Source: Amoebophrya sp. A120
Lineage: Eukaryota; Protista; Dinoflagellata
Direction: 5' to 3'
Assembly: GCA_905178155.1 (NCBI GenBank)
Contig: CAJINV010000015.1
Coordinates: forward strand, 1,336,513-1,400,512
DNA: 64,000 nt
Shown here: piece after piece, positions 1 to 64,000 of the stretch
How positions within the stretch are numbered: position 1 is the first letter of the stretch
How the letters are laid out: each line of letters starts with the position of its first letter
Position numbers and translations under genes: made by a program
Notes under the pieces: model-generated
The model's input: only the letters and a program-made list of their open reading frames with translations
What the model was told of the DNA's origin: nothing
The model's database searches: none

Positions 1-1322
1 GATATGCCCGTAGTGGAGCTTAAACCACTCGTCGAACTCCTTGAGTTTTTCCTTCACCCGTTTTTTCTCGTGGTACAGACTCGACAAGTCCATTTTATCG
101 AGTGCAAAAATGTCTGGGTCTGGAAACCTGTGATGCTGTTTGGCGAATCATGTGGACGCCTTCATTTTTGACAGCCAAGCATGACAAGTTTTGGAGTTGC
201 TATAGTGTTGCCTATCTGCATGACACACTGCGTTTCTGCATGACAAAGAAATGTGGCTTTTGTGTGGCGCGCATAACAGACTTGAGAGCCATGCTAGCTG
301 TGCATGACAAACCCTACATTCTTCCAGACCCAGACATATTTACATTTGATACATTTGCTCCACAACCGATTTGTGGTGCTGCAGATCCTTCGGGAGATTT
401 AACGCGCGGATCGCTTCCAGGAGCTTGCGTTCGCCGTCTGATATATGATAAATTTCGTTTTTTCTCGTCTTCGCAGAGGCTGTGCTATGTGTATGAAAAA
501 TTCCATGATGCGCATGACAAAATCTTCATGTAAGTATCTGTACCTCTCTTCATCTGCGTGTTCATGTCCCCACCGCCGGTATCAACCGGGCTGGTGTTGG
601 GCGGCGTTGCATTAGCCGGGTAGACGTCTGGAATACCATTGGCGACCCTGCCGCCGCTCTGCGAACCCCCGGAAGGTGGCGATATAATTCTTGCTCCCGG
701 GGTTTTGTTGTTGAGCGACGTTTGTATTGGCCTTGCCGGGTCGTACTCCAGCTTCTCTTCGTCATCTATCAAATCTTCACCAATTTGCACTTCATTCGCC
801 CAATTTTCGTTCAACGGAAAATCGGCCTGCAGCACCTGAAAGTGGTTTTGATATTTTGCACAATCAATTCTCTTTCTCGTCGTCAACTATCACGCCACGC
901 CGCGCAAGCTGCATCAGCAAGTGGTCTTCATGTCATCCGAATAAGTAGTAAAGCAACATGACGAAAAACAATACCGTTGCTATGGTGAAGTCGAGCGGCT
1001 GCGTCAAAAAACCTCCGTGGTCATCTACTGTACTAGTACCGCTTCCAAAAAAACCTTCCATGAGCCGCGATATCGAGCTGTTGATGCAGTGATCCACTTC
1101 CGACTGGGACGATGACGATGCAGAGGCGCCACTAGCACCTCCTTGGTGGAAATTCGGTCCTCCGGAAGAACCCGCTCCCCCGCCGCCTGGGACGGAAGCC
1201 GGGCTGCTTCCCGTTGTTGAAAAGCTGCCATGCTGGTGTCCTGTACTAGAACTGCTAGGAAAACTACTCCGGTGCGGGTTCGGGTGCGTGCTCGATTGCG
1301 CCGCCGAGTTGCCGGTCAGCAT
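1..1322 (-). CDS. FAM13-like coiled-coil domain protein (multi-exon, runs off the window start; 5' end uncertain)
   Basis: Joining exons across the inserts at 96-351 and ~442-533 gives ...DGERKLLEAIRALNLPKDLQHHKSVVEQMDLSSLYHEKKRVKEKLKEFDEWFKLHYGHI, which resembles the FAM13 C-terminal repeat (EKKRVK..LK..D..F...G). Upstream ORFs 485-886 and 933-1322 (hydrophobic TIATVLFFVMLLYYLF) are probable earlier exons. Confidence 0.55.
96..351. mobile_element. TIR introner, family A (TATCRRRTGCAAAAATGTCTGGGTCTGGAA)
   Basis: TIRs; 5-bp TSD CATTT. Confidence 0.9.
442..533. mobile_element. Short degenerate introner-like insert
   Basis: Interrupts the ORF; weak TIR TATATGATAAAT / ATCTTCATGTA; contains GCATGACAA. 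Confidence 0.45.
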
Positions 1323-2132
1323 CTTCGTGGCGGTGAAAAAGCTCCTGAATTATCCGGGTCGCTGCTACAAGTAGAAGCACCCCCCGAGAGCGAACAAGCG
1401 ACGGGGATATTAGGCTGCGGCGATAATTCGCGGTCACGTACGTTAGAACCAAATGCGGTCGTGGTCCGCCCTGTTCTTGCGCTGAATCAAACAAAAAGAA
1501 CTGGGTAGTGCTAGTGCGGATGTAGTCTTCAACATGAGTGGTTTTACATTTTGTAAAGCGACTTTGAAATCTTACATGGGCTGCATAGGTATTGTATGAA
1601 AAGTTCGTTTTAGAAGTGCGATCTGAAAAAACACGACATTGCGCAATTGCTTTAAGTAGTTCTATTCCTGCCCGCGGCCTAAACGAAATAGATTGTCATT
1701 GTATAGACTGAGGTACGAAGGACTTAGTCGGTTGTGAAAGAGAAGAGTCACGTCGTCTTTGGTACAGCTATTACCAGTCGTGCTTCACGTCCATAGCAAG
1801 AAACCTTACAAGAGAAACAAAGCTTTTTTTGTTCAAAATTTGAAACCAACGCACACTGAAACACCTCAAGCACAATTCTCTCAAGAAAAGAACCAACAAG
1901 ACATTGAGACGCACGAACAGTCGAGGACGTAGCGAAAGCCTGATTTGAAGTTACAGGCGAGTCTTGATCTCGCCCGGCGGGCCGGTGACCATTTTATAAA
2001 TTTGTAATTTACATGCATTTGGTTGTTGCGTTCCAAAAAGTTTTCCCCACCAAAAGTAGTACTTAGAATGCAAAAATCACGAAAATCCGTCACATTCATA
2101 TTGTCAAAGCCAGCCGCACCTTCAAAAATTGA

Positions 2133-5100
2133 TCACAGCACATGCACAAAATCCGCGTCATCAGGGAAAAAAAAATCATCCGCGGCGTCTTTCTCGTCCG
2201 AGATAAACACATCATCCAATTCGTGCGCGTCGAGGAGATCCTCAATCTCATTCGCGTAAAAGCTCTTCAAATTCACGTACTCACTTTCCGAGTCCTGCGC
2301 TGGGGACGTGGTTTTGGAGCTACAAATCGAGGAAGTGGTTGTGACGAAACTGGGATTCTTCTTGGTCAAACACGCGTCCTCGACGTCTTCGCAGAAGTCT
2401 TCTATACTGCGCATAGTCGTTAATCTTCTCAAATCTTCCTCCGAGAACATGTCACTGTAGCCGCAGGGAGGCAGGAAGTTTTCGGAGAAATAACGTAGAG
2501 CGGCTTCATTTTCAGCAGTAAGAGGAGCTTCGTCATCATCATCATTATCATCAGCAGCATCATCGCGCGGAATGTCATCCTCCTCCGTGTTCTTCACTGG
2601 AACCACTCTATCCGCAGCGGAAAAAGCGCACAGCTTTTCCTGCACGTCAATTGCAAGGAAGGACTGAGTGGTGTTCGTGTCCAAAATGCGCTGGAACTCT
2701 TGGCAGATTGTCGTGGGTTTGTCATCCTCAAAAGCAGTAGTGTCGCCACCGCTAAACTTTATTTCGTCAAGATCTTCATCTCCCGTCGAAATTTCAAATT
2801 CCACGTCCGCACAACTCCCCCCGCTCGCTGTCCCCCCTAGCGCCGACGCAGCAGCATCGCTACCGACCTGAAAGTCCATCCTGTAGTAGTCCGCGACCGC
2901 TTTCTCGATCCCGAACCCGCGGTGTTTCCCGAGGAAATACAGGGGGAGTTCCAAGAGATCGCGGTTGTAGCTCGCAGTGATATCGCCGTCCGAACCGCCG
3001 AAACTATCATCCTCCGGAACTTCGAACAAAAAATCCTCGACCAAGGGTGGCTCCAGCTTGTTCTGCCGGTTGAAGAAGAGTGTTCCTGTTGATCCTGCAC
3101 CTTGTGGTCCTGCATGAGAAGATGAACCACCCGGCAGCTCCTGGTGCGCGGCCATCGGGTTCATCATCCCATCGTGGTTCAAATAAATGTCCGAACAGAT
3201 CGTCATATTTTGGCTCTTCCACTTCCTCGGTAACACCCGGCACTGTAGCTTCATTAACTTCAAATACGGTTGCTTCGTCAAGCTGTGGTTGTTGAACCTT
3301 TTCAGGATGAAAGGCGCCTTGTAGTGAATCAGCACCTTTTTCACCCGCTCGGGCTCGTCCACACAGAGGAGGTACAACACGTCCAACAGGCATTTACAGG
3401 TCTGGATCGGCCGGGTTTTGTGGTATGCACTGCAAAAGCATCGTACTCGTATTGCGATCATGCATTACAAATCTTTTTCTTGAGGTCAATCAGCATCACA
3501 ATTTCTCACGCAGAGGAAATTTGTAATGCATTTATACGAGTACGATACTTATTTGCACAGGATATGTGGTACTCGGCGGCGAAATTACTCCAGTTCGGCG
3601 GAGATAGATATAGACCGTCATAGGATGAGTTATTTTTCGAAAGAGCAGAAACAGGTTTTGATCCCGATTTTTTCTTCCTCTTTTTCGTGGTTTTCGTTCC
3701 TTCTTTGTTCTCGTCCTGTTGCACGACCTGGTCGTCTTCGATGAATAGTGCGGCTGTAGTTGAGAAAAACTCGGACTCGGTATTATCATCTTCCCACACG
3801 ACGGGTTGTGATTTTGCTTTTGCTTCCACCTCCTCCGCCCCCGATGCTGTGGTCTCCTCCTCTTCGTCTTCGCTCGTGGTTTCCGTTTCCGTCCTGTCAG
3901 AAAAAAAAGCCTCCTTGTTCGTACGCGATGCCGCCGCAGCTGTTGAAAACTTCATTTCCATTTCGAAAATGTCGGCGATAAACGGGTTTTCAAAGGACAC
4001 CATCCTGTGCAAAAGTATCGCACTCGTACTAATTGCAATTATGCATGACAAATGTTGTCTTTAAGGTAAAACAACATGACAAATTCCAGCTCTCACGCTG
4101 AGGAAATTTGTAATGCATTTGTACGAGTGCAATATTACTTTTGCAATGCATAGAACAACTTCCGTGGTTTGTCTGCCCGGGCGTGGGGAGAAACACGCCA
4201 CCGGAAGATGTCCTTGATGAATTGTTCGCATTTATTAAACCACTCATGCTGTTGAAGCCGCTGGATGTCCCAGGTGGACCTATCGCACCAGCTCCACTAC
4301 TGTTGTTGTTAAAAGCGGAGAGGAAATCTTGGTTCAAGTATTTCAGCAAAACCAGAATTCCGTTGCTGTCAAACATGGCCTTGCTGAAAAAGGCAACCGT
4401 ATGCATTGCACAAGCATCGCACTCGTACTAGTAATCCGAGCCCTGCAAGACAAATCATTTCCCCAAGGTCAACTGGCATTACAAATTCGATTTTTTAAGC
4501 TGAGCAAGTTTGTACTGCAACTACTACTAGTCGTGCCATATGCCTTTGCATTGCATAAAACGCGTCGTTCTCCAACTTATCCAGCAGGAAAAACAGCAAC
4601 CTCGCGCAGGCGGAGGCGACGATCTCTTTTTGCTGCTTCTCCTTGGCTTCCTTGATAGGGGAGGTGGATAAATTGTTCGCGGAAAAAGAACTTCCGTTAG
4701 TCGAGCTACCGAGCTTTTTGTCATCTGCAGTTTTATTTCTCGTTCCTTCGTAGTCCTTGTCGAAGTTCAGTTCCTGCATCAAATCCACGCCCGCGGAAAA
4801 TGTCGCGGTAGAGGAGGACTTATCCACTGAAAATATGTCTGGGTCTGGAAACTTGTGATGCTGTTTGGCAAACCATGTGGACGACTTCATTGACAGCCAA
4901 GCATGACCAGTTTTGGAGTTGCTGTAGTGTTGCCTATCTGCATGACAAACTGCATTTCTGCATGACAGAGAAATGTGACTTTTGGGTGGTGCGCATGACA
5001 GACTTGAGAGCTATGCTACCTGTGCATCACAAGCCTTGCATTCTTCCAGACTCAGACATATTTGCAATGCGTAGGACTGGCAGGAGGTGAGCAGCAACCG

Positions 5101-8100
5101 CAGGAGAAAGATGCAGAAGTCGGAGAGCTGGTCAGTGGGCCCGAAGGATTGGAGCAGGATCAATGCTGGGTTGGTATCTGGTCGTTGAACAGAGGAGCTC
5201 TGTGCGCCAGCAGCAGCAGGAGTAAAACCAGTGTAGTCTTCATGCCGCCCGTTGCCATCCAGTGCCGTACCAGCCCTGTGTCGATTCGCAGAAGAAACTA
5301 GCTGCTTCTGACTACACTCCTGCTCAAGCAAGCTCTGCCTTGTAACCGGATTCTGGAGTAGTAACCCAATCTGGTACGAGGACAGCTTCACATTGTTCTT
5401 TTCTGTTGGCATGCCGGCGCCACTGAGGCTGCTATTGCAAGCACGGTCGCCGGCACCATCGGTTTTGCAGTTAAACTTCCTGCTACACACGCCGTTTTGT
5501 TCTATGTTCAAGTGTTGTGCCTTCTGTCTTTCAATGATCTCCAGCGCCTCCCGGATCGCTTTTGGCGGCTTACTCCCGCTTGGGTACTTTTCTTTTAACT
5601 TCTGTTCGTGGGTAAGAAGTGCCTGCAGGGACTGAAAATCGTATTGCTCTTGCTGATAAAAGAAATTTCGCGGTCCTGAATTATTGGTGACATGATCTTC
5701 ACCCGTGGCCGTGTCTTTACGATTTTCATCCCGATAAAAAGAGCTGGAAGAGGAGGAGGACGTCCCCACTTGTACTCCGATGGCAGGTGGAGAAGTTCGC
5801 TGATCACCCGCCATGCTTGTTATCCTGCTTAGCCTTATCCCCCTCTCCATGACCTCCAGAACTTTCGTCGTCGCCAAACAAATTTTCCGCAACGGCAGCA
5901 TGGGGTACTTCGCGGTGTCCGTCCAAATCTGCAAGAGAAAGTCGAACAATTGCCGAATGGACTTGTGTAGCAGAGTAGCGGTGGCATGTTTATCATCCTC
6001 GTCGTTGACGCGGCTGGTTTGCCGCGCTATGATCTCCGTGCTGGGAATTGTCCCAGAAGATTCCTCGTCGAGAAGGACCAGGAGCTGTTTTTCGTTTTTC
6101 ACAAATGCTAAAAATGGTGCCAAAATGGACCCTCCGTACTGGAGGTAGCAAAGGCTGCAGTCGTTGTGGGCGCCTCATCAAGAAGCCGAACGACTTAAGG
6201 TGCAGCCGAACGACGTAAGAAGCCGAACGACTTAAGAAGGCGCACTAGTTAAGAAGGCGCACTAGTTAAGAAGGCGCACTAGTTAAGAAGGCCCACTAGT
6301 TAAGAAGGCGCACTAGTTAAGAAGCCGCACTACTTAGGAAGCCGAACGAATTAAGGAGGCGCACTACTTAAGAAGCCGCACTATTTGAGAAGCCGCACTA
6401 TTTAAGAAGCCGAACGACTTAAGAAAAAGCCGAACGACTTAAGACAAAGCACGAGCGGCTGAAAGCGAAGCCGAACGACTTAAGAAGCCCGAAAGACTTA
6501 ACGGACCCGAAAGGCTTAACGGACCCGAAAGACTTAACAGACCCGAAAGCCTTAAGGGACCCGAAAGATTTACGAAGCCCGAAAGACTTAACGGACCCGA
6601 AAGACTTACGAAGCCCGAAAGACTTAAGATGAGGCCCGAAAGGCTTAAGATGAGGCCCGAAAGACTTAAGATGAGGCCCGAAAGCCTTAATAGACCAAAA
6701 AGACTTAAAGAGCGCAGCAGCCGCACCACTCAAGACTGAATTGCGCCTGCTGGTGCGTGCGCACCGGTGGACGTTTTTTCATCCCGAAAACGAAAATAAA
6801 TCAAAATCATTAATATACGTGCATGTAGACGCAGTTGAACAGCGTTTTCACGTCCCGGAACACGTCCCGCTGCTTCATTTTTGCCAGCAATTCTCGTTTA
6901 TGCATTGCAAATATGTCTGGGTCTGGAAACTTGTGATGCGGGTAGGACAATCATGATGACGCCTCAATTTGCAGCTCAGCATGACAAGTTTCTGAGTGCC
7001 TATTGTGTGTCTTCTGCATGACAAATCGCGTTTCTGCATGACAGAAAAATGGGGCTTTTGGGTAATGTGCATGACAGCCTTTGGAGTCATGCTAGCAGAG
7101 CATGACAAACCTTGGATTCTTCCAGACCCAGACATTTTTGCATTTTATATCGTTTCAGCTTCCGCACTTTCTCCAACTTTTCCATGATTCTCTGCTCTTC
7201 CGCATACAGGTCCTCGGCTTCATCAAAGAGATCCTATGGAAAGACATTTACACGACCAGCATTTTTCTTCGCAAATTCACAATGCGTCGACTTCGTGCGG
7301 CCACGACACGCTGGTGTACGTAGTAGGGGCAGCAATACAAAATGTCACAAAGACCTTGTGCCAGTGCCTCTGTAAGTAGGTATGCACGAGATAAACAACA
7401 ACTTGGCGACGTAACAGCAACAGCTGGTGGTGATGTCAAGAACAAGAGCACTTGCGATATCCGGTGCTGCTCGGCAACTGCTCTTTGGAGCCGATTCTGC
7501 TGGTGCGGTTACTACTACCACTACTACTACTGCTGCTACTGCTACTCCCGCCGACGCCACCGCCTACCTCGGCGGCCGCGACCTTCTCCGCTGGCGGTCC
7601 GAACGCCTTCAGCTGTTTCAGCTTCCTCTCCAGCCGATCGACGAGCAAAGAAAACAAACTCCATTCCACGGTCTTGGAATCGGTCAACACTCCAATCGAC
7701 CAGAAGAGCAACCGCGCCGGGGAGTCTTTTTTCGAACTGGACGAAGTAGTTTTTGCTTTGTTCTTTTTGTCTTTACCGGTCGTGATGTTCATCTCTTCGC
7801 GCGAACCGCCGCAAGCCGGGCTCGATAGTAGTTGTTGTTTTTCATCATGATGATCTGCGGAATCACGATCGTCCCCATCGGACGAATTGCTGTCCTCCGA
7901 GTTGTCCGAAGCGCGCGGACCGGGGGCGGCCACATCTTGGTTAAACACCAAAGGCCATCAACTGCAAAAATGTCTGGGTCTGGAAGAATGCCAGACTTCT
8001 CCCGCAGGTTTTCCATGACCCATGAGGTCTGGTTTGTAGGACATAGCATGACAGATTCTGTGAGAGTTCTATCATGCCTATCCCGCATGAGAAACTGCCT

Positions 8101-8269
8101 CTCGATTGAGTCAAAAGTGGACAGCTTTTGGCAATCATGCAACACAGATTTTCACGTGATTCAGATTTAGCATGACAAGTTGCATTGTTCCAGACCCAGA
8201 CACTTTTGCATTTGATAAAGCCTCCGACCGGTCGCAGAACTCGTCTAGCAGCGCCAGCCGCCGCTCCAT
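2133..8269 (-). CDS. STRIPAK component STRIP1/2 / Far11 (FAM40)-like protein, multi-exon
   Basis: Segments PLRKICLATTKVL, LLRLLLTSCQS, KQQKEIVASACARLLFFLL, VAFFSKAMFDSNGILVLLKYLNQD and VLIHYKAPFILKR...YLKLMKLQCRVLPRKWKSQNMTICSDIYL match N1221/DUF3402 motifs of Far11/STRIP. It is interrupted by introners and a repeat-containing region. Start ATG 8269 is tentative, and some joins (6150-6830, 7440-7560) are unresolved. Confidence 0.8.
3424..3564. mobile_element. TIR introner, family B (TATGCAYTGCAAAAGYATCGYACTCGTA)
   Basis: TIRs; TSD TGTGG. Confidence 0.88.
4001..4152. mobile_element. TIR introner, family B
   Basis: TIRs; degenerate TSD. Confidence 0.8.
4400..4557. mobile_element. TIR introner, family B
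   Basis: TIRs; TSD AACCG/AAACG. Confidence 0.8.
4821..5073. mobile_element. TIR introner, family A
   Basis: TIRs; TSD GGACT; internally similar to 96-351. Confidence 0.9.
6181..6710. repeat. Compound minisatellite: 17-bp units grading into 18- and 21-bp units
   Basis: AAGAAGCCGAACGACTT and AAGAAGGCGCACTAGTT units, then ACGGACCCGAAAGACTTA and AGATGAGGCCCGAAAGACTTA units. Lies inside the STRIP-like locus, probably intronic. Confidence 0.9.
6899..7149. mobile_element. TIR introner, family A
   Basis: TIRs; TSD TCGTT; removal restores KLKR|ELLAK. Confidence 0.9.
7235..7374. other. Probable non-canonical intron (degenerate introner)
   Basis: Removal joins AYLL|DLFDE on the minus strand; TAT...GTA ends, no clear TSD. 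Confidence 0.45.
7956..8217. mobile_element. TIR introner, family A
   Basis: TIRs; TSD AAGGC/AAGCC. Confidence 0.9.
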
Positions 8270-10053
8270 GATCCGTTGGGTGAGTTTGAAGACTTTCTTA
8301 TGGCGTAAGTGCAGAGCTGCTGGACGAGGTAGGGCGTATGCTTTTGGCGACAGATGTTGAAAAATGATGAGTATTAGTTGCACCCCGGCGAGGACCTACG
8401 CTAAAAGCAATCACGCAAGCACTCGCTCAAAGACCAAGTGAGAATGTAGTAAGTAGCCCGCCAGCAAGAGTAGAGTGGGTGCGGTTTTCTATCTTCCGTG
8501 CGGACGAAGTACTAGCCGAAGCGTTTGCTCTCCAACCCGGGGGACTGTTTCTTCTCTCGCGCTCTTGGTTCGAACGTGGGGCGCACGGGGGTGCCGCGCA
8601 ACAGAAGTGGCGCAGATCAGGCGCCCGGCTTCGCCAGTCTCGTTGCAAGCTAGCGGACCGCAAGAGCCTGCGCCCGCCAATTTTCCGACAAAACCCGCCC
8701 GGGGGGAAGTCGCGTGCCCCCGCGCCGCTCTTCACGCTGCCCAAATATACCAAGCCGGCAGGCGAAAGGCCGGAAAGGCCCGGGGCCGGACTCGCGCGGA
8801 GCGTGGCGCGACCGGCTCGCCGCAAGGCTCCAGAACCGCAGCCCCACCGCCCGAGATGGAGCCGGGTCTGCTGCCGCGGGCAAATTTGGGCCGCCGGGAT
8901 GCGGATTCTGTCAGGAGCACGGGAGCCGCTGGCACCGAAGCCGCCGGCCCGGCCCTCGGCCGGACCCCCTGCTTGAGTAGGGTCTAGCACCGTTGTGGGG
9001 ATGCGAACAAAAGGGGGCCCCGCTATGGATATGCAACACCGCGTCGCCCGGACTGCCCTAGTTCCAGTGCGCCAGGGAAACGGCGAAGCGCCGCCGTCGC
9101 CTTTCGTTCCCGCGCCGCAAAGGGCAGGCCGCGGGGACGCCCGGTCGCGTGCGGCCGGGCAGCGATTTCCCGCCCGGTTTTGCTTTCCCGCCGGGCCGCC
9201 CCGCCCTTTTCCGGGCCCCCTAGCCGAAGCGCGACCCTGCTTCCAGGGGCGGCAAAAGCGGACGCGGCAGGCCTGCGGCTTTTTAAGCCGTGCGTCAGGT
9301 GCCTTTCCGGCGGCTTGCGTAGGCGCCTGCGCATGGAAACGGGGCGCAATCCGACAGACATGGTCCTTTCTGGGGCGTCGACCGGCCGGATCCCGGATCA
9401 GGACCGTCCGACCATGAGAAAGTGCAATTTGTTTCCATTTTCCTAAAGGGAAACAAATATGATTGCAGTGGCTGCAGTCGGCTTTTGCAGATCATACACC
9501 TTTAAAAAGACATACTATGTGCACCCAATGGCACTTCTATGAGCTCTGAGATGGAGGGTGGGCACCAAGCTTCTCCAAGAAAAAAATTAAAAAAAATGAA
9601 ATTTGTGTGCAATTATAGAAGAATCCCAAGGGTGTGCCAAGATATGAGATGGCTGATCAAATACGTTGACAAAAGGATAGAGATGTGTCATCTACCAACT
9701 ATCTTCCGTCTGAATTTAAGGGATTTGCATCATGATAAAAATTTTTAAATTTTCTCGATTTTCTGAAATTTCTCAGAATTCCTCTTGGTGTGGTCTTGAC
9801 TAGTCGCATGGGATAAAAGATGGCCGATAAGCCCTCTAATATGCTTGATATCTGATTAGTTTTATCCTACAGGTGAAGGCCTTTCACAGAGTCACCCATT
9901 GAGAAGCTTTGGAAATTTTTGATTTTTTACAAAATAACCCAAAAAAATATAATAATATAAGGGATTTAAAATGAGCAATGAAGACTGTTCAAAAAAAGTG
10001 CACTACAGTATGAAATTTAATCTGTTTTTTTTTAAATCCTGAGGCACTGGCGC

Positions 10054-10225
10054 CTTTATTTCTTGCATGTCTAGCTTGGTGCACATTTACATTGATGTGA
10101 TGACACGAATGTGGACTACTGGCCACGCGAGAAACGATCGTCGAGCCCGCCGACGGGATACCAGCTTCGCAACGCAGACCGGAAGGCGTTTCGCACGTCG
10201 AATCCAAACACCACGGGGGAGGGCC
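10054..10225 (-). repeat. Split direct repeat B2 of element 1
   Basis: Near-identical to 17072-17243 (CTTTATTTCTTGCRTGTCTAGCTTGG...CACGGGGGAGGGCC). Confidence 0.92.
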
Positions 10226-10523
10226 GCTCTGCACACCCTCTCTGCACAAACGCCTGAAAGCTAACGAAGCTATCCCTTCTGCGGGAACGAGATCTGAGTG
10301 AGCGCCGCGATAGAACCAGAAAAGCCTGACTATCGGCACTCTATAGTCCACCTCCGTATCACCACACCGAACCACACGAACAGAGATCACCCGAGCTGCA
10401 GCTGCTGATGCTGCTACGTACTGTACACCTGTCCGCACATCGTGCTGTCAGCACATGTAACTGCACCCATTTTTTTAATAGACTCTACACAAAAATACTA
10501 ATGCACGTGTCGCGATCCAATGT

Positions 10524-12836
10524 CTAAAAATCCACTTCTTCATCTGAAGAGCGATCACCAGTACGACCTTCTTCTTGCATTACTTGCCAGGCTGCCAAGG
10601 CATCGGCCAAGTGTGACACGCCTGGGGACACATCAACTACTAACAGTTTTTTATAATAATCATCCATCCCAAAGCCATCAACAATTTCATCAAATAAATT
10701 CGGAAACAGCTTCAACAAAATTGACATTTTTTCGTCCCTGGTAGGATAATCAGCAAGATTGAAGTGCGTAGGGACGCGGGTGTTCCACGGCTTCATATCA
10801 CCTTCCGCCGCAATCGACCAAAGTTCCGCTGTAAGCCGTGTGAACACCCACTTTTGCTCCTTGCTACTTTTGCCTTGTGCTAACAAATTTTGCTGAGCAC
10901 AAGTATTATCTATGGCGTGATCAAACCTCCTCCCCTGCAGCTCCTTGAAAAAGTACCGCAATGCCAGGGGGGCAACAGCTGTTTCCAACACATTGATCGG
11001 GTACAGGCGGTAGGAGGAGTGTAGTTGTGCTGCTGTACACTGCTGTCGGACACACCTGAACCGCCCATCTTTCACCAGGACCGCCGCCAAAACTCCCTTC
11101 CGATCGCTCCACTGTGCGTCGGTGTAGAGCAGCAGGTTGCTCGAAGTCGCATCTTCAAACTGCGCACTGCGCTTGAGCGGCAAGCTCATCACATGCTTGA
11201 TGGCGTACAACGCGTTCTTCACATCTTCACACACCGCGACTTCTTCCCGTGCCAGATGCAGCCTTAACGGCTTCATGATCGGGCTTAAAGACCTATCTGC
11301 CACCGCAGCCAAGGAGAAGGTCAATCGGCCTAGCAACGCGTCGGTGGTGGTCATGTCCAAAATCAACGTGTTTATCGCAACATCACAAACCTGCACAATT
11401 TGCATCTTCTTTTGCTCGGTCAGCTGCACAGTAGGATGATCTCCTCTAACATCAAAAAGCAATCCCAATATTTCTAAAAACGCGTCCACGTTGATTTTGT
11501 CCGTCATCGCCGGCAATCCCAACATCTGCAGCAGTTCCAGGAGCACATCGCGGACCAACTCGCCTAATCCTCGCAACACAAAATTCGGGAAATCATCCAC
11601 ATAATCCTCCGAGTTGATCCCGTAGTGCTTCCTGAGCACACTCCGCAGCAGTTTCCCCGGCCTGCACCAGCCCGTGACGGAGTGTCTGCTGCCAAAGATG
11701 GCAGACACTCCCACGAAGTAAAAATACTTCCGCAGCTCGGGGTGGAAGACGAGGATGGTGTTGTAACAACGATGTTCCGGCTTCACCATCATGTTGTTGT
11801 AACACCTTGCAATGTCGAGCAAAACGACGTCGAGCTCGTTTTTTACAACATTCATGGCACGCCGGAATTTCCTGCTCGACATTTCCTCGTCCACGCTGGC
11901 AAACGCCGCCTTATCCGCAAACGCTGGCTGCTTTGCTCCTGGTTTTAACAACTCCTCACTGAGCTTCTCCTGCTGTCCGGACACGTATCTGAGAAATTCT
12001 TTCTCATACTGTTTTTCCTGCTTCCTGCTCCTCTGCAGTACTTTGCGATTGTGTCGGACAATTTTTTTACCAGCGCAGGAGGGGTCGCGCGCCACTGCCG
12101 CGCTCGCCAAAACGTCGAGTGCCGACGGTATTGGCACTCGACACGGCAGTGGCGAACACTGGTTCGCACTGCACGCCGGGTCTATCAGCCGGACTTTTTT
12201 CGCCTGGTGCCGTGGAAATCTCCGCATGCCATAATAAATGGCTTCTCGCGCAGACTTGTTGGTGCGGATATCATCTGGAACTTCATGTGGGCCGTCTAAA
12301 AGCGCGTATCCCAGTTCGGGCAACACCGCCGTCTCTTTGACGGACTTCTCCCAGACGAGACGAGTATCGTCTTCCGACCACGCCGGTTTTGCATGCGCTC
12401 CTTCTAGCACTTTGGCGACGATTTTACTGGGTTTAAAAGCGCTGGGGTCGTCGCACATGCGGTCCTTCCTTGCTCTCGGACTCCATGTCGGATCCACCTG
12501 GCGCTCTCCAATCATGGAGAGGCCATGAAGCCACACGCGCCACGCGCAGGGATCGCTGCCGTGGTATCTCTGCCCCAAGAGCTCCCACAAGCCAAGCTTC
12601 TGACAAGTCTTGGGCTTGTTGATCCTGCTGTCGATCTGCGAGAAAAGGTCTGCTGATCTCGACGCCGTTTCCTCGTGCCACCTCTTCATCTCCGCATGTG
12701 CACGCTTTATTTTGTCTTCCGACATCTGCGCCGGGTCGGGTAGTTGTTGGGCCACATCAAAGGGGTGTTCGCGCAGCATGTCGAACTCCACCCTTTTCAT
12801 AACCTTATGAACATCGAGTGCCGTGGGCAGCGGCAT
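10524..12836 (-). CDS. Reverse transcriptase / RNase H (DIRS-like pol)
   Basis: RT motifs LLDIARCYN, AIFGSRHS and EDYVDDFP; RNase H motifs LLYTDA, INVLETA, AIDNT and NLADYPTR. The MPLPT start is shared with copy 2. Confidence 0.93.
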   Translation of the reverse strand: MPLPTALDVHKVMKRVEFDMLREHPFDVAQQLPDPAQMSEDKIKRAHAEMKRWHEETASRSADLFSQIDSRINKPKTCQKLGLWELLGQRYHGSDPCAWRVWLHGLSMIGERQVDPTWSPRARKDRMCDDPSAFKPSKIVAKVLEGAHAKPAWSEDDTRLVWEKSVKETAVLPELGYALLDGPHEVPDDIRTNKSAREAIYYGMRRFPRHQAKKVRLIDPACSANQCSPLPCRVPIPSALDVLASAAVARDPSCAGKKIVRHNRKVLQRSRKQEKQYEKEFLRYVSGQQEKLSEELLKPGAKQPAFADKAAFASVDEEMSSRKFRRAMNVVKNELDVVLLDIARCYNNMMVKPEHRCYNTILVFHPELRKYFYFVGVSAIFGSRHSVTGWCRPGKLLRSVLRKHYGINSEDYVDDFPNFVLRGLGELVRDVLLELLQMLGLPAMTDKINVDAFLEILGLLFDVRGDHPTVQLTEQKKMQIVQVCDVAINTLILDMTTTDALLGRLTFSLAAVADRSLSPIMKPLRLHLAREEVAVCEDVKNALYAIKHVMSLPLKRSAQFEDATSSNLLLYTDAQWSDRKGVLAAVLVKDGRFRCVRQQCTAAQLHSSYRLYPINVLETAVAPLALRYFFKELQGRRFDHAIDNTCAQQNLLAQGKSSKEQKWVFTRLTAELWSIAAEGDMKPWNTRVPTHFNLADYPTRDEKMSILLKLFPNLFDEIVDGFGMDDYYKKLLVVDVSPGVSHLADALAAWQVMQEEGRTGDRSSDEEVDF

Positions 12837-13678
12837 ACTGTTTTCTTTTTCCTCAAGTGACGCGAGTATCGATTTCAATCAGATCAGACGTAGAAAGACT
12901 CGGCGACTTCACTTCAACTCTACTCTGTGCACCAACACACTCAGTCTTTGCATGTGAAACAAGTGGCATGCGATGATCTACTTTAGTCTTACACTTTGAT
13001 GAGAATAAACGATGACTAGCTGCTACTTTGTGTGAGTAACTTCAATTCTTTGCACACTACTTCTCTGCCCCCAATGCGTACGACTTGCAAATGCTGCGCT
13101 TGCGCGACTTTTGAACGATTTGCGACAGTGCTTCCTTGACTCTGGCCAGCTACACGACTTCCATTTACAACCGACGTTCAAGCTTGACTGCTACTTTGTA
13201 CACAGCAACCGACGCTCTTGAGGACGTTCACGACGACTGCGTTGCACTTTGGCCACATGGGCAGCAATCTTTCTTGCTGGGGACACACACATATCTGCAG
13301 CTCCTAGCTGCAACTACAAGTTCGCACTTGCGCTCACATTTTTAAAAACAAATATGTATCTTCCGTTGCTGTGCATTTCCAACAGTAAGTTTGTACATGA
13401 CGCTAACAAATTGCTCTGTCATTTATTTTCCAGTATTGACAAATCAACGTCAATCGTCATAAACTATACTGTTGCCAGGTCACGTCACTGGATAAAAAAT
13501 CAGAAAAATGAATTTTTGATAAACAAATCAGTGCACAGCAGCCCGAAAAAACCATGTATAAGTACTCTCATGGAGAGTTAATTACTTTCTAATTTTTATT
13601 TTCATTTTTTGAAACGACATTAGCGGACGCTGCTGTGCACTGTACATTTGAAAAACTCATAAAAGGCAAGAATCACAT

Positions 13679-14989
13679 TCACACCGCGGCAGCCTCAGCC
13701 ACCGGCTTGCACCACGACTCGTACTCAATGTCCTTGAGCTTGTCGCTAAACGCGGACTGCAAGTTCTTCCACTCGTTCGGGCTCATGTCGCCCGCCGCCG
13801 CGTGGCGAAACCTGCACTCGCTACCGAACTTGCACGAACCCTTGTTCTTGAGAAAGTCGTGGCACCACTTGGCGTTGCCCTTCTTGCCTTTTTTGCCGTT
13901 TTTACCCTTACCTGAAGGAATCGTTACACATGCATGACTACCGTTTCAACTTCATGTCTGAACATATGCATGAAAAACAACTGCAAAGACTGTCTCATGA
14001 CACCACATTGATACCTACCTTTGTTGTTTTTTCCACCACTCTGATAGGGCCCATACGAGTCCCTGAGGTTGGACATTTCTTCCCGCATAGCGGCACGCTC
14101 CTCTGCGATCAAAGAGCGGGCTTCGGCCGTAGCCTCCGCCGACGCCTCACGCAGGTTCTTCAAACGCTGTAATTCTTCACCCCAGACCTTGTTGAAACGA
14201 TTTTCGGCAAAAAAGGTTCTCATACGGCCTTCGAAGGTAGTGCCGGGCTGGGAACTGTCGGGGGTCCACTGCTCCGTCTTGTAGACGATGGTCCCCAACG
14301 CCCTGATGGCGGTCTCCTCGGAGATCGTGGTCTTGGCCAACATGAGCTGACTGATGATCTGGCTACGCCTGTCGACCGTAATCAAGGGGTCGCGGTCCCT
14401 ATGGACCTTGGCCGCCATGGCCGCCAGCAACGCGTTGACCGAGAAAGGGAGGTCCTTGTTGACCTTGGCGGTACCATCCTCCTGAGTCAGCAGCTTCTTG
14501 AGCTCCTTCATCGTTTTACCTGATAATGAACGATTTGCCCAATTGCATTTCCATGATTGCCACATGTTTTTACACTTGCGCAAATAACTTTGCATACCAA
14601 TTATGCATGCACAACAAATGATCTATACCACTTTCCCACAACGCACGGGCGTTGATGACCTTGGCACACTTGGTGAAGTCGGCCTGGGTGGGCCGTAACT
14701 CGGGGACGTCGAGCGACAAGTTCTGGAAACTCTGCTCGATCTGATTGTCTTGTCCGACAATGAAGTCGGTCAACTCCCTGTTGGCAGCACCCGCTGTGAT
14801 GTGATTTTTTCCATATCGGAAAACGCAACATGCATGTCACATGGACTTCTCATCAGCTCTTACTCATTTTGAAAGAAACATACTACACGCATGCATCATG
14901 GCTGCATGAACTCAAACAACAAAGAAAACTATCATACCCTGGGCAACCGCAGCCGCCTGCTGCTGTTGGTTAACGTTGACATTGGCCAT
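13679..14989 (-). CDS. Spliced gag-like protein with C-terminal CCCH zinc finger (4 exons)
   Basis: Exons 14989-14938, 14793-14629, 14519-14019 and 13911-13679 joined by three phase-1 GT..AG introns. The product ends ...GKKGKKGNAKWCHDFLKNKGSCKFGSECRFRHA...YESWCKPVAEAAAV*, homologous exon by exon to 21141-22649. Confidence 0.8.
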
Positions 14990-15310
14990 TTTTTTTTACG
15001 AAGTGCTAAAAGCTACTTCAACAGAGTTTTGATATCCTCAGAGGTGTAAACGGACTTTTCCTACGGGTGTGCGTTTTTTTTTTTAATTGAAGCTCAACTG
15101 TAACGCAACGAAAACCAATGACGCACTGTGACTTGAAATCGTGGCACTTTGATCCTCGGCGGAACCTTTACTGTGCATTTTGCTGAACACGCGGGTGACA
15201 GGTGTGGAGACTTTCTTGGCGCAAGCTGTGCATTCCTATTTTTCTATGCTCTTCACATGCTCTTAAACAAAAAGCCAGCATCTTCATGCACTTCATCATT
15301 TTGCGTAACC

Positions 15311-16861
15311 TTAAATGCCGCAGAAGTTCAGAGGGACAAACATGTTCCGACTCACATACGGGATAGATCTTATGTAATACATCAGCATTTGCATGTTAGC
15401 CCAGCACACTATCACGCTTCACACTTGCGCTGCTAGCTTCACATATCTGCACTCTTATTTTTCCATTTTTCCATCACAATCTCCACACAAAAGCCTCAAG
15501 CTGGCATCGCAAGAGCTGCACATCATAGGGCAATGCACGATGACACGAACTGGATCGATCTTCATCAGGTACAGATGCGTAGCACTTCCTATCCTCCAAC
15601 TATGGCTTGCGGCATCTTTTTCATGCGGAAACGTGCGCTTCATTATCTTAGCAATGTCCAAGTCTTCTCTGCACAGATGTGGCAACACACTTTTGAACTT
15701 GCAAACACAGAACTCTGGCGGGTACTTGATGCGCTTCAACTGCTCACAAATGCAAGTGACCCTTACCATGGCGCACTTGTTAACTTTGGTAGAGGCTTCC
15801 TGAAAGTTTAGTAACAAGTCTCCATTAACATCATATCGTAAAGAGATGAGACCTGTGTCGCCTGTGTTCTTCACGTCCAGCAAAAAGGCTTCGCTTTTCC
15901 TCAATGCTGCATAAAAAGCCAAGAGCAGAGCCACCGCCTCTTGATACAACAATTTACTGCACACCCACATCTGGTAGATATGCATTATCGTCATGGGAGA
16001 CTTCTGCTTTTTCCTGCCTAGAAAGCCTCTACGAACCAGTGTAGAGAGTTCCTTCATCACGTTTTCTTTTTCTGTACCGGATAACCTGCAGCGCTCGTCC
16101 GCCAAAACATCCTTCACAGCCGGCTGTATGCTTGCATACCCGGCGGCCATACTCGTCCCCACAAACGCCCGCACTGATGGATACGACCACAGGTGGTACG
16201 GGAGATTCTGCGCCACTTTTTCATACCGTCTAATCCGTGAAGCACGATTGTCATCGGCTTTTTTTGTGGAGGACATCTGGTCCAACTCCGACATCGCCGA
16301 CTGTAGTAACATGGGGTCCTTGGCGATATCCAACGCCAGAGCCAGCTTGCTCTGCGCTGTCCGCCCCTCCGCCTCCGTACGGGCGTTGAACACTGCGTCG
16401 ATACTGGCTTGCGCCGTCACCATCTGCTTGACGAACACGTCCTTGGGGACGTCGAGCACGTTGCTACGCTGAAACGGATCATCTTTCCGTCTACACCTGA
16501 TGCTGTCGAGCACTGGCTCCCCGTTTTTGTACTGTATGCTGAGCCGTAACTGGGAAAGCGTGTTGCTCATCTGCACTGCCTGTGCCTGGTTCAAAATCAT
16601 CACTCCCTTACTGGTGGGCGTCGGTACTCGTTCTTGCAACTGCTCGCGCGTGAACGTACTGGCAGGAAGCTCTCCTGCACTCGCAAGTAGCTGCGCTGGC
16701 AACCTGGTGCCGCTAGCTGCACAGTCTCGTATGGCTTTCGCTGCCACCCTTTCTCCGAAGGCTTTTTTCATGCTATCGACCGACCGTAGGTTGTCTGCTG
16801 CCTGCGCTTCCAACTCTGCCTTCATCGAGGCATCGAAATCATCTTCACTTTCTGACAACAT
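15311..16861 (-). CDS. Tyrosine recombinase interrupted by a 123-bp insert (15406-15528)
   Basis: ALRKSE (catalytic R) and HSWRIG (HxxR). IVHC|RWANMQMLMYYIRS is restored only after removing 15406-15528; collinear with copy 2 YR. Confidence 0.88.
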
Positions 16862-16887
16862 GGCGTGGGTGGGTGGGCAAGAAAAAG

Positions 16888-17243
16888 CCACCAGCTACGC
16901 GAGCTGGAGTTCTTCGAGGTCCTGCTACCCTTGAGCTATATCTATTTGTATGTATACAGGCGCGTGACGCGCAAATACCGCTCGCGTTCAGCGCTCGTAC
17001 TGGACTACACTCAGATGCACCGGCATGGTCCTGCCGAAATAAAGGCGGCGGGCTCGTCCCTTGCCGCTCTACTTTATTTCTTGCGTGTCTAGCTTGGTGT
17101 ACATTTACATTGATGTGATGACACGAATGTGGACTACTGGCCACGCGAGAAACGATCGTCGAGCCCGCCGACGGGATACCAGCTTCGCAACGCAGACCGG
17201 AAGGCGTTTCGCACGTCGAATCCAAACACCACGGGGGAGGGCC
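16888..17243 (-). repeat. Internal B1-A2 junction repeat of element 1
   Basis: 16888-17072 matches 17888-18072 and 17073-17243 matches 10055-10225; the two abut, reproducing the joined element ends. Confidence 0.92.
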
Positions 17244-17887
17244 TTTCGCCACCTACGCTCGACCACGAGGAGAGGGCGCCGACTGAGGCGCATCTGGAAC
17301 TCCCCCACCCCGCTCGACGACGCGAGCGTCTCGAAGACCTACAGCGACGCATGCTGGTGCCGCGTTTTGACATCCTACTACTCGCTCATCGTGAGCTGCA
17401 CACAACACTGGCTGCGGCGCCTTAGCAAGCATATCTGATGCCCGCTTTCGACAACAACAGGCACGCAGCACTGCCTCTCGACGAGTCGATAAGCAGCGCC
17501 ACGCGCGCAACCTGGTGCTAACAGCGAAGCAAGCTTCACCGTCAGAACCGTCACACGAGTGGGGGCGCACCACCGGAGAGGTGATCCTCGCCTGGGCGAG
17601 AAGCTACCGACTCCCCGAGGGCAGCGCTGACGCCATATGCTCTGCAGCCACTGCATCGGCCTGCATCCACCTAGGACGCTGCAACACGCATTCGCACCTG
17701 TGCACACTTCGCACTAAACCGCACTTCTCTACCTGGCTACCTGCCTGCGCACTGTGCTGCCACACTTGTGGACCAGCCTCAGCCACAACCTAGCCTCCGT
17801 CAGCTGTGCTACCATGGAGCGACACCGGAGACTAGCGCCTGCAGTGGGCACGGACGGTGAGACCGCGAAACCAAGAAAAAAAAAAAA

Positions 17888-18072
17888 CCACCAGCTACGC
17901 GAGCTGGAGTTCTTCGAGGTCCTGCTACCCTTGAGCTATATCTATTTGTATGCATACAGGCGCGCGGCGCGCAAATACCGCCCGCGTTCAGCGCTCGCAC
18001 TGGACTACACTCAGACGCACCGGCATGGTCCTGCCGAAATAAAGGCGGCGGGCTCGTCCCTCGCCGCTCTAC
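17888..18072 (-). repeat. Split direct repeat A1 of element 1
   Basis: Near-identical to 16888-17072 (CCACCAGCTACGCGAGC...GCCGCTCTAC). Confidence 0.92.
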
Positions 18073-18252
18073 ACGTGTAAAATTTTTGCAAGTTTTTAAA
18101 ATTTTAAAAAATGCAGAGTTTTACTGTAAATCAGTCGGATCTGCCTTAGCGGATCAAGAGTCTAAGTGAAGCCATTCAGTTTCTGCGGAAAGTCGCAAGC
18201 TTTTATATGATTTTGGAGGTTTGGCACAATTCTAGCAAGATTGCCTTTTTCA

Positions 18253-18416
18253 AATACAGCGGCGAGGGACGAGCCCGCAGCTTCTTTTGTCGCTTTCAAG
18301 TGACACCGATGCCATCGCAGATGCGTTAGAAGTCGTGCGCGCACGCGCGCTATAGTTTTGTAGTAGCTACGGGTAGCTGGGCCTCCGAGCTTGCGCCTCG
18401 TTGGCGTATTTTCTTT
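18253..18416 (+). repeat. Split direct repeat A1 of element 2
   Basis: AATACAGCGGCGAGGGACGAGCCCGC...GGCGTATTTTCTTT is repeated at 19294-19457. Confidence 0.92.
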
Positions 18417-19128
18417 GGCCTCACGGAATTCACCATCCGTGCCCACAGCAGGTGCCGCGTCTTCCAGTAGTAGGAAGGCGCGGTGGCAGTGTTTTGCCGC
18501 GTGGCAAACTGCCGTCGTCCTGTGTCTTGCACGTGAGTGCAAGCAGGCGCGCGTCCTGTGTCTTGTCGCGTAGGCAAGCAGGCTGCTCACGGTGCTCGTG
18601 TGAGCCGTTGTCGATTGTGCTGCACGCAGATGCAAATGTAGGTGCCCAGTCAGGGTGGTGCAGGTTAGCATAGCCGCTGTAGGCATGCGCCTGCACATGC
18701 GTGTGTCTAGTTGCCCAGGCCGTGTGAGAGCCGGGAGTGGTGTGCCAGTAGAGCACCGTGCTGGCTGCCAGTCGGCGTCTGCGCTGCTGTTCGGCGGGCC
18801 GGTCGTTCTCTACTCCGGTAGGGATCACCCCGTTGGCAGTGCGCACCGTGCGGCTGCGTTTGTCTCCAGGCGCTGTTTCTCTCACGAGGAACAGCGCCTC
18901 GAGGCGCTGTTGGACAGGCTCGCCTGCACAGCAGCGCTTCGCGTCGATACATGTCCACAGGACGAAGTTCCTGGACGCCGGCAGTCTGCGAAGGTCATTG
19001 TGGTACGGCAAAGCAATGCCGCCGTAAGTCGTGCGTTCCTCGGGTGCCCTCGACGTCGAGCGCCAGTGGGAGGTCTTTGTATGTGCCTCGGTCGGCGCCC
19101 TCTCCTGTCGAGAGCGGTGTTGGCAAAA

Positions 19129-19457
19129 GGGGCCTCCCGGTTTCGTATCGAGCGTGCGCTCGATCCAGGCGTCAGCAGCTCGTTGTCTCTGCGCAGCGTC
19201 CGCGCAGGCGCTCGTCGAGTTCGTGGGACCAGACGGTAGCTGTACACCAGTGCACCAAAGTGTAAGAGAGTAAAAGAAGAAAGACGAGAAAAGAATACAG
19301 CGGCGAGGGACGAGCCCGCAGCTTCTTTTGTCGCTTTCAAGTGACACCGATGTCATCACAGATGCGTTAGAAGTCGTGCGCGCACACGCGCTATAGTTTT
19401 GTAGTAGCTACGGGTAGCTGGGCCTCGGAACTTACGCCTCGTTGGCGTATTTTCTTT
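19129..19457 (+). repeat. Internal B1-A2 junction repeat of element 2
   Basis: GGGGCCTCCCGGTTTCG...GACGAGAAAAG (matching 25920-26084) is followed directly by A2. Confidence 0.92.
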
Positions 19458-19480
19458 TCCCACCCGCCCACGCCAAGAAA

Positions 19481-20911
19481 ATGGTCGACTCAGGCTCGGA
19501 AGATGACTTCTGGCAGGAGCTCAAAGGTGAAATGAAAGAGCAAGCCGAGGAAAACTGCAGTACGTACGAGAATATGCAGAGGGCTTTTGGTGCCAAAGTA
19601 GCGGAAAAAGCCGCGCGGCAGTGTGCAGAAGCCGGTGTAAAGTTGCCGAATTCGCTGTTGCGGGAGTCAAAGTCACTTCCGGCGAATCTGTTCACGCATG
19701 AACAAGTCAGCGAGCCGTGTGTACCGTGTGAAGCTCGTGGTGTACTGCAAGGAACGCAGGCGCAGATGTTACGGCTGGTTGCCAACGTGTCGCGGTTGAA
19801 GATTGTGCAGAGAACGCACCCGGACGGCAAAGTGGAGCTGCAGTGCTTTAGGAAGCACGACAACCCGTTCGCGAGGTCGGACAGCACGGACGTGTCCAAG
19901 GAGTTGTGTACGGCAAGATTAGTGGAGGGACAAAGCACGCTGGATGCAGTCTTTGCGGCTAGAACGGAGCAGGAAAAAAGTAGTGCGCGGAGCAAACTGC
20001 AGATGGCGCTGGACATCGCGCGCGACCCGCATCTGTTGCAGGAAGCGCTGTTGGACTACGAGGACAAAACCTCCACGGAAAAAGCCGACGCCAACAGGCA
20101 GTCCAGGATTAGTCGCTACATCAAGATCGCGGAGTATCTTCCCAAAAATTGCAAACCTTGGACTTTCCCAAGTGTTAGAATGTTTATAGGAGCCAGCCTA
20201 GCGGCTGGCTACCTGAGTATTAAGCCCGCTGGTGTTGATGTACTGAATCATCCGAGTTGCGTGTTGTCTGACGCAGAAAAAGACACAATTCACAGAGAAC
20301 TTGCATCACTAGCACGCAGAGGATTTTTGGGAAGAAAGCGACAGAAATCACCGTTAACCATCGCGCATATTCTCACCTACTGGAAGTTGCAGAAGCTATC
20401 GCACAAGCAAGTAGTTGTGTTACTACTCTGCTTCTATGGAGCGTTACGCAAGTCAGAATGTGCAAAGTTAGATGTCAAATTTACAGGTCAAAAAGGATTG
20501 ATATCCATGAAATACAAAGAGAGCGATTTAGTTTTTAACTTCCAAGAAGCGAGCGCCAAAGTAAACACGTGCTCGCTCGTCAGAGTGCGTTGTGTGTGTG
20601 CAGAACTGCAGAAAATAAATTATCCAGAGTGGTTTTGTGTGTGCAGACTCAAAAGCATCATTCCGCAGCTGTGTGAAGATGATTTAAATGTGGCAAAAGT
20701 CATGAAGTCCGTTTTTGAAAAAGAAGAGCATGTGGCTAGCCATTCATGGCGGATCGGGTGCGCCACACACCTGTACTTGGCAAAACTGGATCCAGTAAGA
20801 TGCATTGTGCACTGCCGTTGGGCCAACTTACAAATGCTCCTCTATTATATTAGAAGTGCGCCACATGTATCGCGGTCTATGTTTGTGGACTTAATGTTTG
20901 CTGGTGTGTAG
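19481..20911 (+). CDS. Tyrosine recombinase
   Basis: ALRKSE, HSWRIG and HCRWANLQMLLYYIR give the R-HxxR-H/W-Y catalytic set; uninterrupted. Confidence 0.92.
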   Translation: MVDSGSEDDFWQELKGEMKEQAEENCSTYENMQRAFGAKVAEKAARQCAEAGVKLPNSLLRESKSLPANLFTHEQVSEPCVPCEARGVLQGTQAQMLRLVANVSRLKIVQRTHPDGKVELQCFRKHDNPFARSDSTDVSKELCTARLVEGQSTLDAVFAARTEQEKSSARSKLQMALDIARDPHLLQEALLDYEDKTSTEKADANRQSRISRYIKIAEYLPKNCKPWTFPSVRMFIGASLAAGYLSIKPAGVDVLNHPSCVLSDAEKDTIHRELASLARRGFLGRKRQKSPLTIAHILTYWKLQKLSHKQVVVLLLCFYGALRKSECAKLDVKFTGQKGLISMKYKESDLVFNFQEASAKVNTCSLVRVRCVCAELQKINYPEWFCVCRLKSIIPQLCEDDLNVAKVMKSVFEKEEHVASHSWRIGCATHLYLAKLDPVRCIVHCRWANLQMLLYYIRSAPHVSRSMFVDLMFAGV

Positions 20912-21140
20912 TAGTGTAAAAGCACAGATGTAAAAGGAAAAAAACCAAATCGCCTGCAATGGCTGCTCCTCCATGTTATTTGTGTAGATGCGTGTGTTCA
21001 AAACTGTTACCGTCACGTTCAAACATGACTGATCCGAGATCAAGCTTTCATTGCGTGTAAAAATGTGAATCACTTCCAAAAAAACCCGTAGATTCGTCCT
21101 TTCCCTTTACTGAGTTTAGAAAAAGTTTTCGTCGTCGAAG

Positions 21141-22649
21141 ATGGCTGATGCAGGAGCAGCACCCGCGGCAGCTGCCGCCGCAGCGGCTGGTGCAGTTGGC
21201 TAAGTCCACACTTGCTCATGCGCACTCACATGCACATTACGTCCAAGGTTGAAATCTGTGTCAAATGCATGTGAATTTCTGTCCAAAAATCACTACGCAG
21301 GTGTTGCCGCAGCCGGCGCGATGCCGGCTGCGGAGGGACGGCGCCTGGTCGATTTTATCGCCGGGCAAGATGAGCAGGTCGCCACCAGTCTGCAGAACAT
21401 TGTCCCGCCGATGCCGGAGTTACGGCCCGCCAAAGAGCCCTTCAAGAAAGCGGCGCAGTCGTGCAACGAGCGTAACTTGTGGGAGAAAGGTGCGTGTTGG
21501 TTTTCCGTTGCAAAAATGTGTGTGCAATGAAGTGATGATATGCATTTCCCATGCATAACTGCATCTACAACTCGTATAAAACACGATAAAAATGCACACG
21601 TCAGGTCATGTTCTGAAGACCGGGAAAGCCGTCGGTGGCGATGAGCCAGCCAAGTTGCCGCTCTCCGTGCCGAGCCTCCTCTTCGCCATGGCGGCCAAGT
21701 GTCATCGTGACCGTGAACCCATCCTGACTACCGCAAGAAGAGACTCCATGTTAAGCAGTTACATGTTGTGCAAGACGTCCCTGTCCGCTGAGGCAGCGGA
21801 CAAAGTGTTCGGTGCCATTTTGGCTAAGACCGAAACCATCACCAGTGATGAAACCCAAGCGGGCACGACCTACGAGGGTCGCATGCGTCTCTACTTCGCG
21901 GAAGCCAGGTTTGCCAGGATGTGGCAGGAGGAGGTCGGTAAGCAGCGCGGCATCATCGAGCAGACCCATGAAGTCACTGCCGCGGCCAAGAAGGACATCG
22001 GTGAGGCGATGAAAAAGGTGAACGATGCGCAGGAGCAGCTGAACAAGCAGCAGCAGCAGCAGCAGCAGCAGAGCAGCTGGCATGGTCAGCCCTACGGAAA
22101 ACAGTCCAAGGGCGGAGGAAAGAAAGGTAGGTATTGTATGTGCAGATATGACTGTTACAAAAGCATTTGTGTTGTATTTGAAGTGGCATAGATGATGATC
22201 GATTCAGGCGCTAGTGCGGCATGTTCTCCCCGGCACGCGCTCTTTATGTAACTGACCTAGTGGCCTTCCCAGCCGTGGAGACGTTGCAAATTTGTTTCTC
22301 TTCTTGCTGACATTTGCCACATGTAAATCTGATTTCCGTCAGGAAGTTCACATTGATGTCGCGACACAAATGCGCATAGAATTGGAATATCATTGCTCTA
22401 TCAGGTAAAAAGGGCAAGGGCAAGAACACGACAAGTCCGTTGTGCTTCGAGTTCATGACCAACAAAGGTGCGTGCAGTTGGGGAAGCGAGTGCGCCTACC
22501 GCCACCCCAAGAAGAACGAGATCTCCACCGATGAGTGCAACAAGTTGAAAGAAGGAAAGCAGGGGTGGAAGTTCAAAAATGTAGCCTATGAGTCATGGTG
22601 CCCGGAAGTCCCGGCTGCGGCTCCGGCCACTCCGGCGGCTACGGCGTAG
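21141..22649 (+). CDS. Spliced gag-like protein with C-terminal CCCH zinc finger (4 exons)
   Basis: Exons 21141-21189 (or 21198 with a GC donor), 21301-21489, 21605-22126 and 22405-22649; all introns phase 1 and ending CAG. Ends ...GKKGKGKNTTSPLCFEFMTNKGACSWGSECAYRHP...YESWCP... Confidence 0.8.
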
Positions 22650-23372
22650 ATGCTGCGTCGACTGTCGTGTTATGTTTTTTTTGTGAGCGCACAGCAGTCT
22701 TCACCACTGTTTGCAAAACGAAAAATGTCCATGTCGCTGTTAAATAATTTTGAGAATAAATGAAAAAATTAGAAATTCAATATCTTGGTGGAGGCTGCTG
22801 TGCGTATCGTTCAACATTTGTTTCGATTTTTTACCTTGCAACAAGGTTCGCTTCACACATGCACTCACGTTTACACATTGGACAGTAATTTTTCAAGATT
22901 GATGATTGTGGAACCTAGCTCAACAGAATGAGCCTCATGAATGTGAGTTGACATGAAGTCGATTTTGAACACGAGTTTCATCTTCAAATTCACCGTGGTT
23001 AGCATCGCGTCGAGCCAGTAGCCATTTGGCACTTTCCAGTCTGCATTGCGTGTTCGAAACCTGTAGAAAGCTGCGCGGCATTGTCGTATGTCGTGAATGC
23101 AGAGAAAATCTACATTCTGTCGGTGCTAGTCGGTCTGAAATACGCGCAAATGCAGCATTAGCAGTGCAAAGAGTCTTTCAGCAATGTCGTGACATAGCTT
23201 CGCACAAGGTCGGTGTGTGCAAAAGTGCAGTACAAATTGGCAAGTCAGCGATCGGTATATCTGGGGCAAATGCAAATCGCAAATGTAACACATGCAAAGC
23301 GGCCATCTTATGTTCTCATTGTAAGTTACCACACGTGATTACTTGTCTCCGCTGCATAGATGTAGTGTTAAG

Positions 23373-25658
23373 ATGCCGTTGCCTACCGAGGCTGACGTAC
23401 ATAATGTACTGAAACGGGTCGAGTGCGACTCTATTCGTGAGCATCCGTTTGATACCGTGCAACACTTACCTAACCCGGCCAATTTATCTCGTGAATCACT
23501 CACACAGCAGCACAACTTAGTAAAAAAATGGTCAGAAGAGACTCGTGAGCGATCAAGCGCAATCTTTGCGTCCATCGACGAGGAGATCAGGAAGCCGCAG
23601 GTGTGTAAGCACCTGGGCTTATGGGAGCTGCTTGGTGCGAAGTATCATTGCACAGACCCGCTCGCATGGACAGTGTGGCGCGACGGGCTGGCAATGATAG
23701 GGAGATGCGAGGTAGACGAGTCCTGGTCACCGCGGAAAAAGCGGGACAAAATGAACGGCCGCGAAGAGGATTTTGTTCCTAGCAAGGTGGTGCAGGACAT
23801 CCTCGATGGGAGACACAAAAAACCGGCGTGGTCCGACGAGTTGATCAAATTCACCTGGGACAGGTGTCTGGAGGAGACGAAAATTGTGCCGGAGCTTGGG
23901 TGCGAGCTCCTAAGAGGGCCGCACCCAATTGCGGAGGACATTGTGACCAATGAGGAGGAAAGGATGAAAATCTACTACGGGTGCAGACGGTTCCCGCGTG
24001 TGCAGCCGAAGAAAATCAGAATGATCGACCCGGCGGTTTCTGCAAACGCCTGTTCACCGCTGGATAAGCGTGTGCCGATTCCTGGGGCTTTGGACGTGCT
24101 CGCAAATGCAGCAGCGGCGCGCGATCCTTCCGTTTGCGGTATGAAGATTGTGAAGCACAACAAGCGGATACTCCAAAAATGTAGAGGTGCAGAAAAACGG
24201 TACGAAGCCCAATTTGTGAAGATTGTGAAGAAGGAATTGCGGCAAATGGATGCGGATTTGATAAAAGAGTGCGCAGTACAGCCGAAGTACGAGGAGAAGC
24301 CAGTGTTCAGCAGTGAAGGGCTATCCAACAGGAAGAAGCGGAGGTTAGAGAACACGGCTCTCAACGAGTTGGAGTGCGTCTTGTTGGACATCGCGAAATG
24401 TTACAACAGCCTGATGGTTAAAGTCCAGCACCGGAAGTACAACACGGTGCTCGCGTACAACCCCGAGGTGGGCAGGTACTTCCGCTTCGAAGCTGTGTCT
24501 GCCATCTTCGGCAGCAGACACAGCGTCACCGGCTGGTGCCGGCCGGGCAAGCTGCTGCGGTCGGTGTTGAGGAAACATTATTTCCTCAACTCGGAGGATT
24601 ACGTGGACGACTACCCCAATTGGGTGCCCAAGGGGCTCGGCGGCCTGGTCCGCGACTACTTGCTCGAGCTCCTGAAGCTACTGGGGCTTCCGGCGATGAA
24701 CGATAAGATACAAGTCGCCGACCTCCTGGAGGTGTTGGGACTCCTTTTTGATGTTCGCGGCGACAAGCCGACTGTTGCTGTCACCGAGCAGAAAAAAGCG
24801 CAGATCATCGCCACCTGCGATGCTGCGTTGTCCACGCTCTGGCTGGATGAACCCACGGCAAACGAATTGGTGGGGCGACTGACGTTTGCGCTAGCCGCGG
24901 TGGCGGATCGGGCCCTAAGCCCGCTGCTGAAGCCCATCCGCAGGCACCTCTCGAAGCAGGAGACGGCAGTAACGCAGGCGGTGGCCAGCGCGTTGCACGC
25001 GGTCAAGGAAGTAATGAAGCTTCCGCTCAAAAGGAGCGTGTCCTTCGAGCCGACTTCCAGCAAAAGCGCCTTGCTCTACACCGACGCACAATGGTCAAAT
25101 AAAAAAGGTGTTTTGGCTGCTGTGTACGTCGAAAGTGGCGTGTTCAAGTGCGTGCGGCAGCACGTGTGGGCAGACCTGCTGCGCCCGGACTTCGCGTTGT
25201 TTCCGATTAACGTCTTGGAAACCGCCGTGGCACCGCTTGCCCTGATGTACTTCGCCAAGGATCTGGCGGGCAAGCGGTTCGACCACGCCATTGATAACAC
25301 CTGCGCGCAGGAGAGTCTCCTGGCGCAGGGGAAAAGCGGGAAGCAGAAGTGGGTGTTTACTAGGTTGTGCGCGGAGTTTTGGACCATCTCCGCCATGCAC
25401 GACATGAAGCCGTGGAACACCCGGGTGCCGTCAGATTACAATCTGGCGGACTACCCGACCCGGGATGAAAAAATGGATGTGTTGTTGCGTGTGTTTCCTA
25501 GTCTTTTTTCAGAAATCAGTGAGTCTTTCCACATGGATACATATTTCAAGAAGATTCTCAAAGGAGATGTGTCGCAAAATGTGCATAAGCTCGCGTGTGT
25601 GTTGGCCGGTGACGAAGACACGGACCCTGGTGTGTCATCTGATGATGATCTTGTGTAG
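23373..25658 (+). CDS. Reverse transcriptase / RNase H (DIRS-like pol)
   Basis: LLDIAKCYN, AIFGSRHS, EDYVDDYP; LLYTDA, INVLETA, AIDNT, NLADYPTR. Confidence 0.93.
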   Translation: MPLPTEADVHNVLKRVECDSIREHPFDTVQHLPNPANLSRESLTQQHNLVKKWSEETRERSSAIFASIDEEIRKPQVCKHLGLWELLGAKYHCTDPLAWTVWRDGLAMIGRCEVDESWSPRKKRDKMNGREEDFVPSKVVQDILDGRHKKPAWSDELIKFTWDRCLEETKIVPELGCELLRGPHPIAEDIVTNEEERMKIYYGCRRFPRVQPKKIRMIDPAVSANACSPLDKRVPIPGALDVLANAAAARDPSVCGMKIVKHNKRILQKCRGAEKRYEAQFVKIVKKELRQMDADLIKECAVQPKYEEKPVFSSEGLSNRKKRRLENTALNELECVLLDIAKCYNSLMVKVQHRKYNTVLAYNPEVGRYFRFEAVSAIFGSRHSVTGWCRPGKLLRSVLRKHYFLNSEDYVDDYPNWVPKGLGGLVRDYLLELLKLLGLPAMNDKIQVADLLEVLGLLFDVRGDKPTVAVTEQKKAQIIATCDAALSTLWLDEPTANELVGRLTFALAAVADRALSPLLKPIRRHLSKQETAVTQAVASALHAVKEVMKLPLKRSVSFEPTSSKSALLYTDAQWSNKKGVLAAVYVESGVFKCVRQHVWADLLRPDFALFPINVLETAVAPLALMYFAKDLAGKRFDHAIDNTCAQESLLAQGKSGKQKWVFTRLCAEFWTISAMHDMKPWNTRVPSDYNLADYPTRDEKMDVLLRVFPSLFSEISESFHMDTYFKKILKGDVSQNVHKLACVLAGDEDTDPGVSSDDDLV

Positions 25659-25919
25659 AATGTGACTCATCTCTCTGTTTTTTTTGTGAAAAAATGTGGC
25701 TTACATGTGAACGCAGTGTGCTAGTTATCTCAGGTCTGTTTGCACAGGTTGCTTGTGACTCAAGGTCAGTGGTGGTTGGTGTCGATACTACCGCTTTGCG
25801 CGCCGATAGCATGTTCTATCGCGGTGCACTACTTCGACGTGCTTGTGCGGTTCTGCGTTGTGACATCGTCTGTGACGCCTTTGTGCTTTCGCGTGTTGCA
25901 TCCGTGGTTGTGTTGGAGC

Positions 25920-26086
25920 GGGGCCTCCCGGTTTCGTATCGAGCGTGCGCTCGATCCAGGCGTCAGCAGCTCGCTGTCTCTGCGCAGCGTCCGCGCAGGC
26001 GCTCGTCGAGTTCGTGGGACCAGACGGTAGTTGTACACCAGTACACCAAAGTGTAAGAGAGTAAAAGAAGAAAGACGAGAAAAGAA
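25920..26086 (+). repeat. Split direct repeat B2 of element 2
   Basis: Near-identical to 19129-19295. Confidence 0.92.
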
Positions 26087-28986
26087 ATTTTGGAAATTCC
26101 GAAGAATCGTACATGTATGCGCGTAGCTGCTGCGTGTTTGCTTTGAACGAATAACGCAAGTAATAAGTGTGCACAGATTTGCGCGAGCTTTTATATATTT
26201 TCACGGATTTTTGGCCATCTTTTGCATTCTCCTCATTTTTGAAATTTTTGGGATTTTGGAAAATCGAGCCCAGATGTCTTCGATGTGATCTTATGAGGGT
26301 TAGCGGATAAAAAGAGCATGCAAAATCATGAAAAACAAGCGCAATTGCCGCTATTTCTGGCCGGATCCTCCCGCCCGGGCACCGCAGTCGTCGTCGGCGA
26401 GGCCCGCGGATCTCTAGGCTTTTGGGAAAGCGGGCCAGATGCTGCAAGTTTGGCGCCAATGGGCCCCCACCAGCGACAAAGGCTGTGAGACGCCGTACGC
26501 AGGCCGCCCGGTGAAGCACTTTGGCCCGGGGCCCGGCAGCGTAGTCGCGTTCGCCCAGGTGGTCGGCTTTTGGGCTTTTTTAAAGATTTCCGCTGTCCTT
26601 GCCCGGGCCGCCCTTCTCGTCGGTCCATGCTCGCCCGCAGACACGGTTTCCGGCGGTGCTATTTTTGAAAGTTTGCCTGTGCAACGCATTCTGTAATCGG
26701 CCGCCTGCAATACAAAAGGGGGCCATAGCTACGGAATATGGCTCCGTAGCGCTATTTTTAAGCGGGACCCGGAGCCGAGACAGGATGGCCCTCGCACGCG
26801 GCCGTTCCGGATTCTCGGGGTTTTTAGGAACTAGGCTTGGGACAACATCCCGTGGGGCTTTAATCGGGCCCCGCTGCGGAAACGGGTCGGCAGGGTCTGC
26901 GACTTTTCATGGGGTCCGGGAGCCGGGGTGGCGCCGCACTTCCCGCGCGCGCCGCGGCTGCGAATTTCCAGGCCTTTCAAAAGCGATGCCGGATGCGGCC
27001 AAGCCGGTGCGCGTGCTATCTCAGCAACCCGCACGCCCCGCAGTGCCCGCTTGGCCAGTAATGGAATAAAGTGCGAAGCCTGGAGCCGCGGCGGCAGCCG
27101 GTTTGGGTACCTGCTTGGCCTTGGCGGCCGCGGATGTCCGAAACGGTACCCGCTCGCATGTAGGGGCGCGGGTTTTGGGTGGAGCTTTAATAAGCTCCAG
27201 CCGACAAGGCGGCCGGCCTTAATCAGCTCCCGCCAATGGTGACAAGAGGGCGCAGATGCACGAGCGGGGCGCCCCACGGCGCTATTTTCCGCCGCTCCTC
27301 GCGCCGGACCCGGCCGGGCCCGGCACGGCTAGCTGTTTGGCCTTCGCGCTGGCTAGGGACGGCTTCCGGGCATTTGGTGCACGGTTAGCAGCGGAGACCC
27401 ACATGGCCGCGGAGGGGTAACACTTACTTCAGGGGCGGGCGTGGAAGCACGTTGCCAAGCGTCCCTCCGCGGGGGGGGGGGGTGGCGCGAAAAAATTTTC
27501 CGCTCCACCCTGATTCTTTCTACCGGCGCACGCCCGGCTATTTTTCATCGTGTAGCTTTTCATAGTTCCAACCTCTTCATCTCATGCGATCTACCGCACG
27601 GCCGGCGTTATCGGTTTTGTGCCGGAGTAGATTGAAAGCCGTTTCCTGTGCTCGTCCAAGATAAACCAAATCGGTCGACGCTACCGGTCGGGTTGACCAC
27701 CGTTCTACTTTGCGCTGGTCGTGCAGTAAGAGAGACTAAAGCTTTTCAGCGCAGCGAGGTCCTTTTTCGGTTCGGTCACGTGTGATCGTGTCTACGAGAG
27801 CGGAGTGCGACAACTTATTACACCCGGCTCGCTTTATTTCCGTTTCAAATTTCGGTATATGTGCCAATTAGACTTTTCCTCCCCTGCGTTATCGCGTCCT
27901 GCAACAAAAAATTTTCGGTTTGATGTCGTGCAAGAACATGCTGGTGCGACAAAGGTAGCACTACATCGGTCCTGCTCGTGCGAAATGCGTCTCGGTCGTC
28001 CTCGTACAAAATTCTCGTCGGTCCAGTTTTTCGTCCGAAAAAACTCGTACAACCTCGGCGCTACGCGTTTCTCGTCCGAAAGAAAGTTTGCAACTCGTCA
28101 TTTTTGCATGCGCAGTACGGTAATTTACTAGTTTTCTCCAACCCCTTGCTCACGATCCGCACTGCTGGACAAAAGGCAAAAATTTAATTATACCGACGAC
28201 AACAACAGGAAGGCGCTCCTACCTCGACAAACCATAATTGAAGACGACTGATTATACCGTTCACCGAAAACTCTACCTTGTTTATCATTTTTCCCCTCCC
28301 CTTTAATTTCCTTCCAACATCGATTTCTGATTTTCCCAGCTCGGCGGAGCAAAAATCCGGAATTTCAATCTTTCACGGTGACACTCTGTCCGCGGAAGAA
28401 CGTTATTGTACTATACGGTCGTGTAGCAATTTGAAAATAACACTGCGGGCGGCAGTGGATCACTTTTGTACTTGATTTATCTTCCGCGTGACTAAGGCTA
28501 CGGCGTGTTTCTATTTAAGCATTTTCCTTTTCTTCGACGGCTTGATTGATTTAATTGTTTGAACAGCTAAAGAGTTTTTTCTATTTCCGAGACCCGTACT
28601 GTAACGTCTCCAAGCGGTGGTCTATCCGTGCGGAGCAGAAGGCCAACAACTGTCTCGAGCATTTCCAGACAAGCGAATTTTTAACTACAACCGGAGCCAA
28701 ATTCATTTCTCTTCGTTTCTCCTCCCCGGAGCGGCCGTTGAGAATTGGTGAAATCGCTTTCAGAATTAACGAAAAGAACATCACGACATCTAACGAACAC
28801 GAAACTAAACGAACACCTAACGACAGAATTCTTTTTTACCCCCGTGTGCTGGTCCTATTTGTGTAAAATAAAACCAAGAAGTGCTGTTGTATTGTAACCC
28901 GCGGTGGTTGTACTAGTTGGAGAAAAACTAAGACAAGAAGACAAGCAGGTCGCGACGCTGGGAACAACAACACGGAGAAGTGGATC

Positions 28987-31900
28987 ATGTCGCAGTACGG
29001 AGCTGCGACCGCGAGCGGGAACAATCCCGCGACAGGCGCGCCAGGAAATGCCGCAAACTGGGACTGGGAAGACTTCTACAAGAATTACGAATTTTATCTC
29101 CAGTATGCAAACACGAGCGGGGGCCAACACGACGGTGCTCAACAAAATGCGGCGAATAAACCTAGTACCCCGGCGAATCACCAGCCGCTGGTGAAGGACC
29201 ACATCCCCCTGCAATTCAAGCCTTTTGAAGCGGACTTGAAAAAGTTCCCGAACTTTTACGACAAGGCGAATTGGTGGAACAAAAACGGCGGGTCGAATAA
29301 CGCAGCGCAGAAGGGAGGCAAAAACAATAATTCGGACTGGGATCTGAACCGCTACGACACTCCGGGCGCGATGACCAAGGGAAATAAAAACACCGGGGAC
29401 AAAAACAACTACAACGACCACTACAATTCCAACCACAACAATACTAGTTCCTATGGAAACAGCGCGTACAACTACGGGAGCAGTAATTCAAATTCTTCAT
29501 CCGATCCTTACCAGCACAAGGGTGTGAACAATTCTGCTTTTGGCGGCCAGGGGTACGGAAAAGGATCATCGTCTAATGGCGGCTCCTCGGGCAAGGATTG
29601 GGCCAGCGGTATGGATCATTACAAGAGCAGTACTAACTCCTATCACAAAGGCGGTGGCGGTGGGCCGTACGACAAGGGTTATTACGACAAAAACAACTAT
29701 ACGGGAACCACCTACGGCGGTAATGCGCCAGCCGGCTATAATTCATCCAAGGGCAATGTTGACTATGGGAAGGGAGACTACGGCAAGGGTGACTACTACG
29801 CCAAGGGAAGCAAGGCCGGTCTTGGCGGTGGTGGTACTGCTGGTGCTGCTTCTGTGGACCAACAGTATTCGTCACACCAACCAGGAGCGAGTGCAGCCAC
29901 CAGCACTGTTCAGCAGCAGCAGCAGAACCACTACGCTTCCGGGTTCGAGGCGGGCCTAGCAGCGGCGAAGGAGTTGCTGGAGAAGCAGAAACATTTGGAG
30001 GAAAGCGTGCTAGCCTTGAAGGCGACGCTTGGACAACAGCAGCAGCAGCAAAACGGGGCGACGACGACTGCAGTGGGAGCTGCAAACACCGCGGGAACTG
30101 CTGCGAACGTCCTCGCTTCGGCGGTCTCCGCGTCCTCCTCGGCCACGTCCAGCGCCAGCAGTTCCCCTTTCATCGCTGCGCAGTCCGTCGCGCGGCCCGC
30201 GGAACTCGCACCACCCTCTGCGGTGAACGCGATCGCGGCCAATGGGCAGGCGAACAAGATGAACAAAACTCCGGAAAATTATAACTCCGGTCGCCCAGCG
30301 GTCGGTGATCATGCCATCAAAGGTGGGTACATGAACAACGACGGCAATCTCGAGAAGGAGCTGCAGCAGAAATTAAACACCCCCTCGCACATCCCCGCGA
30401 CGCTTTTGCAGTTTTGCCAACCCGTGGATAGCACTAGCAGTGGCCAAAATGCGAATAACGGTGAGGAGGATCAAGTGACAGCTTCCAGTTCCAACAAAAC
30501 TGCAGCGAACAACACCAAGGCATCTACTTCTGGTGATTTGCTGTTCAACCTGTCCAACCTGGTCCAGCAACCGAAAAAAAAGCAGTGGCCGGAGAGTACT
30601 CGGACCAAGGAACATGAGAATTACCGGGGGTTCAATGCTTTTGAAGAGCGGATTAAGCACCAGGTCGATCAAAGAATCCACGCGTGGAACCGGACGATGA
30701 TCGAAAAAACCGGCCAGGGAGTACCAACGGAAATAACAAACGAGGTGGCGAAGCAGATTGTGTGGAAACAGCAGCAGGCCGTAGCCGCGGCCCAACAGGT
30801 TTGGCAGGAGAAGAACAACGGGACTGCAATGAATTATCAAAGGCAAAAATGTCTGGGTCTGGAACAAAGCAGCTTGTCATGCTAAATCTGAATCGTGTAA
30901 AAATCTGTGTTGCGTGATTGCCAAAAGCTGTCCACTTCTGACCTAATCGCGAGGCAGTTTCTCATGCAGGATAGACATGGTAGAACTCTCACAGAATCTG
31001 TAATGCTATGTCCTACATGCCAGACCTCATGGGTCATGGAAAACCTGCATGACAAGTCTGGCATTCATCCAGACCCAGACATTTTTGCATTTGATATGAA
31101 TCACCATGGTACTACAACTACATCAAACAATCCGGTAGCAAACACGTTCAACACCAGTTTTAACTTTTTCGGCAACAAAAATACCGACAACCGCTATGTC
31201 CCGGGTCAGCTGGTCACGATGAAAAGCGGGGTGGCTGGGGGTCAACATCATCTCCCCGGGACAGCGAAGACGGATACGGAACCGAAGAAAGACTCGACCT
31301 TGCCGATTGTAAAAGATCCGTCGACCTTAACTCGGGACTCCGAGTCGAATACTTCCAAGGATGGCATGATGAACAACGTTAAATCTGCGGCGTCGAGCTC
31401 GTCCGGGAAACTGTCCGTGTCTGGCAAAAATGCCGCGGTCCCAACCGTCGCACCACCGCCACCGCCTCCGCCACCAAGCGCGCCGCTGCAATTATCTTCG
31501 CCCCAGACCCAGCAAGCCGCTCGGCGGCTCGCTGAACAAGCGCAGAAGTCTACGCAGTCGCAGGCGATCGCGGTGCAGCAGGCGGCGGCGCAGAGGGAAC
31601 TGATGAAAGCGATGGTGGCAAAAGACACTACCGAAGAAGTTCCGCCGCCCCCTCCACCTTTGTCCTCCGATGCGTTCAACAAGATTTACGACAACCACCA
31701 GCGCTTCCAACAGGCTGCCGCGGGCGTGGACGCGGCGAAACAGTACGTTGGCGAGCAGGTAGGTGGTGCATCCACCACAAACCACGTCTCTTTGATGCAG
31801 CAGCAAAAGGACCAGAATGCTGCGCAGAAGCAGTTCGCTGCGGCTTACGGGGCTTTGGCGTCGTATTACCGTGGGAATACGTACGTCGAGCCGGGCTTGT

Positions 31901-34536
31901 ATAAGCAGTTCTTGCAAAATAAGATGCTGCTGGAAAAAAGGCTGAAGGAGGAAATGCTGCTGCAGGGACACGGAGCTGCGGCAGAAGGTGGAGTTGCTGG
32001 CAACGGCACAACAAGCTCTTGTTGCGCGAAAAGCAGTTGCTGCGCTCCCTCCACTTCTACTGCGCCGACGATCCCGCCGCCGGTGCTACCCGGAAGCTGC
32101 ACTACGTCTACTTCCGCTACCGCGACCACTTCTGCCACCTCCAGCGCCGCAACAGTCTCCGACATGTGGGAGCAGCGGAGCAGCGCGGCCTCTCTCTGGG
32201 AGAATCAAAATAATGCGCAGCAGAAGAGCAATGGCGAACCGTCTACCGTGAAAAACCCCTTCGCAGGTTACTGGGACCAACGCGCGGTGAGTCCTGTGAG
32301 AGCACCAGCAGCAGCAGCTTCTACTGGTACTGCTGCTGCTTCCCCGCCAACCGTTCCGCCGCCGAGCATGAAAGTTCCAGAAAACAACAGCAACAATAAT
32401 ACCAAGAGCAACAATTTCTTCTCCGCGTTCTCCTCTGTTACCAATTCTCCATCCTCGCAGCAACTAACTCTCTCCCCGAGCCAGTCGCAGCTCTTGAATC
32501 TTCCGAAATCGATCAATGGGGAGGAGCAGATCGTGTTGAAGGGGTTTTTGAAACCGGTTTTGTTAGAAGAGATGCGCCACGTGATCCGGATTGTGGAGCA
32601 AACCGTCATGAATTTCTGCAATGTGCAGTTCTGCCCCGAAAAGCGACTCCCGCCCGGGTTTGAGCCCACAACTTCGGAGGACGACGGAAATAATTCCGCA
32701 AGCAGTAAATTGTCGAGCAAGAAACCCTCTGGTGTTGCAAGCAGCGGGGATAATAGCAGCAAGAGCAACGCAAGAAATAAGCCTATTTACAACGCGTTTA
32801 ACCCGGTCGTGGTAAGCGACGCCGATTTCGGAAAAGACTTGGAGGAACAACTGACCCAAAAATTGCAATCCTCCACGTCCGACGAAACGGTTGCTGTATC
32901 TACTTCCAGCGCGACGAAAAACAACAACGACGAGGAGCAAGGAAACTCCAATACCGGATCCAAAAAGCATGCTTGTGCCGTGTCGGAGACCGGAAACATC
33001 GAGCAGCCCGTCGTGGAAGAAGAAATCGAGCCGCAAACCGACCGCGCGGAGCCCATTCCTTCCGTGATTGCCAAAACTACGCCGGGGAAATTGAAATGGA
33101 CAGTCGAGGCGGAGTTTGACTCTGAGGCGAAAACGGTTTCCTGGAAGGATTTACACTTGGTGGATCATACCAGTAATTCTTCTATCGCGACGACGAAGCA
33201 TGTTTACGTTTCCTCGATCAAATTTGATTTCAACCCGCAGTTCACCTGCGGCATTTCCGTGCCGCAGCCGCCAAATAGTGGGAATAATTCCCCGTCGAAC
33301 TTGCCGGGAAACAACAAGTCTCCTACTTCGAGCACTAACGGCAACACTTCCAATCTCCTCGCCGATTGCATTCGGAACCGGCTCCGGTCCAACCGGCAGA
33401 TTGTGGTGAATATCACGGAGATTCTGCTCAAACAGGACCGCACCGGGGTCGACTGGGATTCGAAGCAGATGGGCTGGATGAATTATTCGAAAATGGACGC
33501 GAAGGACCAATTGCACTACTATCTGAAGTATCAAATGCAAATATGTCTGGGTCTGGAAGAGTGCGCGATTTGTCATGCCGCTTTTCCATGACCCCTGAGG
33601 TTTGGAATGCAGGACCTAGCATGACAGATTCTGCGCCATCTCTCTCATGCCTATCCTGCACGAGAAACTCCCTCCCGACTTGGTCAAAGCTGGACGACTT
33701 TTGGTAATCACGCAACACAGATTTTTGCATGCTTCAGATTTAGCATAACAAGTTGCATTCTTCCCGACCCAGACATTTTTGCATTTGATATCAAGTCGAA
33801 TTTCTTCACGAAACGGAACATGAAGGACAATTCGGTCTTTTTGAAGTTGAGAAACAACGAATCTGCGGTGCTGCACGTGTTCCAGATGCTGGAATCTACT
33901 TTGTTTGAATCGAACTCCAGCAACTCGACCGGCGTAGGGCAAAATTCCGCCAACGCTTCGTCTGCCAGCTCGAATTCCGGTGATGTGAATGTTGCACCTG
34001 TTGCTCCGGCGACGAGTGCGCTGACAGCTGCTGCGAACACCGCTTCCACCGCTTATTTCGATCCAAATACTGGCTTCGTTCCCCGGATCGAGCCAGTTGC
34101 TAGCGCAAACACGCCTCGGAGTGGGCGGGACAACGGCCAACAGCAGCAGTCCTCTACGTTAGACGACTACGAGTCGGTCATGGCCGCTTTTCTGTCCACT
34201 GCGGGCGCGGATGGGAGTGGGATTGTGCCGAGAGTGGCCGCAACTGGCGCAGTGGCCGCTGCTCCGACGATTGCGGAGTCGAGACATTCTGGTGACCACC
34301 CAGCGGATATGACCAACTTGAACCCAAGGGAGTTGTTGGTTTCTGCATTATCAAACTACCAAACGCAGTTGTCCATCCGAAACGATTTTCTCGGCGAATT
34401 CTACGAGGATTTGTGGGAGCGGAAGGACATTTCCCGGAAGCGGAACCAAGCAGTTTCGATCTCGTTCGAGCAAACCGGCGTGGTGAAAAGTTTGCACTAC
34501 CACACCCGGAGCTTTCAAGTCGTGGGGAGCCCATAA
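28987..34536 (+). CDS. Large low-complexity (N/Q/G/Y/S/P-rich) protein of unknown function, ~1670 aa
   Basis: ORFs 28987, 30907 and 33820 are in the same frame. Removing each introner plus one TSD copy (267 bp each) gives one continuous ORF. Confidence 0.75.
30835..31096. mobile_element. TIR introner, family A
   Basis: TIRs; TSD TGAAT. Confidence 0.92.
33529..33790. mobile_element. TIR introner, family A (opposite orientation to 30835)
   Basis: TIRs; TSD TGAAG/TCAAG. Confidence 0.92.
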
Positions 34537-36747
34537 GGGCTAATGAAATTCTGTTGTTCAAAAATCTTCACGATAGGTTCTAAATTATTCTGTTTCTGAT
34601 GTACAACTCGTAGCACAATTAACGAAGCACTTTTATTTTCACAAGCGGTGTGGGGCTTTTACTATGCTTGCAAAACAATCTCTACTGGCGCCGCATGCAA
34701 CAGAACGTCGCAACTGTGTCAAAAGGCGCATGCTTTGCGCATGGCAAGTTTTTCAACAATAATTCATACTGCCGTTTGAAGAAGGGAAGCCACGATATGC
34801 GTTCGACACTGCTTTTTGCTTTCGCAAGCGGCGGAGCAGGGGTAGGTGATGTGATGTAAAGCACTTACTTTCGATTGAAATTTCTTTTCGGTTTTGCTCT
34901 GATTTCAGTTTACATACTTTTGTTTTTTTAAAACTTTACACATAACGAGAATTTTTCTAGTTTTCATCACATCTATTCCAAAGTGCTTTATTACAACCTC
35001 CAAAATTCAATTTCTTATCCCCGAGACAGGCGGTCTCATCAAACTGTTATGCTTATCTTTCTCTGTATTGCTATCCCCAAGTACTTCGTGTACGGTGTTA
35101 CTTTCTATCCCCATCCATTTCGCAGTGGTACAGGCGGTGCCCTTTCTAAGCAGCAGTAGTACCCAAATTGAATTGTTTTCTATACGAAAAGTACTTTGTC
35201 TATTTCTTTCAGATCTCTTCAGTATCAGTTCTGACTTTACAGTTTGACACAGATTACAACTTTTTATTTACAGTTTTGCATTTTCACATAACATTTTTCA
35301 TGTTGCACTCACGTGCGCCCTATTCTGATTACTTTCCGAGGCGGTACTTGCGGCTTTTCAGAAGTCGCGTTATTAAAAGGTGTTGAATTTCAATTTTGTC
35401 ACATGTTACATCGTTTTTCATTCACAATACCATGCCTTTCCTTCTTTGCTGGTGCGCGTGTCGCATCTGCGTTGTACAAATTTTTCGAGTACGGATCCTC
35501 ACTAATTCAAGAACATCTCTGTGACCTAGGGAATTCTGCTCTTCTAACTCGGGAGATACTACCTACCAAAAAACCAAAAAACACAAAAAAAGCACGGCCT
35601 CTCATATGTCTATCTTGCTTTCGCACTAATCAACTAGCTACTCTATCTCTAATATCTCTAACAAGCTCTTGTCTACTATCACTCTCAGCACTTCTTGTTT
35701 TGCATACTTTGAACGAGCACTACATGTACGTATTCAGCGGTATCCTATCAGCTCTACTTGTTGCAAAAATCATTCGCGAAAAGTTGATTATAGTGCCAGG
35801 AAGATCTTCTGTGAAAAACCATTGAAATTATCCGATTGATTTTGCCATTGTCACAGCACGCATTTTTTTAAAGGTTCGAAGACGAAAAATTCCAAAGCCA
35901 TAATTACTTTGATTGGAACTTCTACTAGCGCTGTACTTTTTACCGTTTCCACGCAAAATTTCCAATAGTAGTTGTAGTTTTCAACCTTTTATTCCAAGTG
36001 GACATTTTTTCGTTTCTGCTCTCTGCTCTAACCACTGTAGTGACAATGGTAATTTTCACATCGCTAAAAAGCAGCAGCACCAAAACTTTGTGCATGTTTA
36101 CTGCAGTAGGAAATGGACCGGGAGGAGAAACTGTTTTCTGCTTTTCACAACAACTATTTCAATGGTTTTCTCAATGAAAAAATCGAAAAAAATAAGTCTT
36201 GCCGTGTCACCGGCTTTCAAGAGAGGAGAGCGCTAGGCTCCTATTGCCGCTGCGATTTTCCTGCGTTACGCCTGTGTTGATTTTCGTTTTCATCAAAGTT
36301 GTGAACTTGTTGAGTGCACTTCAAAAGGAATCGCGGAGCGAACAAGCCGCCTTGCGAAGAGCGCAAAGTGGGTCAGAGTAGGAAGAGACTTCTGAGAGCG
36401 TGCAAAGTTAGTTGTCACCCCTACTTGAGCGAAGATGATATAGCTACTTTTGTATTGTGGCAAATGGGGAGCTGCGCCTGCAAAATTGCTCGAGGTTTCA
36501 CATTTTTCGTCATGCTTTACCATTAAAATTGCTCTTTCGAACCGATACTTTCTAGCTGTAGCTGTACATACGAACAAAACAAGTTGCTGCACGACTTGTA
36601 AACTAGGAGCAGCGCTGTAGCGGAAATGCGCGCAACAATAAACATGAGGAACTCCTGGAGGCACCGACGGGGGCCACAAACACGGCAATAAATCTGCAGG
36701 AGTTCTTGTCCGAAACCAGGAGCAGCACCCCGCCCGCCTGAAACACC

Positions 36748-38292
36748 ATGGCGACTTTTGCCGCGGGCGCGGTCCCGGATATGCGCAACGCGCCGCCGGA
36801 CCCTAATGTGCAGCGGAACAAGACCCAGGCGTTGTCCACCCAACTCTCCGACCTGTTCATTGGCACGGGGCACGGGACGACCAAAACGGGAGAAGTTTAC
36901 GAGTTCGATGCTACCACCGAGGAAGACAGCCCGTGGCACTACAAATGGGCCCGGAAATGGTACATCTACCTCGGGTTTCCAGAGCCCGCGCTGCACGTAG
37001 ATCTAGAAATCGTCCGGCTGTACTTTTACTACGAGGAAAAATACGCACGAGAGCTGCTTTTCCCGCCGAAGCAACTTGCCGTGGAAGACAGTACGAAGCC
37101 GCAACCGCAGTTCAACAACTTTAACAACGTCGGTGTTGCGCATTCATCGTCAAAAAAGCAGAAACCGGTGAAGAGAAAAGACAGCTTTATGGAGAGAAGA
37201 CTGGGGACGAAAAGTTGGACGACACCGCAATTAGTCTCAAGAGTGGGAGACTTTTTCATCATCATCTCTATCATCTCAGTTCTCGTGCAAACCCATCCCA
37301 GCACGTTGGGGCACATCAAGCCGTTACATTGGTTGATTATTGACGGCTTCATCGTGGCCTACTTTTCCGTCGAGTTTGTCATGCGGTTTTACGTCTGCAA
37401 CGCGTTCGGGGCGACGAGATACCAATTTATGACGAAGCTGCTCAACGTCTGCGACTTCATGGCAATAGTTCCATATTTCGCGGTATTTTATTAGTGAGGG
37501 CGTTTTTTTTGTGTTTCAGATGCATGACCAATTTTTGCGATTGCTAGAGCTGCCCTGTGCATAATAATTGCAGATTTATTTGCAAAGCTGATGCGTTTTG
37601 TCATGCTGGTTACTTGTGGATGCAGCAATTTGTGAATTCGTCCAAAAAATCTCCCAACATCTACTCCCAAAACAGACTCTCTTCGGCGGCTCCAAGCACC
37701 TGGAAGTCCTGAAAATCTTCCGTATGGCACGGTTAATCCGGCTGCTGATGTCGATGAAGATCGGGCGGTTACTCATCGCGACCTTCCGCGTGTCCGCGAC
37801 GGCGTTGTACATTTTAATCTTCTTCATCATCGTGTCTGGTATACTGCTCGGGGCTCTGGTCTATTCCTTCGAGCGGTTATCCTGTTTCGAACCGGACACC
37901 CGGGGAGCGTTTCGTGATTTTATCACCATCCAGGGCGGGATCACGAGCAATACGCCGCACGGGGACAAGAAGATTCACTGCGCGTACGAATGCGATTCAC
38001 AAACCTTCCACGACCGGCATTTCGTGGACTACTGCTACTACTTGGTGGAAGACAAGGACATGGTGCCCTCAGAGGTCGGTCCGGACAACTTCTACGCCAT
38101 TCCCATGCACACCATCAACTTCCCGTCGATCCGCGCGAGTCTCTGGTTCACGGTGGTGACGAAAGCCACGGTCGGGTTCGGTGACATCGTGCCGGAAACG
38201 ATTGTCGGGAAATCGGTCGGTGGGCTGTTCTGTATGTTGAGCGGGATTTTGGCGATTTCTCTGCCGGTCGCGGTTTTAGGTAACACGTTCCA
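36748..38292 (+). CDS. Kv-type 6TM potassium-channel module (N-terminal part of the fused gene)
   Basis: S2 FIVAYFSVEFVMRF, S3 NVCDFMAIVPYF, S4 LKIFRMARLIRL, pore SLWFTVVTKATVGFGDIVP, S6 GILAISLPVAVLGNTF. Confidence 0.9.
37492..37660. other. Non-canonical intron / degenerate introner between Kv S3 and S4
   Basis: A 169-bp removal joins AVFY|LLPK; weak TIR; contains GCATGAC/GTCATGC. Confidence 0.6.
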
Positions 38293-38554
38293 TATCAAAT
38301 GCAAGAATTTCTGGGGCTGGAAGAGTGCAAGACTTGTCATGCATATTTTGAATGGCCAATGAGGTTTGGGACGCAGATCCTAGCATGACAGATTCTGCGA
38401 GGTCTCCATCATGCCTATCCTGCATAGGAAACGTCTTCTCAACTTGGTCGAAAGTGGACAGCTTTTGGTCATCATGCAACACAGATTTTTGCATGATTCT
38501 GAGTGACCACGGCAAGTTCCACTTTTCCAGCCCAAGACATATTTGCATTTGATA
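38293..38554. mobile_element. TIR introner, family A
   Basis: TSD TTCCA. Confidence 0.9.
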
Positions 38555-38666
38555 TTCCAAGACCTCGCGCAACTCCAAGACGCGAAGGACGGCGCGAGCC
38601 GGAAATTGCCGCCGTTTCGGTTCACGAATAGGCAGGTTTCAGGGTCAGACCAGGCGAGTAGTGTGC

Positions 38667-38930
38667 TATGCATTGCAAATATGTCGGGGAGTTTGGAAGG
38701 ACGCGAACTTGTCATGCTAAGTCTGGATCGTGCAAAAATTTGTGCTGCATGAGTACCAAAAGCTGTCCACTTCTGAACAAGTTTACAGGCAATTTGTCAT
38801 GCGGGATAGGCATGATAGAGACTTAGCAAAACCTGTCATGCTAGGTCCTGCATTCCAGACCTCATGGGACATGGAAAATATGCATGAGAAATTAGCATTC
38901 TTCCAGACCCAGACATATTTGCGCTGCATA
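38667..38930. mobile_element. TIR introner, family A
   Basis: TSD TGTGC. Confidence 0.9.
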
Positions 38931-39359
38931 TGTGCCACCGGTGGACAACACTTCCACCGATCCGAAGGTGTTTGACCCCGGGCGGGATGGCAGTAACCCG
39001 ATGCTGTCCATCGCACCCGGGCAGCAAGTGGAAGAAGTGCCGATGTCAAACGATCTCTACCAATCCGTGTTAGAGGGGGACGGCGGCAGTGAAAACGCGT
39101 TTGGCCCGGACGTGAACAAAAGTTCTAGTTCGGAGGAGCGGGAAAACAACGCCGCGAAAAGCGGAACAATTTCTGCAAAGAAAAACATTGGCGGGTTATT
39201 TCCGCCAGTGCAACAAGCCCAGCAGCAAACCGTCCCGCCCTCCAGTCCAGGAGCAGGAATTTTGAAGCGCCAGGCCACCGCAGAGAAGGACGAGGGCCCG
39301 AGAAAAAAGTCGGTTGCATTCGGGGAGACGAGTTTCCAGCGGTTAGGAACGGGTGGTTT

Positions 39360-39612
39360 TATGGATTGCAAAGATGTCTGGGTCTGGAAAAGTTCAAGGT
39401 TTGTCATGCTAGGCTAGCAAGACTCTTAAGTCTGTCATGCGCGTTACCCCAAGGCCCTACTTTTCTGTGATGCAAAAACGCAGTTTGTCATGCGGAATAG
39501 GCAAGGCTTAGAGGCTCAGAAACTTGTCATGCTGAGCCATCATTTGTGGCCTCCACATTCTAACTCCCTCAGCATTACAAGATTCCAGACCCAGGCATAT
39601 TTGCATTTGATA
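39360..39612. mobile_element. TIR introner, family A
   Basis: TSD GGTTT. Confidence 0.9.
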
Positions 39613-40230
39613 GGTTTACCGGGTTTACCAAACGCGAGTTCCACCGCGACCATCGGCCCGGACGACCCCCGGATGCCGCAGTCTGTTTTTGGCTCGCCGA
39701 GGAAGCAGACCAGCAGCTCGGAATCATCCGAGAACTCCGCCGTAGTCCAGCAAACGTCCGCGCAAAAAATAAAATTCCTGGCGAGGATGCCCTCGGTCGA
39801 GGATTCCGCGGCGAGTTTGGGCTTGTCGCCCATAGAAGCGCAACTCCGCATTTTGAAGTCGCTCGTGCGCCGCGCGTCCCAGACCTCCCTGGACATCCAG
39901 GGGCTGCAGATGCGACGGGAAGAAGTGAAAATTTTACTGCGGATTCAGATCGCTTTACTAGTGAAAACTCTTGTCGACCACTACACGGCGAAGCGGGCTC
40001 GGGTCGAGAGCCGGATCGAGTCGAAGCTGGCGCGGTTGGAAGAAGCGAAGAAAGATTTGAAACTGCCCCCCTCGATCCAGAAACTCGTCCTCTGCGAGGA
40101 CGCCTATGGCGCGATCGGGAAGAAGTCGAAAAAAGTGTTGGTCGTCCCCGGGAGTTCGAAAGAGGATGATTCCGGCTCGCGCAAGGACCCGGTTGGAAAA
40201 CGGTTGATCGGGAGGATTACGCGGTACAGC

Positions 40231-40496
40231 TATCAAATGCAAATATGTCTGGGTCTGGAAGAATGGAAGGTTTGTCATGCACATTTTACATGACTTCTGA
40301 TGCCTGTGATGTTGGCCTAGCATCACAGATTTTTAGAGTTCTTCGTGATGCCTATTTCGCATGAAAGATGACCTCTGCGCGCAGCACAAACTGGTCTCCT
40401 CTTGCTGGTCATGGCAATACCGGTTTATTTTTTAGAACCCAAAGACAGCATCACAAGTTCCAACTCTTCCAGACCCAGACATATTTGCAATGCATA
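40231..40496. mobile_element. TIR introner, family A
   Basis: TSD ACAGC. Confidence 0.9.
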
Positions 40497-43400
40497 ACAG
40501 CCTGCGGTATACGATTATTCCGATCACCACGTACATTTTAACACCAGAGGTGCTCGCCCGGGCGGAAGCGCTAGGAAACATGACGCAGCGGATGCAGGAT
40601 TTGATCCCTTTATCTCTCAACCTCTTCCCGAAGGAATCGAATTTCCGCCGCTACTGCTTCCGAATCGTGACTCTGAAAGTGTTCGAAACCTTCATCATCG
40701 GGGCCATTTTGGGGAACGCGGCGTTGTACTGCATCCAGGACTACAGTACGGACGACAACTGGCAGGCGAGTTTGTTGGTTGCGGGAGAGCCGGTTTTTTT
40801 GCTGATTTTCGTGATCGAGTTCCTGATGAAGATTGTCGCCTACGGTTTCTTCTACGGGAAAAACACGTATTTACGCGACGGCTGGAACTGGCTGGATTTC
40901 ACCGTTATGCATTGCAAATATGTCTGTGTCTGGAAACTTGTGATGCAAGGAAGGGACTAGTGAGCTCACTGTAATGCGCTGCCAAGCATGACAAGTTTTT
41001 TTCCTGCTTCTGAGTTGCGTATTCCGCATGAGAAACTTCGTTTTTGCATGCCGGATGGTAGTTAGGAAGTGGACCGTGTCTCCACCTAGGGGCATCGGCA
41101 GAGGCTAAATCTGTTCTAACGCCCAGGTATTGGCAGAGGCTAAATCTGTTCTAACGCCCACCCGCCAGGAGTTAAATGGTACTACTACTACTACTACTAC
41201 TGCATGACACGGAGGGGGAGCTCTTCGCGGCCATGCAGTACAGAGGTCAGAGTCATGAAAGACTAGCACGACAAATCTCGCAATCCCCCGGACCCAGACA
41301 TATTTGCATTTGATAACGGTTGTGGTTTCCGGGCTGGTGGATTTCGTGGCAACCATGATCATGACGGGCGACGACTATCAAAAGTAAAAACGTCCCCACC
41401 TCCCCATAGTCAAGTTGGTAAATCTGCAACAGAAATCTCCCAGCGTTGGGAGGTACGCATGACAAGTTATCATCTGCAGTGTAGTGCTGTTTAGCAAGGA
41501 CACCCGCATCACAAAGACGCCCGCTCATCCAGTTGACAGCATTACAAATCCCAGAACTACACGACTACACTTTCCTCTCTTGCGGATGTGCATTACAGAT
41601 TTTTTTGTAGATGCAGGGACGTTTTTAAATAGGATAACGACGACAACAGCTTCATCGCCGTTTTGCGTACCTTCCGTGTGTTGCGACCACTGCGAACTTT
41701 GTCGACCATGCCAGGGTTAAAAGCGTTGGTGGTCACGGTGTTTTCCTCTCTCCCGAAGCTCGGTTCCGCGGTGGCATATCCAGAGTGAAAACGTCTCCAC
41801 CCCAGAGTTGTCATGCAAATGTGCAAGCGAAAAATATTTCTCATGCGCAGGCCCATGGGGATCATTTTCCAGTCGTGTTTCGGAACTTGTGATGCTCCAA
41901 TCACAATGATACGCTAGATCTGTGATGCTGCTGAACTTGCTAAACAGGACTATTCTACGAGGCCAAACTTGTCATGCGCAACAGCCAAAGCTTGCTGATT
42001 TGTCTAGCAGACTTACCATCTTGCCTCTGGTGTGGGAACGTTTTTTCACAGCATATGGCGTTGTGTGTCTTCATCAACCTGATCTTCTCCTTGATCGGCA
42101 TGACGTTTTTCGGCGGGAGGTTGAATAGAAGGTGTAGGTTGTCGCAATCCCCGATAGAAATTTTGCTTCCCCCGACGTACAGTGACGAATTGGTGCGACT
42201 GTGGAACAACCACATTACTTCCACTTCTGGTGGGACGAGTAACGACTTACACGGGGCGATGCTGGAACTCGGGGACGACACCGGCACGAACAAACAGCAC
42301 TACCCGCCGGCGTATAAGGATTGGATTTCCCCGTACAATGTGTCCGCGCCTTATTTTGCGAATCCGGAATTGCACCCTTGGTTCAACTATCAAATCAATG
42401 CAAAAATGTCTGGGTCTGGAACAGTGCAAGTCTGTCATGCTTGTCTGGCATGACTCGAGAATCTGTGTAGCATAGGCACGAAAGAGCCCTCTTAACTGTC
42501 ATGCGAAAAGGCAGCTTGCCATGCGGAATACATAAGACATGGCAGCCACAAAATTTGTCATGCATAGCTGCGTCTTGCGGCACATCTACTATTCCCTTTT
42601 AGCATTACAAGTTTCCAGACCCAGACATATTCGCAATCCATATCAACCAAAACTACGAACCAGCGGTCGGGAACAACGCGCACTGGCCGGGTATCCTTCA
42701 GAACAGTACACCCAGAGCAGCAACAAAAAAGTGAACTTCTGTTGCTGTTTCTGTGTCACCACTTTGCTTTTTGATGCGGATCTGCAACAGGGGCGGTTCT
42801 CTGTCACGTGTGCATAATGGAGATCGTAATGCTGACAAGCATGACAAAGGTGTCTTAAAAGTTTGTCATGCTGAATAGGCGACAAGGGGGTGTCTGTGAC
42901 ATGGAAAACAGCATGACAAGGATATTTTTGTCTGGTGCACTACTAGGTGTACATTTCTGTAGGATACCGGGGTACACGGACAAAGTAATGTACCAAACAC
43001 TGCAGCAATTTCAAGCCGCTGTCTCCTGCACGACGTTTTGTGTCAACATGCAGGGCTTTTGGACGCAGGATGACAAAACGCAGTACTACGTGAAATTCAA
43101 GAATTATTTAGCGGGGAATCCTAGATCCGGGTTGAGCGAATTGGTCGAGACTTACAACTCCGCAAATCCGGCGAATTTGCTGCGAAAACTGGCGGAGAAC
43201 GGGTTTGACGCAGGAGTCACTTTCGACAGCAGCGGGGGAATGGTGTTGGAAGAGAAAGGAAAGAAAGAAGAAACAAGCAGTTCTTATTTGCAGCAGTCAC
43301 AGCAGCAGCTGCCCTCTGCGAAGTCGAGGAGGACAAAGAAACAGGGGAGGACGCATTTCAGGTCGAAAGCGAATAATGCGGTGAATAGTAGAAAATTGTC

Positions 43401-46400
43401 GCACTCGTCAACGAGGTCTTCTTTGCCATCAAGTGTAAAATCAAAACTCAAACGCGTGCTCACGCCGATTCAACAACTAGCGAAATTGAAAGAGGAGAAA
43501 AAGCGGAAACTAACGACAACCATCACCCATGATTCTTCTGGGTCGTTGCTCGTTACAGCGGCCCCTGCCGCGTATTACCGGTCTGCGACTTTAACCGAGG
43601 AGCAGTATGAGCTCGCTTTCCGGTTGTTTCTGAAAAGGATTTACGACCGGTACGTCAGAAGAACTTTCGGGAAGCAGAAGCAGGATTTCGAAGACAATTT
43701 AAAGTTCGTCGTGTGGCCGATCGACAACGAGCAAAGCCGGCTGTGCGGGGCCAGGTACAGCTGTGAATCCTACAAATCCGAAGACGATATGGAGGAGGAG
43801 GATTTCGAAACATTAAGGGTTTTAGGGGAAAAAACCCTAACAGTCTCCTACTCGGACAACAACCAACCGGAGTTAGCCACTAGTTGCGGCGGTAGCTACT
43901 GGGACGACACGGACCAGGTATCCAGTGCAAAAGTATCGTACTCGTACTAATGGCAGTCATGCAAAACAAATTTCTTGTTCAAGCTAAAGCAGCATGGGAA
44001 ATTCCATTTGTCATGCTGAGCTAATTTGTATTGCAATACTACGAGTGCGATACTTTTGCAATGCATACCAGGGGCCGTATCGCAAGAAGAAAACGGATAA
44101 CACGGGGTGGGGCTTTATCCTGAGCAAAAACGTCCCCGCCCCATAATCAAGTTGGTAAATCTGCAACACAAATCTCCAGGCTTTGGAAGTTGTGCATGAC
44201 AGGTTTCCATCTGCAGTGTACTGGTGGTTAGCAAGGGAAGCTGCATGAGAAAGCCACTTTCCCATCCTATTTACAGCATAACAAATGCCAGAACACGACT
44301 GGAAATGCCTCTCATGGAGATGCGCGTATACAAATGTTTCTGTCATTGCGCATTTGCATGACAGCTCTGGGGTGGGGACATTTTAACTTCGGATAGAGTT
44401 GGGCGTGAAGGGGAACGTGTACGACTTGCCCGAGGAGATTAACTTACCCGATTTACAGATGGACGAGAATTCCTTTGACAACATCTTCGTTGCGCTCCTA
44501 ACCTGTTTCGCGACCATGACGTTAGAGGGTTGGACCATCACCATGTACATGGTGCAGGATATCACACAGAAAAAAGGAGGCAGATCACATTATTTGTAAT
44601 GCAAAAACAAACGCACAGAAATGTTTGTCATGGGCGGCCCCATAGCGTGCTGCTTAGGGTATGCAAAACAGATCATTTTGTGTATTTATTTTTGCATTAC
44701 AAATACGACCTGCCTACTTTTTTCTGTGTGATACAGGACGGCGTCGCACCGGAGGGCGGGGCGGTGTTTTTCTTGCTCCTAATCGCGATCGGAAACTTCT
44801 TTTTGCTCAACATCACGCTGGCCATTGTGTTGAACAATTTCCTGGAGTCGAGTGAGCAGCAACAGAAGAAGGCGGAAAGGGACGAGTTGAAACGGCAGGA
44901 AAAGGAAGAAGACCCAGCTGCAGGTAAGTTCGAACAGCAGCGTAAGAAGCGTTTTTTTTTTGTTTACGTTGCGCAAGTAGTATCGTCGAAATTATTATCA
45001 CGCGCAAGATACAATGCTGGCCACACCTACAGCACATTCAGCTGCTGGACCATCGATGCATTTTATGTAAGAATGAGAATCAAAAAAAGCGCGGTCAAAT
45101 TACGTGACGCATAAAACAGACAATGATACCCAAGCGGAACAAAGGCGGCCCGCTGGAGGTATCAAAAAATGACGAGAGTCGTAGTTAGAAAAACATGCGC
45201 TCCTTTCTTGCAGGAGGCATGTGACAGGTGTTGACCTCTCGTGACTGAATGCAGCAAGAAAAGTCGTGAGGTAGATGTGGGCCGCATAATATCTCGCAGC
45301 TACAGATTTGGCAAATGATGATTTTTTTGAAACATGTTGCTAGAACAGTGAAACTCAATTTCTATTTTTCCACGATCGTTCTTCCACACTTCTTCACCCA
45401 GCTCCCGAGAAGAAGGAGAAAAAGAAGAAGAAGGGCGACAGCTTCGCCGCGGCAGTCCAGGCGGCGCAAACCAAAGCGGCCATCGAGAGTCACAAGAAGG
45501 CGCCGAAAGCGGACCGCTTCAAAATGTTCGGCTTCAGCGTCGGGATGCCCCCGTGGGTGGGCGCATCGCGACTGCAGAAAAAGAATAAGAATCCCGCTGC
45601 CAGCCCGAAAGCCACCCCGTACGGCGGGGGATCTTCACCGACGGCGGCGGTGATATCAAGAAGAAAATTTCCCAACCCCATATCAAAACGAAGTTTCTGA
45701 TGCTGGATTTGCGTACGCAAATCAGATTTGTCCTGCTGGAGAGGACTGCAGGCCTATCTCCAGACTGAATAGAGATGTTTTGGGCTAGGCGCCGAGCATG
45801 GCAAACGTCTAGGCTGTAGGGCGAGCAGCATCACAAACCGCCCGCAGAATGCGGCGGGGCCTGTGGGGTTGCGTTCTTGCAAGACAGAGACGATTCGTGG
45901 TCGCAAATCAGCACTGCAAATCTTCTGAGACATACCTTTTCGATATGGGGAGGGGGGAATTTTCCTTTTGATAAGTGACGCAGCAAAGTCAGCTCGTAGA
46001 GTCCCTCATCGCCGTGAACCTCGACACGCCGCAGCAGCAGCAGGTAATATGGATTGCTAATATAATCAGCCTGGGTCTGGAAGAGTGAAGCTCGTCATGC
46101 GAAGTCAACATGACAAAAAATCTGCGTTGTCCGAACATTAAAAGCCGCCCACTTGTTGCGAAGTAGAAAAAAGCTGGATTTCTCATGCGAGACAAGCATC
46201 AAAAAGGTCTCGCAAAATGTGTGAAGATGCTTGTGTTGTCGTGTGTATTGCAGATGACCATGTGCGTGGAAATCCGCGAGTAGATGCATTGCAAATCTTA
46301 ATCTTGCATATTTTCTTGTTCCAGACCCAGATACATTTGCATTCGATAGCTAAACGGCAGGTCCAATTCTCGCGACAACTTCAAGAACACACAGCCGAGG

Positions 46401-49400
46401 CAACGGAGAAGGGTCATTATTTCTACGACCGGACAGATATGACAGTGCACAACCCCCCCTCTCCCTCATTGGTCACACGAAGTCTCAAATTCAGCTGCTG
46501 CCTTGTAGCACTGCTTGCATTACAAATTTTGGAAGCACAAACAGTACTACAATCAGCGTATGAACTTGTTATGCACAGCATCCACGTGTGCTGGTGTTTG
46601 TCTTGCGGGTCATGCTACACATGTGAGGGGGAGGGGGAGTTGTGCACTCCCATTACAGAGACTCCCGAATCAGAAGGACCCGCTGCGCGAAAGGTTGAAA
46701 TCCCTTCCCACCTTCCGGGAGTGCTGCCGCCAGGTGGACCCTCTCCGGGAGCAGAAGCTGCAAAAACAAGCTAGTAATCCGGACGGGAAGCAGTCCGGTG
46801 GCGCGAGCGGACCACGGGCTTTGCCGGGTGAGAAACTGTTGGAGGACTTGGAGAAGCAGGACAAACCGACCAGCGACTTTTTGTTACCGGAGCAGGAGGA
46901 TGAGGATCCATCTCTCGCTACTTTCGACGCGGAAAAGCAGTCGGAGTGGACCCCACCGGTCAAGCCGAAGATCGATCCGCACGCGTCTACCGCTTCCGGC
47001 GGGGAGTCCAGTCCTTTCTCCGTTGGCACGTGGAAACGAGTCGGGCAGAAGTTGTGGTTTGCGAATCTCGCTTCTTCCCCCTCCTCTGGGGAAAAGAAAG
47101 ACGGCGATACGCCCCCGGGCGAGGGAGAGGTGGCCAACCCGATGGATTTTATGTCGGACTTCAGGGACAACTTGCCGCACGAGGGGGATTTATTCCGCAT
47201 GATCGAGGATGACAAGTACAAGCAAGCGCGAGACCGTGTCGATAGAGGAGCTACCATGACAAAGAAGGAAAGGCTGAAAAGGAAGGAGGAAATGGATGGC
47301 CCCCCGATCTCCGAGCGACAGCAGGAATTTCTCGCGGAATCCATCACGAGAGACAAGGAGATGCAGCGGCGCGCGAGGATTCTTCGTGGGAAGGCGAAGC
47401 ACGCGAAGCAGTCGTTTCAAGTGGTCCGCGCGGCGATGAAGCTAACCAAGTTAGCGGGGAAGAAGTGGGGGCAGAACAAACGGAACCCGTTATCCTGAGT
47501 AAAAATGTCCCCACTCCAGAGTCGTCATGCAAATCTGCATGCCAAAAAAGTTTCTCATGCGGAGCCCTATCAGAGCGATTTTCTATTCCTGTTTTGGAAT
47601 TTGTGATGCTAGAATCAGCATGATGTGCTACGTCTGTGATGCTTCGGAACTAGCTAAACAGGATTACTTACACTACGAGGATAAATTTGTCATGCGAAAC
47701 AGCCTGAGGTGGCTGATTTGTCTAGCGGATTTACCGTCTTGACTCTGGGCTGGGGACATTTTTACTCAGGATACCTGTGGGTGATTGATCCGGACATTTT
47801 TGGCCCCTCGAAGGACGTATCAAATGCAAAAATGTCTGGGTCTGGAAGATTGCGAGATTTGTCATGCTTGTCTGGCATGACCAAAAACTAAAAGTTTGTG
47901 ATGCGTGTCCAAGAAGAGACCCTTTTGCCTGTCATGCAAAAACGCAGTTTGTCATGCGAAAAACGCACCACAAAAAAGCGCAGATATTTCTCATGCTTGC
48001 CTGTGCATTACAGAGCATTCACTATTCCCAGCGCAGCATTACAAGTTTCCAGACCCAGACATTTTTGCAGTTGATAGGACGAGAGGGAGAACGAAACGGA
48101 AATCACTTTTTTCGAAGACATGGAACGAGAAGAGGATCTCCGACTGCAGAGACAAAGGGAAGACGAACAGGAAAGGGCGCGGGAAGCGGCGATGCTGGAG
48201 GAGCAGGAAAGACTAGAGCAAGAGCATTCCGACATGCAGTCGGTCGCCGACAGTTCCGCCGCCGCGAAGAAGAAAGCGAAGAAGCGGAAAACCTTGTCCG
48301 CGAAAATATGGCGTTCTCAAATGTTACACTCTCAAGTGTTACATGGATTTGTAATGCAAGAATAAGAAAAGTCAAAGGGGGGAGGTAGCACCTTTAGCAT
48401 TACAAATTCCGCACAGATTTGGGTGCAGTTTAGCCCTTTGCAAATTTGTCATGCAAAGAAGCTTGATCGTGTGGATCTTGATGGCAGTTCTGCATGGCAA
48501 ATTCATGTAACAGTTGACAATGTAACAGTTGAGAACGCCATAGAAAAAAGCGAAGACCGCGAAGGAGAACGAGCTGCTGGAGCGGAAGGACTACTTACTC
48601 CGCTGGTTGGAGAAGCACCACGGGAATCTAAGGGAGGCGAAGGAGGAATCCATCCAGAAGCGGCAGATATCAAAAGGAAAAATCCCCCCTCCCCATATCG
48701 AAAACGAAATTTGTGATGCTGTATTTGAGTACACAAATCGACTTGTAATGCTAGAAGGCCAAGAGACGCAGCTGTGGCCTCGTTTGCCGGCAATTTGTCA
48801 TGCTGTTTCCCACTTCCAGCTGTCCCCTGTCATGCTGAAGATGCAAGGCTTTCCCACGCCAACCAGCACTACAGTCCGCATCTTTTCCCTTCTAGCATGA
48901 CAAAGCTGATTTGTGACCACAAACCTGCATCGCAAATTTCTAGTTTGAGTATGGTTTGGGGGGATTTTTCATTTTGATAGCAGATCTTCTTGAACTACCA
49001 CTGGCTCGCGAGGTTGGCGATCAATTTTTACGCGTTGCAGTCGCTGCAGATGTTCATCATGCTGGTAATCACGTTTAACGTGATCATTTTATCACTCGAT
49101 ATGTGGCCGATGCCGGATCGGGGGACCAGCATTCTGCTAGACGACATGAACTACGTCTGCACGATCATCTTCCTCGTGGAGTTTGTCGCGGCGCATCTAG
49201 GACTCGGGTTTATCGCCTATTGGACCACACCGTCGCTGATATTTGACGGTATGGAGCTTCTATCCAATCTATCACAGAGTTGTTTGTTGTTTGTCATGCG
49301 GTAACTTGCAAACAGCATCAAGACAAAGACTGTCATGCACAAGCACAACTTCATGTTCATCATCTATGTGCAAAAACTTATCAGGCTTCATCGTCCTGGC

Positions 49401-52400
49401 CTCCGTCGCAGAGCTTGTCACCGCCGCGTCCGGTGGCGGATCGCAGCTCACCTCTCTCCGTGGTCTCCGGTTGCTACGTGTTTTCCGGTTGGCGAGAAAG
49501 TGGAAGTCGTTAGCTCTGCTCATGTGGTCGATGTACCGTTCGTTCATCCAGCTCGGGAACTTCACGCTCCTCCTCTGCCTCATGATCGCAGTGTTCGCTC
49601 TCATGGGTCAAACGTTCTTCGCCGCGACCTTAGTTTTCGATCCGGACACGGGGTATTGGCTGGAGGAATGCTCGGGGGTTGGGAATTGGTCCGACCCGGA
49701 GTGTGTCGAAGTTTGCCCGGAGATCAACGACTGCCGAGAACGGTTAAATTTCGACACTTTTCTCTGGGCGGTGACAACGATTTTGGTGATGCTAACGGGC
49801 GAAGATTGGCCGTCGATCATGTTCGCGGGCATGAAAACCAGCGGGCTGGCCACGATCTACTTCTTGCTGGTTGTGGGGGTCGGGTCGTTTTTGATTCTCA
49901 ACCTTTTCGTCGCGATTTTGATGTCTTCCTTCGAAGAGCAGTCGGAAAAGAATAGGACTTTAGTTGAGGCGTTGAAGATGCAGAAAATCGAGCAGGAGGG
50001 GGTCAGGATCGCAAAAGCGCAGAGGAAGCAGGCGATGGCCGGGTCTCCCTCGGAGCACCTGAAACTCATCTGGAACGCGTTGAACAAGCGGGAGATGCTG
50101 GCAATTTCGAACGAGATCGCATCCAGGGAGAACAGCAAGGAGATTGAGGATACCACCCCGCAGGACAGTCCGCAGGATGGTACCACGAACCCGAACTCTG
50201 TTCTCGCTAAGAAGAAGCAGCAAAAGGCCGCGCCTATCATGATCAGAGACGACTTGAACATTCTCCAGGCGAGTTTCATGTGGGTCTCCCTGGCGACGAA
50301 ACGAACCTCCGGCGCGATCGACAAGCGCGTGCAGAAGTTGCTGCGGCGGGTGAGGCGGAGATTCATGATTTTCAAAAGGATTTCATTAGGGTCAAAATCC
50401 TTCTTCATCTTCCCCTTCAAGGGGATCGATGAGATCATGATGCAGATCGAAAAAGTTCGGGAGGCGGACTCGTCGGAGTTGAAGAACATCATGAAGGAAC
50501 AGATGATGATTTCGCAGCATGAAATGGACGAAATGGAGAAGCTATGAAGTGCAAAAGTATTTGCATGCAGCAATCTGCATGACAAGACACGATGCTTTTC
50601 TGCATTTAGCATGGGAAGTTTCGTGTTCCTACCTACAGTGCAAGTCTGTCATGCAGTTCTGTGCAAAACAAAATGCTTTTGCAGTGCCATAACGGCTTCC
50701 GTGGTACAAGAAGTACTACAAAAAGTACCTGGCCTGGATTCCGGAAATGTTCAAGCGCGCGGAGAAGATCGAGTACGAAGACGACGAGCTGTATGGAAGC
50801 GTCAGAGTTGAAATCGTCAAAGTTGAAATAATTTGTAATGCATAAAATGCATGGCCCGAGGCACGTGCGTTGCAGAGCAGGCAAGTGAGGCCGATTGTAA
50901 GCCTGTTTGGGTTTACAGCTCGAGCTGCTAAAGTAGCAAGAGAAAATCACTCTTCTTTGCCTAAACAGCATGACAAACTGGATTTAGGGACCACCGAAAT
51001 TTGTCATGCGCCACTTAGAAACTGGGTTCCAACTGGCATCCATTTTATGCATGACAAATTATTTCAACTATGCATGACATCTGCGGTGAGGTGCCCTTAC
51101 AGGTTGTGTAGTGGTTTCGGTCGGTTTAGCATGACAAATTATTTCAACTTTGTCGATTTCAACTCTGACACATCCATAAGCTGTCCCTCGGTTCCACGGC
51201 TTCCAGCGAGCACCGCTCGCCCTTCACAAAAACGGATGTTAGCTTTCGAGAACGGATGCGGCGGGTGATGAAGCACCCGAAGTTCGACCAGGTGATCTTA
51301 CTTTGTATCGCGACGTATGCATTCGAAATATGTATAGGTCTGGAAGAATGCAAGTCTGTCATGCTTGGCCGACAAGACAGGAAAGTCTGTCATGCTTGGT
51401 GCGCTACAGTGCCACTTGTTTGTCATGCAAAAAGGCCATTTGTTTTTCGTAATGCGGTGCACGCTAGACATAGCCGCTCAGAAATTTGTCATGCGTGGCC
51501 CCCTAATACAGGCTGCGTATCATTAGGACATTAGCATCACAAGTTTTCAGACCCAGACATATTTGCAATGCATACGACGAGCTCCTTGCTGATGATCGTC
51601 AACACGCCGTTATCCGACCCGCGCGCAGAGCCGGAAAACACGTTTTACTTCGTGATGGACTGGTTTTTCGGCATCATCTTCACCGCGGAGATGTTCACAA
51701 AGATGATTGCGATGGGGGTTCTGGTGAACAACAACCCGGCGCTATCCAAGAAAAAAACTGTGTTAGTGTAAGTCTTTTGGGAAAACAGCATCACAAGTTT
51801 GTCTGCCGTGACAGGGAAAACTTATTATGCGCAGATAGGAAGGGAAAACACAAAGGAAGCCAGCCGATCGCGCATGTCGAGCATGATTAGTGTAACCGTT
51901 TTGCACTTTCTGCGTCACAGATTGACACTTACACAGTTTTTTTCTTGCATATGCGCCCGAGCAGTTTGCGGAGCTGCAGGAGGATTTGGAGAGACAGAAG
52001 TTAGAGGAGGAGGAGCGGCAGATAAAAGCGGAGGAAGACCGGATCAAAGAGGAGAAGGAGCGACAAAAAGAGCAGGAGAAATTCGAATCAGAACGCGCGA
52101 AGATGGACAAATCAAAAGTCGCTTCCGACGCAACGCTCGCCGCGGCTCGCGGGCAGGCGATTACGCCGATCGACACCTCCGGGAGTTCGCCGAGGACAAA
52201 TTCCCGGGAATCTAGTGGAAGCGCAGGGAGGATATCGAAAGGAAAAATCCCCCCTCCCCATATCAAAAACGAAACTTCTGATGCTGGATTTGTGTACACA
52301 AATCCGAGCTGTCTTACTGGACAGCACTGCAGGCCTAGGCCAAGTGTGAGTAGAGAGGTTTTGCGGCCTAGGCACTGAGGATGAAAAACATCCGCGCTGT

Positions 52401-55400
52401 AGGCCCAACAGCATGACAAACCGCCTGCAAAATGCGGCGGGGCCTGCGGAGTTGCCTTCTTGCAAGACAGACACGATTTGTGACCACAAATCAGCATCAG
52501 AAATTTCCGAATATATACCTTTTCAGAATGGGGAGGGGAGATTTTTCATTTTGATCGAGGAAGCCGGGTGGGTATGAAGCTGCGATCCGGGAGAAACAGG
52601 CAATTAACATTGCGGTCGGGAATCCAAACGTGCACGGGTCGGACAAGCTCGGGTTAGGGAAGGTCCCCATCCCCCATAGTGTGATTTCTGATTCAGACCT
52701 GCAGATCTCCGGCGGCTCGGGATCCGGCAGGTCTCCGGCGGCTCCAGCGTCGGGGTCGGACACGGTTGTAGCGGGGTTGAAGCCGAAAACCGTAGAAGCT
52801 GTTGTTCCGTCGAAAAACGGCAAAGTGGTTGCTCCGAACGCCGGGAAAAAGAAGAAAGGAGGCGGCGTGGAGGTCGACGACATGGAGGCGCAGATGGAAA
52901 ACGCGGGGAAGGGGGACGCAACTGCGGGTGAAGAGGAGCCACCCGCATCTGCCGGGAGCACCACGTCATCCCTCGCAGCAATTCTCTACGATACGGAGTA
53001 CCAGCAGCCCTACATGTCGGACCCGTGGAACATGCTCGATTTCATAGTCGTCTGTGTCGCGTGGATCGAGTTAACACAAGTCTTGGAGGGCGGTTCGTTT
53101 CTGAAAGTCCTCCGTCTGTTCCGTACCCTCCGGCCGTTGCGAATGATCAGCAGGAATCCGAACTTGAAATTAGTGGTCACAACTTTGTTCAAGTCCTTTC
53201 CGCAACTAGTGACTCTCTGCGTCTTCGGCGGTTTCATTCTATTGCTCTTCGGGGTTTTTGCCACTTCTTATCTCAAAGGCGCTCTGTCCGAGTGCAAGGG
53301 CGAGGACGGTGCGGATCCCATGGAGTTCTATAACTCCACGTGCCGGGACGAGTTTTGCAACGATCAGAGGCTCGGTTTCTGCGTCGACACGTACAATTAC
53401 GATTTTGTCACGTACGCGACCTACGCGGAGATCGAAGCAGACGATCCGTATTTACACTTGAAGTACTCCCTTTTCCCAAACAGCACCGCGTCGGCCGCCG
53501 CGGCGCCGTCAGAACTTTCGTTAGTCGATTTCCGGTCCGACGCAAATTACTGGTCGAGTAATCGCATGTGCTACGAGCAACTACGGTACAGCTTCTTCGA
53601 GCCGAAATCGGAGTTGACCTCAACCGTCACATCTACCGTCCCGCAGAACAACCAGCCGGCGATTACGACGTTACAAACCGCGGATCTGCTGTACCAGCCC
53701 GACGACCCAACAAGTAAAGCGTACCAGCCGACAACGTATAACGAGTCTTACTGGCAACTCACCTACCCCGACCCGGCGATCAGGGAAACCAGGATCCGCG
53801 AAGAGATACAAAGAAGGTACCGGCCGCAGTTGCGCGGGAGTAAAGATACACCGCTATGTATCGCAAGGAAAAATCCCCCCTCCCCATATTGAAGAGGTAG
53901 GTTTTCGAAAATTTGTGTTGCTGATTTGAGGTCACAAATCACGTGTGTGTTGCAAGAAGACAAGGGCAGCAGCTTCCGTCCCATTATGGAGCCGGTTTGT
54001 CATGCTGTTGAGCCAACATCGCGGACGCTTTTCATGCTAAGCGCCTAAGTCAAAGCCTCCACACTCAGGCTTGATATGGGTCTGCAGTCCTCTCCAGCAA
54101 GACAAATGCGATTTGTGTACTCAAATACAGCAACACAAATTTCGCTTTCGATATGGGGAGGGGGGATTTTTCCTTTCAATACTATGTGTCGTGAATTGTG
54201 CGGAAGTCGGGAACAGCCACCCGTTTTGCGTGGCGTCGGAGGTTATCAAATGTAAAAGTGTCTGGGTCTGGAAGAATGCAACTTGTCATGCTAGATCTGA
54301 AGCATGCAAAAATCTGTGTTGCATGATTACCAAAAGTCGTCCAGTTTTGACCAAGTCGCGAGGAAGTTGCTCGTGCAGGATAGGCATGAGAGAGATCGCG
54401 CAGAATCTGTCATGCTGGGTCCTGCATTCCAGACCTCATGGGTCATGGGAAAGCTGCATGACAAATCGCGCACTCTTCCATACCCAGACATTTTCACATT
54501 TGATAGAGGTGAAGCAGGACGAACAAACCGGTGTGTGGTCGTTTGATCAAAACATCTGGGGGCACCGGGTGATCCCGTGTACCAGCTGCTACACGAATTT
54601 CTGCGAGAACACCGGGGTCGAAACCGAATCGGAAGAGCACTGCAAGTACCAGTGCGACGGGCCGAGCCAGTACAATTTGTACTGTACCGACGGGGCGTGT
54701 GACGACCCGAATTCCGCACAGTGTTTGACGTGTAAGAACGAATGTATAGCGCAGTGTAAGTGCCCACAGGTGTGCTTACCACATCTAAAAGACGCGACAA
54801 GCTGCATCTTGGCGAAGGGCAGGTGGTGGAGAGTGGTGCCCGGGATATCAAGTGTAAAAATGTCTGGGTCTGGAAAAATGCCAGACTTGTCATGCGGATT
54901 TTACATGACCCATGATGCCTGTAATGGATAACCTGGCATCACAGATTCGTAGCGGGCTTTCTGATGCCTATCCCGCATGAGAAATGCCCTCCCCATGTAG
55001 CACAAACTGGACCCCTCTTGCTGATCATGCAATACAGATTTTTTTAGAATGCAGAGACAGCATCACAAGTTGCAATCTTCCAGACCCAGACATTTTTACA
55101 TTTGATACGTGATGGGGTTTGACAACATTTTGAAAGCGGCGTTCACGTTGTATCAAAAGGAAAAATCCCCCCTCCCCATATCAAAACTGAAATCTGTGAT
55201 GCAGATTTGTTGTCACAAATCAGCTTTGTCATGCTACACGGGAAAAGATGCGGACTGTAGTGCTGGGTGGCGTGGGGGAGCCTTGCATCTTCAGCATGAT
55301 AGGAGGCAGCTGAGAGTGGGAAACAGCATGACAAATTGCCTGCAAACGAGACCACGACTGCGGCTCTTGGCCTTCTAGCATGACAAGTCGATTTGGTACC

Positions 55401-58400
55401 TCAAATCCTGCATCACAGATTTCCATTTCGATATGGGGAGGGGGGATTTTTCCGTTTGATACGTTGTTCCAAGTGATCACAACGGAGGGGTGGGTCGTGA
55501 TTATGCTGGCGGTGGTCGACCAGGACGGCATCTACGCGGACCCGATTCGGGACAACATCGAGCTGTGGGTTACCCCGAGTACAAACGTCCCCCCCCCCCC
55601 CCCCGAGTCAAGATGGGAAATCTGCTAGACAAATCCATGAAGCTTTGGTTGTTTCGCATGACAGGTTTGGGCTCGTAGTGTATTTCCGTTAAGCTACGGC
55701 AGCAGCATCACAGATCTAGCATCTTATGCTCATTGGAGCAACACAAATTCCACAACACAACTAGAAAATTGTTTCTCATGGAGCTCCGCATGAGAAACGT
55801 TTTAGGCGTGCAGATTCGCATGACAAATCTGGGGTGGGGACGTTTTTACGGAGGATCTAGGTCATCTTCTTCTGGATCTACTCCTTGGTCGGGTACTTTT
55901 TCCTTATCAATTGCAAATATGTCTGGGTCTGGAAGGTTGCAGCTTGTGATGCTGCTCTTGGATTCTAAAAGACTTTGTATTGCATGACTAGCAAGAGGGG
56001 GCGGGTTTGTGCTATTTGGAGAGGGCATTTCTCGTCATGCGGTAGAGGTATCACAAAGCCTTCTGAAAATCTGTGATGCTACGGCATGCATCACAGACAT
56101 CATGGCTCATGGAAAATATGCATGACAAATCTAGAAATCTTCCAGACCCAGACATTTTTGCTTTTGATGTTCCTCGCGAACGTCGTAATTGGCGTGATTA
56201 TTGACAACTTCAACCAGATGAAACGCGACGCGGAAGCAGACACATCAGAACAAAAGGTTCTCTCCGAGGCGCAGCAGCGGTGGGTGCAGTGCCAGAAGGT
56301 TTTCTACGCGACCAGGAGTTTCTTTCTGATCACCAACGTGGAGTCACTACCAGCCGGGCAACGAGGGTTGTTCTTCTTCGTCGCGTCGAAAAAGTTCGAG
56401 TCTTTCATTATGTCCTGTATTGTGCTCAACATCTTCGCGATGGCGTTCCGCGTGCACCCAGAGCCGACGAACAAGAATACTCTAGCGTACGACTTGCACA
56501 TCGTGATCGAGCCGATCAATTTGTTCTGTTTGATCGTCTTCAACGTGGAGTTTATTTTGAAGTTAATCGCGTACAGGACGGGGTATTTCTCCGATATGTG
56601 GAACAAATTCGATTTTTCCTGTGTGGTCTCGTCCAACATCGGGTACATATTGGAACTCCTCAACGTCGGCGACACCGGCTCCCTCTCCATCATCCGCATG
56701 TTCAGGATCATCCGGTTGTTCCGCCTAGTCCGCTTCTTATCCGGTCTGAACCAGCTCTCCGGTGCGTTTCTACTTTCCATCCCCAAGTTGGGGAACGTTT
56801 CCGCCATTTTGGGGTTGGTTTTGCTCATCTTCGCGTTGCTAGGGATGAACCTTTTTTCCCCGTTCTTGATGTTGGACTCCTTCTATCAAATGTAAAAATG
56901 TCTGGGTCTGGAAGAATCCGAAGTTTGTTATGCTGCTTTTGCATGACACAGAACGTCGGTCATGGAAGCCCTAGCATCACAGATTTTTAGAGGCCTTCCT
57001 GATGCCTATTCCGCATGACAAATGCCCTCCACGCGTAGCACAAACCGGACTCCTCTTGCTGGTCATGCAACACAGAATTTTTTAGAGTCCAAAGTTGGCA
57101 TCACAAGTTCCAACCTTCCAGACCCAGACATTTTTGCAATCCATACCTTCGCTGCGTACGGCCCGTCTGCGAATTTTCTCACTTTCTGGGACAGCATGCT
57201 AACGTTACTGCGGTGCATGACGGGCGAAGCGTGGAACAGTATCATGGCGGATTTGGCTATCCACAGTAAATCTACCGTGCGCGTACAAATGCTGTTTCCG
57301 CATGACAAAACTCGCATTCAATCTTAGTCAGCATGACAAGTTGGACACTCCAACTTAGGGAAATTTGTCATGCATTTTGTACATGTACGGAAAATTTGTA
57401 TTGCATATTAGCAACCGAACAGTTCGAAACGCAGTCGGTGCTGAACCAGCCGTGCGTGCAGGAGATGGCAATTACGAAGGACAATTTTTCCTTCCTCAAC
57501 GCCGAGGGGTATTTGGAAAAACCGATCCAGTGCGGCAACACCGAAACGGCGTACGTGTTTTTCGTCATGTTCATCGTCTTTGTCTTCTTCATTGTTTTGA
57601 ACCTGTTCATCGCGGTGATTTTCGAGGGCTTCGAGGAGTCCCGGCAGCTGCAAGTCGGGAACATTTTGCAACTCGCAATGGACCTGTGGTCGGAATACGA
57701 TCCGAAGTACGAATATCCACAGGAAATTTATTCCCGTACACGTACGAAAGCAGTCTCTGCATGACAAAACTTGCCTTCAATCCTAGTCCAGCATAACAAG
57801 TTGGACTCTGCAACAAGGTAGCGAAGTTTGCCATGCATTTTGTACATCATGTGCAGGAAATTTACATTGCATAACGAGCTGATTCTACCGGTGGATCACG
57901 CAATCACGTTCGTCGGGGAGGTTTTGGAAAAATCCGGGTTAGATACGGACGAGGACAGTATTCTGATTCAAAACGTCCCCACCCCAGAGTTGTCATGCCA
58001 ATCTGCATGCCAAAAAATTTTCCCATGCGGAGCCACATGAGAGCCATTTTCTCGTCGTGTTTTGGAATTTGTGATGCTGGAATCAGCATGATGCCCTAGA
58101 TCTGTGATGCTTCGGAACTAGCTAAACAGGATTACACTACGAGGACAAACTTGTCATGCGAAACAACCAAAGGTGGCTGATTTGTCTAGCGGATTCCCAT
58201 CTTGACTTTGGTGTGGGGACGTTTTTACTCAGGATAGACAGCAACTTAACCCTAGCGGAACGCCGCGTGAAGATGATGCGGTCCTACGCGCTATCCTATG
58301 TAAAAACGATCCCACCCCAGAGTTGTCATGCAAATCTGCATGTTAAAACTGCTTCTCATGCGGAGCCCCATGAGAGGCATTTTTTATTCGTGTTTCGCAA

Positions 58401-60367
58401 TTTGTCATGCTCCAATCGGCATGATGTGCTAGATCTGTGATGCTGCTGAACTAGCTAAACAGGATTACACTATGAGGCGAAATTTGTCATGCGGACCTCC
58501 GAAAACTGTGGGACTTGTGTTGCAGACTTCCCATCTTGACTATGGTGTGGGGATGTTTTTACATATGATACGCATTGCAAGTTACGCCTGCTGGGGACAC
58601 GCATTTCCTCTGGTGCTGCCAGGCGATATTGCGGAAGACGATTGTGCAAAATTCGCCGGAGTTGGCGCGGCAGTTGGAGGAGTTAGACACCGACACAAGC
58701 GGATATGCATTGCAAAAATGCCTGGGTCTGGAAACCTGTGATGGTAAAATGTGCATGATGAAAACACTTCCGAATGCAGTCCGGCATGACAACTTCCTAA
58801 AACGCTTTCTCATAGGCAATCCGCATGAGAAACTGCGTTTTTGCATGACAAAAGAGCTGCGACTTTTGTTGGTCATGCAATACAGATTTTCTAGCTAGGT
58901 ATGGAAAGCTAGCATTACAAGTTCCAACCTTCCAGACCCAGACACTTTTACTATCCATAGTGGGTCGCTCATGACGAAACAAGTCATCGAAATGCGGGAG
59001 CAACGAATCGCACAAACCGAGTCCACCGCCACGGAATTCGTGGCGAAGAAGAAGGTTTTCGGTCTCGAGCGCTACGACGCCAGGCTCTCCATCGACATCA
59101 TTATCCGCGGTATCCGGAAAGCGCGGGTCCGGCTGAGAAAACGGAAGCACGACCAGTGGCAGGCGGCGCTGCTGCGGTTGTTCACGAATATGGACGGACA
59201 CGTGAAGAAGTGCGGATTGCTCGCTACCCGCACGATGTACAGCAAAACCGCGAACCGCCTACGGTACATCATCCTGCAGGACGCGAAGGTGTTCCAGGGG
59301 ATCCCCACCGCGACGGTGATGGACGCCGTGCTGATGAGCTACGGAATCGACCGCTACAAATCCCTCGAAGACAAAACAGCGAACCCGAAACTGAACCCGT
59401 CCGCGTTGCGAAAATGCCAATCTTTCGTCGGGGGCAACATCAGCCTGTTCTACTTTTACAACTGGCTCGACAAACGGGTGGATCCCCCGCCAGACCCGGG
59501 TTTGCGGCGGATCACCGGGCCGCCACTAGAGGGGCGGGTGAACGCGAGAAGGGGGGACAGCGACGAGCGGAAGGTGCTGGAGACGTTGGACTTCGAAGAC
59601 CCAGACCTGTTATTGTCCGCCGAGCAATACCTGAACCGGTACGACCGGTTTGGTATCCACTGCAAATATGTCTGGGTGTGGAAGAGCGAAAACTTATCAT
59701 GCAGGTTTTCCATGACCCGTGAGGTCTGGAATGCGAGACCTAGCATGACAGACTCAATGAGGTCTTTGTCATGTCTATCCTGCATGAGAAACTCCCTCCC
59801 AACTTGGTTGACAGCGGACAGCTTTTGGCACTCATGCAACACAGATGTCTGCATGATTCGGATTGAGCATGACAAGTTCCAACCTTCCAGACCCAGACAT
59901 ATTTGCAATGCATATTTGGCAGGAGAAGAAGGGCCAGTCACGACGGCAGGAAAAGTCGCGCCGGTGGGCCGAAACACGACGTTATCGAAGTGGATACTAG
60001 CGAGAGATTGGACGCAGGTACTTACTCTTATTAAAAAGACGTTGTTCTTCTTCACATTGGAAATGTTTTGTGATCATGTTTTGTGGTGCTTTTGTACAGC
60101 AATGAATCACATAGAATGTTTGTCATGCAAATCAATATTGATAAAAACACTAACACAGGCCTACGTCGCGGAGGCGCCCATTCCGACGAGGCTTCGAGTA
60201 GCGACTTCTACCAAGACGACAAATACCGAAGAAGACTTATGAGAAGGGATGTTGAACTAGTGCGCAGTAGCATTTCACAGATGCGACCGCCACATCTACA
60301 GGTTGTAGTGTTGCAAAGGCATGAGGCAGTTTTTGAGTACTGCAGCCGGAGGTGGAGCAGCAATTAG
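40497..60367 (+). CDS. Four-repeat voltage-gated Ca2+ channel alpha-1-like module (EEEE filter), many exons
   Basis: S4 segments LRTFRVLRPLRTL, LRGLRLLRVFRLAR, LRLFRTLRPLRMISR and IRMFRIIRLFRLVR; pore loops TLEGW, TGEDW, TTEGW and TGEAW; EF-hand-like LWSEYDP and IQ-like IIIRGIRKAR after repeat IV. The 3' end is approximate. Confidence 0.92.
40906..41315. mobile_element. TIR introner, family A, enlarged by an internal insert/duplication
   Basis: TSD ACCGT/ACGGT; internal GGCAGAGGCTAAATCTGTTCTAACGCCCA twice and a (TAC)n tract. Confidence 0.85.
41376..41636. mobile_element. TIR introner, family C (TATCCTGAGTAAAAAYGTCCCCAC)
   Basis: TSD ACGAC. Confidence 0.85.
41777..42055. mobile_element. TIR introner, family C
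   Basis: TSD TGGCA/TGGCG. Confidence 0.85.
42388..42642. mobile_element. TIR introner, family A
   Basis: TSD TCAAC. Confidence 0.88.
42692..42966. mobile_element. TIR introner, singleton family (TATCCTWCAGAA..GTACACC)
   Basis: TSD CCGGG. Confidence 0.85.
43919..44067. mobile_element. TIR introner, family B
   Basis: TSD CCAGG. Confidence 0.88.
44116..44395. mobile_element. TIR introner, family C
   Basis: TIRs; degenerate TSD GGCTT/GAGTT. Confidence 0.82.
44560..44733. mobile_element. TIR introner, singleton family (TATCACACAGAAAAAAG)
   Basis: TSD CAGGA; removal restores YMVQD|GV after pore I. Confidence 0.88.
44923..45401 (+). other. Canonical GT-AG intron in the channel I-II linker
   Basis: CAG|GTAAGT donor and pyrimidine-rich CACCCAG acceptor. 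Confidence 0.65.
45654..45973. mobile_element. TIR introner, family F (TATCAAAAGGAAAATCCCCCCTCCCCATAT)
   Basis: TSD GGTGA/AGTGA. Confidence 0.88.
46048..46348. mobile_element. TIR introner, family A (degenerate)
   Basis: TSD GGTAA/GCTAA. Confidence 0.8.
46438..46655. mobile_element. TIR introner, singleton family (TATGACAGTGCACAACCCCC)
   Basis: TIR AGTGCACAACCCCCCCT / AGGGGGAGTTGTGCACT; flanking CAGA repeat. Confidence 0.75.
47491..47773. mobile_element. TIR introner, family C
   Basis: Near-perfect TIR; TSD CCCGT/CCTGT. Confidence 0.9.
47818..48076. mobile_element. TIR introner, family A
   Basis: TSD GGACG. Confidence 0.9.
48307..48542. mobile_element. TIR introner, singleton family (TATGGCGTTCTCAA.TGTTACA)
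   Basis: Long TIR; TSD GAAAA. Confidence 0.88.
48668..48979. mobile_element. TIR introner, family F
   Basis: TSD GCAGA. Confidence 0.9.
49250..49380. mobile_element. Degenerate short introner in repeat II S3
   Basis: Removal joins IFDG|FIVL; contains TGTCATGC twice. Confidence 0.65.
50543..50691. mobile_element. Short TIR introner (family B-like)
   Basis: TATGAAGTGCAAAAGTATTT / AAATGCTTTTGCAGTGCCATA. Confidence 0.75.
50792..51178. mobile_element. TIR introner, singleton family (TATGGA..GTCAGAGTTGAAATCG)
   Basis: ~45-bp TIR; TSD AGCTG. Confidence 0.88.
51316..51574. mobile_element. TIR introner, family A
   Basis: TSD CGACG. Confidence 0.88.
51743..51951. mobile_element. TIR introner, singleton family (TATSCAAGAAAAAAACTGTGT)
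   Basis: TSD GGCGC/TGCGC. Confidence 0.85.
52233..52556. mobile_element. TIR introner, family F
   Basis: TSD GAGGA. Confidence 0.9.
53859..54181. mobile_element. TIR introner, family F
   Basis: TSD CTATG. Confidence 0.9.
54244..54505. mobile_element. TIR introner, family A
   Basis: TSD GAGGT. Confidence 0.9.
54846..55107. mobile_element. TIR introner, family A
   Basis: TSD CGGGA/CGTGA. Confidence 0.9.
55151..55461. mobile_element. TIR introner, family F
   Basis: TSD CGTTG; splits the pore III helix AFTL|FQVITTEGW. Confidence 0.9.
55571..55857. mobile_element. TIR introner, family C
   Basis: TSD TGGGT/TAGGT. Confidence 0.82.
55905..56169. mobile_element. TIR introner, family A
   Basis: TSD TTCCT. 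Confidence 0.88.
56884..57145. mobile_element. TIR introner, family A
   Basis: TSD CCTTC. Confidence 0.9.
57258..57407. mobile_element. TIR introner, family H (TATCCACAG.AAAT...CGTAC)
   Basis: TSD TTGGC/TTAGC. Confidence 0.8.
57714..57873. mobile_element. TIR introner, family H
   Basis: TSD ACGAA/ACGAG; similar to 57258-57407. Confidence 0.8.
57959..58236. mobile_element. TIR introner, family C
   Basis: TSD GACAG. Confidence 0.88.
58292..58570. mobile_element. TIR introner, family C
   Basis: Body similar to 57959-58236; degenerate TSD. Confidence 0.85.
58704..58959. mobile_element. TIR introner, family A
   Basis: TIRs; degenerate TSD. Confidence 0.85.
59654..59914. mobile_element. TIR introner, family A
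   Basis: TSD TTTGG. Confidence 0.9.
60018..60158 (+). other. Probable canonical GT-AG intron near the channel 3' end
   Basis: CAG|GTACTT ... CTAACACAG|; AT-rich; keeps the post-introner frame open to 60367. Confidence 0.6.
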
Positions 60368-63300
60368 GGGGTGGGCCCGCAATGAGGGGGGTGGGCCCGC
60401 AATCTGCGGATGCCAAAATTTGATGCAGACCGCATCAGAAACTGCTGATCTGCATCACTTTTCAGGTGATGCAGGGGGGGGTGGGCCCGCAATCTGCGGA
60501 TGCCAAAATTTGATGCTGACCGCATCAGAAACTGCTGATCTGCATCACTTTTCAAGTGATGCAGATAGGGGGGTGGGCCCGCAATCTGGGGATGCCAAAA
60601 TTTGATGCAGACCGCATGGGAAACTGCTGATCTGCATCACTTTTCAGGTGATGCAGGGGAGGGGGGTGGGCCCGCAATCTGCGGATGCCAAAATTTGATG
60701 CAGACCGCATCAGAAACTGCTGATCTGCATCACTTTTCAAGTGATGCAGATAGGGGGGTGGGCCCGCAATCTGGGGATGCCAAAATTTGATGCAGACCGC
60801 ATGGGAAACTGCTGATCTGCATCACTTTTCAGGTGATGCAGGGGAGGGGGGTGGGCCCGCAATCTGCGGATGCCAAAATTTGATGCAGACCGCATCAGAA
60901 ACTGCTGATCTGCATCACTTTTCAAGTGATGCAGATAGGGGGGTGGGCCCGCAATCTGGGGATGCCAAAATTTGATGCAGACCGCATGGGAAACTGCTGA
61001 TCTGCATCACTTTTCAGGTGATGCAGGGGAGGGGGGTGGGCCCGCAATCTGCGGATGCCAAAATTTGATGCAGACCGCATCAGAAACTGCTGATCTGCAT
61101 CACTTTTCAAGTGATGCAGATAGGGGGGTGGGCCCGCAATCTGGGGATGCCAAAATTTGATGCAGACCGCATGGGAAACTGCTGATCTGCATCACTTTTC
61201 AGGTGATGCAGGGGAGGGGGGTGGGCCCGCAATCTGCGGATGCCAAAATTTGATGCAGACCGCATCAGAAACTGCTGATCTGCATCACTTTTCAAGTGAT
61301 GCAGATAGGGGGGTGGGCCCGCAATCTGGGGATGCCAAAATTTGATGCAGACCGCATGGGAAACTGCTGATCTGCATCACTTTTCAGGTGATGCAGGGGA
61401 GGGGGGTGGGCCCGCAATCTGCGGATGCCAAAATTTGATGCAGACCGCATCAGAAACTGCTGATCTGCATCACTTTTCAAGTGATGCAGATAGGGGGGTG
61501 GGCCCGCAATCTGGGGATGCCAAAATTTGATGCAGACCGCATGGGAAACTGCTGATCTGCATCACTTTTCAGGTGATGCAGGGGAGGGGGGTGGGCCCGC
61601 AATCTGCGGATGCCAAAATTTGATGCAGACCGCATCAGAAACTGCTGATCTGCATCACTTTTCAAGTGATGCAGATAGGGGGGTGGGCCCGCAATCTGGG
61701 GATGCCAAAATTTGATGCAGACCGCATGGGAAACTGCTGATCTGCATCACTTTTCAGGTGATGCAGGGGAGGGGGGTGGGCCCGCAATCTGCGGATGCCA
61801 AAATTTGATGCAGACCGCATCAGAAACTGCTGATCTGCATCACTTTTCAAGTGATGCAGATAGGGGGGTGGGCCCGCAATCTGGGGATGCCAAAATTTGA
61901 TGCAGACCGCATGGGAAACTGCTGATCTGCATCACTTTTCAGGTGATGCAGGGGAGGGGGGTGGGCCCGCAATCTGCGGATGCCAAAATTTGATGCAGAC
62001 CGCATCAGAAACTGCTGATCTGCATCACTTTTCAAGTGATGCAGATAGGGGGGTGGGCCCGCAATCTGGGGATGCCAAAATTTGATGCAGACCGCATGGG
62101 AAACTGCTGATCTGCATCACTTTTCAGGTGATGCAGGGGAGGGGGGTGGGCCCGCAATCTGCGGATGCCAAAATTTGATGCAGACCGCATCAGAAACTGC
62201 TGATCTGCATCACTTTTCAAGTGATGCAGATAGGGGGGTGGGCCCGCAATCTGGGGATGCCAAAATTTGATGCAGACCGCATGGGAAACTGCTGATCTGC
62301 ATCACTTTTCAGGTGATGCAGGGGAGGGGGGTGGGCCCGCAATCTGCGGATGCCAAAATTTGATGCAGACCGCATCAGAAACTGCTGATCTGCATCACTT
62401 TTCAAGTGATGCAGATAGGGGGGTGGGCCCGCAATCTGGGGATGCCAAAATTTGATGCAGACCGCATGGGAAACTGCTGATCTGCATCACTTTTCAGGTG
62501 ATGCAGGGGAGGGGGGTGGGCCCGCAATCTGCGGATGCCAAAATTTGATGCAGACCGCATCAGAAACTGCTGATCTGCATCACTTTTCAAGTGATGCAGA
62601 TAGGGGGGTGGGCCCGCAATCTGGGGATGCCAAAATTTGATGCAGACCGCATGGGAAACTGCTGATCTGCATCACTTTTCAGGTGATGCAGGGGAGGGGG
62701 GTGGGCCCGCAATCTGCGGATGCCAAAATTTGATGCAGACCGCATCAGAAACTGCTGATCTGCATCACTTTTCAAGTGATGCAGATAGGGGGGTGGGCCC
62801 GCAATCTGGGGATGCCAAAATTTGATGCAGACCGCATGGGAAACTGCTGATCTGCATCACTTTTCAGGTGATGCAGGGGAGGGGGGTGGGCCCGCAATCT
62901 GCGGATGCCAAAATTTGATGCAGACCGCATCAGAAACTGCTGATCTGCATCACTTTTCAAGTGATGCAGATAGGGGGGTGGGCCCGCAATCTGGGGATGC
63001 CAAAATTTGATGCAGACCGCATGGGAAACTGCTGATCTGCATCACTTTTCAGGTGATGCAGGGGGGGGGGGTGGGCCCGCAATCTGCGGATGCCAAAATT
63101 GGATGCAGACCGCATCAGAAACTGCTGATCTGCGTCACTTTTCAAGTGATGCAGATAGGGGGGTGGGTCCGCAATCTGGGGATGCCAAAATTTGATGCAG
63201 ACCGCATGGGAAACTGCTGATCTGCATTACTTTTCAGGTGATGCAGGGCAGGGGGGTGGGCCCGCAATCTGCGGATGCCAAAATTTGATGCAGACAGCAT

Positions 63301-64000
63301 CAGAAACTGCTGATCTGCATCACTTTTCAGGTGATGCAGGGGGGGTTGGGCCCGCAATCTGCTGATGCCAAAATTTGATGCTGACCGCATCAGAAACTGC
63401 TGATCTGCATCACTTTTCAAGTTTTGACTTGATGCAGCCAGGTCCGTAGCCTACGGCCGTAGGCTACGGAAATGGCACCAAGACTTGATGCAGACAGCAC
63501 GGTATGCTGCTGATCTGCATCAAGTTTTGACTTGATGCAGCCGGGTCCGTAGGCTACGGGCCGTAGCCTACGGCCNNNNNNNNNNNNNNNNNNNNNNNNN
63601 NNNNNNNNNNNNNNNNNNNNNNNNNNNNNNNNNNNNNNNNNNNNNNNNNNNNNNNNNNNNNNNNNNNNNNGGGGGGGGGGTGGGCCCGCAATCTGCGGAT
63701 GCCAAAATTGGATGCAGACCGCATCAGAAACTGCTGATCTGCGTCACTTTTCAAGTGATGCAGATAGGGGGGTGGGTCCGCAATCTGGGGATGCCAAAAT
63801 TTGATGCAGACCGCATGGGAAACTGCTGATCTGCATTACTTTTCAGGTGATGCAGGGCAGGGGGGTGGGCCCGCAATCTGCGGATGCCAAAATTTGATGC
63901 AGACCGCATCAGAAACTGCTGATCTGCGTCACTTTTCAAGTGATGCAGATAGGGGGGTGGGTCCGCAATCTGGGGATGCCAAAATTTGATGCAGACCGCA
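60365..64000. repeat. 185-bp tandem satellite (dimer of ~92-bp subunits), spanning an assembly gap at 63576-63670
   Basis: Identical ORFs recur every 185 bp; unit GGGGGTGGGCCCGCAATCTG(C/G)GGATGCCAAAATTTGATGCAGACCGCAT...TGCATCACTTTTCA(A/G)GTGATGCA. Confidence 0.97.

Follow-up and report, generated by a model that had tools for sequence, protein, structure and literature searches.

A family of tyrosine recombinase retrotransposons in Amoebophrya sp. A120 with the recombinase gene first and the internal repeat junction upstream of all genes

To our knowledge, no order of retroelements is less well understood than the tyrosine recombinase (YR) retrotransposons, and the only one of them whose mechanism we know to have been addressed by experiment is DIRS-1. 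A sequence-only reading of the window (the whole stretch of 64,000 nucleotides analyzed here, positions 1,336,513 to 1,400,512 of contig CAJINV010000015.1 of Amoebophrya sp. A120) had pointed to two diverged but collinear elements in which a YR gene precedes a gag-like gene and a gene for reverse transcriptase and RNase H (RT/RH), and in which the internal B1A2 junction of split direct repeats lies 5' of the ORFs. The locus thus raises the question of whether this arrangement is an accident of one place in the genome or the property of a family, and what kind of YR element such a family would represent.

The repeats, the ORFs and the collinearity of the two elements were all recovered. Copy 1 occupies positions 10054-18072 on the minus strand and copy 2 positions 18253-26086 on the plus strand. 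They lie head-to-head on either side of a unique spacer of 180 bp (18073-18252, assigned to neither strand), the sequence of which is present only here and in the redundant short contig C245. Both share the layout A1 - X (0.6-0.7 kb) - B1A2 - YR - gag-like gene with a CCCH finger - RT/RNase H - B2, with all ORFs of each copy on a single strand, and they are collinear at 58-63% nucleotide identity. In copy 1 (all features on the minus strand), the 5'-terminal repeat A1 (17879-18072) is followed by the unique leader X (17253-17878), by the internal repeat B1 (17072-17252) and, abutting it, by A2 (16879-17072), a direct repeat of A1 with 95% identity to it; B1 is 97% identical to the 3'-terminal repeat B2 (10054-10234). 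In copy 2 (plus strand), the corresponding order is A1 (18253-18425, 5' terminus), X (18426-19128), B1 (19129-19295), A2 (19294-19466, a direct repeat of A1, 94% identical) and, beyond the genes, B2 (25920-26086, 3' terminus), which is a direct repeat of B1 with 98% identity. Repeats of 164-194 nt at the observed identities are far above chance expectation. The internal junction reads AAATAAAG|TAGAGCGGC in copy 1 and GAAAAG|AATACAGC in copy 2, the latter being the junction that had been predicted for this copy (GAAAAG-AATACAGC). The terminal repeats of both copies are all direct and none is inverted; inverted pairs occur in the window only between the oppositely oriented copies, namely a 91-nt pair within the RT/RH ORFs and a 41-nt pair corresponding to the B|A junction motif. 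A reading of A1-X-B1 as a long terminal repeat was discarded, as this unit has no second copy at the 3' end.

The ends of copy 1 could be set with the help of another genomic copy, on contig C6, which is 98% identical to it from A1 to B2 and has unrelated flanks. The outer edge of A1 is the point at which the similarity to the C6 copy is lost, and on the other side the similarity stops exactly at 10054, so that the termini of copy 1 are fixed exactly at A1 and B2.

The YR ORF of copy 2 (19442-20911, plus strand, first ATG at 19481) is uninterrupted. Copy 1 has its YR gene at the same position, as had been claimed, but there it is split by an insert just before the segment with the catalytic tyrosine. 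The first coding segment (15529-16891, minus strand), which carries the R, K and HxxR residues, ends in ..VIVHC; it is followed by the insert of 123 nt (15406-15528, minus strand) and by the last coding segment (15311-15405, minus strand), which starts with WANMQMLMYYIRS and carries the catalytic Tyr. The open reading frame proper extends from 16891 to 15455 on the minus strand. An alignment of 13 sequences revealed that the catalytic residues R..K..HxxR..H..Y are conserved. The Pfam profile Phage_integrase matched the YR of copy 2 with an E-value of 1.6e-4 over profile positions 10-169 of 172, and it matched 5 of the 13 YR members, under the Pfam cut-off. A structural model of the YR, although of low confidence (pLDDT 62), gave Foldseek matches that were, among those listed, all tyrosine recombinases (Cre, lambda Int, Xer). 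Pfam found neither rve nor any other family in the scanned ORFs, and the YR profile had no match among PDB sequences. All searches were run with single ORFs or segments; a collection of 5.8 billion proteins yielded no relative of the YR, with either an alignment or a single sequence as the query. Taken together, the recombinase encoded by the family is of the tyrosine type, and it takes the place of a DDE integrase.

Inserts of 123-127 nt are present in the YR gene of four elements (Ew1, which is copy 1, E07, E06 and E10), while in seven intronless lineages the same codon is without an insert, and the peptide downstream of the insert is conserved. The insert of copy 1 is probably a non-canonical intron; the Amoebophrya genome is known for invasive introns of the non-canonical type. 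The gag-like gene is likewise broken up. In copy 1 (13688-14788, minus strand), tblastx revealed three or more conserved segments that do not share a frame, with an ORF at 13924-14595 and the CCCH finger at 13802-13864, and in copy 2 (21285-22669, plus strand) the segments are 21285-21515, 21592-22191 (the ORF) and 22386-22669, the finger being at 22443-22505. The CCCH finger noted in the sequence-only reading is real and has the pattern C-x9-C-x5-C-x3-H in both copies; it sits outside the gag ORF (199/223 aa), in a conserved segment of its own located 3' of it and in a different frame. It is probable that at least part of the family retains introns, in the gag-like gene and, in some lineages, in the YR gene as well.

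The RT/RNase H ORF spans 23343-25658 on the plus strand in copy 2 (first ATG at 23373) and 10524-12878 on the minus strand in copy 1, where it encodes 784 amino acids that are 59% identical to the copy 2 protein. The RT motifs LDIAKCY, FGSRHS and YVDD and the RNase H residues D..E..D..D are visible in copy 2. An AF2 model of the family's RT/RH had a pLDDT of 87, and its top Foldseek matches were the reverse transcriptases of CaMV, MMLV, HIV and Ty3 (E-values from 5e-11 to 2e-8), which identifies the protein as an RT with an RNase H of the LTR-retroelement type. Pfam RVT_1 was detected in 6 of 17 family members, and the RT profile had no match among PDB sequences; for both RT and YR, sequence profiles barely detect the protein and fold searches support it. 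The ORF stops just past the RNase H, leaving about 260 nt to B2, and no methyltransferase or DNA methylase domain was found by Pfam at E-values up to 10. As to relatives, an Atlas search with the RT returned generic RT/RNase H clusters only. The clade to which the RT belongs has named members from Amoebophrya only, and the nearest named relatives outside it are from Perkinsus and Symbiodinium; a cluster look-up of 20 RT relatives gave no names other than Amoebophrya AT5.2, Perkinsus chesapeaki and Symbiodinium. In the RT tree, a long stem with full support separates the Amoebophrya clade from the Perkinsus and Symbiodinium relatives. A metagenome scan for the family gave one contig of 1.3 kb. 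Relatives of the RT were found in A25 and AT5.2, and the lineage has so far been seen in Amoebophrya and in further assemblies and metagenome contigs only.

We then considered the family across the A120 genome. The layout A1-X-B1A2-YR-gag-RT/RH-B2 is found in 14 elements (10 of group 1 and 4 of group 2), these being the elements of this one genome for which all four repeats were recovered, and they fall into two deep groups. In all 14, the internal B1A2 junction equals the end of B2 joined to the start of A1, and each terminal repeat matches its internal copy at 94-100% identity. A further element, E06, has its ORFs in the same order, its A1 lying outside the extracted DNA, and three group-1 copies (C1:599999, C4:11502343 and C14:1005522) were examined for the YR-RT order only. 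Over the genome as a whole, YR is upstream of RT on the same strand in 19 of 19 YR-RT pairs, at a distance of 3.7-5.3 kb. The arrangement is hence no one-off rearrangement, as the sequence-only reading had argued from two copies. A group 3, located elsewhere in the genome, keeps this gene order but has its repeats in the canonical layout A1-ORFs-B1A2-B2. Near-identical copies of group 3, some of them 99.9% identical, exist both as A-ORFs-B and as A-ORFs-B-A-55bp-B. The copy number is one or two per lineage. Between lineages, dS is saturated, with dN of 0.19-0.42 for YR and RT, and dN/dS of ORF2 is 0.24-0.33 where computable, a pattern that indicates purifying selection on all three genes. Three RNA runs carrying the same species label placed 0 reads on window positions 13650-19649, a result that is not a test of expression, transcript ends or splicing.

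No target-site duplication was found at the flanks of the 14 elements. Instead, the end of B2 and the start of A1 have 0-6 nt, mostly A-rich, in common with the target. In E19, the element junction has a 6-nt core, GTAAAA, in common with the repeat unit of the target, and this core is found at either end of the inserted element, resembling an attP x attB reaction. A target-site consensus, AAAATTTTGGRA, seen near some flanks was rejected because it is not enriched in the window, and the k-mers shared among 28 flanks reflected an A/T-rich context only.

The leader X ranges from 0.14 to 0.9 kb across the family and contains sequence blocks conserved among nine group-1 lineages. A stem-loop is located at 17849-17867 in copy 1 and at 18422-18441 in copy 2, where it begins in the final bases of A1; the stem of copy 1 reads CGCGG..CCGTG, and other lineages carry compensatory changes in it. 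Within A1 itself, both copies carry the motif GGCGAGGGACGAG (18053-18065 in copy 1 and 18261-18273 in copy 2). A tRNA primer site after A1 was considered and dismissed, since not every element has the TGG at the A1/X border and since the stem-loop that follows, examined by eye, is unlike a tRNA 3' end.

How do these elements compare with those already described? Canonical layouts of YR elements are documented (PMC8547959, PMC6681497, PMC4157794), and in the literature searched, with Repbase and Dfam outside its scope, we found no described family with the order YR-gag-RT/RH and B1A2 5' of the genes. A VIPER element opens with A1, continues with a gag-like gene, YR and RT/RH in this order, and closes with B1-A2-B2 at its 3' end (PMC6681497). 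VIPER/TATE elements resemble the present family in being YR retrotransposons with three separate ORFs, no methyltransferase and YR upstream of RT/RH, in their split direct repeats of 100-400 bp, and in living in hosts with trans-splicing and unidirectional gene clusters; in Amoebophrya, however, YR comes before gag, B1A2 is upstream of every gene, and the gag finger is of the CCCH type, unlike the CX2CX4HX4C box of VIPER. Ngaro elements, A1-[gag, RT/RH, YR]-B1A2B2 (PMC8547959), also have split direct repeats, no methyltransferase domain, no target duplication and solo or derivative repeat units. Their gene order is not that of the Amoebophrya elements, where YR is first in every pair, and their repeat layout is shared by group 3 only, whereas groups 1 and 2 start with YR and have the internal junction and the leader 5' of the genes. 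Displacement of the internal repeats is in itself a known kind of change, because in the nematode form of Pat1 and in Kangaroo these repeats lie between pol and YR and not at the 3' end (PMC4157794). Those elements have a methyltransferase domain and gag first, and in Kangaroo the YR is inverted; the Amoebophrya elements lack the methyltransferase and have all genes on one strand, 3' of the internal junction. DIRS-1 has YR and RT/RH in common with the family, together with short junction bases common to the target, and its internal circle-junction copy was found by experiment to be needed to rebuild the ends (PMC7192593). It differs in its inverted terminal repeats, its ICR and its methyltransferase domain, none of which is present here. 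The elements represent a known kind of YR retrotransposon in a new structural form, not a new kind, and are set apart from DIRS1, PAT, Ngaro and VIPER by the descriptions of those groups. The idea of a possible new DIRS-order lineage stands in part: it is based on the unmatched architecture and on an RT clade without named references, and it is qualified by the partial precedents and by the canonical repeats of group 3.

An alternative would be that the family is already catalogued, its members being ordinary DIRS-like elements of dinoflagellates or perkinsids (SymbioDIRS, or alveolate entries in Repbase) for which YR in first place is already on record. De Mendoza et al. (2018) described DIRS-like elements of Symbiodinium that come in two structures, in which the integrase and Pol ORFs are shuffled and the RT escapes alignment by Pfam (PMC5890265), and SymbioDIRS-Dnmt3 thus resembles the family in its host of the dinoflagellate lineage, in an RT too divergent for Pfam and in the shuffled order; moreover, Symbiodinium proteins are, with those of Perkinsus, among the nearest outgroup RT matches. 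Yet the repeats of SymbioDIRS-Dnmt3 follow the layout A-coding-B-A-B and its Pol includes a DNMT3 domain, both features being absent from the Amoebophrya elements with their upstream junction, and the long separate stem of the Amoebophrya RT clade also tells against this reading, as does the fact that our literature search found no Amoebophrya paper naming YR elements. We regard it as rather improbable. We give much less credence to the notion that each element is a composite, in which a non-autonomous A-X-B element and an autonomous A-genes-B element stand in chance tandem, so that the split repeats would be the ends of two elements. The two forms of the group 3 copies might suggest this, and solo AB units or SIRE-like pieces are known for Ngaro of Cafeteria and VIPER of T. 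cruzi (PMC8547959, PMC6681497). Nevertheless, X-B1 is directly upstream in all 14 elements, from very different lineages, neither of the two window families yielded a complete A-X-B unit standing by itself in the genome, and the occurrence of the whole A1 to B2 stretch in copy 1 and in C6, at two unrelated loci, indicates that any composite moves as one unit.

The low copy number, the lack of RNA reads (with the reservation made above) and the intron-like inserts would also fit dead relics or host-domesticated genes rather than active mobile elements. Most copies, however, have open ORFs, comparisons between lineages point to purifying selection on each of the three genes, terminal repeats are up to 100% identical, and copies of 98% identity at unrelated loci and of 99.9% identity in group 3 exist, which makes this explanation, too, very unlikely.

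We thus consider it highly likely that both copies are autonomous YR retrotransposons of the DIRS order, with three genes on one strand, the layout A1-X-B1A2-genes-B2 and a replication cycle like that proposed for their relatives. If the cycle resembles that of DIRS-1, PAT and Ngaro, an RNA of nearly full length would start inside A1 and end inside B2, the cDNA ends would be completed and joined on the internal B1A2 template to give a B2|A1 junction, and the YR would then recombine this junction with a genomic site sharing a few bases of the junction core. Such sharing would leave no target duplication. Formally, a circle with two B|A junctions gives the canonical Ngaro/VIPER repeats when it is opened at one of them and the present layout when it is opened at the other, which places the leader X and an entire B|A unit ahead of the genes, and for this reason the mechanistic novelty is modest. 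The permuted layout would have to be copied faithfully at every transposition. A two-junction circle should open at either junction, and since all 14 elements show one permutation, the simple circle model appears incomplete. Moreover, if the probable introns are indeed retained in part of the family, the RNA that is replicated would be unspliced.

A broader hypothesis, which we offer tentatively and hold to be doubtful as a whole, is that the Amoebophrya clade is a separate YR lineage of superfamily level, in which YR, CCCH gag and RT/RH stand in their ancestral order, the complete B|A junction moved ahead of the genes in groups 1 and 2 together with the structured leader, and an unspliced, intron-bearing RNA is replicated, so that in some lineages splicing would be required for an active recombinase. 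If this were true, the strict occurrence of a single permutation would imply an integration route other than a symmetric two-junction circle, and the standard split-direct-repeat model would need revision.

The same repeats with the junction on the opposite side of the genes amount to a permutation experiment performed by nature, from which it follows that the junction copy is free to lie on either side of the genes. The permutation is also inherited faithfully (14/14), an outcome not predicted by a symmetric two-junction circle. The family also offers a case of probable introns retained through retrotransposition. It accounts for some of the Amoebophrya repeats annotated as 'unclassified', since profile libraries miss its RT and YR genes, adds a fourth gene order to the catalogue of YR retroelements and extends these elements to the Syndiniales.

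Copies 1 and 2, which lie head to head with 180 bp of unique DNA between them, are two collinear elements in which a tyrosine recombinase (YR) gene is followed by a gag-like gene and then by reverse transcriptase/RNase H (RT/RH), as the sequence-only reading had described; the same order was found in other elements of the genome. In copy 2 (+ strand), the split direct repeat A1 (18253-18425) is separated from B1 (19129-19295) by a unique leader, X, about 700 bp long, and B1 abuts A2 (19294-19466). Then come the ORFs of the YR (19442-20911, 489 codons), a short gag (21592-22191, 199 codons) and RT/RH (23343-25658, 771 codons), and finally B2 (25920-26086). Copy 1 (- strand, 18072-10054) repeats this arrangement part for part. 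With a length of 164-194 nt and an identity of 94-98%, the repeats in the window rule out chance. When aligned, the two copies are collinear, with 58-63% DNA identity, and therefore represent separate lineages of one family rather than recent duplicates. A contig of about 2 kb (C245) repeats their head-to-head junction at 100% identity and is probably assembly redundancy rather than a second locus. Elsewhere in the window (28987-33591, +), there are two long adjacent ORFs of 632 and 894 aa without a Pfam family.

The genome (115.5 Mb, 401 contigs) was searched with the RT protein, which gave 36 matches, and 15 further elements were assembled out of adjacent loci. The layout A1-X-B1A2-YR-ORF2-RT/RH-B2, where B1A2 is the internal junction copy and ORF2 the gag-like gene, was seen in every group-1 element for which the data were complete (10/10; 47-100% identical to copy 2 in the RT) and in every group-2 element (4/4; RT identity of about 29%). 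Repeat copies within elements were 94-100% identical. The upstream position of B1A2, claimed earlier for copies 1 and 2, thus holds for both and across groups 1 and 2, and a layout shared by 14 elements makes that observation stronger than the window's sequence could show. A search with a YR profile revealed 19 YR-RT pairs; in all of them the YR lies on the strand of the RT, 3.7-5.3 kb upstream. Nine further loci matched the YR profile (E 1e-28 to 1e-105) without a neighbouring RT match (C5:7449814, C94:358, C11:1523842, C6:666153, C26:164824, C6:4430728, C3:9948981, C3:6570243 and C3:8439899), and these may be RT-less derivatives or Crypton-like elements. The copy 2 lineage has one copy and that of copy 1 two. 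Since copy 1 and its relative on contig C6 are alike (98% identity) exactly from the A1 edge to the last base of B2, with unrelated flanks, the proposed termini of copy 1 are confirmed and the entire composite moves as one unit. In comparisons between lineages, YR and RT have a saturated dS and a dN of 0.19-0.42, and dN/dS of ORF2 is 0.24-0.33 in the comparisons where it was computable, which indicates purifying selection on all three genes.

Sequence profiles barely detect the YR and RT proteins of this family. The first ORF of copy 2 gave a sub-threshold Pfam match to Phage_integrase (E 1.6e-4, profile positions 10-169 of 172), the RT ORF had no Pfam match even at E 10, and profiles of 13 YR and 17 RT sequences found no match among PDB sequences, while a member-by-member Pfam scan detected RVT_1 in 6/17 RT and Phage_integrase in 5/13 YR sequences. 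The best Foldseek matches of the RT/RH structure model (pLDDT 87, pTM 0.82) were the reverse transcriptases of CaMV, MMLV, HIV-1 and Ty3 (E 5e-11 to 2e-8), and the predicted structure settles the RT identity. The sequence contains LDIAKCY, FGSRHS and YVDD, then the RNase H residues TDA..E..DN..N-x-x-AD. The YR model was weak (pLDDT 62); among the Foldseek matches listed, all were tyrosine recombinases (Cre, lambda Int, IntI, XerH, XerA and Tn1549 Int), over about 310-330 columns, and the YR alignment retains R (LRKSE), K, HxxR (HSWR), H (HCRW) and Y (LLYYIRS). In the ORFs scanned, Pfam detected neither a methyltransferase nor a protease nor a DDE integrase. The CCCH finger reported beforehand for the gag-like gene is real (C-x9-C-x5-C-x3-H; 22443-22505 in copy 2, 13802-13864 in copy 1). 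It lies within a conserved segment 3' of the short gag ORF, in a different frame; most group-1 lineages have it, as does group 3.

The gag-like gene (21285-22669, +; 13688-14788, -) consists of conserved blocks in different frames, with fast-evolving, indel-rich gaps of about 95 and 250 nt between them. The YR gene carries an insert of 123-127 nt in four elements of three lineages, namely copy 1 (15406-15528, -) and three elements elsewhere in the genome, E07 (L035), E06 (L034) and E10 (L038). It is located one codon past ..VIVHC, the conserved catalytic-Tyr peptide then being in another frame, and seven other lineages have no insert at this codon. Its ends are not GT-AG; those in E10 form an 8-nt inverted repeat (CTTATGCA..TGCATAAG) and match the non-canonical introns described for Amoebophrya (PMC7789003). 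The insert is probably such an intron, retained through retrotransposition. Its patchy occurrence on the RT tree, with E10 carrying it and the sister element E09 lacking it, suggests either repeated loss, with spliced RNA being copied, or repeated gain. If the gag-like gaps are introns as well, the replicated RNA would be unspliced.

Leader X contains blocks conserved in nine lineages: GGCGAGGGACGAG just within A, GGGTAGCWGGRCC, and a long stretch at the X/B1 border. A stem-loop (5-bp stem, 9-10-nt loop) straddles the A1/X border (18422-18441, +, in copy 2; 17849-17867, -, in copy 1); nine lineages retain it, and in three the two sides of the stem show compensatory changes (CACGG/CCGTG, CATGG/CCATG, CGTGG/CCACG). 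Judged by its sequence, the leader is not junk, and the stem-loop may act in cis, as a signal in priming, packaging or the binding of the recombinase. Matches of 92% identity to a 39-nt piece of the copy 2 leader (18793-18831) lie at six other loci: two on C13, two on C10, one on C1 and a weaker one within a related C13 element. The piece may be part of a small dispersed repeat or introner.

No target duplication was found at any element examined, and the flanks showed no target consensus beyond an A/T-rich context. In the internal junction, the end of B2 and the start of A1 have 0-6 nt in common (AA, AAA, AAAA, TAAAAT and similar), and these bases are therefore present at both element ends; short shared junction bases agree with the description of DIRS elements (PMC7192593). 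This is plainest in the group-2 element E19, which sits inside a 130-bp tandem array (L043:1-913 and L019; around 8,548,300-8,557,800 of the 9,243,444-bp contig C5), where the intact target unit is CCTCAGCC-GTAAAA-GCAGTAATTTTT and the element junction GATCA-GTAAAA-TCGTAAAACTAG. Its ends, target-GTAAAA-element on the left and element-GTAAAA-target on the right, read as the signature of conservative site-specific recombination via a short common core.

Besides Amoebophrya AT5.2 and A25, assemblies in ENA and Logan yielded full-length RT relatives; a second tier of matches, at E about 1e-48 and confined to the RT/RH part, includes Perkinsus chesapeaki and Symbiodinium. In a tree of 44 RT sequences, the Amoebophrya clade has a long stem and full support. 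The upstream-junction groups 1 and 2 share one subclade (support 99) with other relatives, group 3 lies outside it, and for every group another Amoebophrya species yielded a relative. Group 3, with at least five copies 99.9% identical to one another (L024-L027, L044 and L045, on C1, C4, C5 and C112), is a recently active family. Its genes are a short, probable YR (317 aa; motifs and a weak hhalign match, E 0.011), a CCCH gag (396 aa) and RT/RH (780 aa), and its repeats are canonical, as A1-ORFs-B1A2-55bp-B2 or as A-ORFs-B without internal repeats. The standard arrangement thus does occur in other copies with respect to the repeats, but not to the genes, which are YR-first here too, and it follows that the gene order is older than the repeat permutation.

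Published descriptions set the family apart from the described groups. Ngaro is gag-RT/RH-YR with B1A2B2 at the 3' end (PMC8547959), whereas in Amoebophrya the YR comes first and B1A2 is upstream; VIPER and TATE are gag-YR-RT/RH, with repeats as in Ngaro (PMC6681497), rather than YR-gag-RT/RH. The methyltransferase of Pat1 and Kangaroo, and their internal repeats located at most between pol and YR (PMC4157794), are absent from the Amoebophrya elements, which also differ from SymbioDIRS, with its DNMT3 and A-coding-B-A-B repeats; in SymbioDIRS, both orders of the integrase and Pol ORFs occur (PMC5890265). We found no paper with the combination of YR-gag-RT/RH and upstream B1A2, and none on YR elements in Amoebophrya. 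The family represents a structural variant new to a known order, one in which structural features are known to shuffle, and probably also a new lineage within it; it does not amount to a new kind of element. The sequence-only reading, that this may be a new DIRS-order lineage, holds for the most part but needs moderating.

In DIRS-1, an internal end-to-end junction copy is required to restore the full element from a shorter transcript (PMC7192593). B1A2 would be its equivalent, and on these grounds we propose a working replication cycle: RNA would run from inside A1 to inside B2, cDNA would be synthesized, its ends would be completed and joined on the B1A2 template, and the B2|A1 junction would be recombined with the target by the YR. 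Formally, A1-X-B1A2-genes-B2 is the canonical A1-genes-B1A2-X-B2, the same circle opened at the other B|A junction, and the layouts being permutations of one circle, the junction copy is not obliged to sit 3' of the genes. From a circle whose two junctions are identical, both permutations would be expected; X was upstream in 14/14 independent insertions, for which an even choice between the two gives a probability of about 6e-5. This leaves two options: the intermediate is something other than a symmetric two-junction circle, or a mark outside the repeats selects the junction used. As a consequence of this layout, a complete B|A unit, which may carry the promoter, stands immediately 5' of the genes.

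Follow-up and report, generated by a model that had tools for sequence, protein, structure and literature searches.

Tyrosine-recombinase retrotransposons with a conserved, intron-bearing gag-like gene in Amoebophrya sp. A120

We found that elements A and B, two intact, divergent tyrosine-recombinase (DIRS/Ngaro-type) retrotransposons, lie head to head and 180 bp apart in the window, the whole 64,000-nt stretch of contig CAJINV010000015.1 analysed here, and belong to a family that has kept introns in its gag-like gene. Intron loss is the textbook signature of passage via spliced RNA and the basis of the standard retrotransposition assay, DIRS-1 included; in this family, three to four introns in coding regions have persisted through transposition and deep divergence, and further introns are gained. 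Our results support a copied template that carries the introns, and an unspliced sense RNA is better supported as that template than an antisense RNA. Taken whole, the account of a sense-template tyrosine-recombinase retrotransposon family with retained gag introns is our best explanation, and we give it about an even chance of being correct.

Organization of the elements and their proteins

In the sense of their open reading frames, A and B both run from an outer repeat P1 (A1) through a leader and an internal junction Q1|P2 (B1A2) to the tyrosine recombinase (YR), gag-like and reverse transcriptase (RT)/RNase H genes and a closing outer repeat Q2 (B2) (Table 1). The leader is structured and non-coding; a coding reading was rejected, as its conservation is at the nucleotide level, in every frame and on both strands. 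A genome search returned 14 copies representing 13 lineages, all with one layout and gene order, and every copy (14/14) had split direct repeats and no target-site duplication. A and B are thus members of one tyrosine-recombinase retrotransposon family of the DIRS order, with a putative RNA intermediate. Repeats within an element were 95-100% identical across copies (100% in two copies), while their variable parts could not be aligned between lineages. Element ends show the conserved core at the P start, with A-rich microhomology at the left flank, and at the internal junction of B the core has covarying inverted arms on both sides (AAAAGAA / TTCTTTT).

Table 1. Features of elements A and B, in window coordinates
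Feature	Position	Strand	Remarks
Element A, whole	10054..18072	-	8.0 kb; split direct repeats; similarity to C6 copy stops at both ends
A outer repeat P1 (A1)	17882..18072	-	starts with conserved core GGCGAGGGACGAG; 95.8% identical to P2
A non-coding leader (spacer)	17244..17881	-	holds covarying helices
A leader helices	H1/H1b 17836-17867; H2 17276-17291	-	covariation
A leader mid helix	17468-17475 with 17620-17627	-	covariation
A internal junction	16882..17243	-	Q1 (17072-17243), P2 (16882-17072)
A tyrosine recombinase gene	15311..16861	-	interrupted by non-coding insertion
A gag-like CCCH gene	13679..14989	-	four exons, three introns
A gag exons	14989-14938, 14793-14629, 14519-14019, 13911-13679	-	
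A gag introns	14937-14794, 14628-14520, 14018-13912	-	144, 109 and 107 nt
A RT/RNase H gene	10524..12836	-	no intron
A tail hairpin	10300..10341	-	covarying; between RT stop and Q2
A outer repeat Q2 (B2)	10054..10225	-	A-rich end; 98.8% identical to Q1
Element B, whole	18253..26086	+	7.8 kb; repeats and ends
B outer repeat P1 (A1)	18253..18425	+	94-96% identical to P2 (19294-19466)
B non-coding leader	18426..19128	+	holds covarying helices
B leader helices	H1/H1b 18422-18454; H2 19083-19098	+	covariation
B leader mid helix	18781-18788 with 18930-18937	+	covariation
B additional leader helix	18795-18798 with 18829-18832	+	covariation
B internal junction	19129..19466	+	Q1 (19129-19295), P2 (19294-19466)
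B tyrosine recombinase gene	19481..20911	+	no intron
B gag-like CCCH gene	21141..22649	+	four exons, three introns
B gag exons	21141-21189, 21301-21489, 21605-22126, 22405-22649	+	
B gag introns	21190-21300, 21490-21604, 22127-22404	+	111, 115 and 278 nt
B long-range covarying helix	22688-22694 with 22798-22804 (22688..22804)	+	directly 3' of gag stop
B RT/RNase H gene	23373..25658	+	no intron
B tail hairpin	25798..25829	+	covarying
B outer repeat Q2 (B2)	25920..26086	+	98% identical to Q1

The RT/RNase H product is a reverse transcriptase, given its YVDD motif, matches to RVT_1 in 4/10 relatives (best E 2.5e-05) and predicted fold: with the AlphaFold model of the B product (pLDDT 77.7), the best Foldseek matches were the RTs of CaMV, MMLV, HIV-1 and Ty3 (probability 1.00, best E 2.6e-10). 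Putative RNase H motifs were conserved (DAS...E...D(N)...N.AD.PTR), alignments to HIV-1 p66 spanned ~480-510 columns, and the Pfam RNase H profile was unmatched. The open reading frame ends ~60 aa past these motifs, with no methyltransferase domain after RNase H by Pfam; Pfam likewise found no GIY-YIG endonuclease in any open reading frame, and the RT fold was nearest to those of LTR elements and retroviruses. The recombinase matched Phage_integrase in 5/8 family members, spanning profile positions 10-169 of 172, with a best E of 8.7e-05 that falls below Pfam's cut-off. With invariant R323, H421-x-x-R424 and H444 (R...HxxR...H) and a Tyr-Tyr downstream, the product is a tyrosine recombinase, in place of a DDE integrase. 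PDB sequence searches with the RT and YR profiles gave no match. Between IVH(C) and WANMQ, the YR gene of A is interrupted by a non-coding insertion of ~123-127 nt (at about 15404-15531) that is not GT-AG and can be read as a GC-AG intron in phase 1.

The remaining gene is called gag-like solely on the basis of its position and its zinc finger, a CCCH finger matched by Pfam in B (E 0.001) and not the CCHC knuckle of retroviral-type Gag. Its exon-3 domain is predicted to fold into a small helical bundle with a long helix, and a fold search of the PDB returned no match, a capsid fold included.

The overall plan comes closest to that of Ngaro/PAT-like elements with split direct repeats. In common with Ngaro, PAT-like elements and VIPER are the RT (with putative RNase H), tyrosine recombinase and gag-like reading frames, the A1...B1A2...B2 repeats and the lack of target duplication, and, as in Ngaro and VIPER, there is no methyltransferase. 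Canonically, the plan reads A1-[gag, RT/RH, YR]-B1A2B2 (PMC8547959), A1 being at the 5' end and B1, A2 and B2 at the 3' end (PMC6681497). Unlike in Ngaro, all genes of every copy follow the B1A2 junction, which itself comes after a leader of 0.6-0.8 kb, the gene order is YR-gag-RT/RH and the gag introns are conserved, while the methyltransferase after RNase H that characterizes PAT-like and DIRS1-like elements is missing. SymbioDIRS elements of Symbiodinium share a dinoflagellate host and YR and RT reading frames with A/B repeats, and their reading frame order is reported to be shuffled between families (PMC5890265); by description, they have an A-coding region-B-A-B plan, intronless genes and a DNMT domain, whereas the family described here has introns, lacks a DNMT and places the junction ahead of the genes. 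This family widens the range of layouts known for split-direct-repeat elements, which is relevant to transposon annotation pipelines built on the assumption that reading frames are intronless and precede the B1A2 junction.

Retention of the gag introns

The original prediction of three phase-1 introns at equivalent positions in both copies was confirmed at the same junctions, with all six introns of A and B being GT-AG and in phase 1. One follows the Ala-rich exon 1, the next follows LWE[S/K]G and the third interrupts the Gly/Lys-rich stretch ahead of the CCCH finger; all three are required for an open, alignable gag product in A and B, as read-through leads to stops or a change of frame. For intron 1 of B, an in-phase GC donor 9 nt downstream is equally possible. 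Across lineages, the ATG context of intron 1 is conserved, its donors are GT or GC, and a branch-like motif, TCACTAC, is conserved ahead of CAG|G; in 12/13 lineages the same codon is interrupted by intron 2, which is in phase 1, 99-173 nt long and bounded by G|GT...YAG|G. Conservation of intron positions and signals in gag exceeds chance. The accompanying claim of conserved exons around unrelated introns also held: between B and its nearest relative, nucleotide identity was 67-88% for gag exons and 44-56% for gag introns, the latter at the level of shuffled sequence (40-51%).

The gag gene was split at equivalent places in all 13 lineages with detectable gag, and exon-by-exon searches of the genome with exons 2, 3 and 4 matched only the loci of these copies, revealing no intronless or solo gag; the prediction's question of whether all genomic copies retain the introns is thus answered in the affirmative. 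Some lineages carry additional, lineage-specific introns in gag or YR, one of them introner-like with terminal inverted repeats. More than 60% of host introns are non-canonical, and introners have spread in the host.

Element A shares 97.95% identity across 8013 bp with its C6 copy on another contig, and this similarity stops exactly at the element ends, beyond which the flanks are unrelated. We therefore consider this a bona fide transposition that kept every intron. Together with the split gag of all lineages, it indicates that the copied template was unspliced, in agreement with what had been proposed from the sequence. That the copies are no longer mobile, being a dispersed family of host genes or segmental duplicates with the look of transposons, would match the low copy number, deep divergence and host-like introns; this is highly improbable, given the sharp ends and unrelated flanks, the fully identical repeats of two copies, the three-gene module with repeats in every copy and the occurrence of relatives in Amoebophrya sp. 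AT5.2.

Movement as DNA would make the retained introns trivial, with no special explanation necessary. Here the recombinase would excise the element and reinsert it in a Crypton-like manner, and RT/RNase H would be vestigial or serve another role. Such mobility is compatible with the single copy found in 12/13 lineages, with P1/P2 differences that were inherited and not erased, and with the lack of target duplication and a junction resembling a recombination site. However, nearly all lineages have an intact RT/RNase H with its catalytic motifs, and dN/dS between A and the C6 copy (RT 0.53, YR 0.28) shows that both genes are under purifying selection. The contrast between near-identical repeats within elements and variable repeat parts that defy alignment between lineages fits template-guided restoration of ends, the coexistence of A and C6 means that a copy was gained, and leader and tail contain conserved single-strand structures. 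We regard DNA-level mobility as unlikely.

Polarity of the copied RNA

Antisense RNA had been put forward as the template: a transcript that starts in Q2 on the opposite strand and ends in P1, with proteins made from separate sense mRNAs. Such an RNA could not be spliced at the sense introns, as would suit the loss of conserved introns in 0/13 lineages, unlike in DIRS-1 (PMC7192593), the gain of lineage-specific introns (the introner-like one included) and an intron content of element genes approaching that of host genes (host density 1.42 per kb, PMC7789003). The proposal had also drawn on a PAT-like pattern that appears when the opposite strand is read and equals the canonical layout A1-[body]-B1A2-(spacer)-B2 (PMC8547959, PMC6681497). 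The repeat pattern is real, but since split direct repeats are mirror-symmetric, genes in the second A...B cassette always look canonical on the other strand, and the layout is uninformative on the RNA strand. In about half of the lineages, an AATAAA lies on the antisense strand 20-30 nt from the outer P1 end, where an antisense RNA could end; however, it forms an arm of an inverted repeat covarying with the A-rich Q end, and other lineages, among them B, have AAAAGAA-type arms in its place. RT lacks introns in every copy and YR in most, which is unexpected if introns are cost-free, and we found no precedent in the literature searched.

Further evidence on polarity comes from covarying structures. 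The pseudoknot-like pair H1/H1b in the leader showed compensatory changes in 7/9 pairs (98.3% paired), and the tail hairpin in 10 of its 12 pairs (97.4% paired), with 0/500 shuffles equalling either. On the strand of the open reading frames, G·U exceeded A·C by 17:3 in five leader helices and by 13:1 in the tail, and in all well-supported helices the sense-strand G·U pairs would become A·C mismatches in antisense RNA. Leader and tail are G+T-rich on the sense strand, a bias that by itself would yield about 1.6-2 G·U per A·C, so that the corrected significance of the excess is only about 0.02-0.03 per region. This excess is what a functional sense RNA predicts, and the antisense template is not supported. 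G·T pairs would be equally tolerable in sense-polarity single-stranded cDNA, the product of an antisense RNA. An 'ambisense' retrotransposon, in which antisense RNA is reverse transcribed and the three genes are expressed from their own sense messages, would shield its genes from intron loss and leave them free to gain host-type introns and introners, with the G·T-tolerant helices acting in sense-polarity first-strand cDNA; we consider it, and with it the antisense template, unlikely.

Under the favoured reading, the reverse-transcription template would be a full-length, unspliced sense primary transcript from P1 to Q2, and only the RNA fraction used as gag mRNA would be spliced. Leader helices and tail hairpin could be cis signals of this sense RNA for packaging or RT recognition. 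Ends would be restored with the internal Q1|P2 junction as template. Insertion of a junction-bearing intermediate by the recombinase would leave no target duplication and would take place at sites that seem to have a few A-rich bases in common with the Q end. Amoebophrya has unidirectional gene clusters and spliced-leader trans-splicing (PMC7789003), and a processed multi-gene sense precursor fits such a host. In DIRS-1, a YR retrotransposon of Dictyostelium which also restores its ends from an internal junction-like region and differs in its inverted terminal repeats and ICR, the cDNA intermediate is single-stranded and an intron oriented like the element transcript was spliced out and lost from new copies of a retrotransposition assay (PMC7192593). 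Given this precedent, an ordinary sense Pol II genomic RNA is hard to square with three to four introns in 13/13 old lineages. Two P1-specific variants common to A and the C6 copy imply that the template extends far into P1, so any sense RNA starts near the outer P1 end, where no promoter evidence was found; an antisense RNA ending near there would equally be expected to pass on such variants.

Penelope-like elements resemble this family in behaviour only, as they keep introns after retrotransposition (PMC8557442) and differ in RT clade, GIY-YIG endonuclease, target-primed insertion, pLTRs and lack of a recombinase. For the sense-template reading, the coexistence of unspliced genomic RNA with spliced messages in retroviruses may offer a parallel. 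Retroviruses and some LTR retrotransposons replicate unspliced RNA and splice for expression only; retroviral splicing removes gag-pol for downstream genes, with packaging signals in the removed part, whereas the small introns of this family lie within the gag coding sequence. This family is a natural system for asking how a retroelement keeps its genomic RNA apart from its messages, and whether retroelements can be 'intronised' by intron-rich hosts.

In three raw RNA-seq runs labelled as this species, 0 reads mapped to 20600-26599, at ~3 M reads each, too few for a test; one DNA run covered this region, with the joined (spliced) form absent. Rfam had no match in 9800-26400 at E up to 1, no tRNA or primer-binding site was found, and 200 pattern matches in metagenome contigs included 0 relatives. 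The six bases that open the dinoflagellate spliced leader recur upstream of gag as a conserved CCGTAG|G, and a spliced-leader relic was rejected because matches reached at most 14-15/21 in any element, the chance level. Relatives were also found in Logan and ENA and in Amoebophrya sp. AT5.2 (locus g19498/g19499), and the A120 genome additionally holds 14 solitary core motifs and more distant RT families.

Architecture of two related retrotransposons

The window contains two complete tyrosine-recombinase (YR) retrotransposons, A and B (see table), whose 5' ends are opposed across a gap of 180 bp (18073–18252). Read in ORF sense, both consist of P1, a leader of ~640–710 nt, the junction Q1|P2, the genes, and Q2, where P1/P2 (A1, A2) and Q1/Q2 (B1, B2) are split direct repeats with 94–96% and 98–99% identity, respectively. 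We found 14 copies from 13 lineages in the 115.5-Mb genome; layout and gene order were constant in all 14, and within-element repeat identity was 95–100% across the family. P invariably starts with T(A/G)nnnGGCGAGGGACGAG, the end of Q is A-rich, the last few bases of the left flank are usually A-rich and Q-end-like, and no target duplication was found at the element ends. The Q end and P positions ~30–40 form an inverted repeat covarying between lineages around a conserved core (arms such as GAAAATAA/TTATTTTC, AAAAGAA/TTCTTTT, and CAAATAAA/TTTATTTG). These repeats and ends are hallmarks of split-direct-repeat YR retrotransposons. However, in the canonical plan, A1-[ORFs]-B1A2B2 (PMC8547959; PMC6681497), the B1A2 junction lies behind the genes, whereas here it precedes them, an arrangement we did not find for any split-direct-repeat YR element or dinoflagellate DIRS in the literature searched.

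In both elements, the first gene encodes YR (~476 aa), the second a CCCH-finger gag-like protein, and the third RT/RNase H (760–770 aa). A and B share 60% protein identity in RT and 45% in the gag exon-3 domain; they are old relatives, not duplicates. The RT ORF has YVDD and DAS...E...D...N.AD.PTR motifs; Pfam RVT_1 matched 4 of 10 relatives and neither of the window's own RT copies, and an AlphaFold model of RT (pLDDT 77.7) resembles the reverse transcriptases of CaMV, MMLV, HIV-1, and Ty3 (best E 2.6e-10). Phage_integrase matched five of eight YR members, with R...HxxR...H retained. Given that the predicted fold of the gag-like exon-3 domain, a helical bundle accompanied by one long helix, retrieved no similar solved structure, the "gag" label rests only on position and the zinc finger. 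RT and gag homologues were also found in Amoebophrya sp. AT5.2.

Elements, insertion, and other repeats located in the window
Feature	Position	Strand	Description
Element A, complete	10054–18072	minus	three genes and split repeats
Element B, complete	18253–26086	plus	three genes and split repeats
Non-coding insertion in YR	15404–15531	minus	~127 nt, without GT-AG ends; A clade, same place in three other lineages
~262-nt repeat copies	7957–8218, 30834–31096, 33529–33790, 38293–38572, 54243–54505, 54846–55107, 56885–57145, 59654–59914	both orientations across family	
Long tandem array	60295–63974		alternating 92/93-nt units
Run of 95 N in the array	63576–63670		
Short tandem repeats	6187–6627		units of 17 and 18 nt

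Introns carried through transposition

Element A and a near-identical relative on contig C6 share 97.95% identity over 8013 bp; similarity stops exactly at P1 and Q2, the flanks are unrelated, and both copies have all of the introns. With dN/dS values of 0.53 for RT and 0.28 for YR between them, both are or were working elements. Genome searches with gag exons 2, 3, and 4 separately matched family loci only, with the exons always separated, and revealed no intronless or solo gag; introns were therefore kept in all genomic copies found. Together, the A/C6 pair and the lack of intronless gag indicate that the copied template carries introns, which supports the unspliced template put forward in the original prediction. 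DIRS-1, by contrast, loses an intron oriented in sense with its transcript: the intron is removed, and new copies lack it (PMC7192593). Survival of introns through transposition is shared with Penelope-like elements, for which it has been called highly unusual (PMC8557442). In the literature searched, split-direct-repeat YR elements and dinoflagellate DIRS are said to lack introns, or introns go unmentioned.

The three gag introns proposed at matching positions in A and B were borne out: all six are GT-AG and phase 1, their junctions yield open, alignable products in both elements, and the unspliced frames meet stops. Exons were likewise conserved and introns unrelated, as had been claimed, with 67–88% exon identity and shuffled-level intron similarity between B and its nearest relative. 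Intron 1 follows an Ala-rich exon of ~16 codons with a conserved start context (AAAATGGC); its donors are GT or GC, and its 3' end (TCACTAC...CAG|G) is conserved. Intron 2, after LWExG, occurs in 12 of 13 lineages (phase-1 G|GT...YAG|G, 99–173 nt), the 13th having a longer gap at this site, and intron 3 lies in the Gly/Lys stretch ahead of the CCCH finger. Some lineages have additional interruptions in gag exon 3; RT has no intron in any copy.

Downstream of the A-clade YR insertion (see table), the exon is conserved, stop position included, and the insertion resembles the non-canonical introns of the host. Another YR insertion, of ~150 nt with GT-AG ends, occurs in a single lineage (copy L015, G000:C4:11.50 Mb); it ends in 13-nt inverted repeats (CCTAATTACATGT/ACATGTAATTAGG) with TGTG(C) duplicated at its borders, and resembles an introner or a MITE inserted into a retrotransposon gene. 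The gag of a further copy (L018/L007, G000:C2:12.69 Mb) is broken by a GC-rich foreign insert of ~1.1 kb in the last exon, past the intron-3 acceptor. Amoebophrya genomes of the A120/A25 class have >60% non-canonical introns, spreading introners, 1.42 introns per kb of CDS, and trans-spliced messages (PMC7789003), and the introns and extra interruptions of the family fit this host biology.

Structured regions and the strand of the template

Non-coding blocks conserved at the nucleotide level, with strongly covarying helices, occur in the leader, downstream of the gag stop, and in the RT–Q2 tail. Helix H1/H1b at the P1–leader border (9 pairs, 7 compensatory, 98.3% paired) and a tail hairpin (12 pairs, 10 compensatory, 97.4% paired) were each reached by 0 of 500 shuffles; the leader also has an 8-bp long-range helix, a 4-bp helix, and helix H2. 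Among half-changed pairs on the ORF strand, G·U outnumbered A·C (leader, 17:3; tail, 13:1); the G+T-rich sense strand alone predicts ~1.6–2 G·U per A·C (p then ~0.02–0.03 per region). The structured leader precedes P2 and overlaps no gene's coding region, which implies a sense transcript that starts in P1 and is selected for structure, as expected of sense genomic RNA. In 11 of 12 lineages, a conserved CCGTAG|GRA motif, equal to the start of the dinoflagellate spliced leader, precedes the gag ATG by ~70–110 nt (~21040–21060 in B). A second motif, GGGTAGCWGG, close to the 3' end of P, shares its GTAG. Both are candidate trans-splice acceptor sites; a full spliced-leader relic is absent.

We give about an even chance that the template would be an unspliced sense primary transcript. 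An antisense template, as originally proposed, is favoured by the absence of intron loss across 13 lineages and by two P1-specific variants common to A and the C6 copy, which show that the template reaches deep into P1. A further point in its favour is an AATAAA on the antisense strand, 20–30 nt away from the end of P1 in roughly half of the lineages, although it belongs to the covarying inverted repeat. The half-changed helix pairs would be mismatched in antisense RNA, but G·T pairs would be tolerated also in sense-polarity single-stranded cDNA, the product of such RNA. The opposite strand does show the canonical layout, as had been observed, but this carries no weight for antisense because A1-s-B1A2-L-B2 reverse-complemented always gives X1-L'-Y1X2-s'-Y2. 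An antisense template is neither supported nor required, and we consider it unlikely; mobility at the DNA level seems quite unlikely. Three small RNA runs contained 0 reads on B.

Genomic distribution and other repeats

Two other divergent members lie tail to tail, ~10 kb apart, on contig C13 (339–360 kb), so that with A/B, 4 of 14 copies occur in two tight pairs within a 115-Mb genome, which suggests a common target preference. A 13-nt core, GGCGAGGGACGAG, has 44 exact matches genome-wide vs. ~3–4 expected by chance, and each element has a core pair ~0.93–1.05 kb apart. The small contig C245 is probably a duplicate or haplotig, given its head-to-head core pair at the same 208-nt spacing as in A/B. 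Two more core pairs, with cores 925 nt apart (at C3:8.457 Mb and C4:2.19 Mb), as well as ~14 solitary cores, all absent from the protein-search matches, are candidate solo junctions or non-autonomous relatives. The interval G000:C13:345824–352650, lying between the C13 pair, has three cores spaced exactly 3407 nt apart and, in addition, a 2956-bp repeat with 99.7% identity; it is a tandem array containing the junction core.

Elsewhere in the window, eight sites carry ~262-nt repeats with 70–92% identity, probably an introner family. The long tandem array has a 185-nt period and copies up to 100% identical, and is interrupted by a run of N; shorter tandem repeats lie near the start of the window.

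Follow-up and report, generated by a model that had tools for sequence, protein, structure and literature searches.

Each chain of a protist four-domain channel carries four homologous 6TM repeats, whose S4 segments are charged and whose filter reads EEEE. The III-IV linker is short and Nav-like, repeats I and III have long extracellular S5-P loops, and the survey text on these channels makes no mention of a fusion to a Kv unit. The tandem Kv channels of SAR protists also concatenate 6TM units, in their case Shaker-like K+ units of one kind that together build one K+ pore. In animal cells, Ca2+ and K+ channels form noncovalent complexes, BK with Cav1 or Cav2 and Kv4 with Cav3, in which voltage-gated Ca2+ entry is co-localized with a repolarizing K+ path through contacts or auxiliary subunits between separate gene products. 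The Amoebophrya gene described here shares the listed features of the protist four-domain channels, but its polypeptide has a fifth 6TM unit, of K+ type, ahead of the four repeats. It resembles the tandem Kvs in having a Shaker-like unit within a concatenated chain, but here that unit is joined to an entire channel that differs in selectivity class and has a predicted pore of its own. It would co-localize Ca2+ entry and a K+ path as the animal complexes do, but by a peptide bond and in a ratio fixed by the gene. The first-pass annotation knew of no characterized Kv-Cav fusion, and our literature search, including the two surveys that cover Kv and four-domain channels in protists, likewise finds no Kv plus four-domain fusion described; as far as that search found, the dual-pore arrangement is apparently undescribed in any organism.

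The window, the whole 64,000-nucleotide stretch of Amoebophrya sp. A120 DNA that was analyzed, contains one gene at 36748-60367 (plus strand) that encodes a Kv-type K+ module and, continuing in the same frame, a four-repeat EEEE channel. The gene is divided into 42 exons by 41 introns, of which about 37, drawn from five or more families, are introners within the CDS. The gene model was built by excising "element + 5 bp" for all 37 introners, plus four ordinary introns, and yields a CDS of 12,747 nt, a multiple of 3, that codes for 4,248 aa and has its sole stop at 60365-60367, the gene end given by the first-pass annotation. The 5' part of the gene, where the two modules meet, is organized as follows.

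36599..36747, plus strand: 5' untranslated region; the first base of the spliced RNA contig is 36599
36748..38281, plus strand: Kv-type 6TM K+-channel module, aa 1-447, with S1-S6 at aa 162-447; GT..AG intron at 37482-37674 seen in RNA
38168..38185, plus strand: K+ selectivity filter TVGFGD, which aligns to TLGYGD of Kv4.2
38282..40678, plus strand: predicted cytoplasmic linker of 444 aa, exons 3-6, rich in S/L/A/P/K; stop-free after RNA-defined splicing
38288..38554, plus strand: introner 1, a 262-nt element at 38293-38554 plus target site duplication (TSD) TTCCA; terminal inverted repeat (TIR) and TSD found; RNA joint 38287>38555
38662..38930, plus strand: introner 2, TSD TGTGC; TIR and TSD found; RNA joint 38661>38931
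39355..39612, plus strand: introner 3; RNA joint 39354>39613 in samples X1 and X4, with a 5-letter ambiguity
40226..40496, plus strand: introner 4, TSD ACAGC; TIR and TSD found; RNA joint 40225>40497

The frame across this region had been deduced by removing each introner together with one copy of its 5-bp TSD, and an RNA contig from run X1 excises precisely these four elements (267, 269, 258 and 271 nt skipped), with five letters at each joint fitting either side, which equals the 5-bp duplication. The contig (14,569 nt, depth 169, 100% identical with no mismatches over the aligned part) spans the Kv module, the linker and repeat I, and it also joins 37481>37675 (193 nt, GT..AG) and 40903>41319 (415 nt). 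Four of its six joints recur independently in the second sample, X4, whose depth is similar across the Kv module, linker and repeat I (2.5-6.5). The RNA-defined joints give 966 stop-free codons from the ATG at 36748, with no junction introducing a stop between the modules, and reproduce the junction peptides first read from the DNA, from Kv S6 to S1 of repeat I (GNTF/QDLAQ, SSV/PPVDN, GTGG/LPGLP and ITRYS/LRYTIIP). The chance of some 444 linker codons staying open is (61/64)^444, or about 6e-10. The frame is closed by a stop 9 nt ahead of the ATG; there is no AG acceptor just upstream, and no DinoSL-like sequence within the window.

This read-based RNA evidence covers 36300-41500, and the runs that yield spliced contigs carry their RNA label by guess ("RNA?"). 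They fit cDNA, because they contain 0.64 of the sampled words, close to the exonic share of the stretch of about 0.68 (as reckoned from the joints), and because the spliced form has a depth of 169 against 3-16 in two bins consisting mainly of unique intron sequence. Two findings count against our best explanation: a pair of raw RNA-seq runs labeled with the same species yielded zero reads, and the X1 contig exceeds the 5' UTR plus CDS by 1,673 nt. The contig evidence is also compatible with additional shorter transcripts.

Introners of Amoebophrya carry terminal inverted repeats and short direct repeats of 3-5 nt that overlap the exon/intron boundaries, often have noncanonical ends, form repeated families and are excised from RNA (PMC7789003). 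Those of this gene do not differ in kind, and the gene is an extreme case by their number in one CDS. TIRs with a 5-bp TSD were found for at least 20 of its elements, and six of its introns are seen excised in RNA.

Outside the window, the same genome contains a paralogue (C7:4350269-4362094) in which a single uninterrupted genomic ORF of 3,942 codons holds the Kv module, the linker and repeats I-III, with the motifs TMTTVGYGD, TLEGW, TGENW and TTESW in that order. Of this paralogue, 3,031 aa were translated by reference and are stop-free, with Pfam matches to a K+ pore and to Ion_trans in four matched stretches. It is the closest relative of the window Kv pore within this genome, which has in it a second family member that is largely intron-free. 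These data bear on whether two neighboring genes, with separate products, have been joined by read-through, misassembly or a wrong intron model. The orthologue model of strain AT5.2 (P0001, 444 aa) comprises the Kv part only, and the contigs fall short of proving a single transcript. Against this, the RNA-defined read has no stop, the paralogue is fused within one genomic ORF, and transcriptomes of several genera independently give complete five-domain ORFs; P0001 itself diverges from the window protein and ends 27 aa past S6, as for a model running into an intron. We consider separate genes highly improbable, a reading close to refuted, and the initial observation that there is no intergenic gap agrees with the spliced contig, the stop-free gene model, the paralogue ORF and the orthologues.

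The Kv module has six hydrophobic segments between aa 162 and 447, a Shaker-like S6 and a pore that matches Kv4, Kv1 and Kv2 structures. Its S4 reads KIFRMARLIR, with a basic residue at every third position (KIFRMARLIRLLMSMKIGR). Pfam scans of the window, run exon by exon, give Ion_trans at 24.6 bits in exon 1 and both Ion_trans (52.6 bits) and Ion_trans_2 (40.8 bits) in exon 2. The module differs from the SAR tandem Kvs in its Cys-rich S5-P turret of about 90 aa and in lacking a T1 domain (BTB_2, PF02214), which is absent from exon 1 and from seven orthologues scanned; the Pfam scan of the window exons found no other recognized tetramerization domain either. Because T1 is absent, we classify the module by its sequence as Kv-like, outside Kv1-4. 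Further Kv-like loci occur in this genome.

The remainder of the gene encodes the four-domain channel, which is laid out as follows.

40679..44829, plus strand: repeat I, aa 892-1567, with an extracellular S5-P loop of ~460 aa; Ion_trans matches; collinear with Hematodinium P0151 566-1026; introns at 40904-41318 and 41376-41641 seen in RNA
44519-44533, plus strand: repeat I pore loop TLEGW, from the translation
44830..49040, plus strand: I-II cytoplasmic loop of ~590 aa, stop-free once introners are removed; no Pfam match
49041..49920, plus strand: repeat II, aa 2158-2405; Ion_trans at E=1.6e-34
49795-49809, plus strand: repeat II pore loop TGEDW, from the translation
51292..56202, plus strand: repeat III, aa 2681-3468, with a long S2-S3 insertion and a Cys-rich S5-P loop; Ion_trans; collinear with P0151 1407-1823
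55479-55493, plus strand: repeat III pore loop TTEGW, from the translation
56401..57620, plus strand: repeat IV, aa 3535-3800, preceded by a 66-aa III-IV linker; Ion_trans
57220-57234, plus strand: repeat IV pore loop TGEAW, from the translation
57621..60367, plus strand: C-terminal tail of ~448 aa with the stop at 60365-60367, from the gene model

With S4 ladders at aa 994, 2252, 3016 and 3633 in repeats I-IV, the whole product has five S4-like basic ladders and hydrophobic segments clustered in five modules, and the five Ion_trans modules expected from the initial reading are matched in the Kv module and in each repeat. That reading had called the second part an EEEE Cav channel. The four filter glutamates are read in TLEGW, TGEDW, TTEGW and TGEAW, and repeat II has Cav2.2, Cav2.1 and Cav2.3 as its best solved relatives, with an Asp after the ring Glu as in the TGEDW of Cav2.2. 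The region from the III-IV linker through repeat IV, however, has its best structural match in Nav (E about 1e-58). The Cav label thus derives solely from the EEEE filter, from which Ca2+ selectivity and voltage gating are predicted. The closest relatives of the four-domain part are protist channels; it belongs to a protist clade and probably lies outside the animal Cav1/2/3 subfamilies. The tail exons, scanned with Pfam, contain no domain, including no GPHH or IQ family.

A search of proteomes for the same architecture recovered it in Hematodinium (P0151), Ansanella (P0154), Symbiodinium necroappetens (P0225) and metagenome/Logan proteins, each with five Ion_trans matches and an N-terminal Ion_trans_2. 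We define membership of the family by a K+ pore at the N terminus and four Ion_trans repeats after it, all within one open frame, with both halves closest to other members. The K+ filter TTVGYGD is invariant in four aligned full-length proteins, and TTVGYG is present in 12 of 12 members scanned, followed by D in ten and by E in two. The residues of the S6 gate are conserved across the family from Syndiniales to Symbiodinium, the pore-loop glutamates of repeats I-III are retained in every matched member, and that of repeat IV is seen in seven members and invariant in the four aligned. Collinearity of the window protein with P0151 extends through all five repeats. Its repeats II and IV score 133-187 bits against family members, compared with at most 113 bits against unfused four-domain channels; for repeats I and III this gap is smaller, and family members still score highest. 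Among full-length proteins with a named source outside Amoebophrya, the Hematodinium fusion P0011 matches the window Kv module best; P0002, which has no named source, scored higher. Taken as protein comparisons, these results identify the Kv plus four-domain fusion as a conserved dinoflagellate family, already present in public protein sets without a name, and assign the window gene to it, although the Kv tree leaves a single origin undecided. The fusion singled out at this locus is therefore real but not unique to it, being shared with the paralogue and the dinoflagellate orthologues.

The linker has no hydrophobic segment between aa 447 and 884, no Pfam match and no detectable similarity to orthologue linkers. 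In a single-sequence AlphaFold model its first 38 residues are disordered, and there is one 47-residue helix (pLDDT 81-92). Most members of the family have a tether of about 130-230 aa, whereas that of the window protein has 444 aa and that of the paralogue >1,000 aa. Because its sequence is unconserved and its length varies about ten-fold, rigid functional coupling of the modules is disfavored. A long, low-complexity and variable linker is also what a spacer would look like if the product were a polyprotein, with one chain ensuring co-expression and cleavage in the linker releasing an ordinary Kv subunit and an independent four-domain channel. Some dinoflagellate proteins are indeed encoded as polyproteins and cleaved later, but to our knowledge such chains repeat one protein, soluble or plastid-targeted, and never join two different multipass membrane channels. 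Some database entries contain just the Kv part or just the channel part (P0001, P0012, P0018, P0231 and P0232) and could be either fragments or genuine separate isoforms; the short entries sit inside fusion clades of the Kv tree, where they look like fragments. Moreover, the linkers of aligned orthologues have no conserved cleavage motif, and 1:1 translation would supply one Kv tetramer per four channels, an odd ratio for separate products. We regard such cleavage as unlikely.

Somewhat less likely still is that the Kv module is an accessory, whose assembly partners would be free Kv-like subunits or the module of the paralogue, or which would serve the Ca2+ channel mainly as an appendage for oligomerization, targeting or voltage sensing. 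The other Kv-like loci and the two fusion paralogues offer possible partners, and no dedicated tetramerization domain was found. The conservation of TTVGYG and of the S6 gate, together with the TVGFGD filter and charged S4 kept in the window protein, argues instead for a conducting K+ pore rather than a relic.

We therefore return to the explanation that we consider best and probably correct, that a single fused gene of a conserved family encodes a product in which a tetramer of Kv modules tethers four Ca2+-permeable pores. A 6TM unit has both its ends in the cytoplasm, and since no membrane segment occurs in the linker, the modules could lie side by side in one membrane. A K+ pore cannot be built from one Kv module, so four polypeptides would come together by way of this module, each bringing along, on a flexible tether, a Ca2+-permeable pseudo-tetramer of its own, and the outcome would be a hard-wired unit of one K+ to four Ca2+ pores. 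This picture of one K+ pore among four Ca2+ pores, proposed in the first-pass annotation, is a reasonable inference from Kv tetramer biology, with tetramerization, conduction and selectivity all predicted, and we suggest more tentatively that these proteins may constitute a dinoflagellate dual-pore class, with four chains around one central K+ pore and a complete Ca2+-permeable pore in each. Depolarization would then open inward Ca2+ and outward K+ paths together in one place and at a set ratio, and short Ca2+ transients or action potentials would be shaped with no need to target the two paths separately. If this is true, the gene itself would encode an excitation/repolarization nanodomain with a fixed 1:4 pore stoichiometry.

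The gene at 36748-60367 (forward strand) joins in one frame two complete and conserved pore units that differ in selectivity class, a Kv-type K+ module and a four-repeat channel, with a linker free of membrane segments between them. We detected its introners, Amoebophrya intron elements with terminal inverted repeats (TIRs) and a 5-bp target-site duplication (TSD), by self-comparison and by a search for inverted ends flanked by duplications, and built the gene model by cutting "element + 5 bp" at ~37 introners and adding four ordinary introns. Automatic intron chaining, which returned wrong yet frame-neutral lengths and then stalled, was replaced by these curated boundaries. The model comprises 42 exons and 12,747 nt, a length divisible by three, and encodes 4,248 aa with a sole stop at 60365-60367; its start (ATG at 36748) and its end agree with those of the first-pass annotation. 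RNA supports the first seven of the 41 introns, and the other 34 are placed by the TSD rule, GT..AG ends and the open frame across 12.7 kb.

Ordinary introns of the gene model
37482-37674, forward strand: seen in RNA
44924-45401, forward strand: placed by GT..AG ends and frame
49249-49384, forward strand: placed by GT..AG ends and frame
60018-60158, forward strand: placed by GT..AG ends and frame

The acceptor of the intron at 44924-45401 is ambiguous, with five frame-neutral AG sites, of which the one chosen has a pyrimidine tract; the intron at 57258-57412 could alternatively be drawn as GT..AG at 57266-57411, and either choice keeps the frame. The introners belong to at least five families, all with TAT...ATA termini and 5-bp duplications.

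Introner families within 36748-60367
~260 nt, TATCAAATGCAAATATGTCTGGGTCTGGAA
~311-324 nt, TATCAAAAGGAAAAATCCCCCCTCCCC
~278-283 nt, TATCCTGAGTAAAAACGTCCCCACCCC
Two small families of 149-160 nt

Introner elements of Amoebophrya have been described as carrying TIRs and 3-5 nt direct repeats over the exon/intron boundary, with mostly non-canonical ends (PMC7789003). Removal of "element + 5 bp" restored the frame at every introner of this gene, and the 5-bp-duplication rule is so precise that a 42-exon, 4,248-codon frame can be reconstructed with nothing but the sequence.

Transcript evidence comes from four sequencing runs mapped to window positions 36300-41500, the stretch to which RNA support applies, which runs from the Kv module through the linker into repeat I. 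In X1, a run stored as assembled contigs, a single 14,569-nt contig (depth 169) starts at 36599, is identical to the window where mapped (36300-41500), and skips the following stretches.

Joints in the X1 contig
37481>37675: 193 letters skipped, GT..AG
38287>38555: 267 letters skipped, introner 1 of the first-pass annotation
38661>38931: 269 letters skipped, introner 2
39354>39613: 258 letters skipped, introner 3
40225>40497: 271 letters skipped, introner 4
40903>41319: 415 letters skipped
41375, a loose end resuming at 41642: seventh intron

The four introner removals predicted at first pass (267, 269, 258 and 271 bp) are exactly the four middle joints of this contig, each of which has five letters compatible with either side, the 5-bp duplication. 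Splicing at the RNA joints also reproduced the predicted stop-free read and its junction peptides, giving 966 stop-free codons from the ATG at 36748, with an in-frame stop 9 nt upstream of that ATG. X4, another sample from the same study, has short contigs of its own that show four of the six joints, at a depth that is alike over Kv module, linker and repeat I (2.5-6.5). We read X1 and X4 as cDNA because the spliced form dominates (in X1, depth 169 against 3-16 in two bins mainly of unique intron sequence) and because the 0.64 of sampled words contained in X1 is near the exonic share of the stretch, ~0.68 as reckoned from the joints; X5 and X6, runs of unstated type, contain 0.76-0.83. The runs with spliced contigs thus fit cDNA, the RNA label itself being a guess. 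A sequence search of the window for a spliced leader found no DinoSL-like sequence. Two raw RNA-seq runs from 2026, X8 and X9, which carry the same species label as the DNA-bearing runs, placed no reads on 36300-41500; they may come from another strain that shares the label, or from libraries that lack the organism.

The X1 contig exceeds the 5'UTR and coding sequence by 1,673 nt, and this extra ~1.7 kb may be a 3'UTR entering the adjacent satellite or may reflect retention of some downstream introners. That tandem satellite occupies 60384-63419 and 63675-64000, starts 17 nt 3' of the stop codon, and consists of ~33 copies of a 92-bp unit (alternatively a 185-bp unit) that are 92-98% alike.

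For search, family, homology and fold tools the exons were submitted singly, and the joined reading was used in scripts that checked frame, hydropathy and motifs and built a local tree. The Kv module, encoded by exons 1-2, has Pfam Ion_trans and Ion_trans_2 matches, six hydrophobic segments, an S4 ladder (KIFRMARLIR), the filter TVGFGD and an S6 LPVAV that aligns to LPVPV of Kv4.2. A Pfam scan of the exons found no T1 domain in the module. Its turret between S5 and the pore helix is ~90 aa long and Cys-rich, and the turret cysteines are invariant in orthologues. Each of repeats I-IV of the four-domain part has Ion_trans matches and a charged S4, and the pore loops TLEGW, TGEDW, TTEGW and TGEAW form an EEEE ring. 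The I-II loop (~590 aa), the repeat-I turret (~460 aa) and an insertion between S2 and S3 of repeat III are far longer than in relatives, and no recognised domain was found in any of the three. The best structural matches of repeat II are Cav2, and those of the 66-aa III-IV linker with repeat IV are Nav (E ~1e-58). The initial designation of this part as "Cav" is therefore best taken as a statement on the filter and not on the subfamily.

Repeat II offers a further lead on selectivity. At 49795-49809 it reads TGEDW, the ring Glu being followed by Asp, as it is in animal Cav1/2 (Cav2.2), whereas a second Kv plus four-domain fusion gene, on contig C7 of the same genome, and all other family members have TGENW, with Asn. 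A passage of PMC10120453 describes a Cav3 channel made Na+-permeable by neutralising the position after the ring Glu, and by this residue Ca2+/Na+ selectivity may not be the same in the two Amoebophrya paralogues.

The C7 paralogue, a locus with five domains that a six-frame Ion_trans search of the genome brought up, stands closer to the window's Kv pore than anything else in this genome. C7:4350269-4362094 (reverse strand) is a single uninterrupted ORF of 3,942 codons in which TMTTVGYGD at ~aa 503 is followed by a linker of >1,000 aa and then by TLEGW, TGENW and TTESW; repeat IV sits in the next ORF. Within a 3,031-aa stretch lacking stops, Pfam matched the K+ pore and Ion_trans in four stretches. 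In contrast to the window gene with its 41 introns, no introner-like inverted repeats were found inside the C7 ORF, and this uninterrupted ORF shows in the DNA itself, independently of any splicing assumption, that the fusion is in frame. That the Kv and four-domain parts of the window are two separate genes is very unlikely in light of this second fusion, contained in one ORF.

The first-pass annotation pointed to dinoflagellates as a place to look for the same architecture, and it was found in Hematodinium, Ansanella and Symbiodinium. Among outside proteins, the Kv exon matches P0001 best (76% identity); this is the protein g17210.t1 of Amoebophrya sp. AT5.2, which has 444 aa, covers the Kv part only and ends 27 aa past S6. 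It departs from the window protein 17 residues past the shared GNTFQDLA into an unrelated 10-residue tail, and probably represents a gene prediction cut short by an intron. When the Kv exon served as query in an exhaustive HMMER search, it retrieved P0011, a transcript ORF of 1,325 aa that codes for a Kv module and then for repeats I-II. Clustered with it is P0151 from Hematodinium (TSA prefix GEMP01), whose complete ORF of 2,390 aa shows five Ion_trans stretches plus Ion_trans_2 at the N terminus. The two are 99% identical, but P0011 ends past repeat II with a different short tail and may be an alternative or unspliced isoform bearing the Kv module and half a channel. Region searches restricted to long proteins gave further members.

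Further proteins with the same five-domain architecture
P0154: Ansanella granifera
P0225: Symbiodinium necroappetens, annotated "unnamed protein product"
P0153: a further EukProt transcriptome
P0152, P0223, P0224, P0226, P0228-P0230: JGI, ENA and Logan assemblies

The window protein is collinear with P0151 over all five repeats. The four aligned full-length proteins all carry TTVGYGD, and TTVGYG occurs in all 12 members scanned, two of which have E in place of the final D. Among the members scanned, repeats I-III retain their ring glutamates wherever matched; that of repeat IV was observed in seven members, and all four aligned proteins have it. Exons of repeats II and IV score 133-187 bits against family members versus at most 113 against unfused four-domain channels; for repeats I and III this gap is smaller. 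A profile built from the four full-length proteins returns mostly ordinary four-domain channels. The tree of Kv modules is not resolved, has long Amoebophrya branches and probable database fragments nested among the fusions, and is not taken as evidence for a single origin.

The linker (aa 448-891) contains no hydrophobic segment and no Pfam match, and showed no homology to Hematodinium or to the family profile. The K+ filter and repeat I lie 552 aa apart in the window protein and 260-362 aa apart in the other family members. When the largest linker exon was modelled with AlphaFold from its sequence alone, its start came out disordered and a single helix, of 47 residues, was confident. Given the lack of linker homology, a conserved coiled coil for tetramerisation was considered and dropped, leaving only this helix. 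Cleavage within so variable a linker would make the product a polyprotein, an outcome we consider unlikely.

In a 6TM K+ unit the N and C termini are both cytoplasmic and four units must come together to build a pore, and a four-domain channel is a complete pore alone. In the model we favour, four chains would unite through their Kv modules, a flexible tether linking each to a Ca2+-permeable pore of its own, and depolarising and repolarising conductances would thereby be fixed in place and ratio. It is rather improbable, slightly more so than cleavage, that the Kv module instead pairs with free subunits or has a mainly structural role.

Channels of different selectivity are usually separate gene products, and much cell machinery is spent on placing Ca2+ and K+ channels together. 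The Kv module, the four-domain module and the introners are each of known kinds; the element that appears new is the heterotypic 1+4 architecture, of which keyword searches covering part of the dinoflagellate channelome literature returned no description. A 1+4 fusion is not mentioned in a survey of protist four-domain channels (PMC5824947), in a survey of Kv-like channels that reports two-repeat Kv-like tandems in dinoflagellates (PMC7576140), or in a review of Nav/Cav evolution. Members of the family are already in public databases under no name; surveys that split channels into 6TM units would miss the fusion, and the AT5.2 model, apparently cut after its Kv part, serves as a warning for annotation.

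The fusion appears to have persisted ever since Syndiniales (Amoebophrya, Hematodinium) diverged from core dinoflagellates (Symbiodinium, Ansanella), which implies selection on a fixed proximity or a fixed ratio of the two conductances. The orthologues of 2,300-2,400 aa, among them a Symbiodinium protein of 2,321 aa, are of a size feasible for heterologous expression, and the architecture offers a new template for engineered coupled channels. With its function predicted, the Kv plus four-domain fusion is of high interest for channel biologists, and it provides a testable model of how channel coupling may shape excitability in a major lineage of plankton, symbionts and parasites.
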